NCBI GenBank assembly: GCA_965112735.1
Contig: OZ218950.1
Location: 1,364,001 to 1,428,000 of the forward strand
Source: Phaeosaccion multiseriatum
Lineage: Eukaryota; Protista; Ochrophyta, other classes
Reading direction: 5' to 3'
DNA: 64,000 nt
Shown here: positions 1-64,000 of the stretch, piece by piece
Numbering within the stretch: the stretch's first letter is position 1
Layout of the letters: each line of letters starts with the position of its first letter
Made by a program: the position numbers and the translations under genes
The notes under the pieces: model-generated
The model's input: only the letters and a program-made list of their open reading frames with translations
Databases searched by the model: none
What the model was told of the DNA's origin: nothing

Positions 1-736
1 AGAGTAGAGGTCCACTTCAGCCTTCCAAGGGTCGCTTCCCATTCTCATCTCCGGTCGAACGAAGAGGGTGGAGGGGCCCTGCCCTCTCTCCGGGTACTTG
101 CGGAGGTCAATGCAATGACCAAAGTCGATGGGGGCCATGCCGTACATGATCCCTCTCTTCTTCATCTTTTCAATCTCCTCCTTCTTCTTCTCCTCCTCTT
201 CCTCCTTCCTCCTCCTCCTCTCCTCCTCCTCCAACTTCATTTTCTCCTCCTGCTTCTTCTCATCCCCTCCCTCTCCCTCCCCTTTCTTCTTTCGGCGCAG
301 TCTCTCTGCCGTTGCCTTGCTCCGCCCCGCCCCCCCCACCCTTTCCGCCTCCTCCTGCTGCTCCTTGCGCTTTCTCTTGGCCTCCATTCTCTCCTCCTCC
401 TCCCCTACATTCCTCTCCACCAAAAGGAAGTTTGCCGGCTTGAGATCTGTGTGTAACACATCGCAAGCATGGACTGCCCGCACTATTTTGAACATTTCAC
501 AACTATAGTGTATCGCCAACAGCACCGGCAAGGGCTGTAATCGTGTCTTGATGAAGGCCGCGATGACGTCGTGGACAGAGCCCGAGGCGCGCTTGGGGAG
601 AGGCATGGCGGAGCAATCTGCGTACTGGAAAAGGGCCATAGGCTTGAGAATCTGAGGGAGGGAGGGAGGGAGGGAGTGTGAGGGAGAGAAAGGAAGGAAC
701 GATACATGCAAACACTCCGTGCAAAACGGAACCACC

Positions 737-768
<32 letters not shown>

Positions 769-1768
769 CAACAACAACAAACAACGTTAGCCTTAAAAGA
801 CCACCTCATCCACGTGCCCACCCACCCACCCACCCACCCACACACACACACCTGTATCCTCCGCACGTGCTCTCTCGGCAGCCTCTTTAGCCTGTGCCGC
901 AGCTGCACAAGCATGTAACACTCCCAAGGCACGCGGCCCTCCTCAGGGCTGTTGGCCACCTTCGCACCCTTCATCTCGAGCTTGACGGCAAACTCCGGCG
1001 CTACAACCCCGCCCCCCCTCCCCCTTTGGGACCTTGATCCGGACCCCACACTGCTGCTGCGTTGTGGCTGTGGGCCCCTAGTGTCGGGGGGCGGGGTGGG
1101 AGCGAGGTCTCTGCAGAGATATACCATGGAGAAGGCTCCCTCGCCGAGCACGGAAACCACCTGAGAGATGGCAGTGGATGGATGGTAATGGATGGATGGC
1201 AGCGGATGGAACGGGGCGTATGGATGGAGGAGGGAAGGCAAGCAATGTTTGTAAAAGACGTCCGTAAGGAGCCCCTCGCCCTTCATTCATCCTCTGTTGC
1301 CACTTGAGAACGAAGACGCATGTTGCTTGACCCAGTCACCAAAGTCAACTCACTCACTCACTCTACTCACCTCTACCCTTCGTTTCCCCAAGGTAAGCAT
1401 CGGCGTCTTTGGAGGAGGCTTGACCTTCTCCTCATCACTACCACGACCATCACCACCAACGGAAGAAGACACAGAGCCAGATCCAGAGCCAGTGCCAGAG
1501 GCCTCCGCCTCCGCCTCCTGAGCTGCCGCAAGTTGGGCAGCCTCCGCGGCCTTCTTCCGGGCAAAGGCCTTGCGCAGAGCGTCGCGCGGGTCGACTGACC
1601 TGGACATCTCCTCCGGTATGTCGGTGAGGTCCACCCTTGACGTTTCGAAGTCGTGCACCAAAGGGGAGTCTCGTAGCCACGCTCGGAAACCGGCAGAGTG
1701 TGTGGTGAAGGGGCGGCACATGCGGGGGTCCCAGGGATCCTGGTGAGCGACAGGTGTTTGGGGACAGG

Positions 1769-1825
<57 letters not shown>

Positions 1826-2427
1826 AGCGATATCGATATAGATATCGGAGGTTGTGGGTGGCCCCACCCCCGAACCTGTGAGTGGGAACGGACAACCAAC
1901 ACGAGAACACTTACGATCCTTTTTTGGAGGTTAAGATCGGCAGGTGGTTATGTGTCATGTATCATGTGTGCGTGCGTGCGCGTGTGGGGAAGGGGAAGGG
2001 CTTGGTTTTAGGGTGTAAGCGTTGAGACAGAAACCCCCACCCAGCAAGCAAGTCACTCACTCACCCGATAAAACTCTCTCAACACCTCCAAGCGGCCCTG
2101 CGGCACTTTGTTGCGTGTGTTGGGAAGATGTTCGTAATAATAAGGACCTGGCCGCCCCTGCAGATCGAAGACGAAGAAGAACAAGAGGAAGGAGGAGACA
2201 GCGGCGAGGAGTGGAGGGTGGGGGTCAACGTCGCAGTTGTGGCGAAGAAGAATTGGGACTGCTTCGCGTGACTAGGAGTCATGTTTGAAGAAGGACATCC
2301 CCGATGAGGCCCCCACTTGTCAACGCATCGCCCCCCCCCCCCCCCCTTCTTCAACCGCTTGGATGGAACCTCCATAGAATATACATCAGATCTACCACTT
2401 GATCAAGATATACCCCTCTCTCTCATG

Positions 2428-2472
<45 letters not shown>

Positions 2473-2863
2473 TTGTGTTTATGTGTGTGTGTATCACTCA
2501 CCCACCACTGGTCCCGTATCATCTTCTCCCCTCCAACCTCTTTCTCTTCCCTCAACTTGTCCAGCAGCGCCTGCAAGTCCTCCATGCTGACCGCGTCGGG
2601 GATGGTGGTCTTTTCCTTGTGTATTGCAGTGATCTTCGCCTTGTGTAGATCCTCGAGGCTGACCTCATCTTCAGCATCCGAGTCCCCCTCACTCTCATCT
2701 GCAGCCTCCTCCTCCTCCTCCTCCGCCGAGGTCGAGGTGGACGTGTCTGATACCACCATGCTTCGCCCTGCCACATTACTTCTCCGCCCGCCTCGTCGGA
2801 AGCCATCGCTGCCGCTGCTGCTACTGCTTCGGCTGCGAATTCTGCTGCTGCTTCTACTACCGG

Positions 2864-2896
<33 letters not shown>

Positions 2897-3044
2897 GAAG
2901 GAGGATGGCTGGTGCCGCCGCGCGACACCTTTTGCGCGTGTCTCCGAGCGCTGGTTGCGGGTGAGGATGCAGAGAGAAGGCGTCAGCCACAGCGACAAAT
3001 CCCGTGGCCATCACAATGGCTACCGCCACCAGAGCTTTCCCCAT
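1..3044 (-). CDS. Bub1/BubR1-like protein kinase domain with N-terminal bipartite (signal + transit) peptide; 3' end runs off the window. Exons 3044-2502, 2157-2065, 1739-1371, 1160-852, 651-<1
   Basis: All junctions are GT..AG, phase 0. Motifs: DPWD pre-kinase extension, LGEGAFS, FAVK, PWECYM (Bub1 PWEFY-like), HTDLKPANFLL, IDFGHCIDL, PEMRMGSDPWKAEVDLYS. N-terminus is MGKALVAVAIVMATGFVAVADA|FSL followed by a Ser/Arg-rich stretch. Confidence 0.75.
1767..1826. repeat. (GGGTGA)n intronic microsatellite
   Basis: About 10 tandem copies. Confidence 0.95.
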
Positions 3045-3206
3045 TCTCTCTACTTTGACAAGCAAGAGGGGGGGAGAGAGAGAGGTGGAAAGCCAAATCG
3101 AGTCATCGATCAAGAAGGGGGGGAAAACAAGGATGGCACTTAATGGCGATTCCAGCTTCTCTTGCTCCGTGCTTGTAGAGAGGGAGGACAAGCGTCTGTG
3201 TGCGGC
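3045..3206. promoter_or_regulatory. Putative bidirectional promoter between the divergent kinase and VPS45 start codons
   Basis: ATGs at 3044 (-) and 3207 (+) are separated by only 162 bp. Confidence 0.55.
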
Positions 3207-5939
3207 ATGAGCTTGAACACGATAGCCGCGGTGCAAGGCTATGTCGACAAGATCGTGGGCGATGGAAAGATCGGAGGTGAGGAAGGGAGGAGAGGGATGG
3301 AGAAGGCGGAATCATTCCCAGTTCGTTCTTAGTAGACTTCAGTTGTGATATGTTACACAGCAGACGAGGGTCCGCTTTAGGGATAAGTTGGCATATCTTG
3401 AGAAACTTGCGGTACATCCGTTGCTGCTCTGGTTCCTCCACCTTTTCCCCCTTCCTCAATATCCTTTGATACTGATTCTCGCTGTTGCTCTCTTCCCCTC
3501 TACCCTTGCCCTTATCCCTGGTTGCTATACGCTCCATCCCCTCCCCTTCCCCCTCCATCCCCAGGCATGAAGGTGCTGCTCCTGGACAGCAGCACCAAGC
3601 AAGTGGTGTCCATGGTATACTCCCAGACCCAGATCCTGGACAAGGAAGTATACTTGGTGGAGCAGCTCGACGCGCAGCACGAACCCATGCATCACCTCAA
3701 AGCAGCCGTCTTCGTCCGCCCTACCGCCTCCAACGTCGCCGTGCTGAAGCGAGAAATCGCAGCGCCCAAATTCGCAGGTACACCCACAGTATAAGGGGAA
3801 AGGAATTGAAAAGAGAGAGAGAGGGGTTGTGGGTGATTTCATGTCAGCCGAAAGAAGGCGCTTCTCCTAACATACACAACTCCCGCGGCTGCTCTCCCTC
3901 CCTCCGCCTTCCTTCCTCCCTTCCTTCCTTCCTTCCTTCCTTCCTTCCTTCCTTCCTTCCTTCCTTCCTTCCTTCCTTCCTTCCTTCCTTCCTCCCTCCC
4001 TCCCTCCCTCCCTCCCTCCTCTTCTACCCCTACACTCCATCTCCGACCAGAGTACCACGTCTTCTTCAGCAACATTATATCGCCGGAGCTGCTGACCTCA
4101 CTGGCCGAGGCTGACGAACATGAAGTCGTTCGACAGGTCCAAGAGTGTCCGGCAGACTATGGAGCTATCAATGAAGACTTCTTTTCGCTCAACATGAGGG
4201 GATTCATGGGGTGTAGCGTAGGCGGGGGTGGGGTCGGTGACAGAGCCGGTAGGGAAGCCATGGTACGGAGAGCCACCGAGGGAGTCTTATCTCTGCTTCT
4301 CAGTCTCAAGCGAAAACCCAAGACCATTCGCTACTCTGCCTCCAGTCCCTTGGCCAAGCAAGTCGCTTCCGACGTGAGCAACACCATTGCCGCGGATGAC
4401 ATTTTTGACTTTCGGAGGAACGAGGGAGGGGGCCCGCTGTTGCTCGTGCTCGACCGAAAGGATGACCCTGTGACGCCGTTGTTGAGTCAGTGGACCTATC
4501 AGGCCATGGTACACGAGCTGTTGGGACTGAATGACAATCGAGTGCTGCTCAAGGGGGCTCCCGGTATTGGCAAGGATCTGGAAGAGGTGGTCTTGTCGTG
4601 TGCACAGGTGAGGGAGAGAGAGAGAGAGGGGAGAGCGAGAGGGGGGAGGGAGGGAGGGAGGGAGGGGGGGAGGAAGGAAGGGACGGGGGGAGGAAGAAAG
4701 AGGGGGTGGGTGGGGAGAGAGAGGGAAAGAGGGATGCAGGGCGACAGAGATATGGAGAAGGAGAGGGGTGATGCTGAGGGAAGTGGAGAGAAGGAGGGGG
4801 AGGCAGAGGGAGAGAGAGAGAGAGAAAGGGGTGTGCAGGTGCTGCTTCGTTGGAAGCAAGCCGCACACTCCCTCCTCTCTCTGTCTTACTCTCTCTCACT
4901 CACCCTCTCTCTCTCCCTTTCAACTACCTACCCACTTAACTCAACCAAGCCATCAACCAACCTCCTACCCAACCAACCAACCAACCAACCAACGCCAACC
5001 TGCCCCTTTTAGTTCTTCTCCCCTTTCCAATCCCCCCCACTCCCTCAAAACAAAACAAAACAAAATGAAACAAAACAAGGACGACGTTTAAACCCTTCTC
5101 CCCTTCCCTTCCACTCAATCAAACCAATCAAAACACAACAAAACAAAACAAAAGGACGACTTCTTCGCCAAACACCGCCACGCCAACTTCGGAGACCTCG
5201 GCACCGCGGTCAAGGCGCTAATGGACGAGTATCAGAAGCTCACCAAACAGAACGAGAACATACGCAGCATCGAGGACATGCAGGTACTGGACGGGTGCGT
5301 TTGGGGTGGGCGGGTGGGTGGGTGTCAGGACCGTGGGTGGGTGGGTGGAGGGGTGGGGTGGGGGGTGGGTGTCCGGACAGTGGGTGGATGGGGCCTGGCA
5401 CCTGACACCCCCCCCCAACGGGGGCTCGCCTTCCTCCCTCACCCCCTCCCTCTCCCTCCCTCCCTCCCCTCCCTCCCCTCCTTCCGTCCCTCCCCTCTCC
5501 CTCCCTCCCTCCCCGCGCCGCAGTCATTTTTGGATCGATACCCTGCCTTTCGCAGCCAGTCCTACAACGTGGGGAAGCACGTGGCGGTGTTGAGCGAGCT
5601 GGCCCGGCTGGTGGAGGTGTACAGCCTGCTTGACGTGAGTCAGTTGGAACAAGAGTTGGCGTGTACGGAGGACCACACGGCGCACTTCAGAGAGCTCCTG
5701 GACAAGATTGCAAACCCCAGAATCAAGGAACCCGATAAGGTGGGTGTGGGTATGGGGGTGTGTGGGTGTGGGAATCTTTATTGACTTAGAGGAATCAACC
5801 TAAGAATTACCACTTTGAGAATTACGTAGGTGTGGGTGTAGGTGTCGGTGAAGAGAAGGGGGAGGGGGGATGAGGTGAGGTGAGGTTACAAAAGGAGTTG
5901 AAATGACCTGAGATGTATGAGGAGGTGAAGTAACAAACG

Positions 5940-6022
<83 letters not shown>

Positions 6023-7569
6023 TAATGCACGCCTGTCTCCTCCTCTTACCTCTGTGGTCTCCCGTCACTCTCCTCAGGTGCGTCTGAGCATGCTCTACGC
6101 CCTCCGCTATCAAGACACGGGCAACTTGGGTACTGTCAAGAGCAGGCTCAGCAACGCTGGTAAGAGCTAGACGAGCCGAATGGGCAGGCATTCAGTTCGG
6201 AGATATAGCCATATGGGTGGGCAGGCAGGAAGGAAGCCCGTCACTCACTCACTCACTCACTCACTCACTCACTCACTCACTCACTCACTCACTCTCTCCA
6301 ATCGCTTACCCACTGACTCGCTCATCAGTCACTCATCAACCCACTGGCTCACCCACCCACTGACTCAACTCACTCACCCGCCCACTCCCTCACCCACTCA
6401 CTCACTCACTCACTCACTGACTCCAATCATTCACTCACCCACCCACTGACTCACTGACCCACCCACTCCCTCACTCACTCACCCACTCCCCTACTCACTC
6501 ACTCACTCACCCACTCACCGCTCACTCACGTCACTCAGTCAGTCACTCACTCTCTCACTCTCTCACTCTCTCACTCACTCACTCACTCACTGACTCACCC
6601 AATCACCCACTCACTCACCCACTCACTCACCCACTCACTCACCCACTCACTCACTCACTCCCTTGCTTCATTCACTCACTCACTCACTCACTCACTCACT
6701 CACTCACTCACTCACTCACTCACTCACTCACTCACTCACTGACTCACTCACCTACTCCCTCACCCACCCACTCACTCATTGGCTCAACCCACTCACAGGG
6801 GTGAGCGCTCAGCAAGTGTCGCAGATCGATGCTCTGTTGGAGTACGCAGGGTCGGCGCAGAGGGCAGCGGGGCTCTTTGGCAACACAACCCTAATGTCGA
6901 AGATGGCCAAGACACTCACCACCAGTCTGCAGGTGGGAGCGAGGGAGCGAGCGAGGGAGGGAGGGAGGGAGGGAGGGAGGGAGGGAGGAAGGGAGGGAGG
7001 GAAGGAGGGAGGGGGAGGGAGGTAGGGAGGAAGGAGGGAGGGCGGGAGGGAGGGAGGGAGGGAGGGGGGAGGGGGGGAGGAGGGAGGGGGGGAGAAGGAG
7101 TTGGAGAAGGAGGAGGGAAGGACTGCTTCTTATGCTTTTCAACTTAGGCATACACACACTCAACTCCCCCCCCCCCCCCCCACCTACACACGCACACACA
7201 CACACACACACACACGCACGCACACACACACACACCCCTCTCCTCCCCTCCTCCCAGGGCGTGCAAAACGTGTACGCTCAACACGTGCCCCTCCTTCTCA
7301 AGACCGTGGAGGACGGACTCAAGGGAAAGCTCAAGGACACAAACTTCCCCACCGCTGGGGGGGGCAGGGGCGGGGGGGGAGGAGGCGGAGGCGGCAAGGC
7401 ACAGGAGGTGGTGGTGTTTGTGGTGGGCGGAGTGACGTACGAAGAGGCGACAAAGATTGCGGCGCTGAATGCATCCACTGCCATCTCTGGCCAGGTGGTG
7501 CTAGGGGGTACAACGGTGCATAACTCCACAAGCTTCCTCGAGGAGCTCCGGGGGGCGTACGGCCAGTAA
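3207..7569 (+). CDS. VPS45: Sec1/Munc18-family vacuolar protein sorting 45, about 570 aa. Exons 3207-3276, 3565-3777, 4051-4607, 5155-5283, 5524-5739, 6078-6159, 6799-6932, 7258-7569
   Basis: Spliced frame is open and totals 1713 nt. Motifs: GMKVLLLD, YSQTQILDKEVYLVE, HLKAAVFVRPT, DRKDDPVTPLLSQWTYQAMVHELLG, NVYAQHVP, VVFVVGGVTYEE, LGGTTVHNS. Confidence 0.95.
3909..4018. repeat. (TTCC)n/(TCCC)n intronic microsatellite
   Basis: Directly visible in VPS45 intron 2. Confidence 0.95.
5938..6022. repeat. (GTT)n intronic microsatellite
   Basis: Directly visible in VPS45 intron 5. Confidence 0.95.
6240..6795. repeat. (TCAC)n degenerate intronic microsatellite
   Basis: Directly visible in VPS45 intron 6. 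Confidence 0.95.
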
Positions 7570-7928
7570 GTCAACAAGTCTCGTCCCGACATTCACTCAT
7601 CAAACGATTTGATTGAATTGTTTGTTGATTTTTAATACACGTTTTTTTTTTTACTTTTTTTCTCTTCTGTAATGTTCATGTGTGTATGACATTGAATCGC
7701 ACAACATTGTTTTATTGATTGGCGGATTGAAGATGCAATTACAGACTCCCTGAGGCGGGGGAAATTGGATGTGGCGGTCGTGCTGGTGCCATGGGGTGTC
7801 AGCGCCTACCCCCCCCCCCCCTTTTTTTCTTCTTTAGCCACTACTGGCGCCGCCGCCCGCACTTGCCTCCCTGTCTTAGCCCTGCCTCTTACGAACACAT
7901 TGCCACCTTTAGAAGTCGGAAGTAAATT

Positions 7929-7951
7929 AAAAAAAAAAAAAAAAAAAAAAA
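7929..7951. repeat. Poly(A) run (23 nt)
   Basis: Directly visible. Confidence 0.9.
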
Positions 7952-8782
7952 GAGAGGTAGCGACCCTCGTTTTCCCCCCTCCTCTTCCCCTCCTTCCTGG
8001 GGCGCTTCAGCGCTCTGCCCGCTCGAGACTTGGCACCCGCCGAGACTAGTGCCACGTCGTTGTTCTCCTCTTGCCCTCTATCTCCTTCGTCTGATTGTTT
8101 GGCCTCTCCTTCGTCCACCGGTACGCCTGTTCCCTCCTCCTCTGCATCGCCTCCAGCGCCGACCGACTGTCTTCGCCTCCCTCTTTGCTCATGACGCTCT
8201 CGGCCCATCGTCCACTCGCAGCCATCATCTTGTCCGGCCATTGCAATGGGGGCAACGCTGTAGCCAGAACAGCAGCGGCAGCAGAGGCCATGGCTGAGCA
8301 GGCGGTGCAGGAGAGGTTTGAAATCTGGGGAAGATATACTTTTAGTACCTTACAGTACGTCACGTAAGGGAATTGGGTGTCTGTCCGCTGGGGAAATGGC
8401 TCTCCCCTCGCCCCCCCCCCCTTTTTTTCCACTTTCCAGAGGTGCGTGTGACAGAAAGAGAAGAGGAGCACAGGGAAGGGAGGCACAATAAAGCCATCAG
8501 AACCTCAAACAACCTGTATCCTTCAGAGTTAGCGGCGAAACCGATTAGCTGTCCGTTCACCCAAGTATTACTCTTATTGGAGAGGGGCAGCGAACAGCCT
8601 ACCCCCCAGCCCCTCACGCTGACCTCCTATCCCGTGGGCACATCGCTTTGTGGTGTCTTCACACACTTTAAACACCGTCTCAGGGGCACCCCTTCCTTCT
8701 CGTCCTCGTCCTCTCCTCAGATCAGCACCAGTCCTCCTTTCCCAAGCCGACTCCACACCGCCGGTGAGAGGCACTCCTCTGT

Positions 8783-10084
8783 TCATGCCATCTCAGACGC
8801 CACCTCCTGCAGCACCTCAGGGCTAAGCTCTCTCTGCGACACCTTCAGCCTCCCTTCCTTGCGAAAGAGAGGGTCAGTGCCTCGCATCAGGTCCAACGCG
8901 CTTTGTGAAGCAAAGTGCTGTCTGTCCGCGGCCAGAAGGCGCTCGATTGAGGTTACAGCGTGACTCCCTCGTGCCTGAGTCAGAGCCTTTGCCAGGGAGG
9001 CCCCTCCTGAGAGAAGCTCCATCACCGCCCCAGTGTGACCCTTCATTGCCGCAACAAACAAGGACATCATCCCATTGACATTGCCCCCCCTGTCCGGATC
9101 AGCCCCCGCAGACAAGAGTTCACGGATCACTGCCCTGTGGCCAAGATAAGCAGCCAGATACAGAGCTGTGAAGCCCTTACTGTTGGGCATCTCCACATCG
9201 GCCCCTCCTGAGACGAGTTCCTCCACGACACGAGCATGGCCATTTGTAGACGCCAAGTGTATCGCTCCTAACCCGTCGCCACTCAGTACATTCACCTCGG
9301 CACCAGCCCTGAGCAGTTTTCGTACAATACTTCGGTGGCCGTTGGTGCACGCTGGCATCAACGCCGTTCTCCTCTTTTCATGGTTACGTTTGTTGACGTC
9401 AGCACCAGCTCTGATGAGTTGCTCCACCACAATACCATGCCCTTGCTGGCTCGCAATAGCAAGCGGAGAACATCCGTCGTGGTTTGCCATATCCGCATCT
9501 GCCCCGGAGTTGAGCAGCAGCTGCGTCACCCTGTCGTGCCCATGCTGTGCGGCCATCAACAAGGGGGTGAAGCCGGTAACATTTCTGTCATCCACGTGGT
9601 TGGGATTAGCACCCGCTGAGAGCAGCTGCTGTGCCGCAGCGGGATCCCCATTCTCAGCTGCGAGCAGCAGTGCAGTCCAGCCATTTGAAGGCCTTGCAAC
9701 ATTCGGCGACGCCCCCTCTTGCAGCAAAAGAGCAATTATGTCCCCATTCCCCACATATACAGCTGTGTACAGGGCAGGGCGCAGCTCGTTATCGAGGGGC
9801 CCATCCAAGCATGCCTTCCTCCCTCCGTTTTTGGCGACGAGGGCCCTCGCGGCCGCTCGCACCCTTTGGACGCTGTCCCCCCCGATAATGGCTTCATACA
9901 GGCGATTAGCCTGTGAGGCAAAGGCAAGCGGGGAAAGATGGTAGTGCAGAGAGAAAAAAGGGGGGGGAGGGAAAAGAGGTTGAGAAAAAGAGGGGAAAGA
10001 GAAAAATCAGAGTCCGCTCACCCCCCTCGGAGGTGTCTTCCTTTCCTTTTTCTCTCCTACCTCGATACTGACTGCTCGCCGCAT
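8783..10084 (-). CDS. Ankyrin-repeat protein (about 8 repeats, about 383 aa). Probable exons 10084-10061 and 9910-8783; possibly truncated
   Basis: Repeated TPL/TALxxAAxxGHxxVVxxLLxxGAD units. Acceptor at cacag|GCT (9910). Upstream accATG..GAG|gtagga forms a mini-exon. Confidence 0.8.
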
Positions 10085-10969
10085 GGTAACAATATCGATC
10101 GGTAGAGCAAGGTGAAGGCCCTTTCTGCTAGCAGCAGCACCAACTGCAGCAAGCAGCAACGGGAGGAGAAAAATGGAGATGGGGAGAAATGTCTGCGCGG
10201 AAACCCCTGTGTCGCTTGATTTTTCGAGGCGCATCTCAAGAAATGAAGAAGAATGAAAAAATCTAAAGAAGCAAAGAAGCTGTCGTGGGGCAGTACATCA
10301 GGATGGAACAGCACCACCTGTGTGACAGTCCTGAAGAGATTTCTGGCGCACAGGGCTCTGAGAATATCAGTGGAAAGGCCGCAGGAGCCCACGACGACGA
10401 TGACATGGATTTGAGCCAACCGATATGCTCTGGCAGATGAAGCCGCTGCGGCGGTACAACCAGCAGCCGCTTCGAAACCTGGCACTCAAGCAGCAGTGGG
10501 GACTGAGCTTGTGACGATCGCCAGGGCACAGGAGGAGAAGTGGAAACAATTGCAGGCAGCTAAGCAGGACTTGAGCAACCAGAAGGCGGGTATAGAAGCT
10601 GGTTACAAAGATTGAGGAGGACGAGGCCGGCACACGAAGGAAGAAATTGAGAAGCTGCGGTTGATTGGTGCAGCAATGAAAGGAATTGATGAGGGTTTGC
10701 TGCTCCCAGCGGGGCAGGAAGAGAAGCGAAAGAAGGAGATGGAGGAGAGAAAGAAGGGGGTGGTGACATGTCTTCAAGCGCAGACAGGGTAGATGGTGCA
10801 AGTGGTGACCACTTCGTAGGGTTTTATTCGCTGCCCCTTGGTCGCACGTCTAAGCGGTACGTTCTCGAGTATCGCCTCTTCCTTCTTGATGCCTGCTCTT
10901 GCCCACCCCCATCCCGCCCACTCTCGGGCCGCCCTTTCTGTACTTACCTGATCACACTTCTTCTCCCTG

Positions 10970-12132
10970 TTGTTCTCGCTCCCATGGGACGTCTTTTTGG
11001 GTGCTGACAGGGGTGAAGGGACGAGGATGAGGACGAGGAGGATGGAAACACGGGCGAGGAGGGGGGCGGTGGTGGTGGGGGAGGGTTTTGGAGGAACAGT
11101 AGACCACCGGCGCAGATGGCTCATCAAAGTAGCACTCGAGGCGGTAAAGGTTCCAAAGGAAGGGTTGCCTACTTGGCAAACTCCCTACTACAGGGCCTCG
11201 ACGCCAAGCCGCCAGTCTGAAGTGGGAGGGTATGCCCAACGTGACGTGTTTGTCTGGGCCCCCCACCTCTTCCACAACCTTGAAGAGGACCACCAGCAGC
11301 CTCTTTGCGCATGACATGCGTCGTCAGAGTGTGTGCAGCTTATGGGTGGACGTCACCGCAGCGGGCTGTGTATGTCACAGCCTCGAGGACGATTTTTTTA
11401 TGGTGGGGGCAAGGCATCGGTGTACAGGGCGATTGGACGAGAAGAAACGGATGAAAGCGGAGTACAACGAGGCGGAGAGAAAGAAGGAAACATCACAAGA
11501 GCAGGTTCGTGTGCTTCGGTTGTGTCTCATTTGCGCTACTCTCTAGGGTTCTGGATGAACACGCCTCGCCTCTTTTCTTCCCTTCTCCTTCCTCACTTCG
11601 CCCTCCTTCCTTGTCCCCATCCCCGTCCATCTTGCCGCTCAGAAGAAAGCCGTAAACGAGTACTCGAGCTCCTTCTACTCCTACGACCCGCGCGTGACCA
11701 CAGTGTACAAGGAGAACGTGTGCTTCCAGTGGGTGACTGCAGAGCTGCCCGTTGAGGTAGGACCAGGCAACACGGCCCTTACAACCTCAGCGGCCCTGCT
11801 TCTCGTGCGGAACGGTGCATCAACTGGCAGCATCGGTGACGCAGAGAAAATGATGAAGGAAATGAAGTCGCATTCCCTGAGCCAAAAGCAGCTACAGTTC
11901 TAGGGCCTACAGGGGGTCGACTCAAGCGGCGTGGTGAGGCTAAGGGGCCGAAGCAGAAACACAAAAACAAGTGCGTGTCGCAGGGAAACGGGGCAGCGTC
12001 GAGCACACTCGAAGGTTGGGTACGCGGCAGCAGCAGCACGGGGCAGGGGCAGCACCAGCGGGGGTCGGCAGCAGCAGCCAGGCGTCGGCAGCAGCAACAG
12101 CAACAGGAGCAGCAGCAGTACGGGGCAGTAGT

Positions 12133-12170
<38 letters not shown>

Positions 12171-12560
12171 CGTGGCAGCATTCGATAACTCCGGATAGTC
12201 TGGGCATCTATGTCCCAGGCTTTGGAGCATTGTGCAGGTTTTTACTTCTAAAGTGCGCGCGGAAAGGAGCGACAGCTGCTCGTCAGTCTACAGATGATCT
12301 GGGGGCGCATGCTGCAGGTGAGGAACAAGGAGGGCTCATCATTCTCGTAGCCAGAGTCAGAGGATGCTGCCTGCTGGTGTGTCCCTTTCCTGAGGCCTTC
12401 ACTCTTGCTTGCCCTCACCCCATTTTCCACTCTTCCCCGCCCTCCATTGCCGTGTGCTTTGCCGATGTTCAGCTGGATGACTCTTTCAAGGTGTTCAAGT
12501 CCCTCGAGTTCGAGAATGTGCTGTACGGCAACGTCCGACTTACCATCTTCTCTGCAGAGC
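10970..12560 (+). pseudogene. Decayed transposon-like ORF resembling DUF6729-type proteins
   Basis: Fragments VFVWAPH..PLC, SLEDDFFMVGARHRC, YSYDPRV..ELPV, KEMKSH and LDDSFKVFK occur in the order I recall for that family. In-frame stops at 11312-11314 and 11901-11903, a frameshift near 11343, and a GT..AG intron at 11505-11642. Family assignment is from memory of the motif pattern only. Confidence 0.45.
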
Positions 12561-12880
12561 TGAATGATCCAATTCTAAGCTTGAACAGTATAAAAGTGAC
12601 GAGCCCAAAAACAATTATCAGGTCCGCCGGCACCGGCCACAATCAATAATCAGAAAATAAGACGCTTTCCCACAGCTCGTGCAAGTACGTCACTGGTCTC
12701 TAGGAGAGGGACATCACAACAACAATTCACAGGAGTGAAGGGATAAGGGATAAATAGTATCTAGTGTCGGCATCGATCGATCTTAATTCTGTCGAAACTA
12801 CTACTGTAACTGAAAAATAAGCACGCAGGGAACAACCCGAGGGGGAGAGGGGAAAAAAAAAGATAGCCGGAAGTGATTGA

Positions 12881-13390
12881 CACACAGAGAAAGGCAGGAG
12901 GATAAAAGCAGCACAGCAGGAGAGAGGAGAAGAAAGGTGGGTACGAGAGCTGACCCCCCCTCCCCGTTTACAATGATTCCTTGGCACCCAAAAACGCACA
13001 AACCTTCCGTGAAAATTGCTGCCTGCTGCTGTTCAGGCCATCGGCACTCCCAAAGGAGTTCCTTCATCTTGCACGGCCCATAACCCTCTGTTTCTGCCCC
13101 CCCCCTCGCCTCCTCATGACTCCCTTTCAATCCCTTTCCTCCAATGGGGGAGACCAGGGAGACCACAGCGTCATATTTTTCTTTCTCTCTCTCACCATCG
13201 ACTCGTTACTCGCCCATGTTTTCTCACTTGCCCCTCCAGCAGAGAGAAAGACAGGAGGATAACAGCAGCACAGCAGGAGAGAGGAGAAGAAAAAGGGGGG
13301 TACAAGAGCTGACCCGGCCCCCCAACCCGCCGAGGTCAGCTAATAAAACAATCCTTGCTTGGCAAAGGAACAAGCAAGCATTTCCCATAT
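12881..13390 (+). repeat. Degenerate direct repeat (about 85-bp core, period about 360 bp) upstream of the PKS start
   Basis: agagaaaggcaggaggataaaagcagcacagcaggagagaggagaagaaa..gtacgagagctgaccc (12885-12960) versus agagaaagacaggaggataacagcagcacagcaggagagaggagaagaaa..gtacaagagctgaccc (13243-13316). Confidence 0.85.
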
Positions 13391-13443
13391 CATGCTTGCT
13401 CACTTGCCGCTCTAGCGTTGGATCGGGCCAAGGAGGAGAGAGA

Positions 13444-16400
13444 ATGCCCGGGGCCGGCAATGAGCCGGCACAGGGTCAGCCTGAGGGTGCAGCAACGGGT
13501 GTGGGGGAGGGACCGGCGGCGGAGACACCCGCAGCAGCAGCACCAGTGCCAGGCAAAGAGGAGGAGGCTCGAAGGGCGCCTCTCTCCCCCACGCACCCAA
13601 ACATGGGCAGCGGACCAAAGAGGAGCGAGAAAGGCGGCCATCGTCGTGGCGACATTGCCATTGTTGGAATGGCCTGCCGCTTCCCTGGAGGTGCCAACTC
13701 CGTTCCTGAGCTGTGGGACCTGCTCTGCAGGGAGGGCAGCGGCATCACAGGCATGCCCACAGATAGGTGCGTGACTGAGTGGGTGGTGACTGGGTCTGGG
13801 CGACGGAACCTTGGAGATGATGGGCAGCGTGCATCACGGCGCTTAGCGAGCATTTTGCCCCCGCCCCCTGGCTGCAGCCAACCGCAGCAGATCTTGCTGG
13901 AGTGGTTGGGCGGGAGGGGATGGTAGTGGACGGGATGAGGGCTGAAGAATCACTGTACACACGGTCGAGGAGAGCTGATGGCTTTCACACTTATCTTTCT
14001 CTCCTTCACCCCGCCCCCTCCCTGCTTCACTGCCCTTGCTGCCTGGCGCCTCCCAAAACACTCCTCCCGCGTTCGCGCACGTCTCTCTCACAGATGGGAG
14101 CCTGCGGCCTTGGACAGCGGCTACCCCACGCGGGGGGGCTTCCTCCCCGACGTAGAGCTGTTCGATAACGCCTTCTTCAACATCTCTGACCCGGAGGCGT
14201 CCGCAATGGACCCTCAGCAGCGAGGTACGCAAAGCGTCACAATGGTGACTCGCTCGGACTTGTTTCGTCTTCAGTACAACCAACAAGGGTCTCACATGCT
14301 TTGCTGTTCTCCTTAACACACGCAGTCATGTTGGAGGTGGCCTACGAGACGTTTCGCGACGCAGGGCTTGACAAGGAAGCTCTTTTTGAGAGCAAAACAG
14401 GTGGGTCAATCATGTACCCCTTTCAGTAGTAGTGATGACTGAAGCAAATAGTGAGCAGAATCAGGCGAAGAGGGAGAAACTGCTCTGATGGTCACTGACC
14501 ACACCGTATACCTCACCACAAAGTCCTCTTCTCGAACGTCCAGGAGTGTTCATCGGGTGCGGCAACGGAGACTGGATGTCCAAAATGCAGTCCCACGCTC
14601 CTGGACCGTACGTTGCTACGGGCGCCTCAGAGGCTCTCGTGGCCAATCGGGTCTCCTTCGCCCTCGGTCTGACTGGACCTTCGCAGACCATCAACACGGC
14701 CTCTTCCTCCTCTCTCGTGGCCGTGCACCAGGCCTGCCGAGGCCTCCAAAGCCGCGACTGCGACATGGCCCTGGCCGGAGGAGTGTCCATCATGACCAAC
14801 CCCGAGCCCTTCTCCGCCATGTCATCGCTGCACTTGCTGTCAGACAAGTGCATGGTCTTTGATGCCGCTGCCAACGGCTACGTGCGGGCAGGTGAGCACG
14901 AGCGGCGCCTGCGAGACTGTGAAGAAGACTAGAAGGACGAGAATGAGATTGACATGTGGAGGAGCTTACCGCAGCGCTTCTGATTATGATGATGGCCCTT
15001 TCCAGCTCCGCAAGGAGGGCGGAGAGAGGGAGAGGCGGAGGCGGGGAGAGGGAGAGAGGGGAAGAGGGAGAGGGAGAGGGAGAGGGAGAGGAAATGAGAT
15101 AGGGAGGGAGAGAAGGGGAGATGGGAGAGAAAAATCGGGAGAGCGAGAGAGGCAGCGGGACAGAGAGGGAGAGGGCGGGACGGAGATATGGAGAGGGGCA
15201 GGGGAACAGATATGGAGAAAGGGAAAGGGAGAGAAAGGGGGGAGGAAAGGGAAGGAGAGAAGTGCAGGATGAGTGGAGAGTGTTTCTTTGGGTCTGAGAT
15301 TGTCCTTGTTTTATAAACCTGATGAGCACGGCTCGACCACCCCCTAGCTCACCCTCCAGTCACCTCCATTTGCTGTTTGTGCCCTGCGGCTGCGAGTAGA
15401 GGGCTGCGGCGCTGTCGTGCTAAAGCGCCACGAAGACGCCATGGAGGCCCAAGACAACATATTGGCGGTGATTCGAGGCTCCTGCATCAATCACACGGGC
15501 CACGGCACGACCCTCACTGCCCCCAACGAAGCGGCACAGAAGGCCGCGGTCTTGGACTCCGTAGCAGAGGCGGGCATCGCTCTGTCCGACGTGAGCTTCA
15601 TCGAGGCGCACGGCACGGGCACGCCCCTCGGGGACCGCACGGAGTGGGCTTCCATCGCCGGCACCTACGGAGACCACGACCTGGCAACAGCCCGCCGTCT
15701 CGTCGTTGGAGCGATCAAGACCAACCTTGGTCACGCGGAGGCTGCGGCAGGCATTGCGGGGCTCATCAAGACGGTGCTGGTGCTCAGGCATGTCCAAGCG
15801 CCTCCCAACCTCAACCTGTCCACGCTGAGCCCTGCACTGAAGACGGAGGGCAACAGCGCTCTGCTGCCCATCCCCGGACGCATGACCCCCATCTCCACCC
15901 GAATCGGAGGTGCGTTGGGGCCCTTATTCAAAAACGTTTCCTGTGATCACTCACTCAGTCACTCAGCCACTCTCTCACTCACTCACTCACTCACTCACTC
16001 ACTCACTCACTCACTCACTCACTCACTCACTCACTCACTCACTCACTCACTCACCCACTCACCCACTCACTCACTCACTCACTCACTCACTCACTCACTC
16101 ACTCACTCACTCACTCACTCACTCACTCACTCACTCACTCACTCACTTACTCACTCACTCACTCACTCCCGCACTCACTCACTCACTCATTCACTCACTC
16201 ACTCACTCACCCACCCACCCACCCAATCACTCACTCACCCACTCCCACTCACTCACTTGCGTCTTCTTGAGACAAGTTAAGGAGGACTTTAGAGGGTATG
16301 AGCTATCGTATGATGGATAATGGCTGAACCCGTTCTCACCATGCACTTCTGCTCGCTGTGGTTACTTCTGCTCCTTTTGCAGCTGTCAACTCCTTTGGGT

Positions 16401-19400
16401 TTGGCGGTGTCAATGCCCACGTCATCCTGGAGGGGACGGCCATCTCACACTCGGAGAAGACCAACGTCAGAGCCTCCCCGTTCACGAGCAAAAAGGCCTT
16501 CAAGCTGCTGCCCGCCCCACCGACATCGGCGGCCGGAAAAAACTCCTTGGCAGTAGAGCTCCGCGGTGTCAGTCCAGCTGAACGCCAAGAGAGGCTTCGA
16601 TCCGTCATCTCCGACATCGCCCTCTCCAGCACGGCAGGCTCTGTCGGCATCGACATGGACAAACCTCTCATGGAGGCTGGCATGGATTCGTTGGCGCTCA
16701 TGGAGCTGAGGCAGCGTCTGCACCTGCTCACGGATATCCCCGTTAGCAGTGCCGCCCTCTTCGCCCACCCCACCGTGGCGGCCTTGGCGGAGTGGTTGGA
16801 CTCAGCGCTCATGGAGGGAAGTGCGAGCAGCCTACGCCTGTCCAGGAGGCTGCCATCGTCTGAAGGGGGGGGCGACGCTTCTGCCCCGCTGGCAATAGTG
16901 AGCATGGCGTGCCGCTTCCCCGGAGGCGCAGACAGTCCCGACGCTTTCTGGTCCATGCTGCTGGAGGGAAAGGACTGCATCACCGCCATGCCCTCGGGCA
17001 GACTCACTGGTGCGGCGAAGAAGTGGCACGGAGGCTTCATCGACGGCGTGGAGATGTTTGACAACGCCACATTTGGCATCTCCGTAGCCGAGGCCGAGGC
17101 CATGGACCCCACGCAGCGCATCATGCTCGAGGTCGGCTACGAGGCGCTGCACGAGGCAGGCTTCTCTATGGCCACGCTACGCAACAGCAACACCGGAGTG
17201 TTCGTGGGCTCCATGCAGCACGGCGACTGGGCCGCGCTGAACAAGGATGGTGACACCAAAGCTCACTCCATGATGGGCGAGTCAGCGGGCTGCCCTGCAA
17301 ATCGCCTGTCCTACGCACTGGGCTTGCGAGGCCCAAGCATATCGGTTGATACGCTTTGCTCTTCCTCGCTCGTTGCCTTGGACACGGCTTGTCGCTACCT
17401 TCGCTTCGGCACGTGCGATGCTGCGGTTGTGGGAGGAGTGAACCTGCTGCTCGGCTCCCGTTCCTTCGAGCAGCTCGACAAGGGAGGTTTCTTGTCCAAG
17501 GACTGGTACGTACGGGAGAATGGGGGGGCTGGCCTTGGGGAGCATCGAGCTCCTATAACTCGAGTAGAGTCATAAAGGGCTTGCTGACAGGTAAACACAA
17601 GCATCATCCCTCTCATCGGCTTGTCCTTCCTTCTCTGCCCCCATCTGCCTCGTGCTGCTACCGAAGGCGCTGCAAGACCTTCGACGCAGCGGCTAACGGC
17701 TACGTCCGAGGAGAGGGCTGCGGCGCCTTGGTGGTGAAGCGGCTTGACGACGCGGAGCGCAGTGGAGACAACATCCTGGCCGTCGTGCGGGGAAGCTCCG
17801 TGAACCACAATGGGCGCTCTATGCGGCTCACAGCACCCAGTCCAGACGCACAGCAGACGCTGATGCAGGCAGCCTTGGAGGAGGCGGGTGTAGCGGGCAG
17901 CGAGGTTCACTTCGTGGAGGCGCACGGCACGGGCACGGCTCTTGGCGACCCCATCGAGATGAGCGCTCTCAAAGCCGCCTACGGAGAAGGGCGGGAGAGC
18001 TCTTTCCCACTCATGGTGGGAGCGGTCAAGACTAACATTGGTCACTTGGAGGGCGCCGCAGGCATCGCGGGACTCATCAAGACCATCCTCGCGCTTCAGC
18101 ACCGAGCTGTGCCACGCAATCTGCACCTCGGCAAGCTCAATCCTGAGATTAGTGTTGATGGATTTGCGGTGGCATTCCCTTCGTCGAGACTATCTCCATT
18201 GGGTAGCGAGGAGGGACACCCCAATGGCAGCGAGGAGGTGCTGTACGCAGGAGTAAGCTCGTTCGGAGCAGGAGGCACCAACGCCCATGTGGTGCTGAGC
18301 AGCGCTGCGCCGAGAGTGGAGGGAGGGGTCTCGAAAGCGTCGAAGGGGAGTGAGGATACGGAGGTCGCCTCACCTGCGCACGTCTTTGTCTTCACGGGGC
18401 AAGGCTCGCAGTACCCCGGAATGGGCAAGGAGCTCTACGACGAGGTTAGTTGATTCGTTGCGCGCACCATCTCCGTCTCAGTCCTCTCTTGTCATTGCCT
18501 CTGTTGTGCTCCATCACCTCGGCCCACCTTCCCCCCATTCTCATATTCGTCTCTCTCTCTTGTTCCCTCCGCTGTTTGTGTCTCTCTTTTGGTGCCTCAA
18601 CAGCGTGCGGTCTTTCGCGAGTGCGTGCAGCGGTGCAGCAGGCTGCTCATGGAGCGGGCCTGGCTGGACAAGTCTGTGGTGGAGCTCATGTACCCGGCGG
18701 TCGCTGAGGACAGGGAGGAGGAGGAGTGGGAGACTGCACAAGCGCTGCTGAAGGAGACACGCTACTGCCAGCCGTGCCTGTTTGTGCTGGAATACGCCCT
18801 TTGCGCGCTGTGGAAGTCGGAGGGAGTGGAGCCGTCGATGGTGATGGGCCACAGTCTGGGCGAGGTAGTGGCGGCGTGCGTGGCCGGCGTCATGTCGCTG
18901 GAGGACGGGCTGATGCTGTCCGCCAAGAGAGGAGCCGCCATGCAGGCCTGCCCCGAGGGGGGTGGAGTGATGATCGCAGTGAAAACGGGCAGGGAAGCAG
19001 CAATGGCAAGTATCGACGCTGCAGGGGGGGCAGGCGAGGTGGTGCTGGCGTCGTCGAACGGACCGAGCGCGAGCGTGATCTCTGGGGCGCGCAGCGCTGT
19101 GGACAAGGTGGTGGAGAAGCTCACGGCAGATGGGGTGGGCTGCAAGGCCCTGGACGTGTCGCACGCCTTCCACTCTCCTCTGATGGAGCCCGCTGTACGT
19201 GCGCTGGAGGAGGCACTGAGGCAGGTGTCATTCAGCGCCCCACGCATCCCCCTGGTGTCCAACGTGACAGGCGAGGTGGTGAAGGCTGAGGAGGTGACGC
19301 AGGTAGCGTACTGGGTGCAACACATGCTGTCGCCGGTGCTGTTCGCGGAGAGTATCACCACGCTGCTCCGGGAGAGGCCTGAAGGTGTACGAGTGGTAGA

Positions 19401-22400
19401 GATTGGGCCCAGCTCTGTGCTGATCAACATGGCGCGGCAATGCGAGGGAGAGAGGTCGGACGTGATGTGGCAGCCTTCCATGCGGCGGGAGGGGAGCGAC
19501 ACCGCCTCGTTCGACAGAGCAGTGGCGGCAGTACTGGGCAAGCCCACACCTCTGTTCCCCACCCGTCGTGCGCTCCCTTGGTTCGAGCAGCAGGCGCATG
19601 CGATGGTACCAAGCGGCGGCGTCGTCGAGAAGAAGGGAGGAACACTCCTCTCATGCCGCTTCACCCCTCAGCTCAACGGCTTGCTGCAGGATCACGCGGT
19701 GGGAGGAGTGGTGCTCATGCCGGGCATGGGGTACATCGAGATTGGCCTTGCCGCCTTGCTGAAGGGCAAGCCTTTCCCTGGCGAGAGGCAAGTGGTCCTG
19801 AAGGGCCTGGTCTTCATATCTCCACTGGAAATTGCAGGCGCTCGTGCCCCCGATGTGGACCGTACGGTGGAGGGCTCCACCACTGTGGTCGCTTCTGAAG
19901 TCAGTGCCTTCGTCACTGCCCGCGGCAGCGTGCAGTTTATCGGAGGTCCCCACGGCAAGGCTGGAGAGACGGTGGCGAAGGCGACTTCCCTTCAATTGTG
20001 CACAAGGACGGAGGCAGAGACATTGGACGTGGCGCGGGTGAGAGCCGCGGTGGGGGACGAGGACATCGCCGAGGGGCTCTACCTCAAGCTTGCCAGTGCT
20101 GGTTATGACTACGGTGCCAGCTTTGTCCGAACGCAGCACCTGTTCGCAGCCAGTGGACAGGCCTTGTCGGTTGCGGCGGCAATGGATGGCAGCCTATCGG
20201 CGGAGTGGGAGATCAACGGCTTCTACCTCCACCCTGCAGTGTTGGATAATGCCGCGCACACGATGTTGGCGCTCTTGCCGGAGGAGCTGACGAGCAAGGC
20301 CTTTGCCGCCGTCTTCTTGCCCACCGGCTGCGAAGAGGTGCTTGTGCGAGGGGCCATCACGAGCGAGAAGGTGTGGGTTCATGCGGTGGTGAAGGAGGTG
20401 GACTCTCAAGCTCTTGCGATCGAGTGCGACATCGTGATAGCACACTTCGAGACGAAGCAAGTGCTCGTGCAGCTTAACCGCTTCCGGATGCAGCTCGCCC
20501 GAGGCTTCTCCCGCACCAACCCCGTCAGCCGAGCGCTGTATTCTCTAGAGTGGCTGCCCAACGATTCCATCTCCCGCAGCAGAGGTGACGTGGAAGAGCG
20601 AGAGGAAGCTTGGCTGCTCCTCACCAGCGGCGCTCGTGGCAGCTTGGACAAGGCAGCGAAAGAGAGCTTGCCCATCTCTGTGACACTGACGGAGAGGGAG
20701 GTCAAGATCATCGACGACTCCACCCTCGCGTCAGAAGCGCCAGCAGGATGGGGCCGTGTGGTGTGCACCTTGTTCGGCGGCAAGCAGCAGAGCCCCAGCC
20801 AAGAGGCACAGACGCTCCTCTCGTTGCTACAGCAGCTCTTACGAAGGCCAGCTCCCTTGATGGTGCTGGTGCAGGACACGCTGAGTGGCGGCGAGGGGTG
20901 GAGGCATCACTGGGTGTACGGCATGATTCGAACCGCTCGTGTCGAGCACCCTTCGCTGGCCATGACAGTGGTGGACGTGGGCAGCGAGGACCTGCCCAAG
21001 TGCTGGGCCATTGCATCACTGGGGCAGGACGTTTGGGTGCGAGACGGACGATATCTCACGCCTCAGCTGACTCGCTCCTCGGTAGTCAGTCTTCCCTTCT
21101 CCTTCGATCTCATGGCGAGGGGAAGCATCGAGGGAGGCTTGAAGCGCAGAGACGTACTCCCTTCCGAGAGACACGCTGCCTTGCAGGACGGGGAGATTGA
21201 AATTTGTGTCAAGGCGGTGGGGCTCAACTTCAGAGACGTGCTGAATGTGCTCGACCTGTACCCTGGCGACCCTGGGCAGCCTGGCATCGAGCTATCGGGG
21301 GTGGTCACTCGAGCATCGCGAAACTCGCGCTTTCAAGTGGGAGACAAGGTCTACGGGTTTCCGGACAAGGGCTGCTTCTGCTCCCACGTAACGACACGTG
21401 ACGTGTGTCTGGCCATCATGCCTTCCAACAGGACCTTTGATGACATGGCAGCGTTGCCTATCGCGTGGCTCACAGTGGTGCACGCCTTTGAGCAACTCGC
21501 TGGCTTGAAGCGTGGTGAGAAGGTGCTCATCCATGCCGCGTCAGATGGAGTGGGTCTGGTGGCCGTGCAGATTGCTCAGCGCATCGGAGCGGAGATCTAC
21601 GCCACTGCTGGATCCGAGGAGAAGCACGCCTACTTACGAGGCCTGGGCGTGAAGCACGTTGCGTCGTCGAGAGATGCGGAGGCCTTCAAGGCTTCCATGG
21701 GAGCTGCAAAGGTGGATGTGGTGCTCAATTGCCTGTCCGACAACTTCATCCCTTACTCTCTGGAGCTGCTGACGAAGAACGGGCGCTTCATGGAGATCGG
21801 CAAGCGAGGCGTGTGGACCGGGGAGGCGATGAAGGCTGCCAGGCCCGACGTGCTGTACGAGCTGATTGCGCTGGACTCCATGATAGCAGACGACTTCAAG
21901 GCCGAGAAGCAGGGCTGGGCGTTCGCTAGGCTGGAGCAGCTGACAGCGGACAGTGAGGCGGGCAGGGCTGAGGCGCTACCAGTGACGGCGTTCGACTTGA
22001 GGGATGAGCTTGCGGAGGCAATGAACTTCCTCAGAACTGCGAAGCATATAGGGAAGGTTGTGCTCAGTAGCCCTGAGTGTGGCATTCCCGTCGTGCGAGA
22101 TGGGACTTACGTTATCAGCGGTGGGCTGGGGGCACTGGGGCTGGCGACTGCGAAGCATTTGGCTGATAAAGGAGCTCGTCATCTTGTACTGCTCTCGCGA
22201 GGGGGAAGGGTCAAGGCGGACTCCCAGTCGCTGTGGGAGGAGCTTCTCAACGTGCCCGGCGGGGTGAGCACCAAGGCTGTATCGTGCGACGTGTCTAGCG
22301 CGCAGTCGCTTGAGAAGGCCCTAGGCACGGCGCTCAGCAGCATGCCGCCCGTGCGAGGTGTCATCCACGCTGCCGGCGTGCTCGACGATCGCTTGCTGGT

Positions 22401-25400
22401 GGACCAGACGCCCGAGAGTATCGAAGAGGTCTTCAAGCCGAAGGTGGAGGGCGCTTGGAATCTGCACGAGCTGTCGCTGCAGATGGCCTGGCCCTTGGAC
22501 TTCTTTGTGTCCTACACATCCATGGCAGGTGTGCTAGGCAATGCAGGCCAGGCCAACTATGCTGCAGCCAACGCTGCTGTGGACGGGCTGATGCAGCATC
22601 GTCGGCGTCTCGGTCACTCCAGCTCTGTGGCCCTGCAGTGGGGGCCGTGGGGCGAAGCTGGCATGGCCGCTCGGTCCGAAGTTGCCATGGCCAGTCTGGA
22701 GATGGCCGGCGTTGGGCTCATCAGTAAGGCATTAGGTATGGCGGCGCTTGATGCCGGCGTGTCAGCCCCATCTGCGGTATCGCGCGAGCTCCTGGTCCTG
22801 CCTGGCATGGACTGGCCCGCCTTTTCTCAGGCGGCTGGCAACCCGGGGATGCTTGATGCTCTCGTTAGAGAGGCTTCGATGGTGGGACCGCAGAACAAGG
22901 CTAGCAACAGTGTGACTACCGAGGTTAAGCGCGACCTACTGGAGCTGTCGGAGGAAGAGCGAAAGCCCATGCTGCAGGCTTTAATCATGGAGATGGCGAA
23001 AGCATGCATTGGGGAAGCAGGCATCGAGCTCGACGCTTTGAGGCCTTTGATGGAGGCTGGGCTGGACTCCATGTCTACGGTGGAGCTTCGAAGTCGACTC
23101 CAAGCTCGCTTCGGCGTGCCGGTCCCCAACGACGTGCTCTTCAGTCACCCCTCGGTGGCAGCGCTGACTGTGTGGCTCGAGGGCTTGGTCTTGGGGGCTG
23201 AGGAGGGTGAATATGAGGAGAGGAATGCTGAACCGGCTGGAGGTAGCATGACTGCCCCCCTGGCTATTGTGGGCATGGCGTGCCGCTTTCCGGGGGGCTC
23301 GAACAGTCCAGAGGCCTTCTGGTCAATGCTGCGCGCAGGTACTGATTGCATTCAGACTGCCCCTCTGAACCGGTGGGCGAGAAAAGAGGGGAGCGAGGAT
23401 TGGCAAGGCAGCTTCATCGCTGAGGTGGAAATGTTTGACCCCGCTGTATTCGGCATCTCGTTTGCCGAAGCGGCTGCGATGGATCCGCACCAGCGAGTGA
23501 TGCTGGAGGTTGGATACGAGGCATTGGTCAACGCGGGGTGCGACAAAGCAAGCTTGGCGGGCAGTCGGGCAGGCGTCTTCATCGGCATGATGAACCTCGG
23601 CGACTGGGGCTACCAGGGCAAGGATGTAGGGGCTGGAGTATACCGCACTATGGGTCGCATCCAATGTGGCGTTGCCAATCGGCTCTCGTACGTGCTGGGG
23701 CTGCAGGGCCCGTCCATGACCACTGACACGGCGTGCTCGTCATCGCTGGTGGCCTTGGAAAACGCTTGCAGCAGCTTACGCATGGGCAAGTGCGATTCCG
23801 CTGTCGTCGGGGGCGTCAATTGCTTGCTCGGGCCAGTGGCCTTTGAGGACATTCAGGGCAGCGGCTTCCTGTCGCCGGACTGGTAAGTGCTTCCATTTTG
23901 TACCTCCGCACTAATGGTTCTCCTCCTCCGTCTCGTCCGACTTTACTTGCGCCGCCGACTAAAACTCCCCTCACGCTACCCATGCCCTTCTCAGGCGCTG
24001 CAAGACGTTCGACGCGTCGGCAAACGGATACGTGCGTGGTGAAGGATGCGGTGCCGTTGTGCTGAAACGTCTAGATTACGCCCTCGCTGCCGGAGACACG
24101 GTCCTCGCTGTGATTGAGGGCTGTGCCGTGAACCACAACGGAACCAGTGCCCGCCTCACGGCCCCCAGCCCCGCCGCCCAGCAGAGACTCATCGAGGCGA
24201 CGCTGCGTGAGGCCGGTCGAGAGGGCTCCGAGGTACGCATCGTGGAGGCGCACGGCACGGGAACCTCGCTAGGCGACCCCATCGAGATGAGCGCTCTCAG
24301 GGCCACGTACGGGAAGAACCGTGACGACTCTTTCCCGCTTGTGGTGGGTGCAGTCAAGACCAATATTGGCCATCTGGAGGGTGCGGCGGGCATTGCCGGG
24401 CTCATCAAGGCCGTCTTGATGCTGCAGCACCGCGCCGTGCCCGCCAACCTTCACCTCGAGAGCGTCAACCCGGAGCTGGACATGGACGGCTTCCCCGTGC
24501 AGCTCCCGTCGGTGATGGTGCAGCTGGAGGACGAGGGAGATATGTTGGTGGGGGTGAGCTCATTCGGGGCGGGAGGAACGAATGCACACGTGCTGCTGAG
24601 GAGCCATGGGGAGAAGAGTGACTCCGTACTGACGGCTGGTATGAAAAGCGATGGGGGCCCCTTCGTCAAGGAGGAGGCGCTCTTCCCGAATCGTGTGGCC
24701 TTCCCGTGGTACAAGAGCGATAATCACGCTTTATTTCCGAGTGGAGGGGTGCGAGCTGAGAAGGGCGGGGTGCTGCTGTCCTGCCCATTCTCTCCCAGGC
24801 TCAAGGGCCTGCTGCAGGAGCACGCAGTGGGGGGGGTGGTGCTCATGCCGGGCATGGGCTACATTGAGCTGGCCCTGGCCACGCTGCTGAGGGGCGAGGC
24901 CTTCCCCGCAGATGGCCAGGTGCGCATGAAGGGCCTCGTCTTCACGGCCCCGCTGGAGGTGGCAGGCGTCCGTGTACCTGGCGTGGAGCGCATGGTGGAT
25001 GGGTCCACGACGGTGGCATGCTCGGAGGTGAACGTGTTCCTCTCTGCCCACGGTAAGACGCGGATCACGGGCGGCTCCCGCGGCAAGGCAGGTGAGGCTG
25101 TGGCCAGGGCGGCGTCAGTGGTGCTGGAGGCAAGAGAGGCTACTGCAATGATGGACGTGAGGAGCATCCAGGAGGCAGTGGGGCAGCGAGACGTGTCGGG
25201 TGAGCTGTACGTCACGTTCGCCAAGGCCGGCTTCAACTACGGCCCCCGCTTCAGGCGGACAGAGCGCTTGTACGCTGCCGAGGGACAGGCTCTGTCCGTG
25301 GCGACAGCGCAGGACCCCAGCCTGTGCTCTGAGTGGGAGGTGCGTGGATTCTACCTCCACCCCGCCGTGCTGGACAGTGCCGCACACACCATGCTTGCGC

Positions 25401-28400
25401 TTCTACCTTCTGATCTAACCAAGGGTGATACGTTCTTGCCAGCTGGATGCAATGACGTGGTTGCGAAGGGCGCCATCAGAGGAGACAAGGTGTGGGTGCA
25501 TACCGTGCTCACCGAGATCAGCGACAAGCGCGACAGCGTCAACTTTGACATTGTCATTGCCGACTTTGACAGCCAGTACGTGCTCGTGACCATGAAGGGC
25601 GTCAAGCTGCAGAGGGCCATGGGCTTTACGCTCCTGAACCCTCTTCGTCGAGCCTTATACTATCTGGAGTGGCAGCCAGACAAGGCTCTGGCTCTGGCAA
25701 CCACCACGGGGAAGGATGGTGTGGAGAAGGAGACGTGGCTGGCTTTGGTAGATAGAGTAAGTGCAGCTACAGCGTTGGTGAAGCGTATTGAGCAATCAGT
25801 GCCCGAGCACGTTACGCTGCGTGTGCAGGAGCGTGCCTATGACCAGGATGTGGTGAGGGCCTTGGAGAGGGGCGAGTGGTCGCGAGTGCTGTACGTGATC
25901 GGCGGTGGGAGAGAGGAGGGACAGACGGCAAGGTCGTCAGCCAGCGCCGCTCAGCAGGAAGCACAGAAGCTGCTGGCGGTAACGCAGCAGCTGGCCAAGA
26001 GACAACTCCCCTTGATGGTGCTACTACACGACACGCTGAGCAGGGGGGGCGAGGGATGGGCACACATGCTGGTCTTTGGCATGATTCGCTCCGTTCGTAT
26101 CGAGCGGCCAGAGATGCAGATCATGGTCGTGGAAGCGGATGTGGAGGACATGAGCTTGGTGTTGTGTCTTCCCCTTCAGAGTCAGGACGTGCGTGTGCAA
26201 GGAGGAGAGTGCGAGACGCCTCAGCTGACTCGCTCCTCGGTAGTCAGCCTTCCCTTCTCCTTCGATCTCATGGCGAGGGGAACCATCGAAGGAGGCTTGA
26301 AGCGCAGAGACATACTCCCTTCCGAGAGAGACACTGCCTTGCAGGACGGGGAGATTGAAATTTGTGTCAAGGCGGTGGGGCTCAACTTCAGAGACGTGCT
26401 GAACGTGCTCGACCTGTACCCTGGCGACCCTGGGCAGCCTGGCATCGAGCTATCGGGGGTGGTCACTCGAGCATCGCGAAACTCGCGCTTTCAAGTGGGA
26501 GACAAGGTCTACGGGTTTCCGGACAAGGGATGCTTCTGCTCCCACGTAACGACAAGTGACGTGTGTCTGGCCAATATGCCTTCCAACAGGACCTTCGAGG
26601 ACATGGCAGCGCTGCCTATCGCGTGGCTCACAGTGGTGCACGCCTTTGAGCAACTCGCTGGCTTGAAGCGTGGTGAGAAGGTGCTCATCCATGCCGCGTC
26701 AGGTGGAGTGGGTCTGGTGGCCGTGCAGATTGCTCAGCGCATCGGAGCGGAGATCTACGCCACTGCTGGATCCGAGGAGAAGCACGCCTACTTGCGAGGT
26801 CTGGGCGTGAAGCACGTTGCGTCGTCGCGAGATGCGGAGGCCTTCAAGGCTTCCATGGGAGCTGCAAAGGTGGATGTGGTGCTCAATTGCCTGTCCGACA
26901 ACTTCATCCCTTACTCTCTGGAGCTGCTGACGAAGAACGGGCGCTTCATGGAGATCGGCAAGCGAGGCGTGTGGACCAGGGAGGCGATGAAGGCTGCCAG
27001 GCCCGACGTGCTGTACGAGCCGATTGCGCTGGACTCCATGATAGCAGACGACTTCAAGGCCGAGAAGCAGGGCTGGGCGTTCGCTGGGCTGGAGCAGCTG
27101 ACAGCGGACAGTGAGGCGGGCAGGGCTGAGGCGCTACCAGTGAAGGCGTTCGACTTGAGGGATGAGCTTGCGGAGGCAATGAACTTCCTCAGAACTGCGA
27201 AGCATATAGGCAAGGTTGTGCTCAGTAGCCCTGAGTGTGGCATTCCCGTCGTGCGAGATGGGACTTACGTTATCAGCGGTGGGCTGGGGGCGCTGGGGCT
27301 GGCGACTGCGAAGCATTTGGCTGATAAAGGAGCTCGTCATCTTGTACTGCTCTCGCGAGGGGGAAGGGTCAAGGCGGACTCCCAGGCGCTGTGGGAGGAG
27401 CTTCTCAACGTGCCCGGCGGGGTGAGCACCAGGGCTGTATCGTGCGACGTGTCTAGCGCGCAGTCGCTTGAGAAGGCCCTAGGCACGGCACTCAGCAGCA
27501 TGCCGCCCGTGCGAGGTGTCATCCATGCTGCTGGCGTGCTCGACGATCGCTTGCTGGTGGACCAGACGCCCGAGAGTATCGAAGAGGTCTTCAAGCCGAA
27601 GGTGGAGGGCGCTTGGAATCTGCACGAGCTGTCGCTGCAGATGGCCTGGCCCTTGGACTTCTTTGTGTCCTACACATCCATGGCGGGTGTGCTAGGTAAT
27701 GCAGGCCAGGCCAACTATGCTGCAGCCAACGCTGCTGTGGACGGGCTGATGCAGCATCGTCGGCGTCTCGGTCACTCCAGCTCTGTGGCCCTGCAGTGGG
27801 GGCCGTGGGCCGAAGCTGGCATGGCCGCTCGGTCCGAAGTTGCCATGGCCAGTCTGGAGATGGCCGGCGTTGGGCTCATCAGTAAGGCATTGGGTATGGC
27901 GGCGCTTGATGCTGGCGTGTCAGCCCCATCTGCGGTATCGCGCGAGCTCCTGGTCCTGCCTGGCATGGACTGGCCCGCCTTTTCTCAGGCGGCTGGCAAC
28001 CCGGGGATGCTTGATGCTCTCGTTACAGAGGCTTCAATTGTTGGACCGCAGAACAAGGCTAGCAACAGTGTGACTACCGAGGTTAAGCGCGACCTACTGG
28101 AGCTGTTGGAGGAAGAGCGAAAGCCCATGCTGCAGGCTTTAATCATGGAGATGGCAAAAGCATGCATTGGGGAAGCAGACATCGAGCTCGACGCTTTGAG
28201 GCCTTTGATGGAGGCTGGGCTGGACTCCATGTCTACGGTGGAGCTTCGGAGTCGACTCCAAGCTCGCTTCGGCGTGCCGGTCCCCAACGACGTGCTCTTC
28301 AGTCACCCCTCAGTGGCAGCGCTGACTGTGTGGCTCGAGGGCTTGGTCTTGGGGACTGAGGAGGGTGAATATGAGGAGAGGAATGCTGAACCGGCTGGAG

Positions 28401-31400
28401 GTAGCATGACTGCCCCCCTGGCTATTGTGGGCATGGCGTGCCGCTTGCCAGGTGGTTCGAACAGCCCAGAGGAGTTTTGGGCCATGCTTAGCAATGGCAA
28501 GGACTGTGTCCAGCCAGCTCCGCTCGACCGCTGGGCGAGCAAGGAGGAGGATGAGCAGCAGTGGCAAGGAAGCTTCATCGACGGCGTGGAAATGTTCGAT
28601 TCATCTGTGTTCGGCATATCCAGTCCTGAGGCTTCTGCCATGGACCCACACCAACGGGTGATGCTGGAGGTGGGACTGGAGGCGCTTGTGAATGCGGGCT
28701 ATACCAAGCGAAGCCTGAGGGGCAGTCAGACCGGAGTGTTCGTGGGCATGAGCGGCAGTGACTGGGGAGCACTCGGGGAAGGCTCATCCTCGACAGGCGC
28801 GTATAGCACCATGGGCGCAGCCGGGGCAAGCGTGTCCAATCGTCTGTCGTACACGCTCGGACTGCAGGGCCCGTCCATGACCACTGACACGGCGTGCTCG
28901 TCCTCTCTGGTGGCCCTGGACAGCGCTTGCAGCAGCTTACGCATGGGCAAGTGCGACGCAGCCGTGGTGGGCGGAGTGAATCTGTTGCTGGGCACGCAGA
29001 GCTTCGAAAGGCTGAAGGGAAGTGGTTTCTTATCGCCCGACGGGTACGTGCGCTTATGTGTGGAGTGCTTCCATTCCTGTTTGTGTTCACCCCTCTTCTC
29101 CCTTTGGCCATCGCCTCTCTGGCAAATCGCACAGTGTACAGGCAACAAGTGAGAACGACTTGAGTGCCTTACCAAGTCAACTTACCTCACCCCATCCCAC
29201 AATTCCCATGCCCTTCTCAGGCGCTGCAAGACGTTCGACGCGTCGGTAAACGGATACGTGCGTGGTGAAGGATGCGGTGCCGTTGTGCTGAAACTTTTGG
29301 ATGACGCCCTCGCTGCCGGAGACACGGTCCTCGCTGTGATTGAGGGCTGTGCCGTGAACCACAACGGAACCAGTGCCCGCCTCACGGCCCCCAGCCCCGC
29401 CGCCCAGCAGAGACTCATCGAGGCGACGCTGCGTGAGGCCGGTCGAGAGGGCTCCGAGGTACGCATCGTGGAGGCGCACGGCACGGGAACCTCGCTAGGC
29501 GACCCCATCGAGATGAGCGCTCTGAAGGCCACGTACGGGAAGAACCGTGACGACTCTTTCCGGCTTGTGGTGGGTGCAGTCAAGACCAACATTGGCCATC
29601 TGGAGGGTGCGGCGGGCATTGCCGGGCTCATCAAGGCCGTCTTGATGCTGCAGCACCGCACCGTGCCCGCCAACCTTCACCTCGAGAGCGTCAACCCGGA
29701 TCTGGACATGGACGGCTTCCCCGTGCAGCTCCCGTCGGCGATGGTGCAGCTGGAGGACGAGGGAGATATGTTGGTGGGGGTGAGCTCATTCGGGGCGGGA
29801 GGAACGAATGCACACGTGCTGCTGAAGAGCTATGGGGAGAAGAGTGAGGGTGCGCCAGGCCCTAATCCGGGGCAAGCAGAGACTTCAGTGGCGTTTTTGT
29901 TCACCGGACAGGGCTCGCAGTACGTGGGCATGGGCAGGGAGCTGTACGAGAAGGAGGGCGTGTTCCGCGAGTGCGTGCAGCGGTGCAGTAGGCTGCTCAT
30001 GGAGCGGGCCTGGCTGGACAAATCTGTGGCGGAGCTCATGTACCCTGCCGTCGCTGAGGATGGGAAGGAGGAGGAGGAGACTGCACAAGCGATGCTGAAG
30101 GAGACACGCTACTGCCAGCCGTGCCTGTTTGTGCTGGAGTACGCCCTGTGTGAGCTGTGGAAGTCGGAGGGTGTGGAGCCTTCCATGGTGATGGGCCACA
30201 GCCTGGGCGAGGTAGTGGCGGCGTGCGTGGCCGGCGTCATGTCGCTGGAGGACGGGCTGATGCTGTCCGCCAAGCGAGGAGCCGCCATGCAGGCCTGCCC
30301 CGAGGGCGAGGGGGTGATGTTCGCAGTGAGGGCAGGCAAGGAGGCGACTTTGGCAAGTATCGACGCTGCGGGGGGGATAGGCGAGGCGGTGCTGGCGTCG
30401 TCGAATGGACCGAGCGCGAGCGTGATCTCTGGAGCGCGCAGTGCTGTGGACAAGGTGGTGGAGAGGCTGACGGCAGATGGGGTGGGCTGCAAGGCTCTGG
30501 ATGTGTCGCACGCCTTCCACTCTCCTCTGATGGAGCCCGCTGTACGTGCGCTGGAGGAGGTTCTGAGGCAGGTGTCACTCAGCGCCCCACGCATTCCCCT
30601 GGTGTCCAACGTGACGGGTGAGGTGGTGAGAGGGGAGGAGGTGACGCAGGCGACGTACTGGGTGCAACACATGCTGTCGCCAGTGCTGTTCGCAGAAGGC
30701 ATCCACACGCTGGTGGAGCAATCCATGGGGGATGGGAGTGGCTTTAATGTTGTTGAGGTGGGCCCCAACCCTGTGCTGAGCAGCATGGGAGCCAAGTGCG
30801 AGCGTCGCGAGGGGCTGGCATGGATCTCCTCTCTTATGCGAGGAAAGAGCGCTGAGGAGTCGTTTGGCGAGGCGGTGGGCAGAGTAACGGGGCAAGAGCG
30901 TATCACGCTTTTCCCGACGCGTCGGTCCTTTCGCTGGTACCAGCCTCCGCTGGCATTCATGCCGAGTGGCGAGCTGTCCCAAGAGGGAGACGGGATGCGC
31001 CTCTCCAGCCCCTTCTCCCTTCACCTGAAGGACCTTCTCAAGGACCATACCGTCAACAACGTGGTGATCATTCCAGGCGTGACGTTCATCGAGGTGGGCG
31101 TTGTCGCTGCTCTAGGAGGGAGACAGCTCGGGGTGCAGCAGCAAGTAGTCCTGCAAGGAGCCAGCTTTGTGGTTCCGTTGGAGGTTGAGGGTTTCCAGCA
31201 GGCCGGCACAGACCAAGCGCAAAGCCGCAATACAATCGTCTGTGACGGCCTGAGTGCCCTGCACGCGAGCGATGGAAGCATGCAGTTTTTCGGGGGTGCC
31301 GAGGGCGACCATGGCACGACGGCGAGGATGGCCCACGTGTCCGTCTCGGGGAGAACAGAGCCACGCGCCGCGCTCGATGTAGAAGGCATCCAGGGGCGAG

Positions 31401-34400
31401 TAGGGGCGGTGGAGTTGACCCGTACCCTGTACAAGGCAATGGCGGACGCCAACTTCAACTATGGCCCTCGCTTTGAGCGGAATGTGCACATGTTCGCCAA
31501 TGACGGGGAGGTGCTGTCGGTCGTGCGTGCTCTCGACCCGGAGCTATGCGAGCCATGGGAGGTGATGGGCTTTGCTGTGCACCCTGCGGTGCTTGACAAT
31601 GCCACTCACTCCGCCCTGCACGCAATGCCACGCCAGTTGCTGAAAGCCAGGGGTGGGGCTCCATTCCTGCCCGCTGGCTTCGACGAGGTGGTGGTATTTG
31701 GTGGCGTAACAGGAGCGAAGGTGTGGGTGCATACACTACTCACTGAAGTGGAGAACGGGGCCAACAGCATCAAGTTTGACATCAAGGTCGCCGACTTCGA
31801 GACCAAGCAGATTCTTGTCGACATGCGAGGCTTCCGTCTGCAGAGGGCGAGAGGCTTTGCGCGGCCCAATCCGCTTCGTCGCGCGATGTACGCGCTGGAA
31901 TGGCAGGCCACTGAGCTTTCCTTGCCTGCACAGCTACCTCTTCATGATACGGAGGCGGCGCGGCAGAAGTGGCTGGTGGTTATCGCACAGGAGGAGAGGG
32001 AGGGCGAGACTTCAATGACTGCGGCAGTGCGGCGCTCTGCTCCGGAGGGCGTGGACGTGCACACTCGATACGGGGGGGTGGACGGCTCTTGGGATGCTGG
32101 TGCGCTGCTTGGAGAGGAAGAGTGGACTCGGGTCTTGTACGTGCTCATCCCCAGGGATGGCGAAGAAGACGCAGAAGGAAGCCCGCAAGCACGAGCGGCC
32201 TACGCCCTCATGGCTCTACTGAGGAGCATGTCCGCTACGACGAGTGTGCCACTGACGGTCTTGACGAGAGGCGTCCAAAGCGGCGAGGACTGGCGTCACA
32301 GCTGGGTGACTGGGCTGGTGCGGACTGCGAGGGTGGAGCACCCTTCCATGCAGATTGGCGTGGTGGACCTCAGCGGCCAGAAGGCCAAAGACAGCGAGCT
32401 TGCCTTAGGCTTGGCCTTCCCTGCCACAGAAGATGTGTGGGTACGCGACGGACAGTGCTGGGCTCCTAAGCTTATACGTCAGCCCCTGCAGCTTCCCTTC
32501 GTGCTTGACTTGAAGACAAGAGGCAGCATTGTGAACGCTTTCGCCCTGCGTGACGATACGAGCGTTGGTAAGCATCAGTCCCTCGACCCAGCAGCTGGCA
32601 GCTCCGTAGAGGTGGCGGTGAGGGCCGTTGGACTGAACTTCCGGGACGTGCTGAATGTGCTGGACATGTACCCTGGCGACCCTGGAGATCCTTGCTCCGA
32701 GTTTGCCGGGGAGGTGATCAGTGTGGGAGGAAGCTCGCGCTTCCGTGTCGGCGACTCAGTGTTTGGCTTTGGGGATGCGGGATGTTTGCGCAGTCATATG
32801 ACGACGAGTGATGTGTGTCTGGCCGTGATGCCGGCCGTGCTGAGCTTCGAGCAGGCTGCTGCACTTCCCACCGTGTTCCTCACCGTGAGGAAGGCCCTTG
32901 AGGGCCTCAAGGCTGGAGAGAAGGTCTTGATTCACGCCGCATCGGGCGGTGTGGGCCTTGCCGCCGTGCAGTATGCTCAGCGGGTGGGCGCAGAGGTGTA
33001 CGCTACTGCCGGTGCTGCTATGAAGCATGACTTCCTCCGGAGCTTGGGAGTGGAGCACATTGCGTCATCGAGAGACGCGGAGGCGTTCAAGCAGTCCATG
33101 GGTGAGATGAGGGTGGACGTGGTGCTCAACTCTCTGAGTGATGACTACATTCCCTTCTCGCTTGCCATGCTAAGTGAGGGTGGTACATTCGTCGAGATTG
33201 GCAAGCGAGGCGTGTGGAGTCACGAGCAGATGCGCACCGCCCGGCCCGGTATAAGGTACGAGCTGCTGGCATTGGATAGTATGATTGAGTCTGACTTCGT
33301 TGCTCGTGAGCCAGGCTGGATCAGTGGCGGGCTGCAGCGTCTTGCTGAAGACTGCATGTCTGGCAATGTGAAGCCCTTGCCGACCATACCCTTTGACATG
33401 AGGGAGGATACCCAGAGGGCCATGGCACTCATGAGCCAAGCGAAGCACATCGGCACGGTGGTGCTGACCAACCCCTCGTACGGTGTGCCAGTAGTGTCCG
33501 ACGGCACGTACGTCATCAGCGGCGGTCTGGGGGCTCTCGGTCTCGTGACGGCCCAGCACCTCGCGTCGAGGGGCGCTCGTCACTTGGTGCTGCTGTCGAG
33601 GAGTGGGAAGGTCGCTGAGAGCATGACAGAACAGTGGCAGCAGCTTCGGAACAAGGTGGAGCTGATCCATACTCCTTCTTGTGATGTTGCTGATGCTGAG
33701 GCACTTCGGACTTGCCTGGGGGGCGTTCTGCCTCTGCTGCCCCCTGTGCGCGGGGTGGTGCATGCTGCCGGGGTGTTGGACGACAAACGGCTCACAAAGC
33801 AGACAGAGGAGAGCGTGGTGAAGGTGTTCCGACCGAAGGTGCAGGGGGGGATGAACTTGCACGAGCTTTCGTTGGCTTGGGCGAAGGAGGAGGGGCGCGC
33901 TCCTGGCCTTGACTTCTTCTTTTGCTTCACATCCATGGCGGGAGTACTGGGTAACGCTGGACAGGCCAACTACGCTGCAGCGAATGCTGCTGTGGACGGG
34001 CTGATGCGGCACAGGCGACACCTCGGGCTCACAGGGACGTCATTGCAGTGGGGGCCGTGGGCTGACGTGGGTATGGCCGCCCAACTCGATATCGCTCAAA
34101 GGCAGTTGGAGCTGGCGGGTGTGGGTACGGTGTCAGCTGAGCTGGGCATGGCTGCCTTAGATGCGGCTGCGATGCCGTCAGCGTATTTGGGCGATGTTGC
34201 CGTTCTGCCTGGCATGGACTGGGCCAAGTTTGCAGAGAGCATGGGGGCGTCCCGCGGCTCGTTCCTGCTGTCAGGGCTTGTCGCAACAGCAGCGGGGGCG
34301 TCGCGCAACACCGAACTCAACAATGAAGTGCGCGAGGCGCTCTTGAGACTGCCCCCTGGCGAGCGACAGCAATCAGTGCGATTGGCGGTGCTTGATATCG

Positions 34401-37400
34401 CCAAGGACCTACTTGGGGAGGGTGCCGAAGAGCTGGACGCGAACACGCCTTTGATGGAAGCAGGTCTTGACTCTTTGTCAACAGTGGAGCTGCGCGGCCG
34501 TCTACAGGCTCGCTTCGGGGTTGTAGCTACCACTGACGTGCTCTTCGCGCATCCCACGGTAGCGGCGCTGGCAGTGTGGATCGAAGCGGAGGTGCTTGGC
34601 GAGGTAGAGGAACCCTCTACCAGTCGCTCTGTGGCGATCGCTGCTGAAGCGTACCGCACTGACTCAAGGGCGCCGCTGGCCGTCGTCGGGATTGCCTGTC
34701 GCTTCCCTGGAGGGGTGAACAACCCCGAGGACTTCTGGGCTATGCTCTGTGCAGGGACAGACTGTATTGGAGCCAGTCCTGTTGGTCGCTGGGCCGATGA
34801 GGGTCAGAAGCAGTGGCAAGGGGGCTTCATTGATGGAGTAGAGGCTTTTGACAACACCTTCTTCGGCATCTCTGCGGCCGAGGCGGGTGCCATGGACCCT
34901 CATCAGCGCGTCATGCTGGAGGTGGGGTACGAGGCTCTGCACAGGGCGGGATACCGCAAGGATACACTACATGGCAGCAACACCGGTGTGTTCGTGGGTA
35001 TGTCCGGCAGCGAGTGGGGCTCAGTGGTAGACGATGCGAACAAGGGTGCGTACTCCGTCATGGGCATGTCCAATGCGAGTCCGGCAAATCGGATGTCTTA
35101 CGTGCTGGGCCTCGGAGGGCCGAGCATGAGTGTCGACACGGCGTGCTCGTCGTCTTTGGTGGCACTGGAGGGGGCCTGCAGCAGCTTGAGGCTGGGGAAG
35201 TGTGACGTCGCCTTGGTGGGAGGCGTCAACTTGCTGCTGGGTATACAGACGTTCGAGACCCTCGCTGAAGGGGGTTTCCTGAGTCTTGACTGGTAAGTGT
35301 GTGTTTCTTTTGTGTGGGTGGTAGCTTGTTCTTGGGGCCGCGATGAGAGCCATATCAAAAGGCCCAAGCTGTCTGAAAGGCCCCTGTTGCTGCTGATGGA
35401 TTTCCTCTTGTCTGTTCTTCACTTTTGCAAACCCTCAATTCCTCATGGTCAGGCGCTGCAAGACGTTCGACGCTGCGGCCAACGGTTATGTTCGAGGTGA
35501 GGGCTGCGGCGCCGTGGTACTGAAGCGACTGGATGATGCACAGGCCACTGGCGACCACATCCTCGCAGTCGTCAATGGCTGCGCTGCGAACCACAACGGA
35601 AGGAGTTTGCGCTACACTGCCCCGAGCCCTACTGCTCAGCAGCGTCTGATGGAGCAGGCACTGGCGGAGGCCGGCTTGAGCGGTCTGGAGGTTGATTACG
35701 TGGAGGCACACGGCACCGGGACTTCTCTCGGCGACCCCATCGAGATGAGTGCTTTGAGGGCCGTGTATGGCCAAGGCCGCGAGGAAGCTCGGCCCCTGGT
35801 GGTTGGGGCGGTGAAGACCAATATCGGGCATCTAGAGGGTGCGTCCGGAATCGCTGGCCTCATCAAGGCTCTGCTGGTCCTTCAGCATGGATCTGCTCCC
35901 CCCAATCTCCACATGAGGAAGCTCAACCCGGAGCTTCGTTTGGATGGCTTTCCAGTGACTTTGCCGTCTGCCATCGTGCCACTAAGTGCCAGGGACGGGG
36001 AGAGGCGCACTGCTGCTGTCAGCTCCTTCGGCGCGGGAGGAGCCAACGCCCATGCGGTGCTCAGCAGTTTCAGACCGACGATGGTAGAGGAGAGCGAGAG
36101 CGAAGCCTTGCTGCAGCTGGATGGACAGCAAGGCAAGAAGAGTTCGCCGGTGACGTTCTTGTTCACAGGACAGGGTTCCCAGTACGTGGGCATGGGCAGG
36201 GAGCTGTACGAGAAGGAGGGTGTGTTCCGCGAGTGCGTGCAGCGGTGCAGTAGGCTGCTCATGGAGCGGGACTGGCTGGACAAGTCTGTGGTGGAGCTCA
36301 TGTACCCTGCCGCCGCTGAGGATGGGAAGGAGGAGGAGGAGACTGTACAAGCGATGCTCAAGGAGACACGCTACTGCCAGCCGTGCCTGTTTGTGCTGGA
36401 ATACGCCCTGTGTGAGCTGTGGAAGTCGGAGGGCGTGGAGCCTTCCATGGTGATGGGCCACAGCCTGGGCGAGGTAGTGGCGGCGTGCGTGGCCGGCGTT
36501 ATGTCGCTGGAGGACGGGCTGATGCTGTCCGCCAAGCGAGGAGCCGCCATGCAGGCCTGCCCCGAGGGCGAGGGAGTGATGTTCGCAGTGAGGGCAGGCA
36601 AGGAGGCGACCTTGGCAGGCATCGTGGCTGCTAGGCTGGCAGGCGAAGTGGTGCTGGCGTCGTCGAACGGACCGAGCGCGAGCGTGATCTCTGGAGCGCG
36701 CAGTGCTGTGGACAAGGTGGTGGAGAAGCTCACGGCAGATGGGGTGGGCTGCAAGGCCCTGGAGGTGTCGCACGCCTTCCACTCTCCTCTGATGGAGCCC
36801 GCTGTACGTGCGCTGGAGGAGGTTCTGAGGCAGGTGTCATTCAGCACCCCACGCATTCCCCTGGTGTCCAACGTGACGGGTGAGGTGGTGAGAGGGGAGG
36901 AGGTGACGCAGGCGACGTATTGGGTGCAACACATGCTATCGCCGGTGCTGTTCGCAGAATGCATCCACACGGTGGTGGAGCACTGGATGGGAGGCGGGAG
37001 GGGGGCTGACCTGAGCATCGTTGAGGTGGGTCCCAACCCTGTGCTGAGCAGTATGGGGGCCAAGTGCGAGCGTCGCGAGGGCCTGGCGTGGATCTCTTCC
37101 CTCACGCGCGGGAAGAGCTCTGAGGATTCTTTTGGAGCGGCTCTGAGCACAGTACAGCAGCAAAAGTGTAAGGAGCGCATCCTATTCCCAACGCGCAAGG
37201 CCTTTCCTTGGTACACAGCGCGAGCTACAGCAGCACCTCAGACGTGGAGTGAAGCGGAGCAGGGCCCGCTCTATGTTGTTGAGTGGGAGGCGGTGGAGGT
37301 GCCCGAGGCTTCGCAGCAGGCGTCGCTGACCGGCAGCCTTCCGTGGCTCGTCGTGATTCCCGAGGCAGCCGAAGGGCAGCACGCATCGAGCAACCACAGA

Positions 37401-40400
37401 GCGTTGGAAGCTATTCGAAGCACGGCGACAGCAATTGGTGTAGAGGTGCACATGGTGGAGGCGGTCGGCTCGGACACGCAGCCACGTGGGGCCCATCTCT
37501 TCTACGTGGTGTCAGGGACGTGCGCTCCTACCGACGGGGCAATCCACTTTGTGCAAACTGTACAGAGCTTAGACGGGGACGAGGCAGTGATGCCCGTCAC
37601 TGTGGTCACAACGGGAGTGTACAGCGGTGCTGGTTGGCAGGACAGCTGGGTGGTGGGGCTGGTGAGAAGCATACGCCTGGAGCGGGGCGACCTCTCCGTG
37701 AACCACGTGGACCTTGAGTGTGCCATGTCTCCACAGTCTGAGGATGCTCGACCTAGAGTAGAGGAGATGGAAGCCCAAACTGTCTCCCAGGCGGTGACGC
37801 TGGCTACAGAAGCTCACGACGGAGCGCGAGGCATGGACCTGCTGGTTCGAGGGTGTGGGATCCTCGCTCCGAGGCTGGTGCCCAGCCCACTCCATCTGAC
37901 GCCGGCAGGAGTCGATCGCTTCACGTACAGAGAGGATGGGACCTACCTGATCAGCGGTGGGCTGGGTGGGCTGGGTCTGGCGACGGCGAATCACTTGGTC
38001 TCCCAGGGTGCTCGACACCTGCTCCTCCTTTCTCGAAGCGGCCGGGCGACAGAGGAAGCTTCAGAGCTGTGGCAGGCCCTGCAGAGCATGGAGAGTGTCA
38101 CCGCTGTGGCCGTGGCCTGCGATGTGTCCGATATGGGCCAGCTTCGAGATGCTGTAGCAACGGCCTTGGTGGGGCTACCTCATGTTCGGGGTGTGATTCA
38201 CGCAGCGGGGGTGACTGGCGCAAAGGGAATGTTGTCGGGCGAGAAGGAAGAGAACGTGCGAAATGTCTTTGCCGCCAAGATACAGGGAGGTTGGAATCTC
38301 CACGCGCTGTGCCTCGAGTGGGCGGCGAGCGGCAGGGAGGAGATCGACTTCTTCGCCTCGTACTCATCGACCTCCGCTTTGCTTGGCTTGTCCAATCAGA
38401 GCGCCTATGCCGGGGCAAACGCTGCTTTGGACGGGCTGATGCGGTACCGCCGACGCCAGCTTGGCCTTCCTGCTTCCAACATTCAGTGGGGCCCATGGGG
38501 CGACGTGGGTATGGCGGTGCGGCTTGAAATGGTGTCCAAAGCTGCGGAGATGACCGGAGTGGGCCTGATCTCATCGGCGCTAGGTATGAAGGCTCTGGAT
38601 GCCGTCCTTGCAAGTCAAGCGCAAGCCAACGTGCAGGAGGTGGCCGTCATGCCGGCCATGAGGTGGGGCAGATTTCGAGCGAGCTTGGACCCGGTGCACA
38701 GCGATTTCCTCGGGCAATTGACAGACCGCGGAGAAAATGATGAGGCGTCAAGAGGGTACAGCGTCAACGCCGAGGTGCGGGAGGCGCTCCTGCTCTTGCC
38801 GGAGTCAGCACGGCGGGAGAGGATCGAGCAGGTCCTGACGGACATGGTGGTGGAGTGCGTTGGCGAGGACTTCACCTTGGCAGCAACGATGCCCTTGATG
38901 GAAGCCGGACTCGATTCGATGGCGTCCGTGGAGTTTCGCAAGCGAATCGAGGCCTGGTGTGGTGTCCCCGTGTCGAATGGCGCCTTCTTCTCGTATCCAT
39001 CGGTGTCTGCAATGGCCGCGTGGCTCGAGGCCCAGATTCTCGAGGTGCTGGATGATGCAGAGGGGGGTAAAGAGGTGCTGACAGGACAGCACTTGTCCTC
39101 GGACTCTCGAGCCCCCATCGCTGTAGTGAGTATGGCGTGTCGCCTCCCCGGCGGAGCCAATAGCCCGGAGCAGTTCTGGTCAATGATGTGCGAGGGCAGA
39201 GACTGTATTACGGCAGCGCCACACGACAGGTGGGAGAGTAAGACGGGCGAGCTGCAGCTACAGGGAGGGTTCATCGAGGGCGTGGAGATGTTCGACAATG
39301 CCTTCTTTGGCATCAGTGCTTCCGAGGCAGAGGCAATGGACCCCAATCAGCGCCTCATGCTGGAGGTGGCCTTCGAGGCCCTCCATCACGCGGGCCACAG
39401 CAAGAGCAGCCTGCGGGGCAGCAACACCGGCGTGTTCGTGGGCTTGTCGGACACGGACTGGGGCTTCGTGGCAGGAGATGCCGCTGCTCAGAGCGCCTAC
39501 GGCGGAATGGGCCTGACGGCTTCGAACATTGCTAATCGCGTATCCTACACTCTGGGTCTCTGCGGCCCCAGCGCGTTGCTGCAGACAGCATGCTCGTCGT
39601 CCCTGGTGGCTCTGGACGCTGCTTGCAGCAACCTCCGCCTGGGCAAGTGCGACTCGGCGGTGGTCGGTGGCGTGAACCTGCTGCTCGGGAAGAGCACCTT
39701 TCAGTCATTGTTTGCGGGGACCTTCCTCTCCCCCGACTGGTAAGTGGCACCGACCGCTCTGGTCTGAGTGCTCTGATTCATTTTTCCCTTTTCTGCTCCG
39801 TGCAGCTCATTCTTGGGCGTCTTCTCTACAGTTAAACAAGACCTTCCGTTGCACCCCACTCACACCCCACCAACCTTTCTCTTCCTCGTGACAGGCGCTG
39901 CAAGACGTTTGACTCATCGGCAAATGGTTACGTCAGAGGCGAAGGATGTGGTGCCATTGTGCTGAAGCGCTTTGATGATGCTATGGCCAGCGGGGACGCT
40001 GTGCTAGCGGTGATCGAGGGCTGTGCTGTCAACCACAATGGGGCCAGCGCTCGTCTGACGGCACCCAGTCCTCTTGCTCAGCAGCAGCTCCTGTCTGCCG
40101 CTCTGACAGAGGCGGGAAGGGACGCCGCAGAGGTGACCTTCGTGGAGGCGCACGGCACGGGAACGGCGCTGGGAGACCCCATCGAGATGAGCGCCCTGAA
40201 GGCAGTGTACTGCGGACCGGACCGCAGCGAGGCAAATGCCTTGGTGGTAGGTGCGCTGAAGGCCAACATCGGCCATCTGGAGGGTGCCGCAGGTATTGCA
40301 GGCCTCATCAAGACCGTACTGGTGCTGCAGCACCGCGTCGCCCCTCCGAACCTGCATTTGAAGGATATCAACCCCGAGCTGGAGCTCGCCGGCGTCCCTG

Positions 40401-43400
40401 TGACGTTGCCTGTGACCATGGAGCCTGTGGGTCAAGGCGGGTGGACAGGAGCGCTCGTTGCTGCCGTGAGCTCTTTCGGTGCCGGCGGAACCAATGCTCA
40501 CGCCGTGCTATCCGGTCCCAGAGCTGGAAGTACGGCCGCGCATGCCGACAGAGAGGGCGTCAGTCTCAACGATGCTCTTCAGAAGGACAGCGAGTCAGAG
40601 CGTGGCGCATTGTACCCCACACGCCAAGCATTTCGTTGGTTCAGGCCTCCACTTGCATTCATGCCCAGTGGCGAGGTGGTCCAAGAGGGAGACGGAATGC
40701 GGCTCTCTTGCCCCTTCTCGCCTCACATCAAGGACCTTCTCAAGGACCACGCAGTCAACAATGTGGTGATCATTCCAGGGGTGACGTACATTGAAGTGGG
40801 TGTTGTCACTGCTCTAGGAGGAAGACAGGTCGGGGCGGAGCAGCAAGTCGTCCTGCAAGGAGCCAACTTTGTGGCTCCATTGGAGATTGAGGGTTTCCAG
40901 CACACGGGCACGGACCAGGCGCAGAGCCGCAATACTATTGTCTGTGACGGCTTGAGTGCTCTATACGCGAGCGATGGAAGCATGCAGTTTTTCGGAGGCA
41001 TTGAGGGTGACAAGGGAGCGACCGCGAGGATGGACCACGTGTCTGTCATGGAGCGAACCGAGACGCGTGACATGCTGGATATAGAGGGAATCAAGGGGCG
41101 GGTAGGGACTGTGGACTTGGTCCATGGCCTGTACAAGGCAATGGCGGATGCCAACTTCAACTATGGCCCTCGCTTTGAGCGGAATTTACAGATGTTCGCC
41201 AATGCCGGAGAGGTGCTATCGGTCGTGCGTGCTCTCGACTCGGACCTGTGCGAGCCTTGGGAGGTAACGGGCTTTGCTATGCACCCTGCGGTGCTCGACA
41301 ATGCGACTCACTCACTTTTGCACGCAATCCCACGCCAGTTGCTGAGAGCGAGGGATGGAGCTCCATTCCTGCCTGTTGGCTTTGACGAGGTGATCGTTTC
41401 TGCCCCCATAACGGGAGAGACAGTTTGGGTGCACGCGACGCTCGGTGAAGTGGAGCCCGGGGGCAACAGCATCAAGTTTGATATCAAGATTGCCGACTTT
41501 GATAGCAAGCAGATTCTTATGGAGATGCGTGGGTTCCGGGCTCAGCGGGCGAGAGGCTTTGCGCGCCCCAATCCGCTTCGTCGGGCGATGTACACGCTGG
41601 AATGGCAGACCACTGAGTCGTCTACACAAGACGAGGGCCCTGGAAGTGATACTGACCCTGCTGAGGCTGCGGCGCGTCAAAAGTGGCTCGTGGTTATTCC
41701 ACAGGACGAGAGGGGGGGAGAGACTGCAATTATTGCTGCAGTGCGGCGCTGTGCTCCGGAGAACGTGGACGTACACACTCGATATGGGCGGATGGACGCC
41801 TCCGGGGATGATGGCAATCTTCTTCTCGGAGAGGACGAGTGGGATCGCGTCTTGTACGTGCTGATACCCGGAGCTGGCGAAGAAGACGCAGAAGGAAGCC
41901 GCCAAGCACGAGCGGCCTACGCCCTCATGGCTCTGCTCAGGAGCCTGTGCACTGCATCAAGGGTACCGCTGACGGTTTTGACGAGAGGCGTCCAAAGTGG
42001 CGAGGACTGGCGTCACAGCTGGGTGACTGGGCTGGTGCGGACTGCGAGGGTGGAGCACCCCTCCCTGCAGATTAGCGTGGTGGACCTGAGCGACAAGAAG
42101 GTCCAAGACAGCGAGCTTGCCTTAGGCTTGGCCTTCCCTACTGCCACAGAAGATGTGTGGGTACACGATGAGCAGTGCTGGGCTCCTCAGCTTGCACGTC
42201 AGCCCCTGCAGCTTCCCTTCGCGCTTGACTTGAAGGCAAGAGGCAGCATTGCCAACGCTTTCGCCCTTCGTGATGATGTGAGCAATGGCAAACATCAGCC
42301 CCTTGATGACCGCTCCGTGGAGGTGGCCGTAAGGGCTGTTGGCCTTAACTTCCGGGACGTGCTGAATGTGCTGGACATGTACCCTGGCGATCCTGGAGAT
42401 CCTTGCTCCGAGTTCGCCGGAGAGGTGCTCAGTGTGGGAGGAAGCTCGCGCTTCCGTGTCGGCGACGCAGTGTTTGGCTTTGCGGATGCGGGATGCTTGC
42501 GCACTCATTCGACGACGAGTGACGCATGCCTGGCCTTGATGCCGGCGGTGCTGAGCTTCGAGCAGGCCGCTGCTCTTCCCACCGTGTGCTTGACGGTAGC
42601 GAAAGCCTTCCACGACCTCAAGGCTGGAGAGAAGGTGTTGATTCATGCCGCATCGGGCGGTGTGGGCCTTGCCGCCGTGCAGTATGCTCAGCGGGTCGGC
42701 GCAGAGGTGTACGCCACTGCCGGTGCTGCTGTGAAGCATGACTTCCTCCGGAGCTTGGGAGTGGAGCACATTGCGTCATCGAGAGACGCAGAGGCGTTCA
42801 AGCAGTCCATGGGTGAGATGAAGGTGGATGTGGTGCTCAACTCTCTGAGTGAAGACTACATTCCCTTCTCGCTTGCCATGCTAAGCGAGGGTGGTAGATT
42901 CGTCGAGATTGGCAAGCGAGGTGTATGGAGTCATGAGCAGATGCGCACCACCCGGTCCGATGTGAGGTACAACCTCGTCGCTGTGGACGCCATTATCGAG
43001 GTCGACTTTTCGGCGGGTGAGCCGGGCTGGATAAGCGACGAGCTGCAGCATCTGGCTGAAGACTGCATGTCTGGCAATGTGAAGCCCTTTCCGACCATAC
43101 CCTTTGACATGAGGGAGGATACTCAGAAGGCCATGGCACTCATGAGCCAAGCGAAGCACATCGGCAAGGTGGTGCTGACCAACCCCTCGTACGGTGTGCC
43201 AGTGGTGTCCGATGGCACGTACGTCATCAGTGGCGGTCTGGGGGCTCTCGGCCTCGTGACGGCCCAGCACCTCGCGTCGAGGGGCGCTCGTCACTTGGTG
43301 CTGCTGTCGAGGAGTGGGAAGGTCGCTGAGAGCATGACAGAACAGTGGCAGCAGCTTCGGAACACGGTGGAGCTGATCCATACTCCTTCTTGTGATGTTG

Positions 43401-46400
43401 CTGACGCTGAGGCACTTCGGACTTGCCTGGGGGGCGTGCTGCCCCTGCTGCCCCCAGTGCGCGGCGTGGTGCATGCTGCCGGGGTGCTGGATGATAAGCT
43501 GCTGGGAGAGCAAACGCCGGAGAGCGTGACGAACGTGTTCCGACCGAAGGTGCAGGGGGCGATAAACTTGCACGAGCTTTCGTTGGCTTGGGCGAAGGAG
43601 GAGGAGCGCGCTCCTGGCCTTGACTTCTTCTTTTGCTTCACATCCATGGCCGGAGTACTGGGTAACGCTGGACAGGCCAACTACGCTGCGGCGAACACGG
43701 CTGTGGACGGGCTGATGCGGCACAGGCGACACCTCGGGCTCGCAGGGACGTCATTGCAGTGGGGGCCGTGGGCTGACGTTGGTATGGCCGCCCAGCTCGA
43801 TATCGTTCAAAAGCAGTTGGAGCTGGCGGGTGTGGGTACGGTGTCAGCTGAGCTGGGCATGGCTGCCTTCGATGCGGCTGCGATGCCGTCAGCGTATTTG
43901 GGCGATGTTGCCGTTCTGCCTGGGATGGACTGGGCCAAGTTTGCAGAGAGCATGGGTGCGTCCCGCGGCTCGTTCCTTCTGTCAGGGCTTGTCGCAACAG
44001 CAGCGGGCGCGTCGAGCAACACCGAACTCAACAATGAAGTGCGCGAGGCGCTCTTGAGACTGCCCCCTGGCGAGCGACAGCAATCAGTGCGAATGGCGGT
44101 GCATGATATCGCCAAGGACCTCCTTGGGGAGGGTGCCGAAGAGCTGGACGCGAACAGTCCTTTGATGGAAGCAGGTCTTGACTCTTTGTCAACAGTGGAG
44201 CTGCGCGGCCGTCTACAGGCTCGCTTCGGGGCTGTAGTGACCAGTGACGTGCTCTTCGCGTATCCCACGGTAGCGGCGCTGGCAGTATGGATCGAAGCGG
44301 AGGTGCTTGGCGAGGTAGAGGAACCCGATGGCAGTCGCTCTGCGGCGATCGCTGCTGAATCGCACCGCACTGACTCAAGGGCGCCGCTGGCCGTCGTCGG
44401 GATCGCCTGTCGCTTCCCTGGAGGGGTTAAGAACCCCGAGGACTTCTGGGCTATGCTCTGTGCAGGGACAGACTGTATTGGAGCCAGCCCTGTTGGTCGC
44501 TGGGCCGATGAGGGTCAGAAGCAGTGGCAAGGGGGCTTCATTGATGGAGTGGAGGCTTTTGACAACACCTTCTTCGGCATTTCTGCGGCCGAGGCAGGTG
44601 CCATGGACCCTCATCAGCGCGTCATGCTGGAGGTGGGGTACGAGGCGCTGCACAGGGCGGGATACCGCAAGGACACACTACATGGCAGCAACACCGGTGT
44701 GTTCGTGGGTATGTCCGGCAGCGAGTGGGGCTCAGTGGTAGACGATGCGAACAAGGGTGCGTACTCCGTCATGGGCATGTCCAATGCGAGTCCGGCAAAT
44801 CGGATGTCTTACGTGCTGGGCCTCGGAGGGCCGAGCATGAGTGTCGACACGGCGTGCTCGTCGTCTTTGGTGGCACTGGAGGGGGCCTGCAGCAGCTTGC
44901 GGCTTGGGAAGTGTGACGTCGCCTTGGTGGGAGGCGTCAACTTGCTGCTGGGTATACAGACGTTCGAGACCCTCGCTGAAGGGGGTTTCCTGAGTCTTGA
45001 CTGGTAAGTGTGTGTTTCTTTTGTGTGGATGGTAGCTTGTTCTTGGGGCCGCGATGAGACCCAGATCAAAAGGCCCAAGCTGTCTGAAAGGCCCCTGTTG
45101 CTGATGTGATTACCTCTTCTCTGTTCTTCACTTTTGCAAACCCTCAATTCCTCATGGTCAGGCGCTGCAAGACGTTCGACGCTGCGGCCAACGGTTACGT
45201 CCGAGGTGAGGGCTGCGGCGCCGTGGTACTGAAGCGACTGGATGATGCACAGGCCACTGGCGACCACATCCTCGCAGTCGTCAATGGCTGCGCTGCGAAC
45301 CACAACGGGAGAAGTTTGCGCTACACTGCCCCGAGCCCTTCTGCTCAGCAGCGTCTGATGGAGCAGGCACTGGCGGAGGCCGGCTTGAGCGGTCTGGAGG
45401 TTGATTACGTGGAGGCACACGGCACCGGGACTTCTCTCGGCGACCCCATCGAGATGAGTGCTTTGAGGGCCGTGTATGGCCATGGCCGCGAGGAAGCTCG
45501 GCCCCTTTTGGTTGGGGCGGTGAAGACCAATATCGGGCATCTAGAGGGTGCGTCCGGAATCGCTGGCCTCATCAAAGCTCTGCTGGTCCTTCAGCATGGA
45601 TCTGCTCCGCCAAATCTCCACATGAGGAAGCTCAATCCGGAGCTTCGTTTGGATGGCTTTCCGGTGACTTTGCCGTCTACGATGGTGCCACTAAGTGCCA
45701 GGGACGGGGAGAGGCGCACGGCTGCTGTCAGCTCCTTCGGCGCGGGAGGAGCCAACGTCCACGCGGTGCTCAGCAGTTTCAGACCGACGATGGTAGAGGA
45801 GAGCGAGAGCGAAGCCTTGCTGCAGCTGGATGGACAGCAAGGCAAGAAGAGTTCACCGGTGACGTTTTTGTTCACAGGACAGGGCTCGCAGTACGTGGGC
45901 ATGGGCAGGGAGCTGTACGAGAAGGAGGGCGTGTTCCGAGAGTGCGTGCAGCGGTGCAGCAGGCTGCTCATGGAGCGGGCCTGGCTGGATAAGTCTGTGG
46001 TGGAGCTCATGTACCCTACTGCTGAGGGAGAGGAAAGTGCACAAGCGATGCTGAAGGAGACACGCTACTGCCAGCCGTGCCTGTTTGTGCTGGAGTACGC
46101 CCTGTGTGAGCTGTGGAAGTCGGAGGGCGTGGAGCCTTCCATGGTGATGGGCCACAGCCTGGGCGAGGCAGTGGCGGCGTGCGTGGCCGGCGTCATGTCG
46201 CTGGAGGACGGGCTGATGCTGTCCGCCAAGAGAGGAGCCGCCATGCAGGCCTGCCCCGAGGGCGAGGGGGTGATGTTCGCAGTGAGGGCAGGCCGCGTGG
46301 CTACGTTGGCAGGCATCGTGGCTGCTAGGCTGGCAGGCGAAGTGGTGCTGGCGTCGTCGAATGGACCGAGCGCGAGCGTGATCTCTGGAGCGCGCAGTGC

Positions 46401-49400
46401 TGTGGACAAGGTGGTGGAGAAGCTCACGGCAGATGGGGTGGGCTGCAAGGCCCTGGAGGTGTCGCACGCCTTCCACTCTCCTCTGATGGAGCCCGCTGTA
46501 CGTGCGCTGGAGGAGGTTCTGAGGCAGGTGTCATTCAGCGCCCCACGCATTCCCCTGGTGTCCAACGTGACGGGTGAGGTGGTGAAGGCTGAGGAGGTGA
46601 CGCAGGCGACGTACTGGGTGCAGCACATGCTGTCGCCAGTGCTGTTCGCAGAAGGCATCCACACGGTGGTGGAGCACTGGATGGAAGACGGGAGGGGGGC
46701 TGACCTGAGCATCGTTGAGTTGGGCCCCAACCCTGTGCTGAGCCGTATGGGGGCCAAGTGCGAGCGTCGCGAGGGGCTGGCGTGGATCTCCTCCCTCACG
46801 CGAGGGCAGAACTCTGAGGATTCGTTTGGAGCAGCCCTGGGCAGAGTAGCGGGGCCGGAGCATCTTGAGCTTTATCCGACTCGCCGATCATTTCCTTGGT
46901 ACAAGCCTCCGCTGGCGTTTATGCCGAATGGTGAGATGGTCCAGGAGGGAGATGGAATGAGGCTCCCCAGCCCCTTCTCCCCTTACCTTAAGGACCTTCT
47001 CAAGGACCATGCCGTCAACAATGTGGTGATCATTCCGGGGGTGACATACATTGAAGTGGGCGTCGTGGCTGCTCTAGGAGGAAGACAGCTCGGAGTGGAG
47101 CAGCAGGTAGTCCTGCAAGGAGCCAGCCTTGTGGTCCCACTGGAGATTGAGGGTTTCCAACAGGCGGGCATGGACCAGGCTCACAGCCGCCATACAATGG
47201 TCTGTGCCGGGATGAGTGCCCTTCACGCGGCAGATGGAAGCATGCAGTTCTTCGGAGGTGCCACGGGCGACAAGGGCACCACGGCAAGAATGAAGCACGT
47301 GTCTGTCACAGAGCGAAGCTCGGGGCGTGTTTCGTTGCACGTGGAATCCATTCGAGCCAGAGTTGGCGAGCAGGACAGATCGAGTGAGCTCTACAAGTCT
47401 TTCGCAGACGCCGGCTTCCAGTACGGCCCCCGCTTTCAGCGGACCCGCCATATGTACGGAGGGGACGGAGAGGTTCTGTCGGTCGTGTGTGCCATGGATG
47501 AGGAGCTGTGCGAGCCGTGGGAGATGAAGGGCTTTGCTCTGCACCCCGCGGTGCTGGACAATGCTACTCATACCATCATGCAAGCGCTGCCAAGGAAGCT
47601 GCTCAAGAAGGGGGGGGACTCTCCATTCCTACCTGCAGGCTTCGACGAAGTGGTTGTTTCCGCCTCCATGACGGGAAAGAACGTGTGGGTGCACACGAAG
47701 CTGAGTGAGGGCCAGTCAGTGGCGGACAGCGTCAAGTTTGACATCCGCATTGCAGACTTCGACAGCAAAGAGGTGCTCGTGGAGATGCGGGGCTTCCGCG
47801 TGCAGCGGGCGAGGAACTTTGTGCGTGTCAGCCCCGTTCGTCGTGCAATGTACGCATTGGAGTGGCAGGCCACTGAGCCGTCTACACAGGAGGAGCCCCC
47901 TGGTAGTGATACTGAGCCTGCTGAGGCGGCGGTGCCACAGAAGTGGCTGGTGGTTATTCCACAGGACGAGAGGGAGCGAGAGATGTCAATCATTGCTGCA
48001 GTGCGGCGCTGTGTTCCGGAGAACGTGCATGTACACACTCGATATGGGGGGGTGGACGCCTCCTGGGATGATGGTGCTCTTCTTCTTGGACAGGACGATT
48101 GGACTCGAGTCTTGTACGTGCCGATCTCTGGGGATGGCAAAGAGAACGTAGAAGGGGGTCACCAAGCACGAGCGGCCTACGCTCTGCTATCGCTACTCAG
48201 GAGCATGTTGTCCGCTACGTCGAATGTGCCGCTGACGGTCTTGACGAGGGGCGTCCAAAGCGGCGAGGACTGGCGTGACAGCTGGGTGACAGGTCTGGTG
48301 CGGACTGCGAGGATGGAGCACCCCTCCATGCAGATTGGTGTGGTGGACCTGAGCGACAAGAAGGTCCAAGACAGCGAGGTTGCCTTAGGCTTGGCCTTCC
48401 CTACTGCCACAGAAGATGTGTGGGTACACGATAGGCAGTGCTGGGCTCCTCAGCTTGTACACCAGCCCCTGCAGCTTCCCTTCTCGCTTGACTTGAAGGC
48501 AAGAGGCAGCATTGCCAACGCTTTCGCCCTTCGTGATGATGTGAACCATGGCAAACATCAGCCCCTTGACCCAGCTGGTAGCTCCGTACAGGTGGCAGTG
48601 AGGGCAGTTGGTCTTAACTTCCGGGACGTGCTGAATGTGCTGGACATGTACCCTGGCGATCCTGGAGATCCTTGCTCCGAGTTCGCCGGGGAGGTGATCA
48701 GTGTGGGAGGAATCTCGCGCTTCCGTGTCGGCGACGCAGTATTTGGCTTTGGGGATGCGGGATGTTTGCGCAGTCATATGACGACGAGTGATGTGTGTCT
48801 GGCCGTGATGCCGGCCGTGCTGAGCTTCGAGCAGGCCGCTGCACTTCCCACCGTGTTCCTCACCGTGATGAAGGGCCTTGAGGGCCTCAAGGCTGGAGAG
48901 AAGGTACTGATTCATGCCGCATCGGGCGGTGTGGGCCTTGCCGCCGTGCAGTATGCTCAGCGGGTGGGCGCAGAGGTGTACGCTACTGCCGGTGCTGCTG
49001 TGAAGCATGACTTCCTCCGGAGCTTGGGAGTGCAGCACATTGCGTCATCGAGAGACGCGGAGGCGTTCAAGCAGTCCATGGGTGAGTTGAGGGTGGACGT
49101 GGTGCTCAACTCTCTGAGTGATGACTACATTCCCTTCTCATTGGACATGCTGACAGAGGGAGGCAGATTCGTGGAGATTGGGAAGAGAGGTGTATGGAGT
49201 CATGAGCAGATGCGCACCACCCGGCCCGGTATACGGTACGAGCTGCTGGCATTGGATAGCATGATTGAGTCTGACTTTTCGGCGGGTGAGCCAGGCTGGA
49301 TCGGTGGCGGGCTGCAGCGTCTTGCTGAAGACTGCATGTCTGGCAATGTGAAGCCCTTACCGACCATACCCTTTGACATGAGGGAGGATACTGAGAAGGC

Positions 49401-52400
49401 CATGGCACTCATGCGCCAAGCGAAGCACATCGGCAAGGTGGTGCTGACCAACCCCTCGTACGGTGTGCCAGTTGCGTCCGATGGCACGTACGTCATCAGC
49501 GGCGGTCTGGGGGCTCTCGGGCTCGTAACGGCCCAGCACCTCGCGTCGAGGGGCGCTCGTCACTTGGTGCTGCTGTCGAGGAGTGGGAAGGTCGCTGAGA
49601 GCATGACTGAGCAGTGGCAGCGACTTCGAAAGACATCGCGTTTGACCATCCATACTCCGACCTGTGATGTTGCTGATGCTGAGGCACTTCGGACTTGCCT
49701 GGGGGGCGTGCTGCCTCTGCTGCCCCCTGTGCGCGGCGTGGTGCATGCTGCTGGGGTGCTGGATGATAAGCTGCTGGGAGAGCAAACGGTGGAGAGCGTG
49801 ACGAACGTGTTCCGACCAAAGGTGCAGGGGGCGATAAACTTGCACGAGCTTTCGTTGGCTTGGGCGAAGGAGGAGGGGCGCGCTCCTGGCCTTGACTTCT
49901 TCTTTTGCTTCACATCCATGGCGGGAGTATTGGGTAACGCTGGACAGGCCAACTACGCTGCGGCGAATGCGGCTGTGGACGGGCTGATGCGGCACAGGCG
50001 ACGCCTCGGGCTGGCAGGGACGTCATTGCAGTGGGGCCCGTGGGCTGATGTGGGTATGGCCGCCCAGCTCGATATTGTTCAAAAGCAGTTGGAGCTGGCG
50101 GGTGTGGGCACGGTGTCAGCTGAGCTGGGTATGTCGGCCTTCGATGCGGCTGCGACGCCGTCAGCGTCTTTAGCGGCCGTGGCCGTTCTGCCTGGCATGG
50201 ACTGGGCCAAGTTTGCAGACAGCGGGGGGGCGTCCCGCGGCTCATTCCTTCTGTCAGGGCTTGTCTCAACAGCAGCAGGCGCGTCGAGCAACACCGCACT
50301 AAGCAAAGAAGTGCGCGAGGAGCTGTTGGGGCTGTCCGCCGAAGACCGGAAACGTATGGTGAGCCTTGCGGTGATGGACATAGCCAAGGAGCTGATTGGG
50401 GAGGATGCCGATGAGCTGACCGACACCACCCTGCTGATGGAGGCAGGCCTTGATTCTTTGGCAACGGTGGAGATGCGTACTCGGTTGCAGTCTCGCTTTG
50501 GAGTGAATGTGACCAGCGATGTACTCTTCTCGTATCCAACGGTGGCAGCATTGGCGGTATGGGTCGACGATGAAGTACTGTCTCACGGTGTGGCTGGGCA
50601 TGGTGGCAGCGAAGAAGGGGCACCGCAGCAGCGAGTCTATGCGGAGCTCGAAGAGGAGCAGTCTCTCCACCAAGCGCGAGGAGAGCTCACGGCAGAGAGT
50701 CAGCGCCGCCGTCGTGGGCTGGCGGTGGTGGGCATGGCTTGTCGCTTCCCGGGGGGCGCAGATGACCCTGCCTCTTTCTGGGGGAACATTGTCGATGGAG
50801 TGGACTGTGCCACTCGGCTCCCCTTCGAGGGGTGGGGCAAGGAGACTTTAGGGCTGCACGGGGGCTTTTTGGATGATGAATTGGAGAGCTTCGATAATGA
50901 ACTCTTTGGCATTTCGTGCGGCGAGGCCAGCACCATGGACCCGAATCAGCGGTTGATGCTCCAAGTAGCGTACGAAGCACTTGCAGAGGCGGGCTTTGCT
51001 GACTTTGCGCGAGGAGACGCCGGAAGGGAGGAGTATGACGGCAAAAGGCAGGACAAGTATGCCATGAAGGGTTCAGACACGGGCGTCTTCATCGGTCTAT
51101 CCGGCACTGACTGGGCGACCGTGCAGAAGGACAGTGCACAGAAGGCTGATGCGTACACCCTCGGGGGAACGAGTGCCTCTCTGGTGGCCGGACGCATCAG
51201 CAATCGGCTTGGACTCGTGGGGCCAAGCTTAACGCTGGACACTGCGTGCTCGAGCTCGCTTGTTGCGCTGGAGGCCGCGTGCGACAAGCTCAGACTGGGC
51301 AAGTGCAAGACAGCCGTGGTGGGGGGCGTGAACTTACTTCTTCATCCCCAAGGCTTTGTTGCCCTCCGGAAGGCCGGTCTGCTTTCTAAGAAAGGGTAAG
51401 AGCAGGGGACGGCTGCATCTTATGTTTTGCAAAAGAGTGCTTCATTGCTTGGGTCGCTCCTCTAACTCATTGTCATCTCTTGCTTCCTCTTGTCTTGCTC
51501 TATCCATCTCAGTCGCACGGCCTCCTTTGCCGCCGGAGCCGATGGCTATGTCCGAGCGGAAGGCTGCGGAGCTGTGGTACTGAAACGCCTCTCGGACGCG
51601 GAAGCGGACCATGACAACATCCTGGCAGTCATTGAAGGATGCGCAGTCAATCACAACGGGCAAAGCGCTCAGATGACTGCCCCCAATGGCGTGGCGAAGC
51701 GAGAGGTCATGCGGAGGGCGTTGAGAGACGCAAGTCGCCGCGCCTGTGAAGTGGGATACGTGGAGGCGCACGGAACAGGCACGGTGCTGGGCGACTGCAT
51801 TGAGATGGGCGCTCTGCATGGGGTCTACCAGGAGGAGGAGCAATGGGGCGCTGAGGAGAAGGGGGGCGACGAAGGGGGGGTGTATCCGCTTCGCGTGGGT
51901 GCGGTGAAGACCAGCCTGGGACATATGGAGGGTGCATCGGGACTGGGGCAGCTCATTAAGGCTATTTTGGTCCTTCAGCACCAGCAGACACCTCCCAATC
52001 TGCATGGAGAGCACTTGTCCCCAGAGCTCGGCTACATTGAGGAGTCGCGCATTGCCCTCTGCTCGCAGCTCATTCCTTTCAAGACTCCTGTGGACTGGAA
52101 GGGCAGCAGCAGCAGCAGCAGCAGCAGTAGCGAGGAGGGAGGGGAAGCGCGAGCTGGTGCAGGCACGCTCATCGCAGCGGTGCACTCCTATGGCGTGGGC
52201 GGAACCAATGCTCACGTAATCTTGAGTAATTGGGGCGCAGCGGCGTTGCCGAGGGGGATAGGGCGTGAAGGCAGAGCTGAAGAGAAGAAGGAGACTACAG
52301 GGCCTCCATTGGTATTGAAGTTCTCCACTCGCTACCAGCCAAAGAACCCCACGCAAAGCGTCCAAAGGGTGATCGGGATCGAAGAAGACGTGCACGAGAA

Positions 52401-55282
52401 GGCAGTTGAAGCTTGCATGGAGATCGCTGCTCTTTTCCAGAAGGAGAGACAGCAGCAGCAGCTGCTGCAGCAGCGGATGAGAGACAGGAGGGCTGTCTCT
52501 CTTCAGGAGGAGGCAGACCTCGAGGCCCAGCTCCGAGTTGTTGGCGCTGAGACAAACATCAGCAGCACTACCTCCTTCATGGAGCTGGGCATGGATTCCC
52601 TGGCCGTGGTGCAGCTGGTCAATACGCTGCAGGACCAGTTTGAGCTGCAGGAGGAGCTGCCCCTTGCAGAGGTGCTTAAGAACCCTACACCAGAGGGCCT
52701 CGCCGCACTAGTTGTGGAGCAGAGACAACAAGGCCTTCATGGTGGGGGGGAAGGAGAGCACAACTACTGCAGCAGCGTGCCTGCTCACGAGACGATGGAG
52801 GAGAAGGAGCCGCTGCTGTGCGCGAAGATGATGTCCTCTGTGGGCTTCAAGGTGACGCAAGTGGTGCTCATTGCGGTGCTCTTGATGCATGTCTTCGCCT
52901 GCATGATCCTGCCCTACCGCTACCTCCGCTGGCTCTATACGGACTCCGGTATCGAGACTTCGGTGTGGGTGGGGAAGGACTTGAGTCATCTCGCCGATCC
53001 AGAGTCCTCTTACGCCTCTCCAGGTGGGGTTGTGGGTTGGGGGCCTCTGGTCTCCTTCAGCATCGTCCTGTGGTTCCTGACGTACTCCACTTCCGTGGTG
53101 TGCGTCAAGTGGCTTGTCGTGGGGACGTATTTTGAGGGGACCGTCGCACTTCACGCATCGTACTATCACCGCTGGTGGTACGTGAATGCGTGTATGAATG
53201 TGTGGGAAGCGGTGGGCGGCTTTCTTACCCTCGGCACACCCGGCATCACTTTGTTCTACAAGCTGCTGGGTGCCGACGTCTCCTGGCGCTGCTCCATCTC
53301 CACCTTTCTCCGAGAGTTTGACCTCGTCACGATTGGGGCCGGCGCTTCGGTGACTGGCTCGCTGTATCCTCGCTCCTTCACGCCGTCAAGCATGGTCTTT
53401 CGCAGCATTGTTGTGGGTGCGGGCGCAGAGGTGGAGGCGGGGGCTGTGGTGTACGGCGGTGTGACGGTGGGCGAGGGCACACGGGTCGCTCGCCTGTCCG
53501 TTGTATACCCCCTGACGCGTATTCCTGCTGGTGATGGCGTGTGGGAGGGCAACCCGGCGCAGAGGAAACAGAGCCGCCACAGCGCCGAGGAGGGGGGTGG
53601 ACGAGCTGTGACGACCAACCCAGAGAGAGGCCTCCTGCAAGGTGTGGCGCGTATGGCGCTAATTACGGCTTCTGTCATGCTCGCGGCCTTCTTTAGCTGG
53701 ATGCCCGCCGTTGCGTACACGTTCCTTGGTGTGTCAAGAGACTTTCGATACGCAGGAGTCATGAGCACGGTGTTCAGAGTGTCTGGGGCCCTCCTGACGC
53801 TTGCCCTGTACCTGGTCCTGCTCAAGTGGGTCATTGCGCCGAGCTGCCTGCTTCGACCCGGCGTGTACACCGACAACTTTGGAAGGGCGCTTCGTCGATG
53901 GTACCTCGGCAAGCTTCACAGCCAAGTGGCGAGCTATGTGCTCGTCTTCGCCCGCTATCGCCTGTTCGACTGGTGGGCTAGGGCTCTGGGTGTGCGCATG
54001 GGAAGGGGAGCTGTGAACTCGGGTGACGGCCAGTACAATCCCGAGACGGCCCACCTCATTTCGCTTGGTGAGTGCGGGGCTTACTTGGTACTTTACTGTT
54101 TCTTGGCGATGACTCAGAGCGAGGCTGGACGGGGTACTTGTTTGCGCGTCTTGTCTCTTATAAACCCCTGATGCGTCTTCTACCACCAACGTACTTTTTG
54201 CAGGAAACGGCAGCTTTGCGTCGTACACCATGTTTGCCACGGATGACTCGGTGGGGGGGGGAAGACGAGTGCGAGGGACCTGCACCGTTGGGGACGATGC
54301 GCTGCTCGGGCTCATGACCATTATGGAGCCTGGTGCTGCCGTTCCGGCACAGCAAGGTGTTGAAATGTTCACCGCTGTAGCAGCTGGGGACACAGTCATG
54401 TCGACATGGGGTCAGGGCGCATTAGTGGGTGGAGGGAGGGAGGATGTGGCCTCATCTGCAGCGCTCTCGGGACCCGGCGCACTCACAAACGGAGACGTTC
54501 AGCGCTGGGCCGCCTTTGTCGCCAGAGAGATGTGGGGCACACTGCTGATGCTGGCGACCCATATTGGGACTCTGGTGGTGGTGGTGGAGGTGGGGACGCA
54601 ACTAAACCAAAGCTTAGCTGAGGAGCGCGGCATGAGCTTCGAAGTCATGCTGCCCCTGTACGGGGCCGTGTGCGGCTGTGCAGGAACCCTTGCCCTTGCC
54701 CTTCTCTTGGTGGCTTCCAAGTGGTTGATGGTGGGCAACTTTAGCCGAGGGGCGGATCCAAGCACGGGAGCGTGTATGTCCTCACAGGATATGTATCGGA
54801 GCGCGCGGACGCAGTACTTCCGCCTTCTGACCAGGATGCGACACTTCTTCCGACAGTTCATTCTGACGCCCCTTCTCGGTGGTACATGGCTATTCAATCT
54901 GTACGCTCGAGCGTCAAGCGCGCGACCGAAGGACATTTCGCTGGACGCACTCATCTTGGCGCGCGATGTGCATGATTTTGACTTTATCACATTGGAGGCG
55001 GGTGCCATACTTGACGTGCGAAGTAACTTGTTGGGTCATGTCCTTCGCCCAAGAGCTGCTGGTGCTGGTGGAGACGGTAGTACCGGGCTGCTGGTCATGG
55101 CCCCCTCTCGAGTGGAGGCAGGAGCAGTCTTTCACCCCCACGCCCGTATTAGCAACGGCACGGTCGGGAGTCGGGCCGAGCTCTTTGCCTATAGCGTGCC
55201 ACTCATGGGGCAGAGGCTGCGCGATGGAGGCAAGTACGGTGGCCGCGGAGTGCCAGGATTGCTCAAGAGCAAGCTGTCGTGA
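13444..55282 (+). CDS. Giant 8-KS modular type I polyketide synthase with C-terminal Pls/TIGR02353-type membrane domain, about 12,983 aa. Exons 13444-13766, 14094-14224, 14326-14400, 14544-14891, 15400-15909, 16383-17505, 17667-18444, 18604-23882, 23995-29043, 29221-35292, 35453-39739, 39895-45003, 45162-51395, 51513-54067, 54204-55282
   Basis: Exons sum to 38,952 nt (divisible by 3), and every junction is GT..AG and phase-compatible. Splicing restores continuous KS motifs (e.g. GFLSxDW|RCKTFD). Canonical KS (TACSSS, EAHGTGT, KTNIGH), AT (GHSLG, HAFH), DH (HxVxxxxxxP, LD), ER (HAASGGVG), KR (GGLGALG, YAAAN) and ACP (GxDS) motifs. Confidence 0.93.
13650..16810 (+). other. PKS module 1 (loading): KS with active-site Cys>Ser, then ACP; no AT
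   Basis: NTASSSSL (Ser codon 14702-14704), EAHGTGT, KTNLGHAE, then GMDSL. Confidence 0.88.
15945..16257. repeat. (TCAC)n microsatellite in PKS intron 5
   Basis: Directly visible. Confidence 0.95.
16885..23190 (+). other. PKS module 2: KS-AT(malonyl)-DH-ER*-KR-ACP
   Basis: DTLCSSS; GHSLG/HAFH; DHAVGGVVLMP; ER NADPH motif altered to HAASDGVG; KR with LDD; GLDSM. Confidence 0.9.
23255..28350 (+). other. PKS module 3: KS-DH-ER-KR-ACP (AT-less)
   Basis: KS end GTNAHVLL is followed about 25 aa later by LFPNRVAFPW and the DH motif EHAVGGVVLMP; no GHSxG present. Confidence 0.9.
28415..34600 (+). other. PKS module 4: KS-AT(malonyl)-DH-ER-KR-ACP
   Basis: DTACSSS, GHSLG/HAFH, DHTVNNVVIIP, HAASGGVG, LDD, GLDSL. 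Confidence 0.9.
34670..39050 (+). other. PKS module 5: KS-AT(malonyl)-KR-ACP (no DH or ER; hydroxyl-retaining)
   Basis: AT is followed directly by the KR structural region (LYVVEW). KR reads HAAGVTGAKG without LDD, catalytic QSAYAGAN; ACP GLDSM. Confidence 0.88.
39110..44310 (+). other. PKS module 6: KS-DH-ER-KR-ACP (AT-less)
   Basis: QTACSSS; KS end followed by LYPTRQAFRW and DHAVNNVVIIP; no AT motifs. Confidence 0.9.
44380..50580 (+). other. PKS module 7: KS-AT(malonyl)-DH-ER-KR-ACP
   Basis: DTACSSS, GHSLG/HAFH, DHAVNNVVIIP, HAASGGVG, LDD, GLDSL. Confidence 0.9.
50715..52720 (+). other. PKS module 8: divergent KS-ACP (no AT, no reductive domains)
   Basis: DTACSSS, EAHGTGT, KTSLGHME, HSYGVGGTNAH, then a Gln-rich linker and GMDSL. 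Confidence 0.85.
52840..55282 (+). other. C-terminal Pls-like (TIGR02353-type) membrane domain: three units of [two TM helices + hexapeptide beta-helix]
   Basis: Three KW(L/V) motifs close TM pairs (KWLVVG, KWVIAP, KWLMVG). Each is followed by a G(T)xxxxx(F/W)xRxLGx-like segment and hexapeptide repeats: FDLVTIGAGASV..IVVGAGAEVEAGAVV; HLISLGNG..CTVGDDALLG; DFDFITLEAGAILD..LLGHV..SRVEAGAVF. Confidence 0.8.
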
Positions 55283-55699
55283 GACTTCTGGAGCGAGGAA
55301 TCGACGGATTTCAGTCTATTGTATCGCTAAGAGTGCAAGCCGCTCTGTTGTATGTAGTACAGCTCTTAGTTCAAGGTTTGCAAGGGAGGGCCCTTCCTTA
55401 TCATGAAAATAGTCAAGGAGACTCGGTCGGAGGAAGAGAGAGAGGGAAGCAAAGCAGTGTATTCTATACTTAGTAGCCCGTAGGGGAACGTCGAGTGTCT
55501 CCAGGCAACACATCCGTCATCAGTACGCAAATGTCGCGAGGTATCTCCACCTAACAAGAGACTAGCTCTTTAGATTTATTGTTTCTCTTCGCCTCGACCG
55601 TCAGTTAACGCCCTCATCCGAGTGAGATACAAGACCTTCATCTCTCTCTCCCTGCGCAAGGAGTCACCGCGTGTCCTTGATGGTTATGGCTGCTACAGC

Positions 55700-57041
55700 A
55701 AGCAAGTACGGCACGCAGAGCAGTCCTGCTTGCTGTAGCGGGGCACACGCCTCCTTCGCCTCGAAACCTCCTCCCAGCTACCACACCTCCTCTCTTCCTC
55801 TCAGACCACGCGGGCGCAGCCTCCCTCTTCCAGTGTCAGCTCGTACCCCTTCTCTCCCATCTTGCTCACATTCAGCGTCGCACCCTCACCGCATGAAGCC
55901 GGGAAGGGTCACGAGCGAGCGTTCAGCCTTGCCTCCTTGCCGACGCGCACGCTCTCAACATACATTACCCCACCGTGCTCCAGAATGTGGTGTGCCTCTC
56001 CACCACAGCGTCATCCTCCAGGGTGAGCAGGTCGGGGTCTGGAACGACAAGGCAATCAATGTGCACATCCCATGACATTCGATCCGGCTCTCAGTCCTAG
56101 CAGGCGCAGAGGATACCACGGTAGGAGGGTGAGCCCGCGAACAGCTCAACGACAGGTCCCATGGCGAGAGTCTGGCAGGCTGTGGCAAGCAAAGATCCAA
56201 CGAACGTACTCCAAAGACGAGCATGTAAGGGAGTGGGCCTTCCTCCGGGCGGGCATCACGACCTACTTCAGTGCAGCAGAAGTTACCGCCACCAGCGCAA
56301 AGTACAAGATCAACCATAGCGGCAGCGTCACGAGGATGCTCTTGTCACCCAGCTGCAGCACGACTTCGCTGATGGCGAAACTCAGTAACGTGGCCAGGTG
56401 TACAGATGGAGAGCAAGTACACACGGCTGCAGCACCGGCATGAGCAGCATGGCGAATACTTGCAATGCACTGAGCTTCTCCGTCGACGCGCTGCCGGTTG
56501 CAATTTGCAGCAAAGGGCTGCCTCCAATCTGCCCCACCGCCGCAGTGGCCGGACTTGTTTGCAGCCTGCGGTCGCTAATGCTTCGTCGGGGCTCGTCCGC
56601 TCTAGTGGGATGCTCGCCAGGAGCATCACCATGGAAATGATATCCACACGAGGGGGCATGGAAGACACCCCTCCCTGTCCTTCAAGACAGATGGACCGTT
56701 CTTGGAGCTCGTCTCCCTCCTCTCGCACAACACTCAAAGCTCCAACCTCACAGTCCGCCGGAATGCTCGCGCCGGGCAGCGCCACGCAAAAGGCTCCGAG
56801 TAGCGCGATGTCACCGATTCGCACTGTGCCCGTTACACACGTAGCGCTGCCTGCCTTTCGCGTCGACCTCAAACATGCCCGTGATGGGGGCGGACGGAAT
56901 GCCTAGATGAGACTTCGTCCCGACGGAGAGCAACTCCGGCTCGTACGGGAACTCTGCGAAACTCGTCACACCCAGGTCAAAGCGAGCCCCTATGCTGGCC
57001 AGCCAAGCGTTCTCTGCCTGTGTCGCTACTGTAAAGGGCAT
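55700..57041 (-). pseudogene. Decayed paralog of the Pls-type membrane/beta-helix terminal domain
   Basis: Fragments NAWLASIGARF..YEPELLSVGTKS, GTVRIGDIALLGAFCVALPGASI, LK*VVMP..EYVRW (apparent TGG>TAG at 56263-56265) and VPDPDLLTLEDDAVVE lie in different frames with several stops. Confidence 0.7.
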
Positions 57042-57111
57042 AAGACCCCCCCCTCCTCCCCCTCGTCGTCGTCATCATCGTCCCCCCCCCCCTCCCCTAC
57101 TATCGTCCTTC

Positions 57112-60100
57112 TCATGGTTGTCCGAGAGGCAACAATCCGAGCTCTCTGCATGTGGCGGAGACAAACTGACGCACATCTATTGCTCGAGGGCGGAGGTTCG
57201 GGTTTCGCACTAAAGCGTATGCCAGGACTTGGGTCAAAGTGCCCCGCAGCTTCTCTTCCTCCTTCTTCTCCCCCTCCTCCTCCTCCTCCTCCTCCTCCTC
57301 CTCCTCCTCCATCTTCTTTTTCTTCTTCTTCTCCTCTTTCTCCTCCTCCGTCGCATCAAGCGTCGTTTCGCTTCTCGTATCACCCCCGCCGCCACTGCTG
57401 TTGCTGCTGCTGCTGCTTCTGTGACTCTGGTGCTCTCTGGCGTCGTTCCTTCTGCCCCCTCTGTAGTCGCCACCACCGCAGGACGGACTACAACGAGCTA
57501 CAACAGCTGCTGCTGCCGTAGCCGTATCACCAACTGCTCCATCATCATCAACACCATCCCCTTTCTCATCACCAAGGCTAAGCTGGAGAACGGTCATGCG
57601 CTGCGGTGGCGGGAGGGCGAAGGCATTGGACTGAAGCGTCACGAAGAATTCGCTATAGTCCATACCGTCGAATAGGAACTGAGGAGGGGGAGGGGGAGGG
57701 ATGGCAGTGGATGGAAAGAGACGAGGGGTGGGATGGAGGCGGGGGGGCGGGAGGGGGATGGCAGTGGATGGAGAGAGACAGGGGTGGGATGGGAGGGGAG
57801 GGGGAGGGAGGCATGGAGGTAGTGGTGGGGCGTGAGCGGGGGGCAATGGAAAGAGAGACAACGGGTAACATGGGATAGGATAGAGAAACTGCGTCCTCCC
57901 TATACAACTGCATACGACTCCCTTAGACTTCAAATCGAAGGTACTACAAGCCGGCCGGGAGCTCCCAACCTTCACGCCCCTCAAACTCGATCCCCATCCA
58001 TCCACTGCCATCCAACCTGTCCTGACACCAGCTCGTACAAGAGACAGCCCGCAGCCCACACGTCCACCGCAGCGGTTATTCGGAAGGGATTCCGAGTGCC
58101 ACCCTCGGTGTGAGCTGGGAAGGCATCATCAGAGGGGGCGGGAGGGAGGGAGGGAGGGAGGGAGAGGAGGGAGGGAGGGAGGGGAGGGGGAGAGGGAGGG
58201 AGGGAGGGGAGCGAGAGGGGGAAAGGGAGGGAAGGAGGGAGGGAGGGAGGGAGGGAGGGAGGGAGGGAGGGAGGGAGGGAGGGAGGGAGGGAGGGAGGGA
58301 GGGAGGGAGGGAGGGAGGGAGGGAGGGAGGGAGGGAGGGAGGGAGGGAGGGAGGGAGGGAGGGAGGGAGGGAGGGAGGGAGGGAGGGAGGGAGGGAGGGA
58401 GGGAGGGAGGGAGGGAGGGAGGGAGGGAGGGAGGGAGGGAGGGGAGTGGGAGAGGGAGGGCGTGGAGGGGAGAGGGAGACAGGAAGGAGGGAGGTGAGCG
58501 GAGGGGAAGTGAGATGATGCCGTGCGGGGGAGCGCACTCTACCATTTACTGAAATCGACGGGCCTCTACGGTTGGACTACGTCTTTCCCTCCTCCTCCCC
58601 CACGCACCTCGGAAAGAGTCCCTCCTCGCCGCAGCCATCGACTGCCATCCTCTTCCTCCTCCTCGTCCTCCTCCTTCTCCTCCTCCCTTGCCCCCCCTGT
58701 GGGCCGACACCGCCACAAGCTCTGGGGCCTGTATGCACTCCGTCCCTCGGGCCCTCGTGACCTCAAAAACGCGCTGCATTTGCTGCCATCGCTGTTGCTG
58801 TCCGCCCATCCCCACTGACTCCCATCCCTGCCCATACGCTTCCATCTCCTCCTCTGGCCCAAGGCGGTGCTCCGTGCCGATGAGAGCCTCACCAAAGTCC
58901 GTCACGCACACTAGTGGGGGTGGGGTGTGGGCAAGTGTCGTTTCAGAAGGGATCAACAAAGAGAAAGCAGGAATCAGAAAACAGAACACAGAATCAGAAA
59001 CAGAACAGGACGAAGTGTGACTCTCTTCCTTCTATGTCACACACACTTCCTCCCTCTTCCTCTCTCTGTCTTTCTCTGTCTGTGTCTGCGTGGGCAGCCT
59101 CGCACCAACCTGAGGGGATGAGGAACGCTGGACACTGAAGGGTCTCGGCTGTATCACCAACTGCTGCTGTATCACCAACGGCACTGGCAGGGCTGGGACT
59201 GGGAGGAAGACGCCTCACCATGACGTTATCGCACTTTAGATCAAAGTGCACAACGCCTCTCTCAGCCATAGCGGACACAGCGCAAAGGACTGAGGAGGAG
59301 GAGGAGGAGGAGGAGGAGGAGGAGGAGGAGGAGGAGGAGGAGGAGGAGGAGGAGGAGGAGGAGGAGGAGGAGGAGGAGGAGGAGGAGGAGGAGGAGGAGG
59401 AGGAGGAGGAGGAGGAGGAGGAGGAGGAGGAGGAGGAGGAGGAGGAGGAGGAGGAGGAGGAGGAGGAGGAGGAGGAGGAGGAGGAGGAGGAGGAGGAGGA
59501 GGAGGAGGAGGAGGAGGAGGAGGAGGAGGAGGAGGAGGAGGAGGAGGAGGAGGAGGAGGAGGAGGAGGAGGGTGATGATAGTGATGATGGATGAAAATGG
59601 TGATGATGACGGTGAGGAGGAGGAGCATGGTCTACGGCAAGATCGGATAGTAGTCAACGTTCTCTTGCAAGGTCGGCCTAAGGTACGACTTACCTTGCTC
59701 AAAGATGGCCAAATAAAGCCACACATCTTGCTTGCTTACTGCGACGGTCCTGCGGGCACGCCACTTCAGGTCAAAGCGGGGAGGGTGGAGGGAGGAGGAA
59801 GGCCGGGAACGGGTCAAGGCAGATAAACGCATACTAGGAGGAGGAGGAGGAGGAGGAGGAGGAGGAGGAGGAGGAGGAGGAGGAGGAGGAGGAGGAGGAG
59901 GAGGAGGAGGAGGAGGAGGAGGAGGAGGAGGAGGAGGAGGAGGAGGAGGAGGAGGAGGAGGAGGAGGAGGAGGAGGAGGAGGAGGAGGAGGAGGAGGAGG
60001 AGGAGGAGGAGGAGGAGGAGGAGGAGGAGGAGGAGGAGGAGGAGGAGGAGGAGGAGGAGGAGAAGGAGGAGGAGGAGGAGGAGGAGGAGGAGGAGGAGGA

Positions 60101-61021
60101 GGAGGAGGAGGAGGAGGAGGATGATGATGATGATGACGTTCCCCCTCTCTTCCTTCTCTCTCTCTCCTTCCCTCCCTTTCTCCCCTCTCCTCCCTCCCTC
60201 CCTTCCGGACTGACCTGCTTGAGGCTAACCTCACACCGCTCCAGCACCATCGTATAGTTCGTTTTTGTAACGCCAAAGTCGAGAAGGCGACACACCCCCT
60301 TCACATCCTTCAGCAACTGCAGTGCCCTCACCTCCGCAAACACGTCACAAAGCCCCGCCCCCCCGGGGGACTGAGCCCATAGAGGACCATCCTCCCGGGG
60401 GATGCGCTTGACCGCCACTGTACCTCTGCTGCCATTCTCACTATCATCACCATCTGTGAACGTGTTGTTGGTGTCAGGACAGCTGTTGCCCACCAAATTT
60501 CCCTGCCCCTGCCTCCTCATGGAAGGAGGTGCTCTCACAGCGAACACCTGAGAAGGGGTTGGAAGCGTATGGAGGCATATGGAGGTATTTGGAGGCATTT
60601 GGAGGCATTTGGAGGGTCAGGGTCAAAGAGTAGAGGTTGAGCCAGCCCCCGACGAGATGAGAATTACCCCACAAGACAGAGACTGACTGACTGACTGACT
60701 GGTTGATTACTGACGGACTGACTGCCTTCCTTCCTTCCTTCCTTCCTTCCTTCGTTCCTTCCACCAAGTGCTGGCTGACGGACTGGCTGACTGACCGACG
60801 GACTGACTGACTGACATCAGTTACTGACTGACCGACTCTGACTGACAGACTGACTGACTGATACCAGTAGTGAGGACTGAGTGACTGACCGACACCAGTT
60901 ACTGACTGACTGACTGACACACTAACTCACTGACTCACTGATACCGAGTCGACCTGACTGACCTACCAGACGCCAGGCATTGACTGACTGTCTGACTGAC
61001 TGACTGACTGACTGACTGACT

Positions 61022-61053
<32 letters not shown>

Positions 61054-64000
61054 GACTGACTGACTGACTGACTGACTGACTGACTGGCTGGCTGAATGAC
61101 TGATACCGAGTCGACTTGACTGACCTGCCCGAACCGTCCGGCGCCAAGTGTGGCCACCTCGTCTTGGTAAGAGGCCGCTTCGAATAGATCCTCACACGAG
61201 AGCTTTGCCAACAGCAGAGCAGGCTTATCCTTGCCTGGGGAGGGAAGGGGGGGGGGGCAGTTGGTGATACAGGGCAGGGCATAGATGAGTCACATGCATC
61301 AAGGATCACATGAAGCAAGGGAGAGGAGAGGAGGGGAGGGGGCAGGAATGAGACCAAATTGAGGGGAGAGACAAGGTGTGGGGCAACCCACTCATATCCC
61401 TTATCCTCCACTGCCATCGCCCCCCCCCCTCACCCCCTCCCATCCACTGCCATCCACTGCCATCCCACCTCCCTCCTGTGTCCTGACACCGTCCCCCCCC
61501 CCCCCTGTCCCTTACCTAAGCGGTGAAGATGCGCCACCAGCCCGGGAAGCACGTGTTTGTTCTCAGGGGTGCAAAGATGGCACTGGATGGATGGGAGGAG
61601 GGATAGACAGACAGATAGACAAACGCACAGCCAAGCGAGTGAGAGAGGGGTGACGAGCATCAGAGGCACCTTCCCCTTCCCCTCCCCCTCCCCCTGATGA
61701 CCTGATCCTGACAGCTGACAATCCTGCTCCGGACACCTACCTGCAGGCCATACAGCATGTTGAAGCCTCCTCCTCCTCCTCCTCCTCCTCCTCCTCCTCC
61801 TCCTCCTCCTCCTCCTCCCTGCTGCTCGTCACTCGCGCAGTAGCGGGGATCGAGATGGGAACCTGCTTACACATGCACACACCGCACAAGCGCACACGCA
61901 AAGAAGAACACCATCACACGTGCGCGCACACACACATATACACACACACGCACGCACACACACACGCGCGCGTGAGAGAGAGAGAGGCCGGGAGATGCAG
62001 ACGAGGAGGTCCCTATGTCAGTGAGCAAATGTCGTCAGAGGGCCTGCGGCTGTGCCACAGTCGAGCAGATCATTCCTACCCCCATCCACTGCCATCTCTC
62101 ACTCCAACCTCGTCCACTGCCGTCCTTAACTCCCGCCCCTTCAACTCTCATCCACTGTCATCCACTGCCATCCACTGCCATCCACTGCCATCCACTGCCA
62201 TCCCCCCCATCCCTCCCATCCCTTCCATCACTCCCACCCCATCCACACACGCACCTCCATCTGCCTGCCCCGAGCCGAGCACGAGCAGCAGCAGCAGCGC
62301 CGTCTCATGCAGTGCAATGTCTCGATAGAGCGGAATGGCAGAGCGGCGATGGGCGGCGTAGTGCTGCTTCATCACTACTGTATCCCCAACTGCTGCATAC
62401 CCCTTCTCCTCCTCCTCCTCCTCCTCCTCCTCCTGCTCCTCTTCCTCCTCTTCCTCCTCCTCCTCCTCCTCCTCCTCCTCCTCCTGATCCTCCTCCTCCT
62501 CCTCCGCCCCCTGCTCCCACTGCTGCTGCTGCTGCTGCTGTTGCTGCTGCTCCAGCCTCCTCTGCTGCCGCTGAGCAAGGCGATAGGAAGTGACTTCCGC
62601 TGGTGGAAGATCCTTCGGGGAAGGAGGCACCGAAGGTGGAGGGGGCTTTTCCTGGCGACGACGACCTCCTGCACCGATATCACCATCATCACCACCACAA
62701 CCACCACTGTCAGTTACCTTGACTGGTTTGATGCCCTCCTCACTTTCACTATGGGCAGGAGCAGCAGCACCACCAGCAGCAGCAGCAGCAGCAGTTGGTG
62801 ATACAGCAGCAGCGGCAGTGGGCTCGAGTGACTCATCCAGCAGCGAGCCCTGCGAGGAGTATGCATACAAGCGACAGTTGGCCCCGACGCTGCTGCCCCT
62901 GTCACTGCTGCTCGGCGCATCGCTATCCGACGACAGCAGCTGCACTGAGGCACCCAAGGCCCCGCTGGACTCCCCTTCACCCCCCCCAGGCGTCCCTTTT
63001 GCTTCGGCTACAGCTCCTGCTGCTCCCACGGCTTGCCCTTCTTCTCCTCCTCCTCCCCCTCCCAACAACCCCAACGAGGGAGCGGAGAAAGACAAGGAGG
63101 ACTGAAGCAGCAGCCGCGGAGAGGAAGAGGAGAAGTCGAACCCCCCCCCCTGCCCCCGCCGATACGCCTGCCCCTGCCCATTCACTGCCATCCCCTGTCC
63201 CCCCTGCTGGAAGTGCGGGCTCTGAAGGTTCATTCTTGGTAGAGAGGTCGTGGCACGAAAGGAGTCAGCGCTTGGTGTGGACTGGATCACGGGCACAATG
63301 TCGAAGCAGCACTCGCTGTCACTGTCATCATCATCATCATCACCACCATCATCACCATCATCATCACTGGATCTACTTCCATCGTCGCTGCATCCACTGC
63401 CATCGCTCTCTCTGCTGTCTCGACTGTCATCATGACGGTTATTGCTGTTGCCGTCTCTGTCACCCTCATCAACACCCTCATCATCATCGACGGCATGCTG
63501 CCGCTCCTCGTGCTGCTGTTGCTGCTGCTGCTGCTTCTTCACGTGTTGGTAATCATCTTCCTCCCCGTCCTCCTCCTCCTCCTCCTCCTCCTCCTCGTCA
63601 TCCTTCCGACTGTGCTCCACCAAGGTCTTGGCGCTGACGCTGCCTCCGCTACCGACCTGTGCGTGTTGGATGCTGCGCGAAGTGCTCATCATCATCAAGT
63701 TGGGCATCTCCTGCCCTCCCAAGTCGGCCGAGCTGGGCGTGTGCAGGTGGAGGGGCGCTTCGCACGCTGCTACGGCCACCTCGGATAGCCCCCCCGGGAC
63801 AGCAGCAACAACATCAGCAACAGCAGGAGCAGCAGTTGGTGACGCCCCAGCAGTTCGTGATACAGCAGGAGCAGCAGCAGCAGCAGCAGCAGCGTCTCTG
63901 CCCACCTCCGACCCGCCATCTGTGACACCGCCATCTGTGAGTCCGCCGCTTGACGTACCCATATTCATGCTTGTGCTCATACTCATCGTCACACTGCTCC
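57112..64000 (-). CDS. Ser/Thr protein kinase with long low-complexity N-terminal region; 5' end is outside the window. Kinase-region exons 61582-61516, 61234-61125, 60547-60215, 59763-59694, 59289-59110, 58910-58608, 58114-58017, 57678-57112
   Basis: LGAGRFGQV, VAVKR, EVRALQ, HFDLKCDN, DFGEA, RGTECIQAPE, DVWAAGCLLYEL, RNPNLRP. GT..AG junctions are phase-compatible. Upstream exon boundaries are less certain. Confidence 0.85.
58140..58445. repeat. (GGGA)n intronic microsatellite
   Basis: Directly visible. Confidence 0.95.
59292..60120. repeat. Two long (GAG)n tracts (about 59292-59570 and 59837-60120) in adjacent kinase introns
   Basis: Each has roughly 90 near-perfect triplets. Confidence 0.95.
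60680..61100. repeat. (CTGA)n degenerate intronic microsatellite
   Basis: Directly visible. Confidence 0.9.

What the first reader, a model, noticed from the sequence alone, without database searches (positions are those of the whole stretch)
13444..55282. Giant algal modular PKS ending in a membrane-embedded Pls-type ligase domain instead of a thioesterase: candidate polyketide-polymerising or exporting megasynthase
Seen: one continuous spliced reading frame of about 12,983 aa with 8 KS and 8 ACP domains and no TE, reductase or condensation domain. After the last ACP come six hydrophobic helices interleaved with three hexapeptide beta-helix units, with a His (LLGHV) in the third. Established: six TM segments around three tandem soluble domains is the C-terminal topology of Streptomyces epsilon-poly-L-lysine synthetase, where it polymerises carrier-bound monomers at the membrane, and it usually follows an NRPS A-T didomain. 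Inference: here a multi-module reducing PKS builds a hydroxy-acyl monomer, and the membrane domain polymerises it (polyester or estolide) or transfers it to a cell-surface acceptor, for example a wall biopolymer. I know of no characterised enzyme with this combination.
Basis: partly seen in the sequence, partly recalled or inferred. Interest (0 to 1): 0.93.

Follow-up and report, generated by a model that had tools for sequence, protein, structure and literature searches.

The report
Giant PKS with Pls-type membrane end
A 13,000-residue algal polyketide synthase really does end in a membrane-embedded domain of the kind that makes polylysine in bacteria. That domain belongs to an unstudied eukaryotic branch always fused to lipid-building enzymes, so it most likely hands the finished fatty chain to an acceptor at a membrane rather than being a proven polymerase.

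Summary
A 15-exon gene (13444-55282, + strand, 14 GT..AG introns) gives an unbroken 12,983-aa reading frame with 8 KS, 4 AT, 5 DH, 5 ER, 6 KR and 8 ACP domains and no TE, reductase or condensation domain. KS1 has Ser in place of the catalytic Cys, so it is a loader and seven modules extend the chain.

The last ACP is followed, in the same exon, by a ~780-aa Pls/PosA-type terminal domain. It has six hydrophobic helices in three pairs and three left-handed beta-helix units. The family's 99%-invariant His sits in unit 3 (LLGHV, codon 55037-55039). Support comes from TIGR02353 (E 2e-21, well below the curated cut-off), an end-to-end alignment with an Ectocarpus protein, and a fold match of the window's last exon to PosA.

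The domain does not group with the bacterial polyamino-acid polymerases. It sits in a eukaryote-only clade whose partners are fatty acyl-AMP ligases or PKSs, and it lacks the bacterial QTHLFEDR motif.

Best reading: a membrane-bound acyl-ACP acyltransferase that releases the chain onto an unknown nucleophile. Polymerisation remains possible. I found no transcript data and no paper on this fusion. First-stage notes report at least ten similar megasynthases elsewhere in this genome.

The parts
13444..55282 (+). Whole gene model: 15 exons, 14 GT..AG introns, 12,983 aa including the stop at 55280-55282
   Evidence: Exon chain assembled and translated without an internal stop. Junctions were chosen by fit to intact KS and AT sequences.
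13651..16433 (+). KS1 in 6 exons. The active-site Cys is replaced by Ser (NTASSSS, Ser codon about 14702-14704) and both His are kept: a probable loading or decarboxylating KS.
   Evidence: Pfam PF00109/PF02801; alignment of the eight KS.
16649..16798 (+). ACP1 (GMDSL)
   Evidence: PF00550; motif.
16886..23169 (+). Module 2: KS2-AT-DH-ER-KR-ACP2. AT has GHSLG and HAFH. The ER NADPH motif is the variant AASDGVG.
   Evidence: Pfam; motifs.
23257..28327 (+). Module 3: KS3-DH-ER-KR-ACP3, no AT
   Evidence: Pfam; motifs.
28415..34573 (+). Module 4: KS4-AT-DH-ER-KR-ACP4
   Evidence: Pfam; motifs.
34673..39026 (+). Module 5: KS5-AT-KR-ACP5. KR is the only reductive domain, so this module should leave a hydroxyl.
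   Evidence: Pfam; KR Tyr present.
39114..44284 (+). Module 6: KS6-DH-ER-KR-ACP6, no AT
   Evidence: Pfam; motifs.
44384..50556 (+). Module 7: KS7-AT-DH-ER-KR-ACP7
   Evidence: Pfam; motifs.
50719..52713 (+). Module 8: KS8 (Cys-His-His intact, split by intron 51396-51512) and ACP8 (52540-52713, GMDSL). No AT and no reductive domain.
   Evidence: Pfam; KS alignment.
52861..55279 (+). Pls/PosA-type terminal domain, about 780 aa. TM1 52861-52917 and TM2 53050-53118, then beta-helix unit 1. TM3 53641-53712 and TM4 53779-53835, then unit 2, which is interrupted by intron 54068-54203. TM5 54530-54586 and TM6 54656-54742, then unit 3.
   Evidence: TIGR02353 E 1.8e-21. Hydropathy. End-to-end alignment with Ectocarpus CBJ30872 residues 1267-2050. 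Conserved columns. Fold matches to PosA.
55037..55039 (+). Codon of the family-invariant His (LLGHV; residue 12903 of the model) in beta-helix unit 3: the presumed catalytic base
   Evidence: His in 99% of 77 aligned domains. Nearly invariant in A1 and A2. Lies in a beta-helix strand of the model.
54068..54203 (+). Last intron (GTGAGT..TTTTGCAG), inside beta-helix unit 2
   Evidence: The canonical GTGAGT..TTTTGCAG pair among the in-frame, stop-free GT..AG combinations. The homologue alignment continues across it.

Best explanation
One eukaryotic gene encodes a loading KS(Ser)-ACP pair followed by seven extension modules of a malonyl-specific, highly reducing type I PKS. Its last carrier, ACP8, is fused in the same exon to a Pls/PosA-type terminal domain. 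That domain has three pairs of membrane helices, each followed by a left-handed beta-helix unit. By homology the three units pack as a pseudo-trimer on the same side of the membrane as the PKS.

Most likely this domain is the chain-release catalyst. It takes the acyl thioester on ACP8 as donor and, using the invariant His of unit 3 as base, transfers the chain to a hydroxyl or amino group of an acceptor at the membrane. The product would be an ester- or amide-linked lipid that stays in or crosses that membrane. If the line is colinear, the chain is C16 (acetyl plus 7 malonyl): 9-hydroxy-3-oxo-hexadecanoyl.

Shown: gene structure, domain content, catalytic residues, family and clade placement, and fold.
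Inferred: the transfer chemistry, the topology, the product and the acceptor, which is unknown.
For: - The fusion does not depend on a splice. The C-terminal half of KS8, ACP8, TM1-TM4 and beta-helix unit 1 lie in one uninterrupted exon, 51513-54067.
- No other release domain is present.
- Family membership at superfamily level. TIGR02353 gives E 1.8e-21. The 779-aa domain aligns over positions 10-769 with the Ectocarpus C-terminus. Most columns that are at least 70% conserved are retained, including the invariant His, the unit-1 Asp and the KW motifs after TM2 and TM6.
- Fold. The model of the window's last exon (pLDDT 81.5) matches PosA residues 1012-1321 at E 3.9e-9, TM 0.60. The model of the nearest homologue (pLDDT 85.8) matches PosA 622-1332 at E 3e-29, TM 0.68.
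- Clade. The domain is sister to Ectocarpus (support 1.0) inside a eukaryote-only clade (support 0.99). Partners in that clade score as fatty-acid-AMP ligases (218-341 bits) rather than amino-acid adenylation domains, or are PKSs. The bacterial members carry TIGR01733 A domains.
- The single beta-helix units resemble CoA- or ACP-dependent acyltransferases.
- Variants in DNA runs lean synonymous in this domain, 6 synonymous to 2 non-synonymous.
- From my own knowledge: LpxA and LpxD are beta-helix trimers that use acyl-ACP donors and a catalytic His. In Pls the carrier-bound thioester is the donor and the acceptor is not enzyme-bound (Yamanaka et al. 2008).
Against: - No transcript, protein or product data. 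The public runs found are DNA-like.
- The TIGR02353 score (76 bits on the larger piece) is far below the curated 423-bit cut-off.
- Every characterised member of the superfamily is a polymerase of diamino acids, so a non-polymerising transferase has no experimental precedent in this family.
- Nothing in the sequence identifies an acceptor.
- The product prediction assumes colinearity, trans-loading of the four AT-less modules, and an active ER2 despite its variant motif.
- Topology rests on hydropathy and predicted models only.
Confidence: 0.58

Rival explanations
1. Polymerase. The domain repeatedly condenses ACP8-bound hydroxy-acyl units onto the free hydroxyl of a growing, untethered chain, as Pls does with lysine. 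This would give an estolide-type polyester that is extruded through or deposited at the membrane.
For: All characterised relatives (Pls, PosA and others) are iterative polymerases (PMC8506220, PMC8117764, PMC10522769). The module design leaves exactly one hydroxyl per chain, from the KR-only module 5. Each added unit would therefore bring a new nucleophile. The global fold is shared with PosA.
Against: The domain lies outside the polymerase clade. It lacks the QTHLFEDRxMK motif around the His. Most clade relatives are fed by fatty acyl-AMP ligases, whose ordinary substrates have no second nucleophile. Initiation needs a free hydroxy-acid monomer, and no hydrolase is present. A follow-up on a paralogue in this genome reached the same reservation (not independent evidence).
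Confidence: 0.2
2. Release without an external acceptor. The domain uses water or the chain's own 9-hydroxyl, giving a free 3-oxo acid (which would decarboxylate readily to a methyl ketone) or a 10-membered lactone.
For: There is no TE for these routine release modes. The predicted chain has an internal hydroxyl.
Against: Beta-helix acyltransferases and Pls-type enzymes join two substrates. I know of no hydrolytic or cyclising member. A six-helix membrane platform seems needless for hydrolysis.
Confidence: 0.08
3. The domain is mainly a membrane anchor or export conduit with little or no catalysis, and release is done in trans by another enzyme.
For: The sequence around the His has diverged from the proven enzymes. 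The HMM score is low.
Against: The invariant His, the Asp and most conserved Gly, Lys and Trp columns are kept. Substitutions lean synonymous. The domain recurs at the end of assembly lines that lack any other release domain.
Confidence: 0.07
4. Gene-model artefact or pseudogene: the modules belong to more than one transcript, or the locus is not expressed.
For: There is no RNA evidence. Kb-scale internal repeats of 84-98% identity could hide assembly errors.
Against: The model has 38,952 coding bases with no stop. Every inter-module intron splits a KS at the same codon, so both halves are needed for any KS to work. ACP8 and the membrane domain share an exon. Independent DNA unitigs match the sequence across 53902-54387 with no differences.
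Confidence: 0.05

Closest known systems
Epsilon-poly-L-lysine synthetase Pls (Streptomyces albulus), delta-poly-L-ornithine synthetase PosA (Acinetobacter baumannii) and related cationic homopoly(amino acid) synthetases
   Same: A terminal domain of about 730-780 aa placed directly after a carrier domain. Three pairs of membrane helices alternate with three beta-helix units. One invariant His lies in unit 3. The global predicted fold is shared (PMC10522769).
   Different: The upstream partner here is an 8-KS PKS, not an A-T didomain. The donor is therefore a polyketide acyl-ACP, not an aminoacyl-S-carrier. The domain is in a separate eukaryotic clade, lacks QTHLFEDRxMK, and scores far below the TIGR02353 cut-off.
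Uncharacterised eukaryotic FAAL-ACP-(Pls-type) proteins, for example Ectocarpus siliculosus CBJ30872 (annotated 'long-chain acyl-CoA synthetase'), with relatives in Amorphochlora, Bigelowiella, Chromera, Creolimax, Salpingoeca and Picozoa
   Same: Nearest relatives of the terminal domain (34% identity, sister with support 1.0). All place a lipid-type acyl-ACP in front of the domain.
   Different: They load a ready-made fatty acid through one FAAL. This gene builds its chain with seven PKS extension modules. None has a known function.
Other PKS-(Pls-type) fusions: Stygiella incarcerata transcript (4,380 aa; FAAL-ACP-KS-AT-KR-ACP-KS-DH-ER-KR-ACP-domain) and a eukaryotic metagenome gene (2,920 aa; FAAL-ACP-KS-ACP-domain)
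   Same: A type I PKS ends in the same domain with no TE. The Stygiella protein comes from a transcriptome, so such fusions are expressed as one ORF.
   Different: They have one or two KS and are FAAL-primed. This gene has 8 KS, no FAAL, and a KS(Ser)-ACP loader.
Left-handed beta-helix acyltransferases that use acyl-ACP (LpxA, LpxD) or acyl-CoA (serine and galactoside acetyltransferases, GlmU)
   Same: Beta-helix units and a catalytic His. The trimeric packing is reproduced here as a pseudo-trimer. LpxA and LpxD use an acyl-thioester donor on a carrier (fold hits; the LpxA/LpxD mechanism is from my own knowledge).
   Different: Those are soluble homotrimers with three active sites. Here three different units sit in one chain, are membrane-embedded, and carry one conserved His. 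Similarity covers single units only (TM by query about 0.1-0.3).

Membership tests
Pls/PosA-type NRPS terminal domain (TIGR02353) | Final domain of about 700 aa, placed directly after a carrier (PP-binding) domain | tested here: met
   ACP8 (PF00550, E 6e-11) lies at 52540-52713. TM1 starts at 52861. The domain runs to the stop codon.
Pls/PosA-type NRPS terminal domain (TIGR02353) | Six membrane helices in three pairs | tested here: met
   Six Kyte-Doolittle peaks in three pairs. Long helix pairs sit at matching positions in the AlphaFold models of the homologue and of the window's last exon. No dedicated TM predictor was available.
Pls/PosA-type NRPS terminal domain (TIGR02353) | Three tandem beta-helix (C1-C3) units with approximate three-fold similarity | tested here: met
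   Collinear alignment to 76 family domains. Internal repeats: unit 1 vs 2 at E 1e-3, unit 1 vs 3 at E 2e-4. Beta-helix strands appear in the models. The whole-domain model was made for the Ectocarpus proxy, not for the window protein.
Pls/PosA-type NRPS terminal domain (TIGR02353) | HMM score at or above the curated cut-off (423 bits) | tested here: not met
   76.2 bits (profile positions 56-370) for the exon-14 piece and 17.5 bits for the exon-15 piece. The spliced protein could not be submitted as one sequence.
Pls/PosA-type NRPS terminal domain (TIGR02353) | Family-invariant residues, above all the His of unit 3 | tested here: met
   His (99% of 77 sequences), the unit-1 Asp (99%), the KW motifs and the invariant Gly columns are all present in the window.
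Pls/PosA-type NRPS terminal domain (TIGR02353) | Global fold like a characterised member | tested here: met
   The model of the window's last exon matches the PosA AlphaFold model at residues 1012-1321, E 3.9e-9, TM 0.60. The nearest homologue matches PosA 622-1332, E 3e-29, TM 0.68. Both sides are predictions; no solved structure exists (PMC10522769).
Cationic homopoly(amino acid) synthetases (Pls, PosA and similar), in the strict functional sense | Amino-acid adenylation domain plus T domain upstream | tested here: not met
   There is no AMP-binding domain anywhere in the gene, and tblastn with FAAL/A-containing homologues finds none in the window. The upstream partner is a PKS.
Cationic homopoly(amino acid) synthetases (Pls, PosA and similar), in the strict functional sense | QTHLFEDR(V/I)MK motif around the catalytic His | tested here: not met
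   The window has LLGHVLRPR. The whole eukaryotic lipid-linked clade keeps only the His, usually as GH.
Cationic homopoly(amino acid) synthetases (Pls, PosA and similar), in the strict functional sense | Iterative polymerisation of the carrier-bound monomer | not testable with these tools
   Needs biochemistry.
Modular type I polyketide synthase (cis-AT, highly reducing) | KS with Cys-His-His, AT with GHSxG, ACP with DSL Ser, and reductive loops with intact motifs | tested here: met
   KS2-KS8 have Cys-His-His, while KS1 has Ser-His-His. The 4 ATs have GHSLG and HAFH. There are 8 ACP. DH, KR and ER motifs are present, with ER2 a variant. Modules 1, 3, 6 and 8 lack an AT.
Modular type I polyketide synthase (cis-AT, highly reducing) | Canonical release domain (TE, reductase or condensation) | tested here: not met
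   No PF00975, PF07993 or PF00668 hit in any exon.

The most novel reading that the evidence does not exclude
The enzyme is a membrane-embedded polyester synthase. The PKS makes a C16 chain with a single mid-chain hydroxyl, and the Pls-type domain strings these units together and extrudes an aliphatic, estolide- or cutin-like polymer. Together with the many paralogues noted in this genome, that would be a previously unknown route to resistant algal surface or wall polymers.
Probability: 0.17. Interest if true: 0.92.

Novelty: new variant of a known kind. Interest (0 to 1): 0.7.

Why it matters
Every known PKS release step uses a thioesterase, a reductase, a condensation-type domain or a trans-acting enzyme. 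Here release appears to be handed to a membrane-embedded, pseudo-trimeric beta-helix acyltransferase that is known only from bacterial and fungal polylysine-type synthetases.

The analysis also defines a eukaryote-wide, unstudied branch of that domain family. It always sits behind lipid-activating enzymes (FAAL or PKS) and is found in brown algae, chlorarachniophytes, Chromera, choanoflagellates, ichthyosporeans, Picozoa and a jakobid.

Finding its acceptor would reveal a new class of lipid conjugates or polymers in protists. It would also give a new off-loading part for assembly-line engineering. The proposal is directly testable with an ACP8-domain construct.

Tried and rejected
- Transcript evidence. 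The four runs returned under kind 'rna' are unitigs that run straight through the introns, so they are DNA. One 'joint' at 51400/51500 has AG..CT ends and is not the predicted intron. No conclusion on splicing is possible.
- Solved structure of Pls. None is in the PDB by sequence; only gamma-carbonic anhydrases and acetyltransferases match one beta-helix unit.
- Organism identification. A search with a 2,077-aa PKS exon gave only about 34%-identical bacterial PKSs. The best C-terminal hit is 34% identical, from Ectocarpus.
- A FAAL or A domain hidden upstream. tblastn with three FAAL-containing homologues found none in the window.
- A second Pls-type gene downstream on the minus strand, suggested by a hexapeptide-like ORF at 56345-56872. 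tblastn found no further copy, and Pfam gives only E 0.003.
- Literature. Nine full-text searches found no paper on PKS or FAAL fused to a Pls-type domain.
- The whole spliced terminal domain could not be given to the HMM or structure tools, because only contiguous references are allowed. I used the two exon pieces and the Ectocarpus proxy instead.
Full report
**1. Is it there?**

The + strand between 13144 and 55282 carries a chain of very long ORFs separated by gaps of about 100-500 bases. Using intact KS and AT sequences as guides, I placed 14 canonical GT..AG introns. The 15 exons total 38,952 coding bases and translate to 12,983 aa with no internal stop.

Pfam finds 8 KS, 4 AT, 5 DH, 5 ER, 6 KR and 8 ACP domains, and no thioesterase, terminal reductase or condensation domain. 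The order is:
- KS1-ACP
- KS2-AT-DH-ER-KR-ACP
- KS3-DH-ER-KR-ACP
- KS4-AT-DH-ER-KR-ACP
- KS5-AT-KR-ACP
- KS6-DH-ER-KR-ACP
- KS7-AT-DH-ER-KR-ACP
- KS8-ACP-terminal domain

**2. Details of the PKS**

- KS2 to KS7 are each split by an intron at the same codon (FLSxDW|RCKTFD), and KS8 is split at the corresponding point (LLSKKG|RTASFA). KS1 lacks this intron and has five others. No KS works unless its two halves are spliced together, which argues for one transcript.
- KS1 reads NTASSSS where the others read D/Q-T-A/L-C-SSS, and it keeps both His. Established work on KS-Q loaders and Cys mutants of fatty acid synthase suggests a loading or decarboxylating KS. That leaves seven condensing modules.
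- All four ATs have GHSLG and HAFH, the malonyl signature.
- DH, KR and ER motifs are intact apart from an AASDGVG variant in ER2.
- If the line is colinear and the AT-less modules are loaded in trans, the ACP8-bound chain is 9-hydroxy-3-oxo-hexadecanoyl. This is inference.
- Kb-scale blocks inside the gene are 84-98% identical at DNA level, for example 30929-37154 against 40631-46848 at 91%. The line grew by recent module duplication.

**3. The terminal domain**

ACP8 (52540-52713), TM1-TM4 and the first beta-helix unit lie in the same exon as the C-terminal half of KS8 (51513-54067). The fusion of carrier and membrane domain therefore does not rest on any splice.

- Hydropathy gives six peaks in three pairs, each pair followed by KWLVVG, KWVIAP or KWLMVG.
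- NCBIfam TIGR02353 (Pls/PosA family) matches the exon-14 piece at E 1.8e-21 (76 bits, profile 56-370 of 695) and the exon-15 piece at E 0.001. Both are far below the 423-bit cut-off.
- A phmmer search of 1.84 billion representatives gives 931 hits.
- The spliced 779-aa domain aligns over positions 10-769 with residues 1267-2050 of Ectocarpus CBJ30872.
- In an alignment of 77 complete domains, the window keeps most columns that are at least 70% conserved.
- Internal repeats are weak but collinear.

**4. Fold**

No Pls-type structure is solved (PMC10522769 says the same and describes an AlphaFold model with three beta-helices packed on six bent helices).

| Model | Quality | Best match | Score |
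|---|---|---|---|
| Ectocarpus domain | pLDDT 85.8, pTM 0.89 | PosA residues 622-1332 | E 3e-29, TM 0.68 |
| Window's own last exon, 358 aa | pLDDT 81.5 | PosA residues 1012-1321 | E 3.9e-9, TM 0.60 |

The window model shows beta-helix, two long helices, core helices and a second beta-helix that holds the His. PDB hits are only single-unit acetyltransferases.

**5. Where it belongs**

A tree of the domain splits in two.

- The large clade is the bacterial A-T type. Its N-terminal domains pass TIGR01733 (427 and 334 bits), and the His sits in QTHLFEDRxMK.
- The window's domain is sister to Ectocarpus (support 1.0) inside a clade with support 0.99, or 0.85 when Stygiella is included. Every member with a taxon label is eukaryotic: Ectocarpus, Amorphochlora, Bigelowiella, Chromera, Creolimax, Salpingoeca, Picozoa and Stygiella. 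One metagenome contig in the clade has TPX2 and RGS neighbours.
- Partners in this clade are FAAL-type ligases (218-341 bits to FAAL models, below cut-off on TIGR01733) plus ACP, or PKSs.
- Only the His survives of the bacterial motif.
- Two of the 150 best hits also carry KS domains.
- First-stage notes and one follow-up report at least ten further megasynthases with this ending in the same genome. I could not check them.

**6. Mechanism**

Shown: a carrier-bound acyl thioester is delivered to a Pls-type pseudo-trimeric beta-helix domain that keeps its invariant His, and no other release domain exists.

Inferred: the domain releases the chain by acyl transfer to a nucleophile at the membrane. 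Two precedents support this. Pls transfers a carrier-bound lysyl group to a free amine, and LpxA and LpxD transfer from acyl-ACP (both from my own knowledge). The lipid-type partners across the clade and the loss of the acidic FED motif argue for an acceptor other than a cationic diamino acid, and against simply carrying the polymerase function over.

A polyester remains possible, because the predicted chain has exactly one hydroxyl.

**7. Limits**

- No RNA data; the runs found are DNA.
- The organism is not identified.
- The whole spliced domain could not be scored or folded as one sequence.
- Variant counts from DNA unitigs (20 synonymous, 17 non-synonymous, 3 intronic; 6 to 2 in the terminal domain) hint at constraint but may mix alleles and paralogues.
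- I found no paper on this fusion.

**8. Verdict**

This is a new variant of a known kind: a Pls/PosA-type terminal domain recruited as the release domain of a giant PKS, within an uncharacterised eukaryotic lipid-linked clade.

Noticed in passing
window 14702-14704 (KS1 active site): KS1 has Ser in place of the catalytic Cys (NTASSSS) but keeps both His. It looks like a KS-Q-style loader, with Ser instead of Gln and no AT of its own.
   Followed up: partly
introns 17506-17666, 23883-23994, 29044-29220, 35293-35452, 39740-39894, 45004-45161, 51396-51512: KS2-KS7 are interrupted at the same codon (FLSxDW|RCKTFD) and KS8 at the corresponding point. The intron therefore predates the module duplications. 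KS1 lacks it and has five different introns.
   Followed up: partly
30929-37154 vs 40631-46848; 21058-23833 vs 26216-28993; 23979-24621 vs 29205-29847: Kb-scale internal DNA repeats of 91%, 93% and 98% identity show recent tandem duplication or gene conversion of modules. They are also a possible source of assembly error.
   Followed up: partly
modules 1, 3, 6 and 8 (for example 24460-24752 and 40360-40688): Four of the eight modules have no AT, although the line is otherwise cis-AT. They would need loading by a neighbouring AT or one acting in trans.
   Followed up: no
about 21500-21560 (ER of module 2): The NADPH motif reads AASDGVG instead of AASGGVG as in the other four ERs. ER2 may be impaired, which would leave a double bond.
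   Followed up: no
window 50500-55600 in DNA runs X1-X4: There are many single-base variants at full unitig depth: 20 synonymous, 17 non-synonymous and 3 intronic among the 40 listed. They point to two haplotypes, other strains or close paralogues.
   Followed up: partly
56345-56872, minus strand: A 175-aa ORF has a weak hexapeptide-repeat hit (E 0.003) just downstream of the gene, convergent with it. It is not a further Pls-type copy by tblastn.
   Followed up: partly
4194-5784 (+) and 8783-9862 (-): Upstream neighbours are a Sec1/Vps45-like gene in several exons and a 359-aa ankyrin-repeat ORF.
   Followed up: partly
15910-16382; 58076-60276; 62148-63992: Long simple-sequence tracts: a repeat read as (THSL)n inside an intron, then stretches read as poly-Glu, poly-Pro, poly-Gly or poly-Ser depending on frame, and acidic and poly-Gln runs in a 614-aa ORF.
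   Followed up: no
other pieces of the same genome (scan notes): First-stage notes list at least ten other assembly lines (FAAL-PKS, NRPS, PKS-NRPS, and a four-gene cluster) ending in Pls-type domains. If real, this organism uses the domain as its general release module.
   Followed up: no

Follow-up and report, generated by a model that had tools for sequence, protein, structure and literature searches.

How do assembly-line polyketide synthases (PKSs) come to differ in their number of modules? In bacterial modular PKSs, homologous recombination between similar ketosynthase (KS) or AT stretches alters module number in frame, and intradomain chimeric junctions are tolerated. In modular animal proteins, repeat units bounded by introns of the same phase are added or removed in frame by exon shuffling. 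In algae, multimodular type I PKSs have evolved as modules were duplicated and ATs displaced (Shelest et al. 2015, PMC4661987). The PKZILLA genes of Prymnesium parvum, the only giant PKS genes of algae known to have been studied alongside RNA data, have 34 introns over far more modules than the gene described below, and the authors concluded that there is one major transcript per gene (10.1101/2024.01.29.577497). For a KS gene of the dinoflagellate Amphidinium gibbosum, both exon skipping and the use of alternative 3' splice sites have been reported, in an organism whose most frequent splicing event is exon skipping (PMC7557087).

The locus analyzed here, in a window of 64,000 nucleotides, is one multi-module type I PKS gene from a stramenopile-type alga, in which a single intron position recurs in seven KS domains. 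Unlike the introns around animal cassette exons, this intron lies inside a catalytic domain and not between domains, and the repeat unit is an enzymatic module of 4-6 kb accompanied by short introns. Bacterial modular PKSs are intronless, whereas here each repeat unit has an intron inside it, which seems to set the limits of some tracts. Like the algal PKSs of PMC4661987, the gene is giant, nuclear and intron-bearing, has near-identical modules within itself and between paralogues, and mixes cis-AT with AT-less modules. However, that study cites introns only as a sign of eukaryotic origin and describes neither a conserved KS intron position nor an exon-to-module register, and the recombination junctions of module gain and loss mapped here go beyond it. 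With the PKZILLA genes it has in common a very large eukaryotic assembly-line PKS and fairly few introns, all canonical GT-AG ones, but the sections of that report drawn on here give no one-intron-per-KS pattern (10.1101/2024.01.29.577497). The A. gibbosum gene is described as a ketosynthase gene, with no removal of a whole module and rebuilding of a KS (PMC7557087). Our search of the literature on polyketide synthases with alternative splicing or intron position found no precedent for, or description of, such a layout. We consider it probable, at about 0.8, that one old intron was copied with each duplicated module and is spliced constitutively, and that module number varies in the DNA.

Gene architecture and the ketosynthase intron

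The gene, on the forward strand throughout, runs from the loader KS1 and an ACP through six extension modules to KS8, an ACP and a terminal domain. KS1 (13144-15893, from tblastn and Pfam pieces, with approximate exon edges) is a loader-type ketosynthase with the motif TASSSS, in which Ser replaces the catalytic Cys. It consists of several small exons and its copy of the codon that is cut in the other KSs is intact, the nearest intron, from about 14888 to about 15389, lying 11 codons downstream of it. According to Pfam, the exon end at 16358-17505 encodes an ACP (PP-binding) and the N-half of KS2 (TLCSSS), with PF00109 positions 3-222 reaching the exon end. From there on, each unit carries the C-half of one KS, a module's remaining domains and the N-half of the next KS. 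Exons 7 and 8 (17667-23882; 6057 nt after removal of an extra phase-0 AT intron at 18445-18603) encode the KS2 C-half, AT, DH, ER, KR, ACP and the KS3 N-half, and the same domain order is found in exon 10 (29221-35292, 6072 nt; KS4 C-half to KS5 N-half) and exon 13 (45162-51395, 6234 nt; KS7 C-half to KS8 N-half). Exon 9 (23995-29043, 5049 nt; KS3 C-half to KS4 N-half) and exon 12 (39895-45003, 5109 nt; KS6 C-half to KS7 N-half) hold DH, ER, KR and ACP, with no AT. Exon 11 (35453-39739, 4287 nt; KS5 C-half to KS6 N-half) holds AT, KR and ACP, and Pfam bears out its singling out in the original prediction as the hydroxyl-forming module, as it is the sole module with a KR but without DH or ER. 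The region at 51513-54168 encodes the KS8 C-half, an ACP and a weak hexapeptide-repeat region that falls under the Pfam cut-off; the terminal domain begins here, and the gene probably extends into the ORF at 54230-55279. KS (with Cys and His-His), optional AT, reductive loop and ACP follow one another serially in one frame, as in a type I modular PKS, and the proteins are of well-known families. Exons 9-13 can be translated in frame without meeting a stop. The gene is not strictly cis-AT: PF00698 is present in exons 7/8, 10, 11 and 13 and absent from exons 9 and 12, and the assembly line is a cis-AT/AT-less mix.

Each KS from KS2 to KS8 is interrupted by one intron: at 17506-17666 in KS2 (161 nt, GTACGT...AAG), 23883-23994 in KS3 (112 nt), 29044-29220 in KS4 (177 nt), 35293-35452 in KS5 (160 nt), 39740-39894 in KS6 (155 nt), 45004-45161 in KS7 (158 nt) and 51396-51512 in KS8 (117 nt, GTAAGA...CAG). 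All seven are GT-AG introns in phase 2, with GTAAGT, GTACGT or GTAAGA as donor. The cut codon comes directly after [F/L]LSxD/K and is TG-G (Trp) in KS2, KS3, KS5, KS6 and KS7, GG-G (Gly) in KS4 and GG-T (Gly) in KS8 (LSKKG-RT), the hyphen marking the intron. Sequence and Pfam together confirm the original prediction that the seven introns split the same codon, in GFLSxD[W/G]-RC, between a Cys half and a His-His half: in every case the Cys motif (TACSSS or TLCSSS) lies 5' of the intron, and HGTGT and N-x-GH lie 3' of it. Upstream of the KS intron, PF00109 is matched from position 3 to about 222 at the exon end; the next exon opens with the last ~30 PF00109 positions, of which 224/225-252 are seen directly in the C-halves of KS2 and KS8, and PF02801 then sets in at its residue 37. 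The intron site is at about position 222 of the 252 in PF00109, in a conserved loop codon just before Arg-Cys. Besides their GT-AG ends, all seven introns would give in-frame stops upon retention, and their GC content is 0.47-0.56, compared with 0.62 in exon 10, as for U2-type introns. The exon lengths first claimed are those given above and agree with the coordinates. It is also true that they are multiples of three, but this does not count as independent evidence, because it follows from all of the introns sharing one phase.

Spread of the intron and changes in module number

Is the intron position peculiar to this gene? In the 67-Mb genome, 116 of 121 scored PF00109 matches end at profile position 220-233, and the breaks that were sampled, 18 on 11 contigs, are without exception phase-2 GT-AG introns that cut this one Gly/Trp codon. 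Of the 18 sampled KSs, four belong to a divergent FAAL-type class in apparently single-module genes, and the loader-type first KSs, KS1 included, are without the family intron. The same intron, 59 nt long, is found in a JGI metagenome contig (L034) at 63% amino acid identity, and 63% was the highest identity in a word search with the unique end of the KS6 N-half exon, which turned up neither a transcript nor a protein of this species in the collections covered. Sharing of codon and phase by genome paralogues and a related contig is as expected of an intron inherited by duplication, and this sharing strongly supports the original view that the common position reflects descent from one ancestral KS. 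The only named eukaryotic match was a PKS of Chrysoparadoxa australica (P0018, L001), in which both KSs are uninterrupted at the site; ochrophyte PKSs therefore do not all have the intron. Two other candidate relatives, P0077 (L002) and P0170 (L035), were dropped, as their loci are bacterial-looking. In the EukProt transcript P0147, the frame shifts exactly after ...MLSRDG, which could be due to variant splicing or to misassembly at this same junction. More than 100 KSs have kept the intron almost without loss, as a young expansion could have done under neutrality, but this is no proof of neutrality.

Neighbouring paralogues differ in module count, and the difference is encoded in the DNA. One of them, paralogue A at C1:1.185-1.235 Mb, has an extra unit of 5,244 nt that is exactly one exon plus one intron and is flanked by 643-nt repeats of KS C-half sequence; the KS4-type 177-nt intron is present twice. 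Another, paralogue B at C1:1.268-1.328 Mb, has an in-frame loss of 6,279 nt, with a crossover near window position 30685/36945, inside AT-coding sequence. The module-number variants are products of DNA recombination in the stretches that encode KS C-halves and ATs. When the window is compared with paralogue A, identity is 93.6% for introns, 96.3% for third codon positions and 98.9% for first and second positions; purifying selection thus acts on the exons, and no extra constraint is detectable on the introns. Introns from different modules could not be aligned with one another.

The two halves of a KS can have separate histories. Amino acid identity among KS2-KS8 is 51-72% for N-halves and 57-75% for C-halves, except for KS5/KS7, which are 100% identical in their N-halves and 98% in their C-halves, and for the C-halves of KS3/KS4, which are 96% identical beside N-halves at 72%. 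Identity between the introns of KS5 and KS7 is 94%, within a duplicated block of 6.2 kb and 91% identity; here, as with the doubled KS4-type intron of paralogue A, the intron has been copied together with duplicated DNA. The 98%-identical block common to the KS3 and KS4 C-halves begins 16 nt within the intron, taking in the last 16 nt of the KS3 intron, whereas the N-halves just 5' of it are only ~70% identical.

Inheritance weighed against module skipping and other readings

What might explain a gene in which every exon boundary between modules falls in the same codon of a KS? We infer that an ancestral chain-extending KS held a single ordinary GT-AG intron in the loop codon before Arg-Cys, and that every module or whole-gene duplication would have carried the intron along. 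Copying at each duplication would leave every extension KS cut at one codon and in one phase, and would make the exons module-sized and divisible by three. The sequence points to constitutive splicing as the most likely fate of these introns. Changes in module number arise in the DNA, where unequal recombination in register, along with gene conversion, acts between the similar KS C-half and AT coding stretches of neighbouring modules and paralogues.

The original prediction was that alternative splicing could use this layout to reprogramme chain length and hydroxylation from one gene. Regulated exon skipping between phase-matched KS introns, giving synthases with fewer modules, altered chain length or hydroxylation, and a chimeric KS in each isoform, we regard as very improbable. 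Part of the reasoning stands: every inter-KS exon is phase 2-2 and carries a single module, KS2-KS8 retain both of their catalytic halves, and a skip would remove one domain set and fuse a Cys half with a His-His half in frame. The accompanying claim that the joined halves are closely similar holds for some pairs only. The join 23882>29221 would unite the KS3 N-half with a KS4 C-half 96% identical to that of KS3 itself, and 35292>45162 would unite the KS5 N-half with a KS7 C-half 98% identical to that of KS5; since these two skips rebuild an almost native KS (96-100%), low-level productive skipping could take place through them. The paralogues with one module more or fewer, the exons being under purifying selection, suggest that altered-length assembly lines are tolerated. 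However, although the common flanking phase expected of cassettes is found in all seven introns, the conserved flanking introns or weak splice sites expected of regulated cassettes are not: no conserved intronic elements are visible among the unalignable inter-module introns, orthologous introns diverge at least as much as third codon positions, and the donors are strong (GTAAGT or GTACGT). The proper acceptor is 112-177 nt away and the skipping acceptor 4.4-6.4 kb away, a layout that favours pairing across the intron, and in algae with short introns, intron retention is dominant and exon skipping a minor class (PMC4378016). The introns of 112-177 nt beside exons of 4.3-6.2 kb are predicted to favour intron retention over exon skipping. 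The same intron is found, moreover, in the FAAL-type KS genes, which are apparently single-module, so that skipping would be meaningless there. The use of alternative splicing to alter the product finds no support here; module skipping programmed by splicing therefore appears unlikely as judged from sequence, and the chance that regulated skipping of module-sized exons yields several PKS lengths from one gene is slight indeed, the most feasible case being 35292>45162, with its 98-100% native KS. If true, it would be the first RNA-level reprogramming of an assembly line and a new control layer in polyketide biosynthesis.

It is also possible, if doubtful, that the intron has an effect in the DNA itself: as a spacer that cannot be aligned, within a repeat that otherwise recombines, it would bound conversion and crossover tracts, with the N- and C-halves of KSs evolving separately and exon-sized cassettes being gained and lost in frame, much as in classical exon shuffling. 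The edge of the KS3/KS4 C-half block inside the intron fits such a role, as does the extra unit of paralogue A with its exact exon-plus-intron length, and the homogenized AT block of module 2 starts 7 nt or less from the end of the AT intron, which is unique to that module. Yet only two of about a dozen block edges are at introns, the rest being at ACP/KS, KS/linker and AT/DH borders; the 6.2-kb duplicated block crosses an intron uninterrupted, the paralogue B crossover is inside coding sequence, and one period of a tandem array is gained or lost with every crossover in register, regardless of the intron. A spacer effect of this kind is a by-product and not a selected function, and is compatible with the inheritance of one old, constitutively spliced intron. 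That the interruptions are unspliced, and the locus a decayed or misassembled pseudogene, is scarcely credible, given canonical splice sites with exact restoration of the frame in seven of seven cases, the stops that retention would bring, complete domain sets and intact motifs in KS2-KS8, and stronger conservation at first and second codon positions than at third ones. Ser replaces Cys only in KS1, which is usual for loader-type KSs.

Implications for the polyketide synthase family

On the favoured reading, a single intron follows the growth of a very large PKS family in a eukaryote, with more than 100 KS domains at about 20 loci, and its place in the middle of the KS marks where the two halves differ in history, as in KS3/KS4. 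Natural module gain and loss in frame has been mapped, with junctions in the AT domain and in the C-half of the KS. Nature apparently tolerates these fusion points, which makes them of interest to assembly-line engineers.

A giant polyketide synthase gene split at one ketosynthase codon

The window (G000:C1:1364001-1428000, in a P. multiseriatum assembly of 22 contigs and 67 Mb) has a G+C content of 60%. A single, very large type I polyketide synthase (PKS) gene interrupted by introns occupies its plus strand from ~13.1 kb to 54.2 kb or beyond. Its Pfam domain order is a loader end (KS1(Ser), ACP), a KS2 module (KS2, AT, DH, ER, KR, ACP), a KS3 module (KS3, DH, ER, KR, ACP), a KS4 module (KS4, AT, DH, ER, KR, ACP), a KS5 module (KS5, AT, KR, ACP), a KS6 module (KS6, DH, ER, KR, ACP), a KS7 module (KS7, AT, DH, ER, KR, ACP) and a terminal part with KS8, ACP and a weak hexapeptide-repeat region. 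Of the six extension modules, those of exons 9 (23995-29043) and 12 (39895-45003) gave no Pfam match to AT, although they are embedded among cis-AT modules. Exon 11 encodes the one module that lacks both DH and ER, in keeping with its predicted role as the hydroxyl-forming module. KS1 (13144-15893) is loader-type, with Ser for the catalytic Cys (TASSSS; INTASSSSLVA). Upstream of KS1 the window shows neither a FAAL nor an AT domain, and past KS8 and its ACP (51513-55279) there is no thioesterase or reductase match, only the hexapeptide-repeat match below the Pfam cut-off. Long (TCAC)n and (GGGA)n microsatellites occur at 15947-16257, 6241-6778, 6935-7094 and 58136-58505; a (TCAC)78 array between the KS1 C-half and the following coding exon is probably intronic despite its open frame. 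An 830-nt (GAG)n-type trinucleotide array (59292-60121) overlaps a minus-strand ORF (59834-60598) and might encode an acidic or low-complexity repeat in a neighboring gene.

The original prediction placed an intron in the same codon of seven KSs, and all seven intervals (17506-17666, 23883-23994, 29044-29220, 35293-35452, 39740-39894, 45004-45161 and 51396-51512) are indeed GT (GTAAGT, GTACGT or GTAAGA) to AG introns located after base 2 of the codon following [F/L]LSxD/K. The split codon is TGG (Trp) in five KSs and Gly (GGG or GGT) in KS4 and KS8, and the downstream exon always opens with its third base, followed by CGC TGC AAG (RCKTFD), or by RTASFA in KS8. The exons were analyzed one by one, unjoined, and the in-frame translations of exons 9-13 contain no stop codons. 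PF00109 positions 3 to ~222 form the C-terminal end of every exon, and the following exon opens with the remaining ~30 positions of that profile (observed directly, as 224/225-252, for the C-halves of KS2 and KS8) and continues with PF02801 from residue 37. The proposed division into a Cys half and a His-His half also holds for KS2-KS8, with the catalytic Cys motif 5' of the intron and HGTGT and NxGH 3' of it. KS1 is uninterrupted at this site (LLSDKCMVFD) and has an intron pattern of its own, with an intron 11 codons further downstream. The shared-codon introns of the seven KSs are real and far beyond chance.

Spread of the intron across the genome and relatives

Why should seven KSs be split at the same codon? 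A six-frame PF00109 scan of the whole genome gave 121 N-terminal KS matches, 116 of which stop at profile position 220-233. The remaining five comprise three uninterrupted matches, one that reads through into its intron and one that is truncated; each uninterrupted match precedes a KS with the intron by 1.1-1.7 kb, in the position that KS1 occupies here, and these are therefore loader-type first KSs. Among 20 junctions sampled from 11 contigs, 18 were interrupted, and in every one a GT-AG intron 117-489 nt long follows base 2 of the same Gly/Trp codon. Four of the 18 belong to a divergent KS class whose matches start at profile position ~60, found in apparently single-module FAAL-type genes; with no module available for skipping, the intron in such genes can be explained without a skipping function.

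The intron is also older than P. multiseriatum, because a 941-nt contig from JGI metagenome 3300045918 (L034:600-941) encodes a KS N-half that shares 63% identity with KS6 and has the same phase-2 intron, here of 59 nt. Its sequence points to a related alga with shorter introns and the same PKS family as the source. Both KSs of a Chrysoparadoxa australica PKS lack an interruption at this site, making the intron specific to one lineage. P0147 (EukProt GEMP01014597), an ACP-KS fragment taken from the transcriptome of another protist, goes out of the KS frame right after MLSRDG, at the same junction; either a splice variant or faulty assembly might explain this. The genome-wide spread and the environmental relative bear out the caveat in the original prediction that a shared position reflects descent from one ancestral KS. 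On this comparative evidence the cause is shared descent from one ancestral intron, which was propagated by module and gene duplication.

Possible module skipping by splicing

Could regulated exon skipping between phase-matched KS introns reprogram the synthase? It is formally possible, and the joins 23882>29221 and 35292>45162 would rebuild a nearly native KS. The exon lengths divisible by three follow from the coordinates, including 6057 nt for exons 7+8 once the extra phase-0 AT intron of module 2 (18445-18603) is subtracted, but they add no information, being automatic when all introns share one phase. Nor are the KS halves generally as similar as was supposed: the description fits KS5/KS7 (N-halves 100%, C-halves 98%) and the C-halves of KS3 and KS4 (96%), but otherwise amino acid identity among KS2-KS8 is 51-72% for N-halves and 57-75% for C-halves. 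Retention of any of the seven introns would introduce an in-frame stop, immediately in five, so mis-splicing would truncate the protein rather than reprogram it. With introns of 112-177 nt amid exons of 4.3-6.2 kb, the gene moreover has a layout that goes with splice-site pairing across introns. Intron retention predominates in short-intron algae (46.5% in Volvox), with exon skipping a minor class (9.5%) (PMC4378016). For the PKZILLA genes, one RNA-studied case of giant algal PKS genes, the authors' stated conclusion was one major transcript per gene (10.1101/2024.01.29.577497). We found neither a periodic KS intron nor splicing-based module skipping described in the literature. Regulated skipping thus appears highly improbable, and the cassette property of the exons is a by-product of the propagation of a single intron.

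Module gain and loss in DNA

Self-comparison of the window reveals a mosaic of blocks. A 6.2-kb block (30929-37154 versus 40631-46848, 91% identity) begins at the AT/DH border and continues through DH, ER, KR, ACP, KS and intron until the following AT ends. It includes the KS5 and KS7 introns, whose 94% identity indicates that the intron was copied passively with the surrounding DNA. None of the other KS introns of the window can be aligned with one another. In modules 3 and 4, part of ER, KR and ACP (21058 to ~23260) forms a 98-99% identical block; identity then drops to ~70% over the KS N-half and to nil in the intron, and recovers to 96-100% over the last 16 nt of the intron and the KS C-half (23979 to ~24600). 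The homogenized AT block of module 2 begins at most 7 nt from the end of the AT intron private to that module. Roughly a dozen block edges were seen, two of them at intron borders and the others at domain borders; we infer that unalignable introns may have stopped conversion tracts. The block comparison also suggests that DH-ER-KR-ACP parts were freely swapped between AT-containing and AT-less modules.

Two paralogous genes lie on the same contig, 36-180 kb upstream of the window and on the minus strand. Paralogue B contains a 12.6-kb Ty3/gypsy-type LTR retrotransposon in its KS7-type intron (L010:5547-9998 and L011:2-5368, two DNA pieces of this gene; G000:C1:1291011-1303617), inserted ~8-12 nt past the intron donor, with 100% identical LTRs of 196 nt and a 3,274-codon ORF encoding RT, RNase H, a DEDDy 3'-5' exonuclease and integrase.

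Paralogue A (C1:1185001-1235000) is 95-97% identical to the window gene, with 98.9% identity at codon positions 1+2, 96.3% at third positions and 93.6% in introns, so that purifying selection acts on the coding sequence and not on the introns. It carries an extra unit of 5,244 nt, composed of an exon-9-like module and the 177-nt KS4-type intron, which is thereby present twice, with a 643-nt KS C-half repeat on both sides. Paralogue B (C1:1268001-1328000) is 6,279 nt shorter than the window; according to diagnostic sites, its sequence resembles exon 10 up to a point within the AT coding region, at ~30685/36945 of the window, and exon 11 beyond it, the closest KS intron being over 1.4 kb away. 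Both the gain and the loss are multiples of three, and would have arisen by homologous recombination within coding sequence. Judged from their sequences, paralogues A and B amount to one synthase with a module inserted and deleted, respectively, the change being fixed in DNA.
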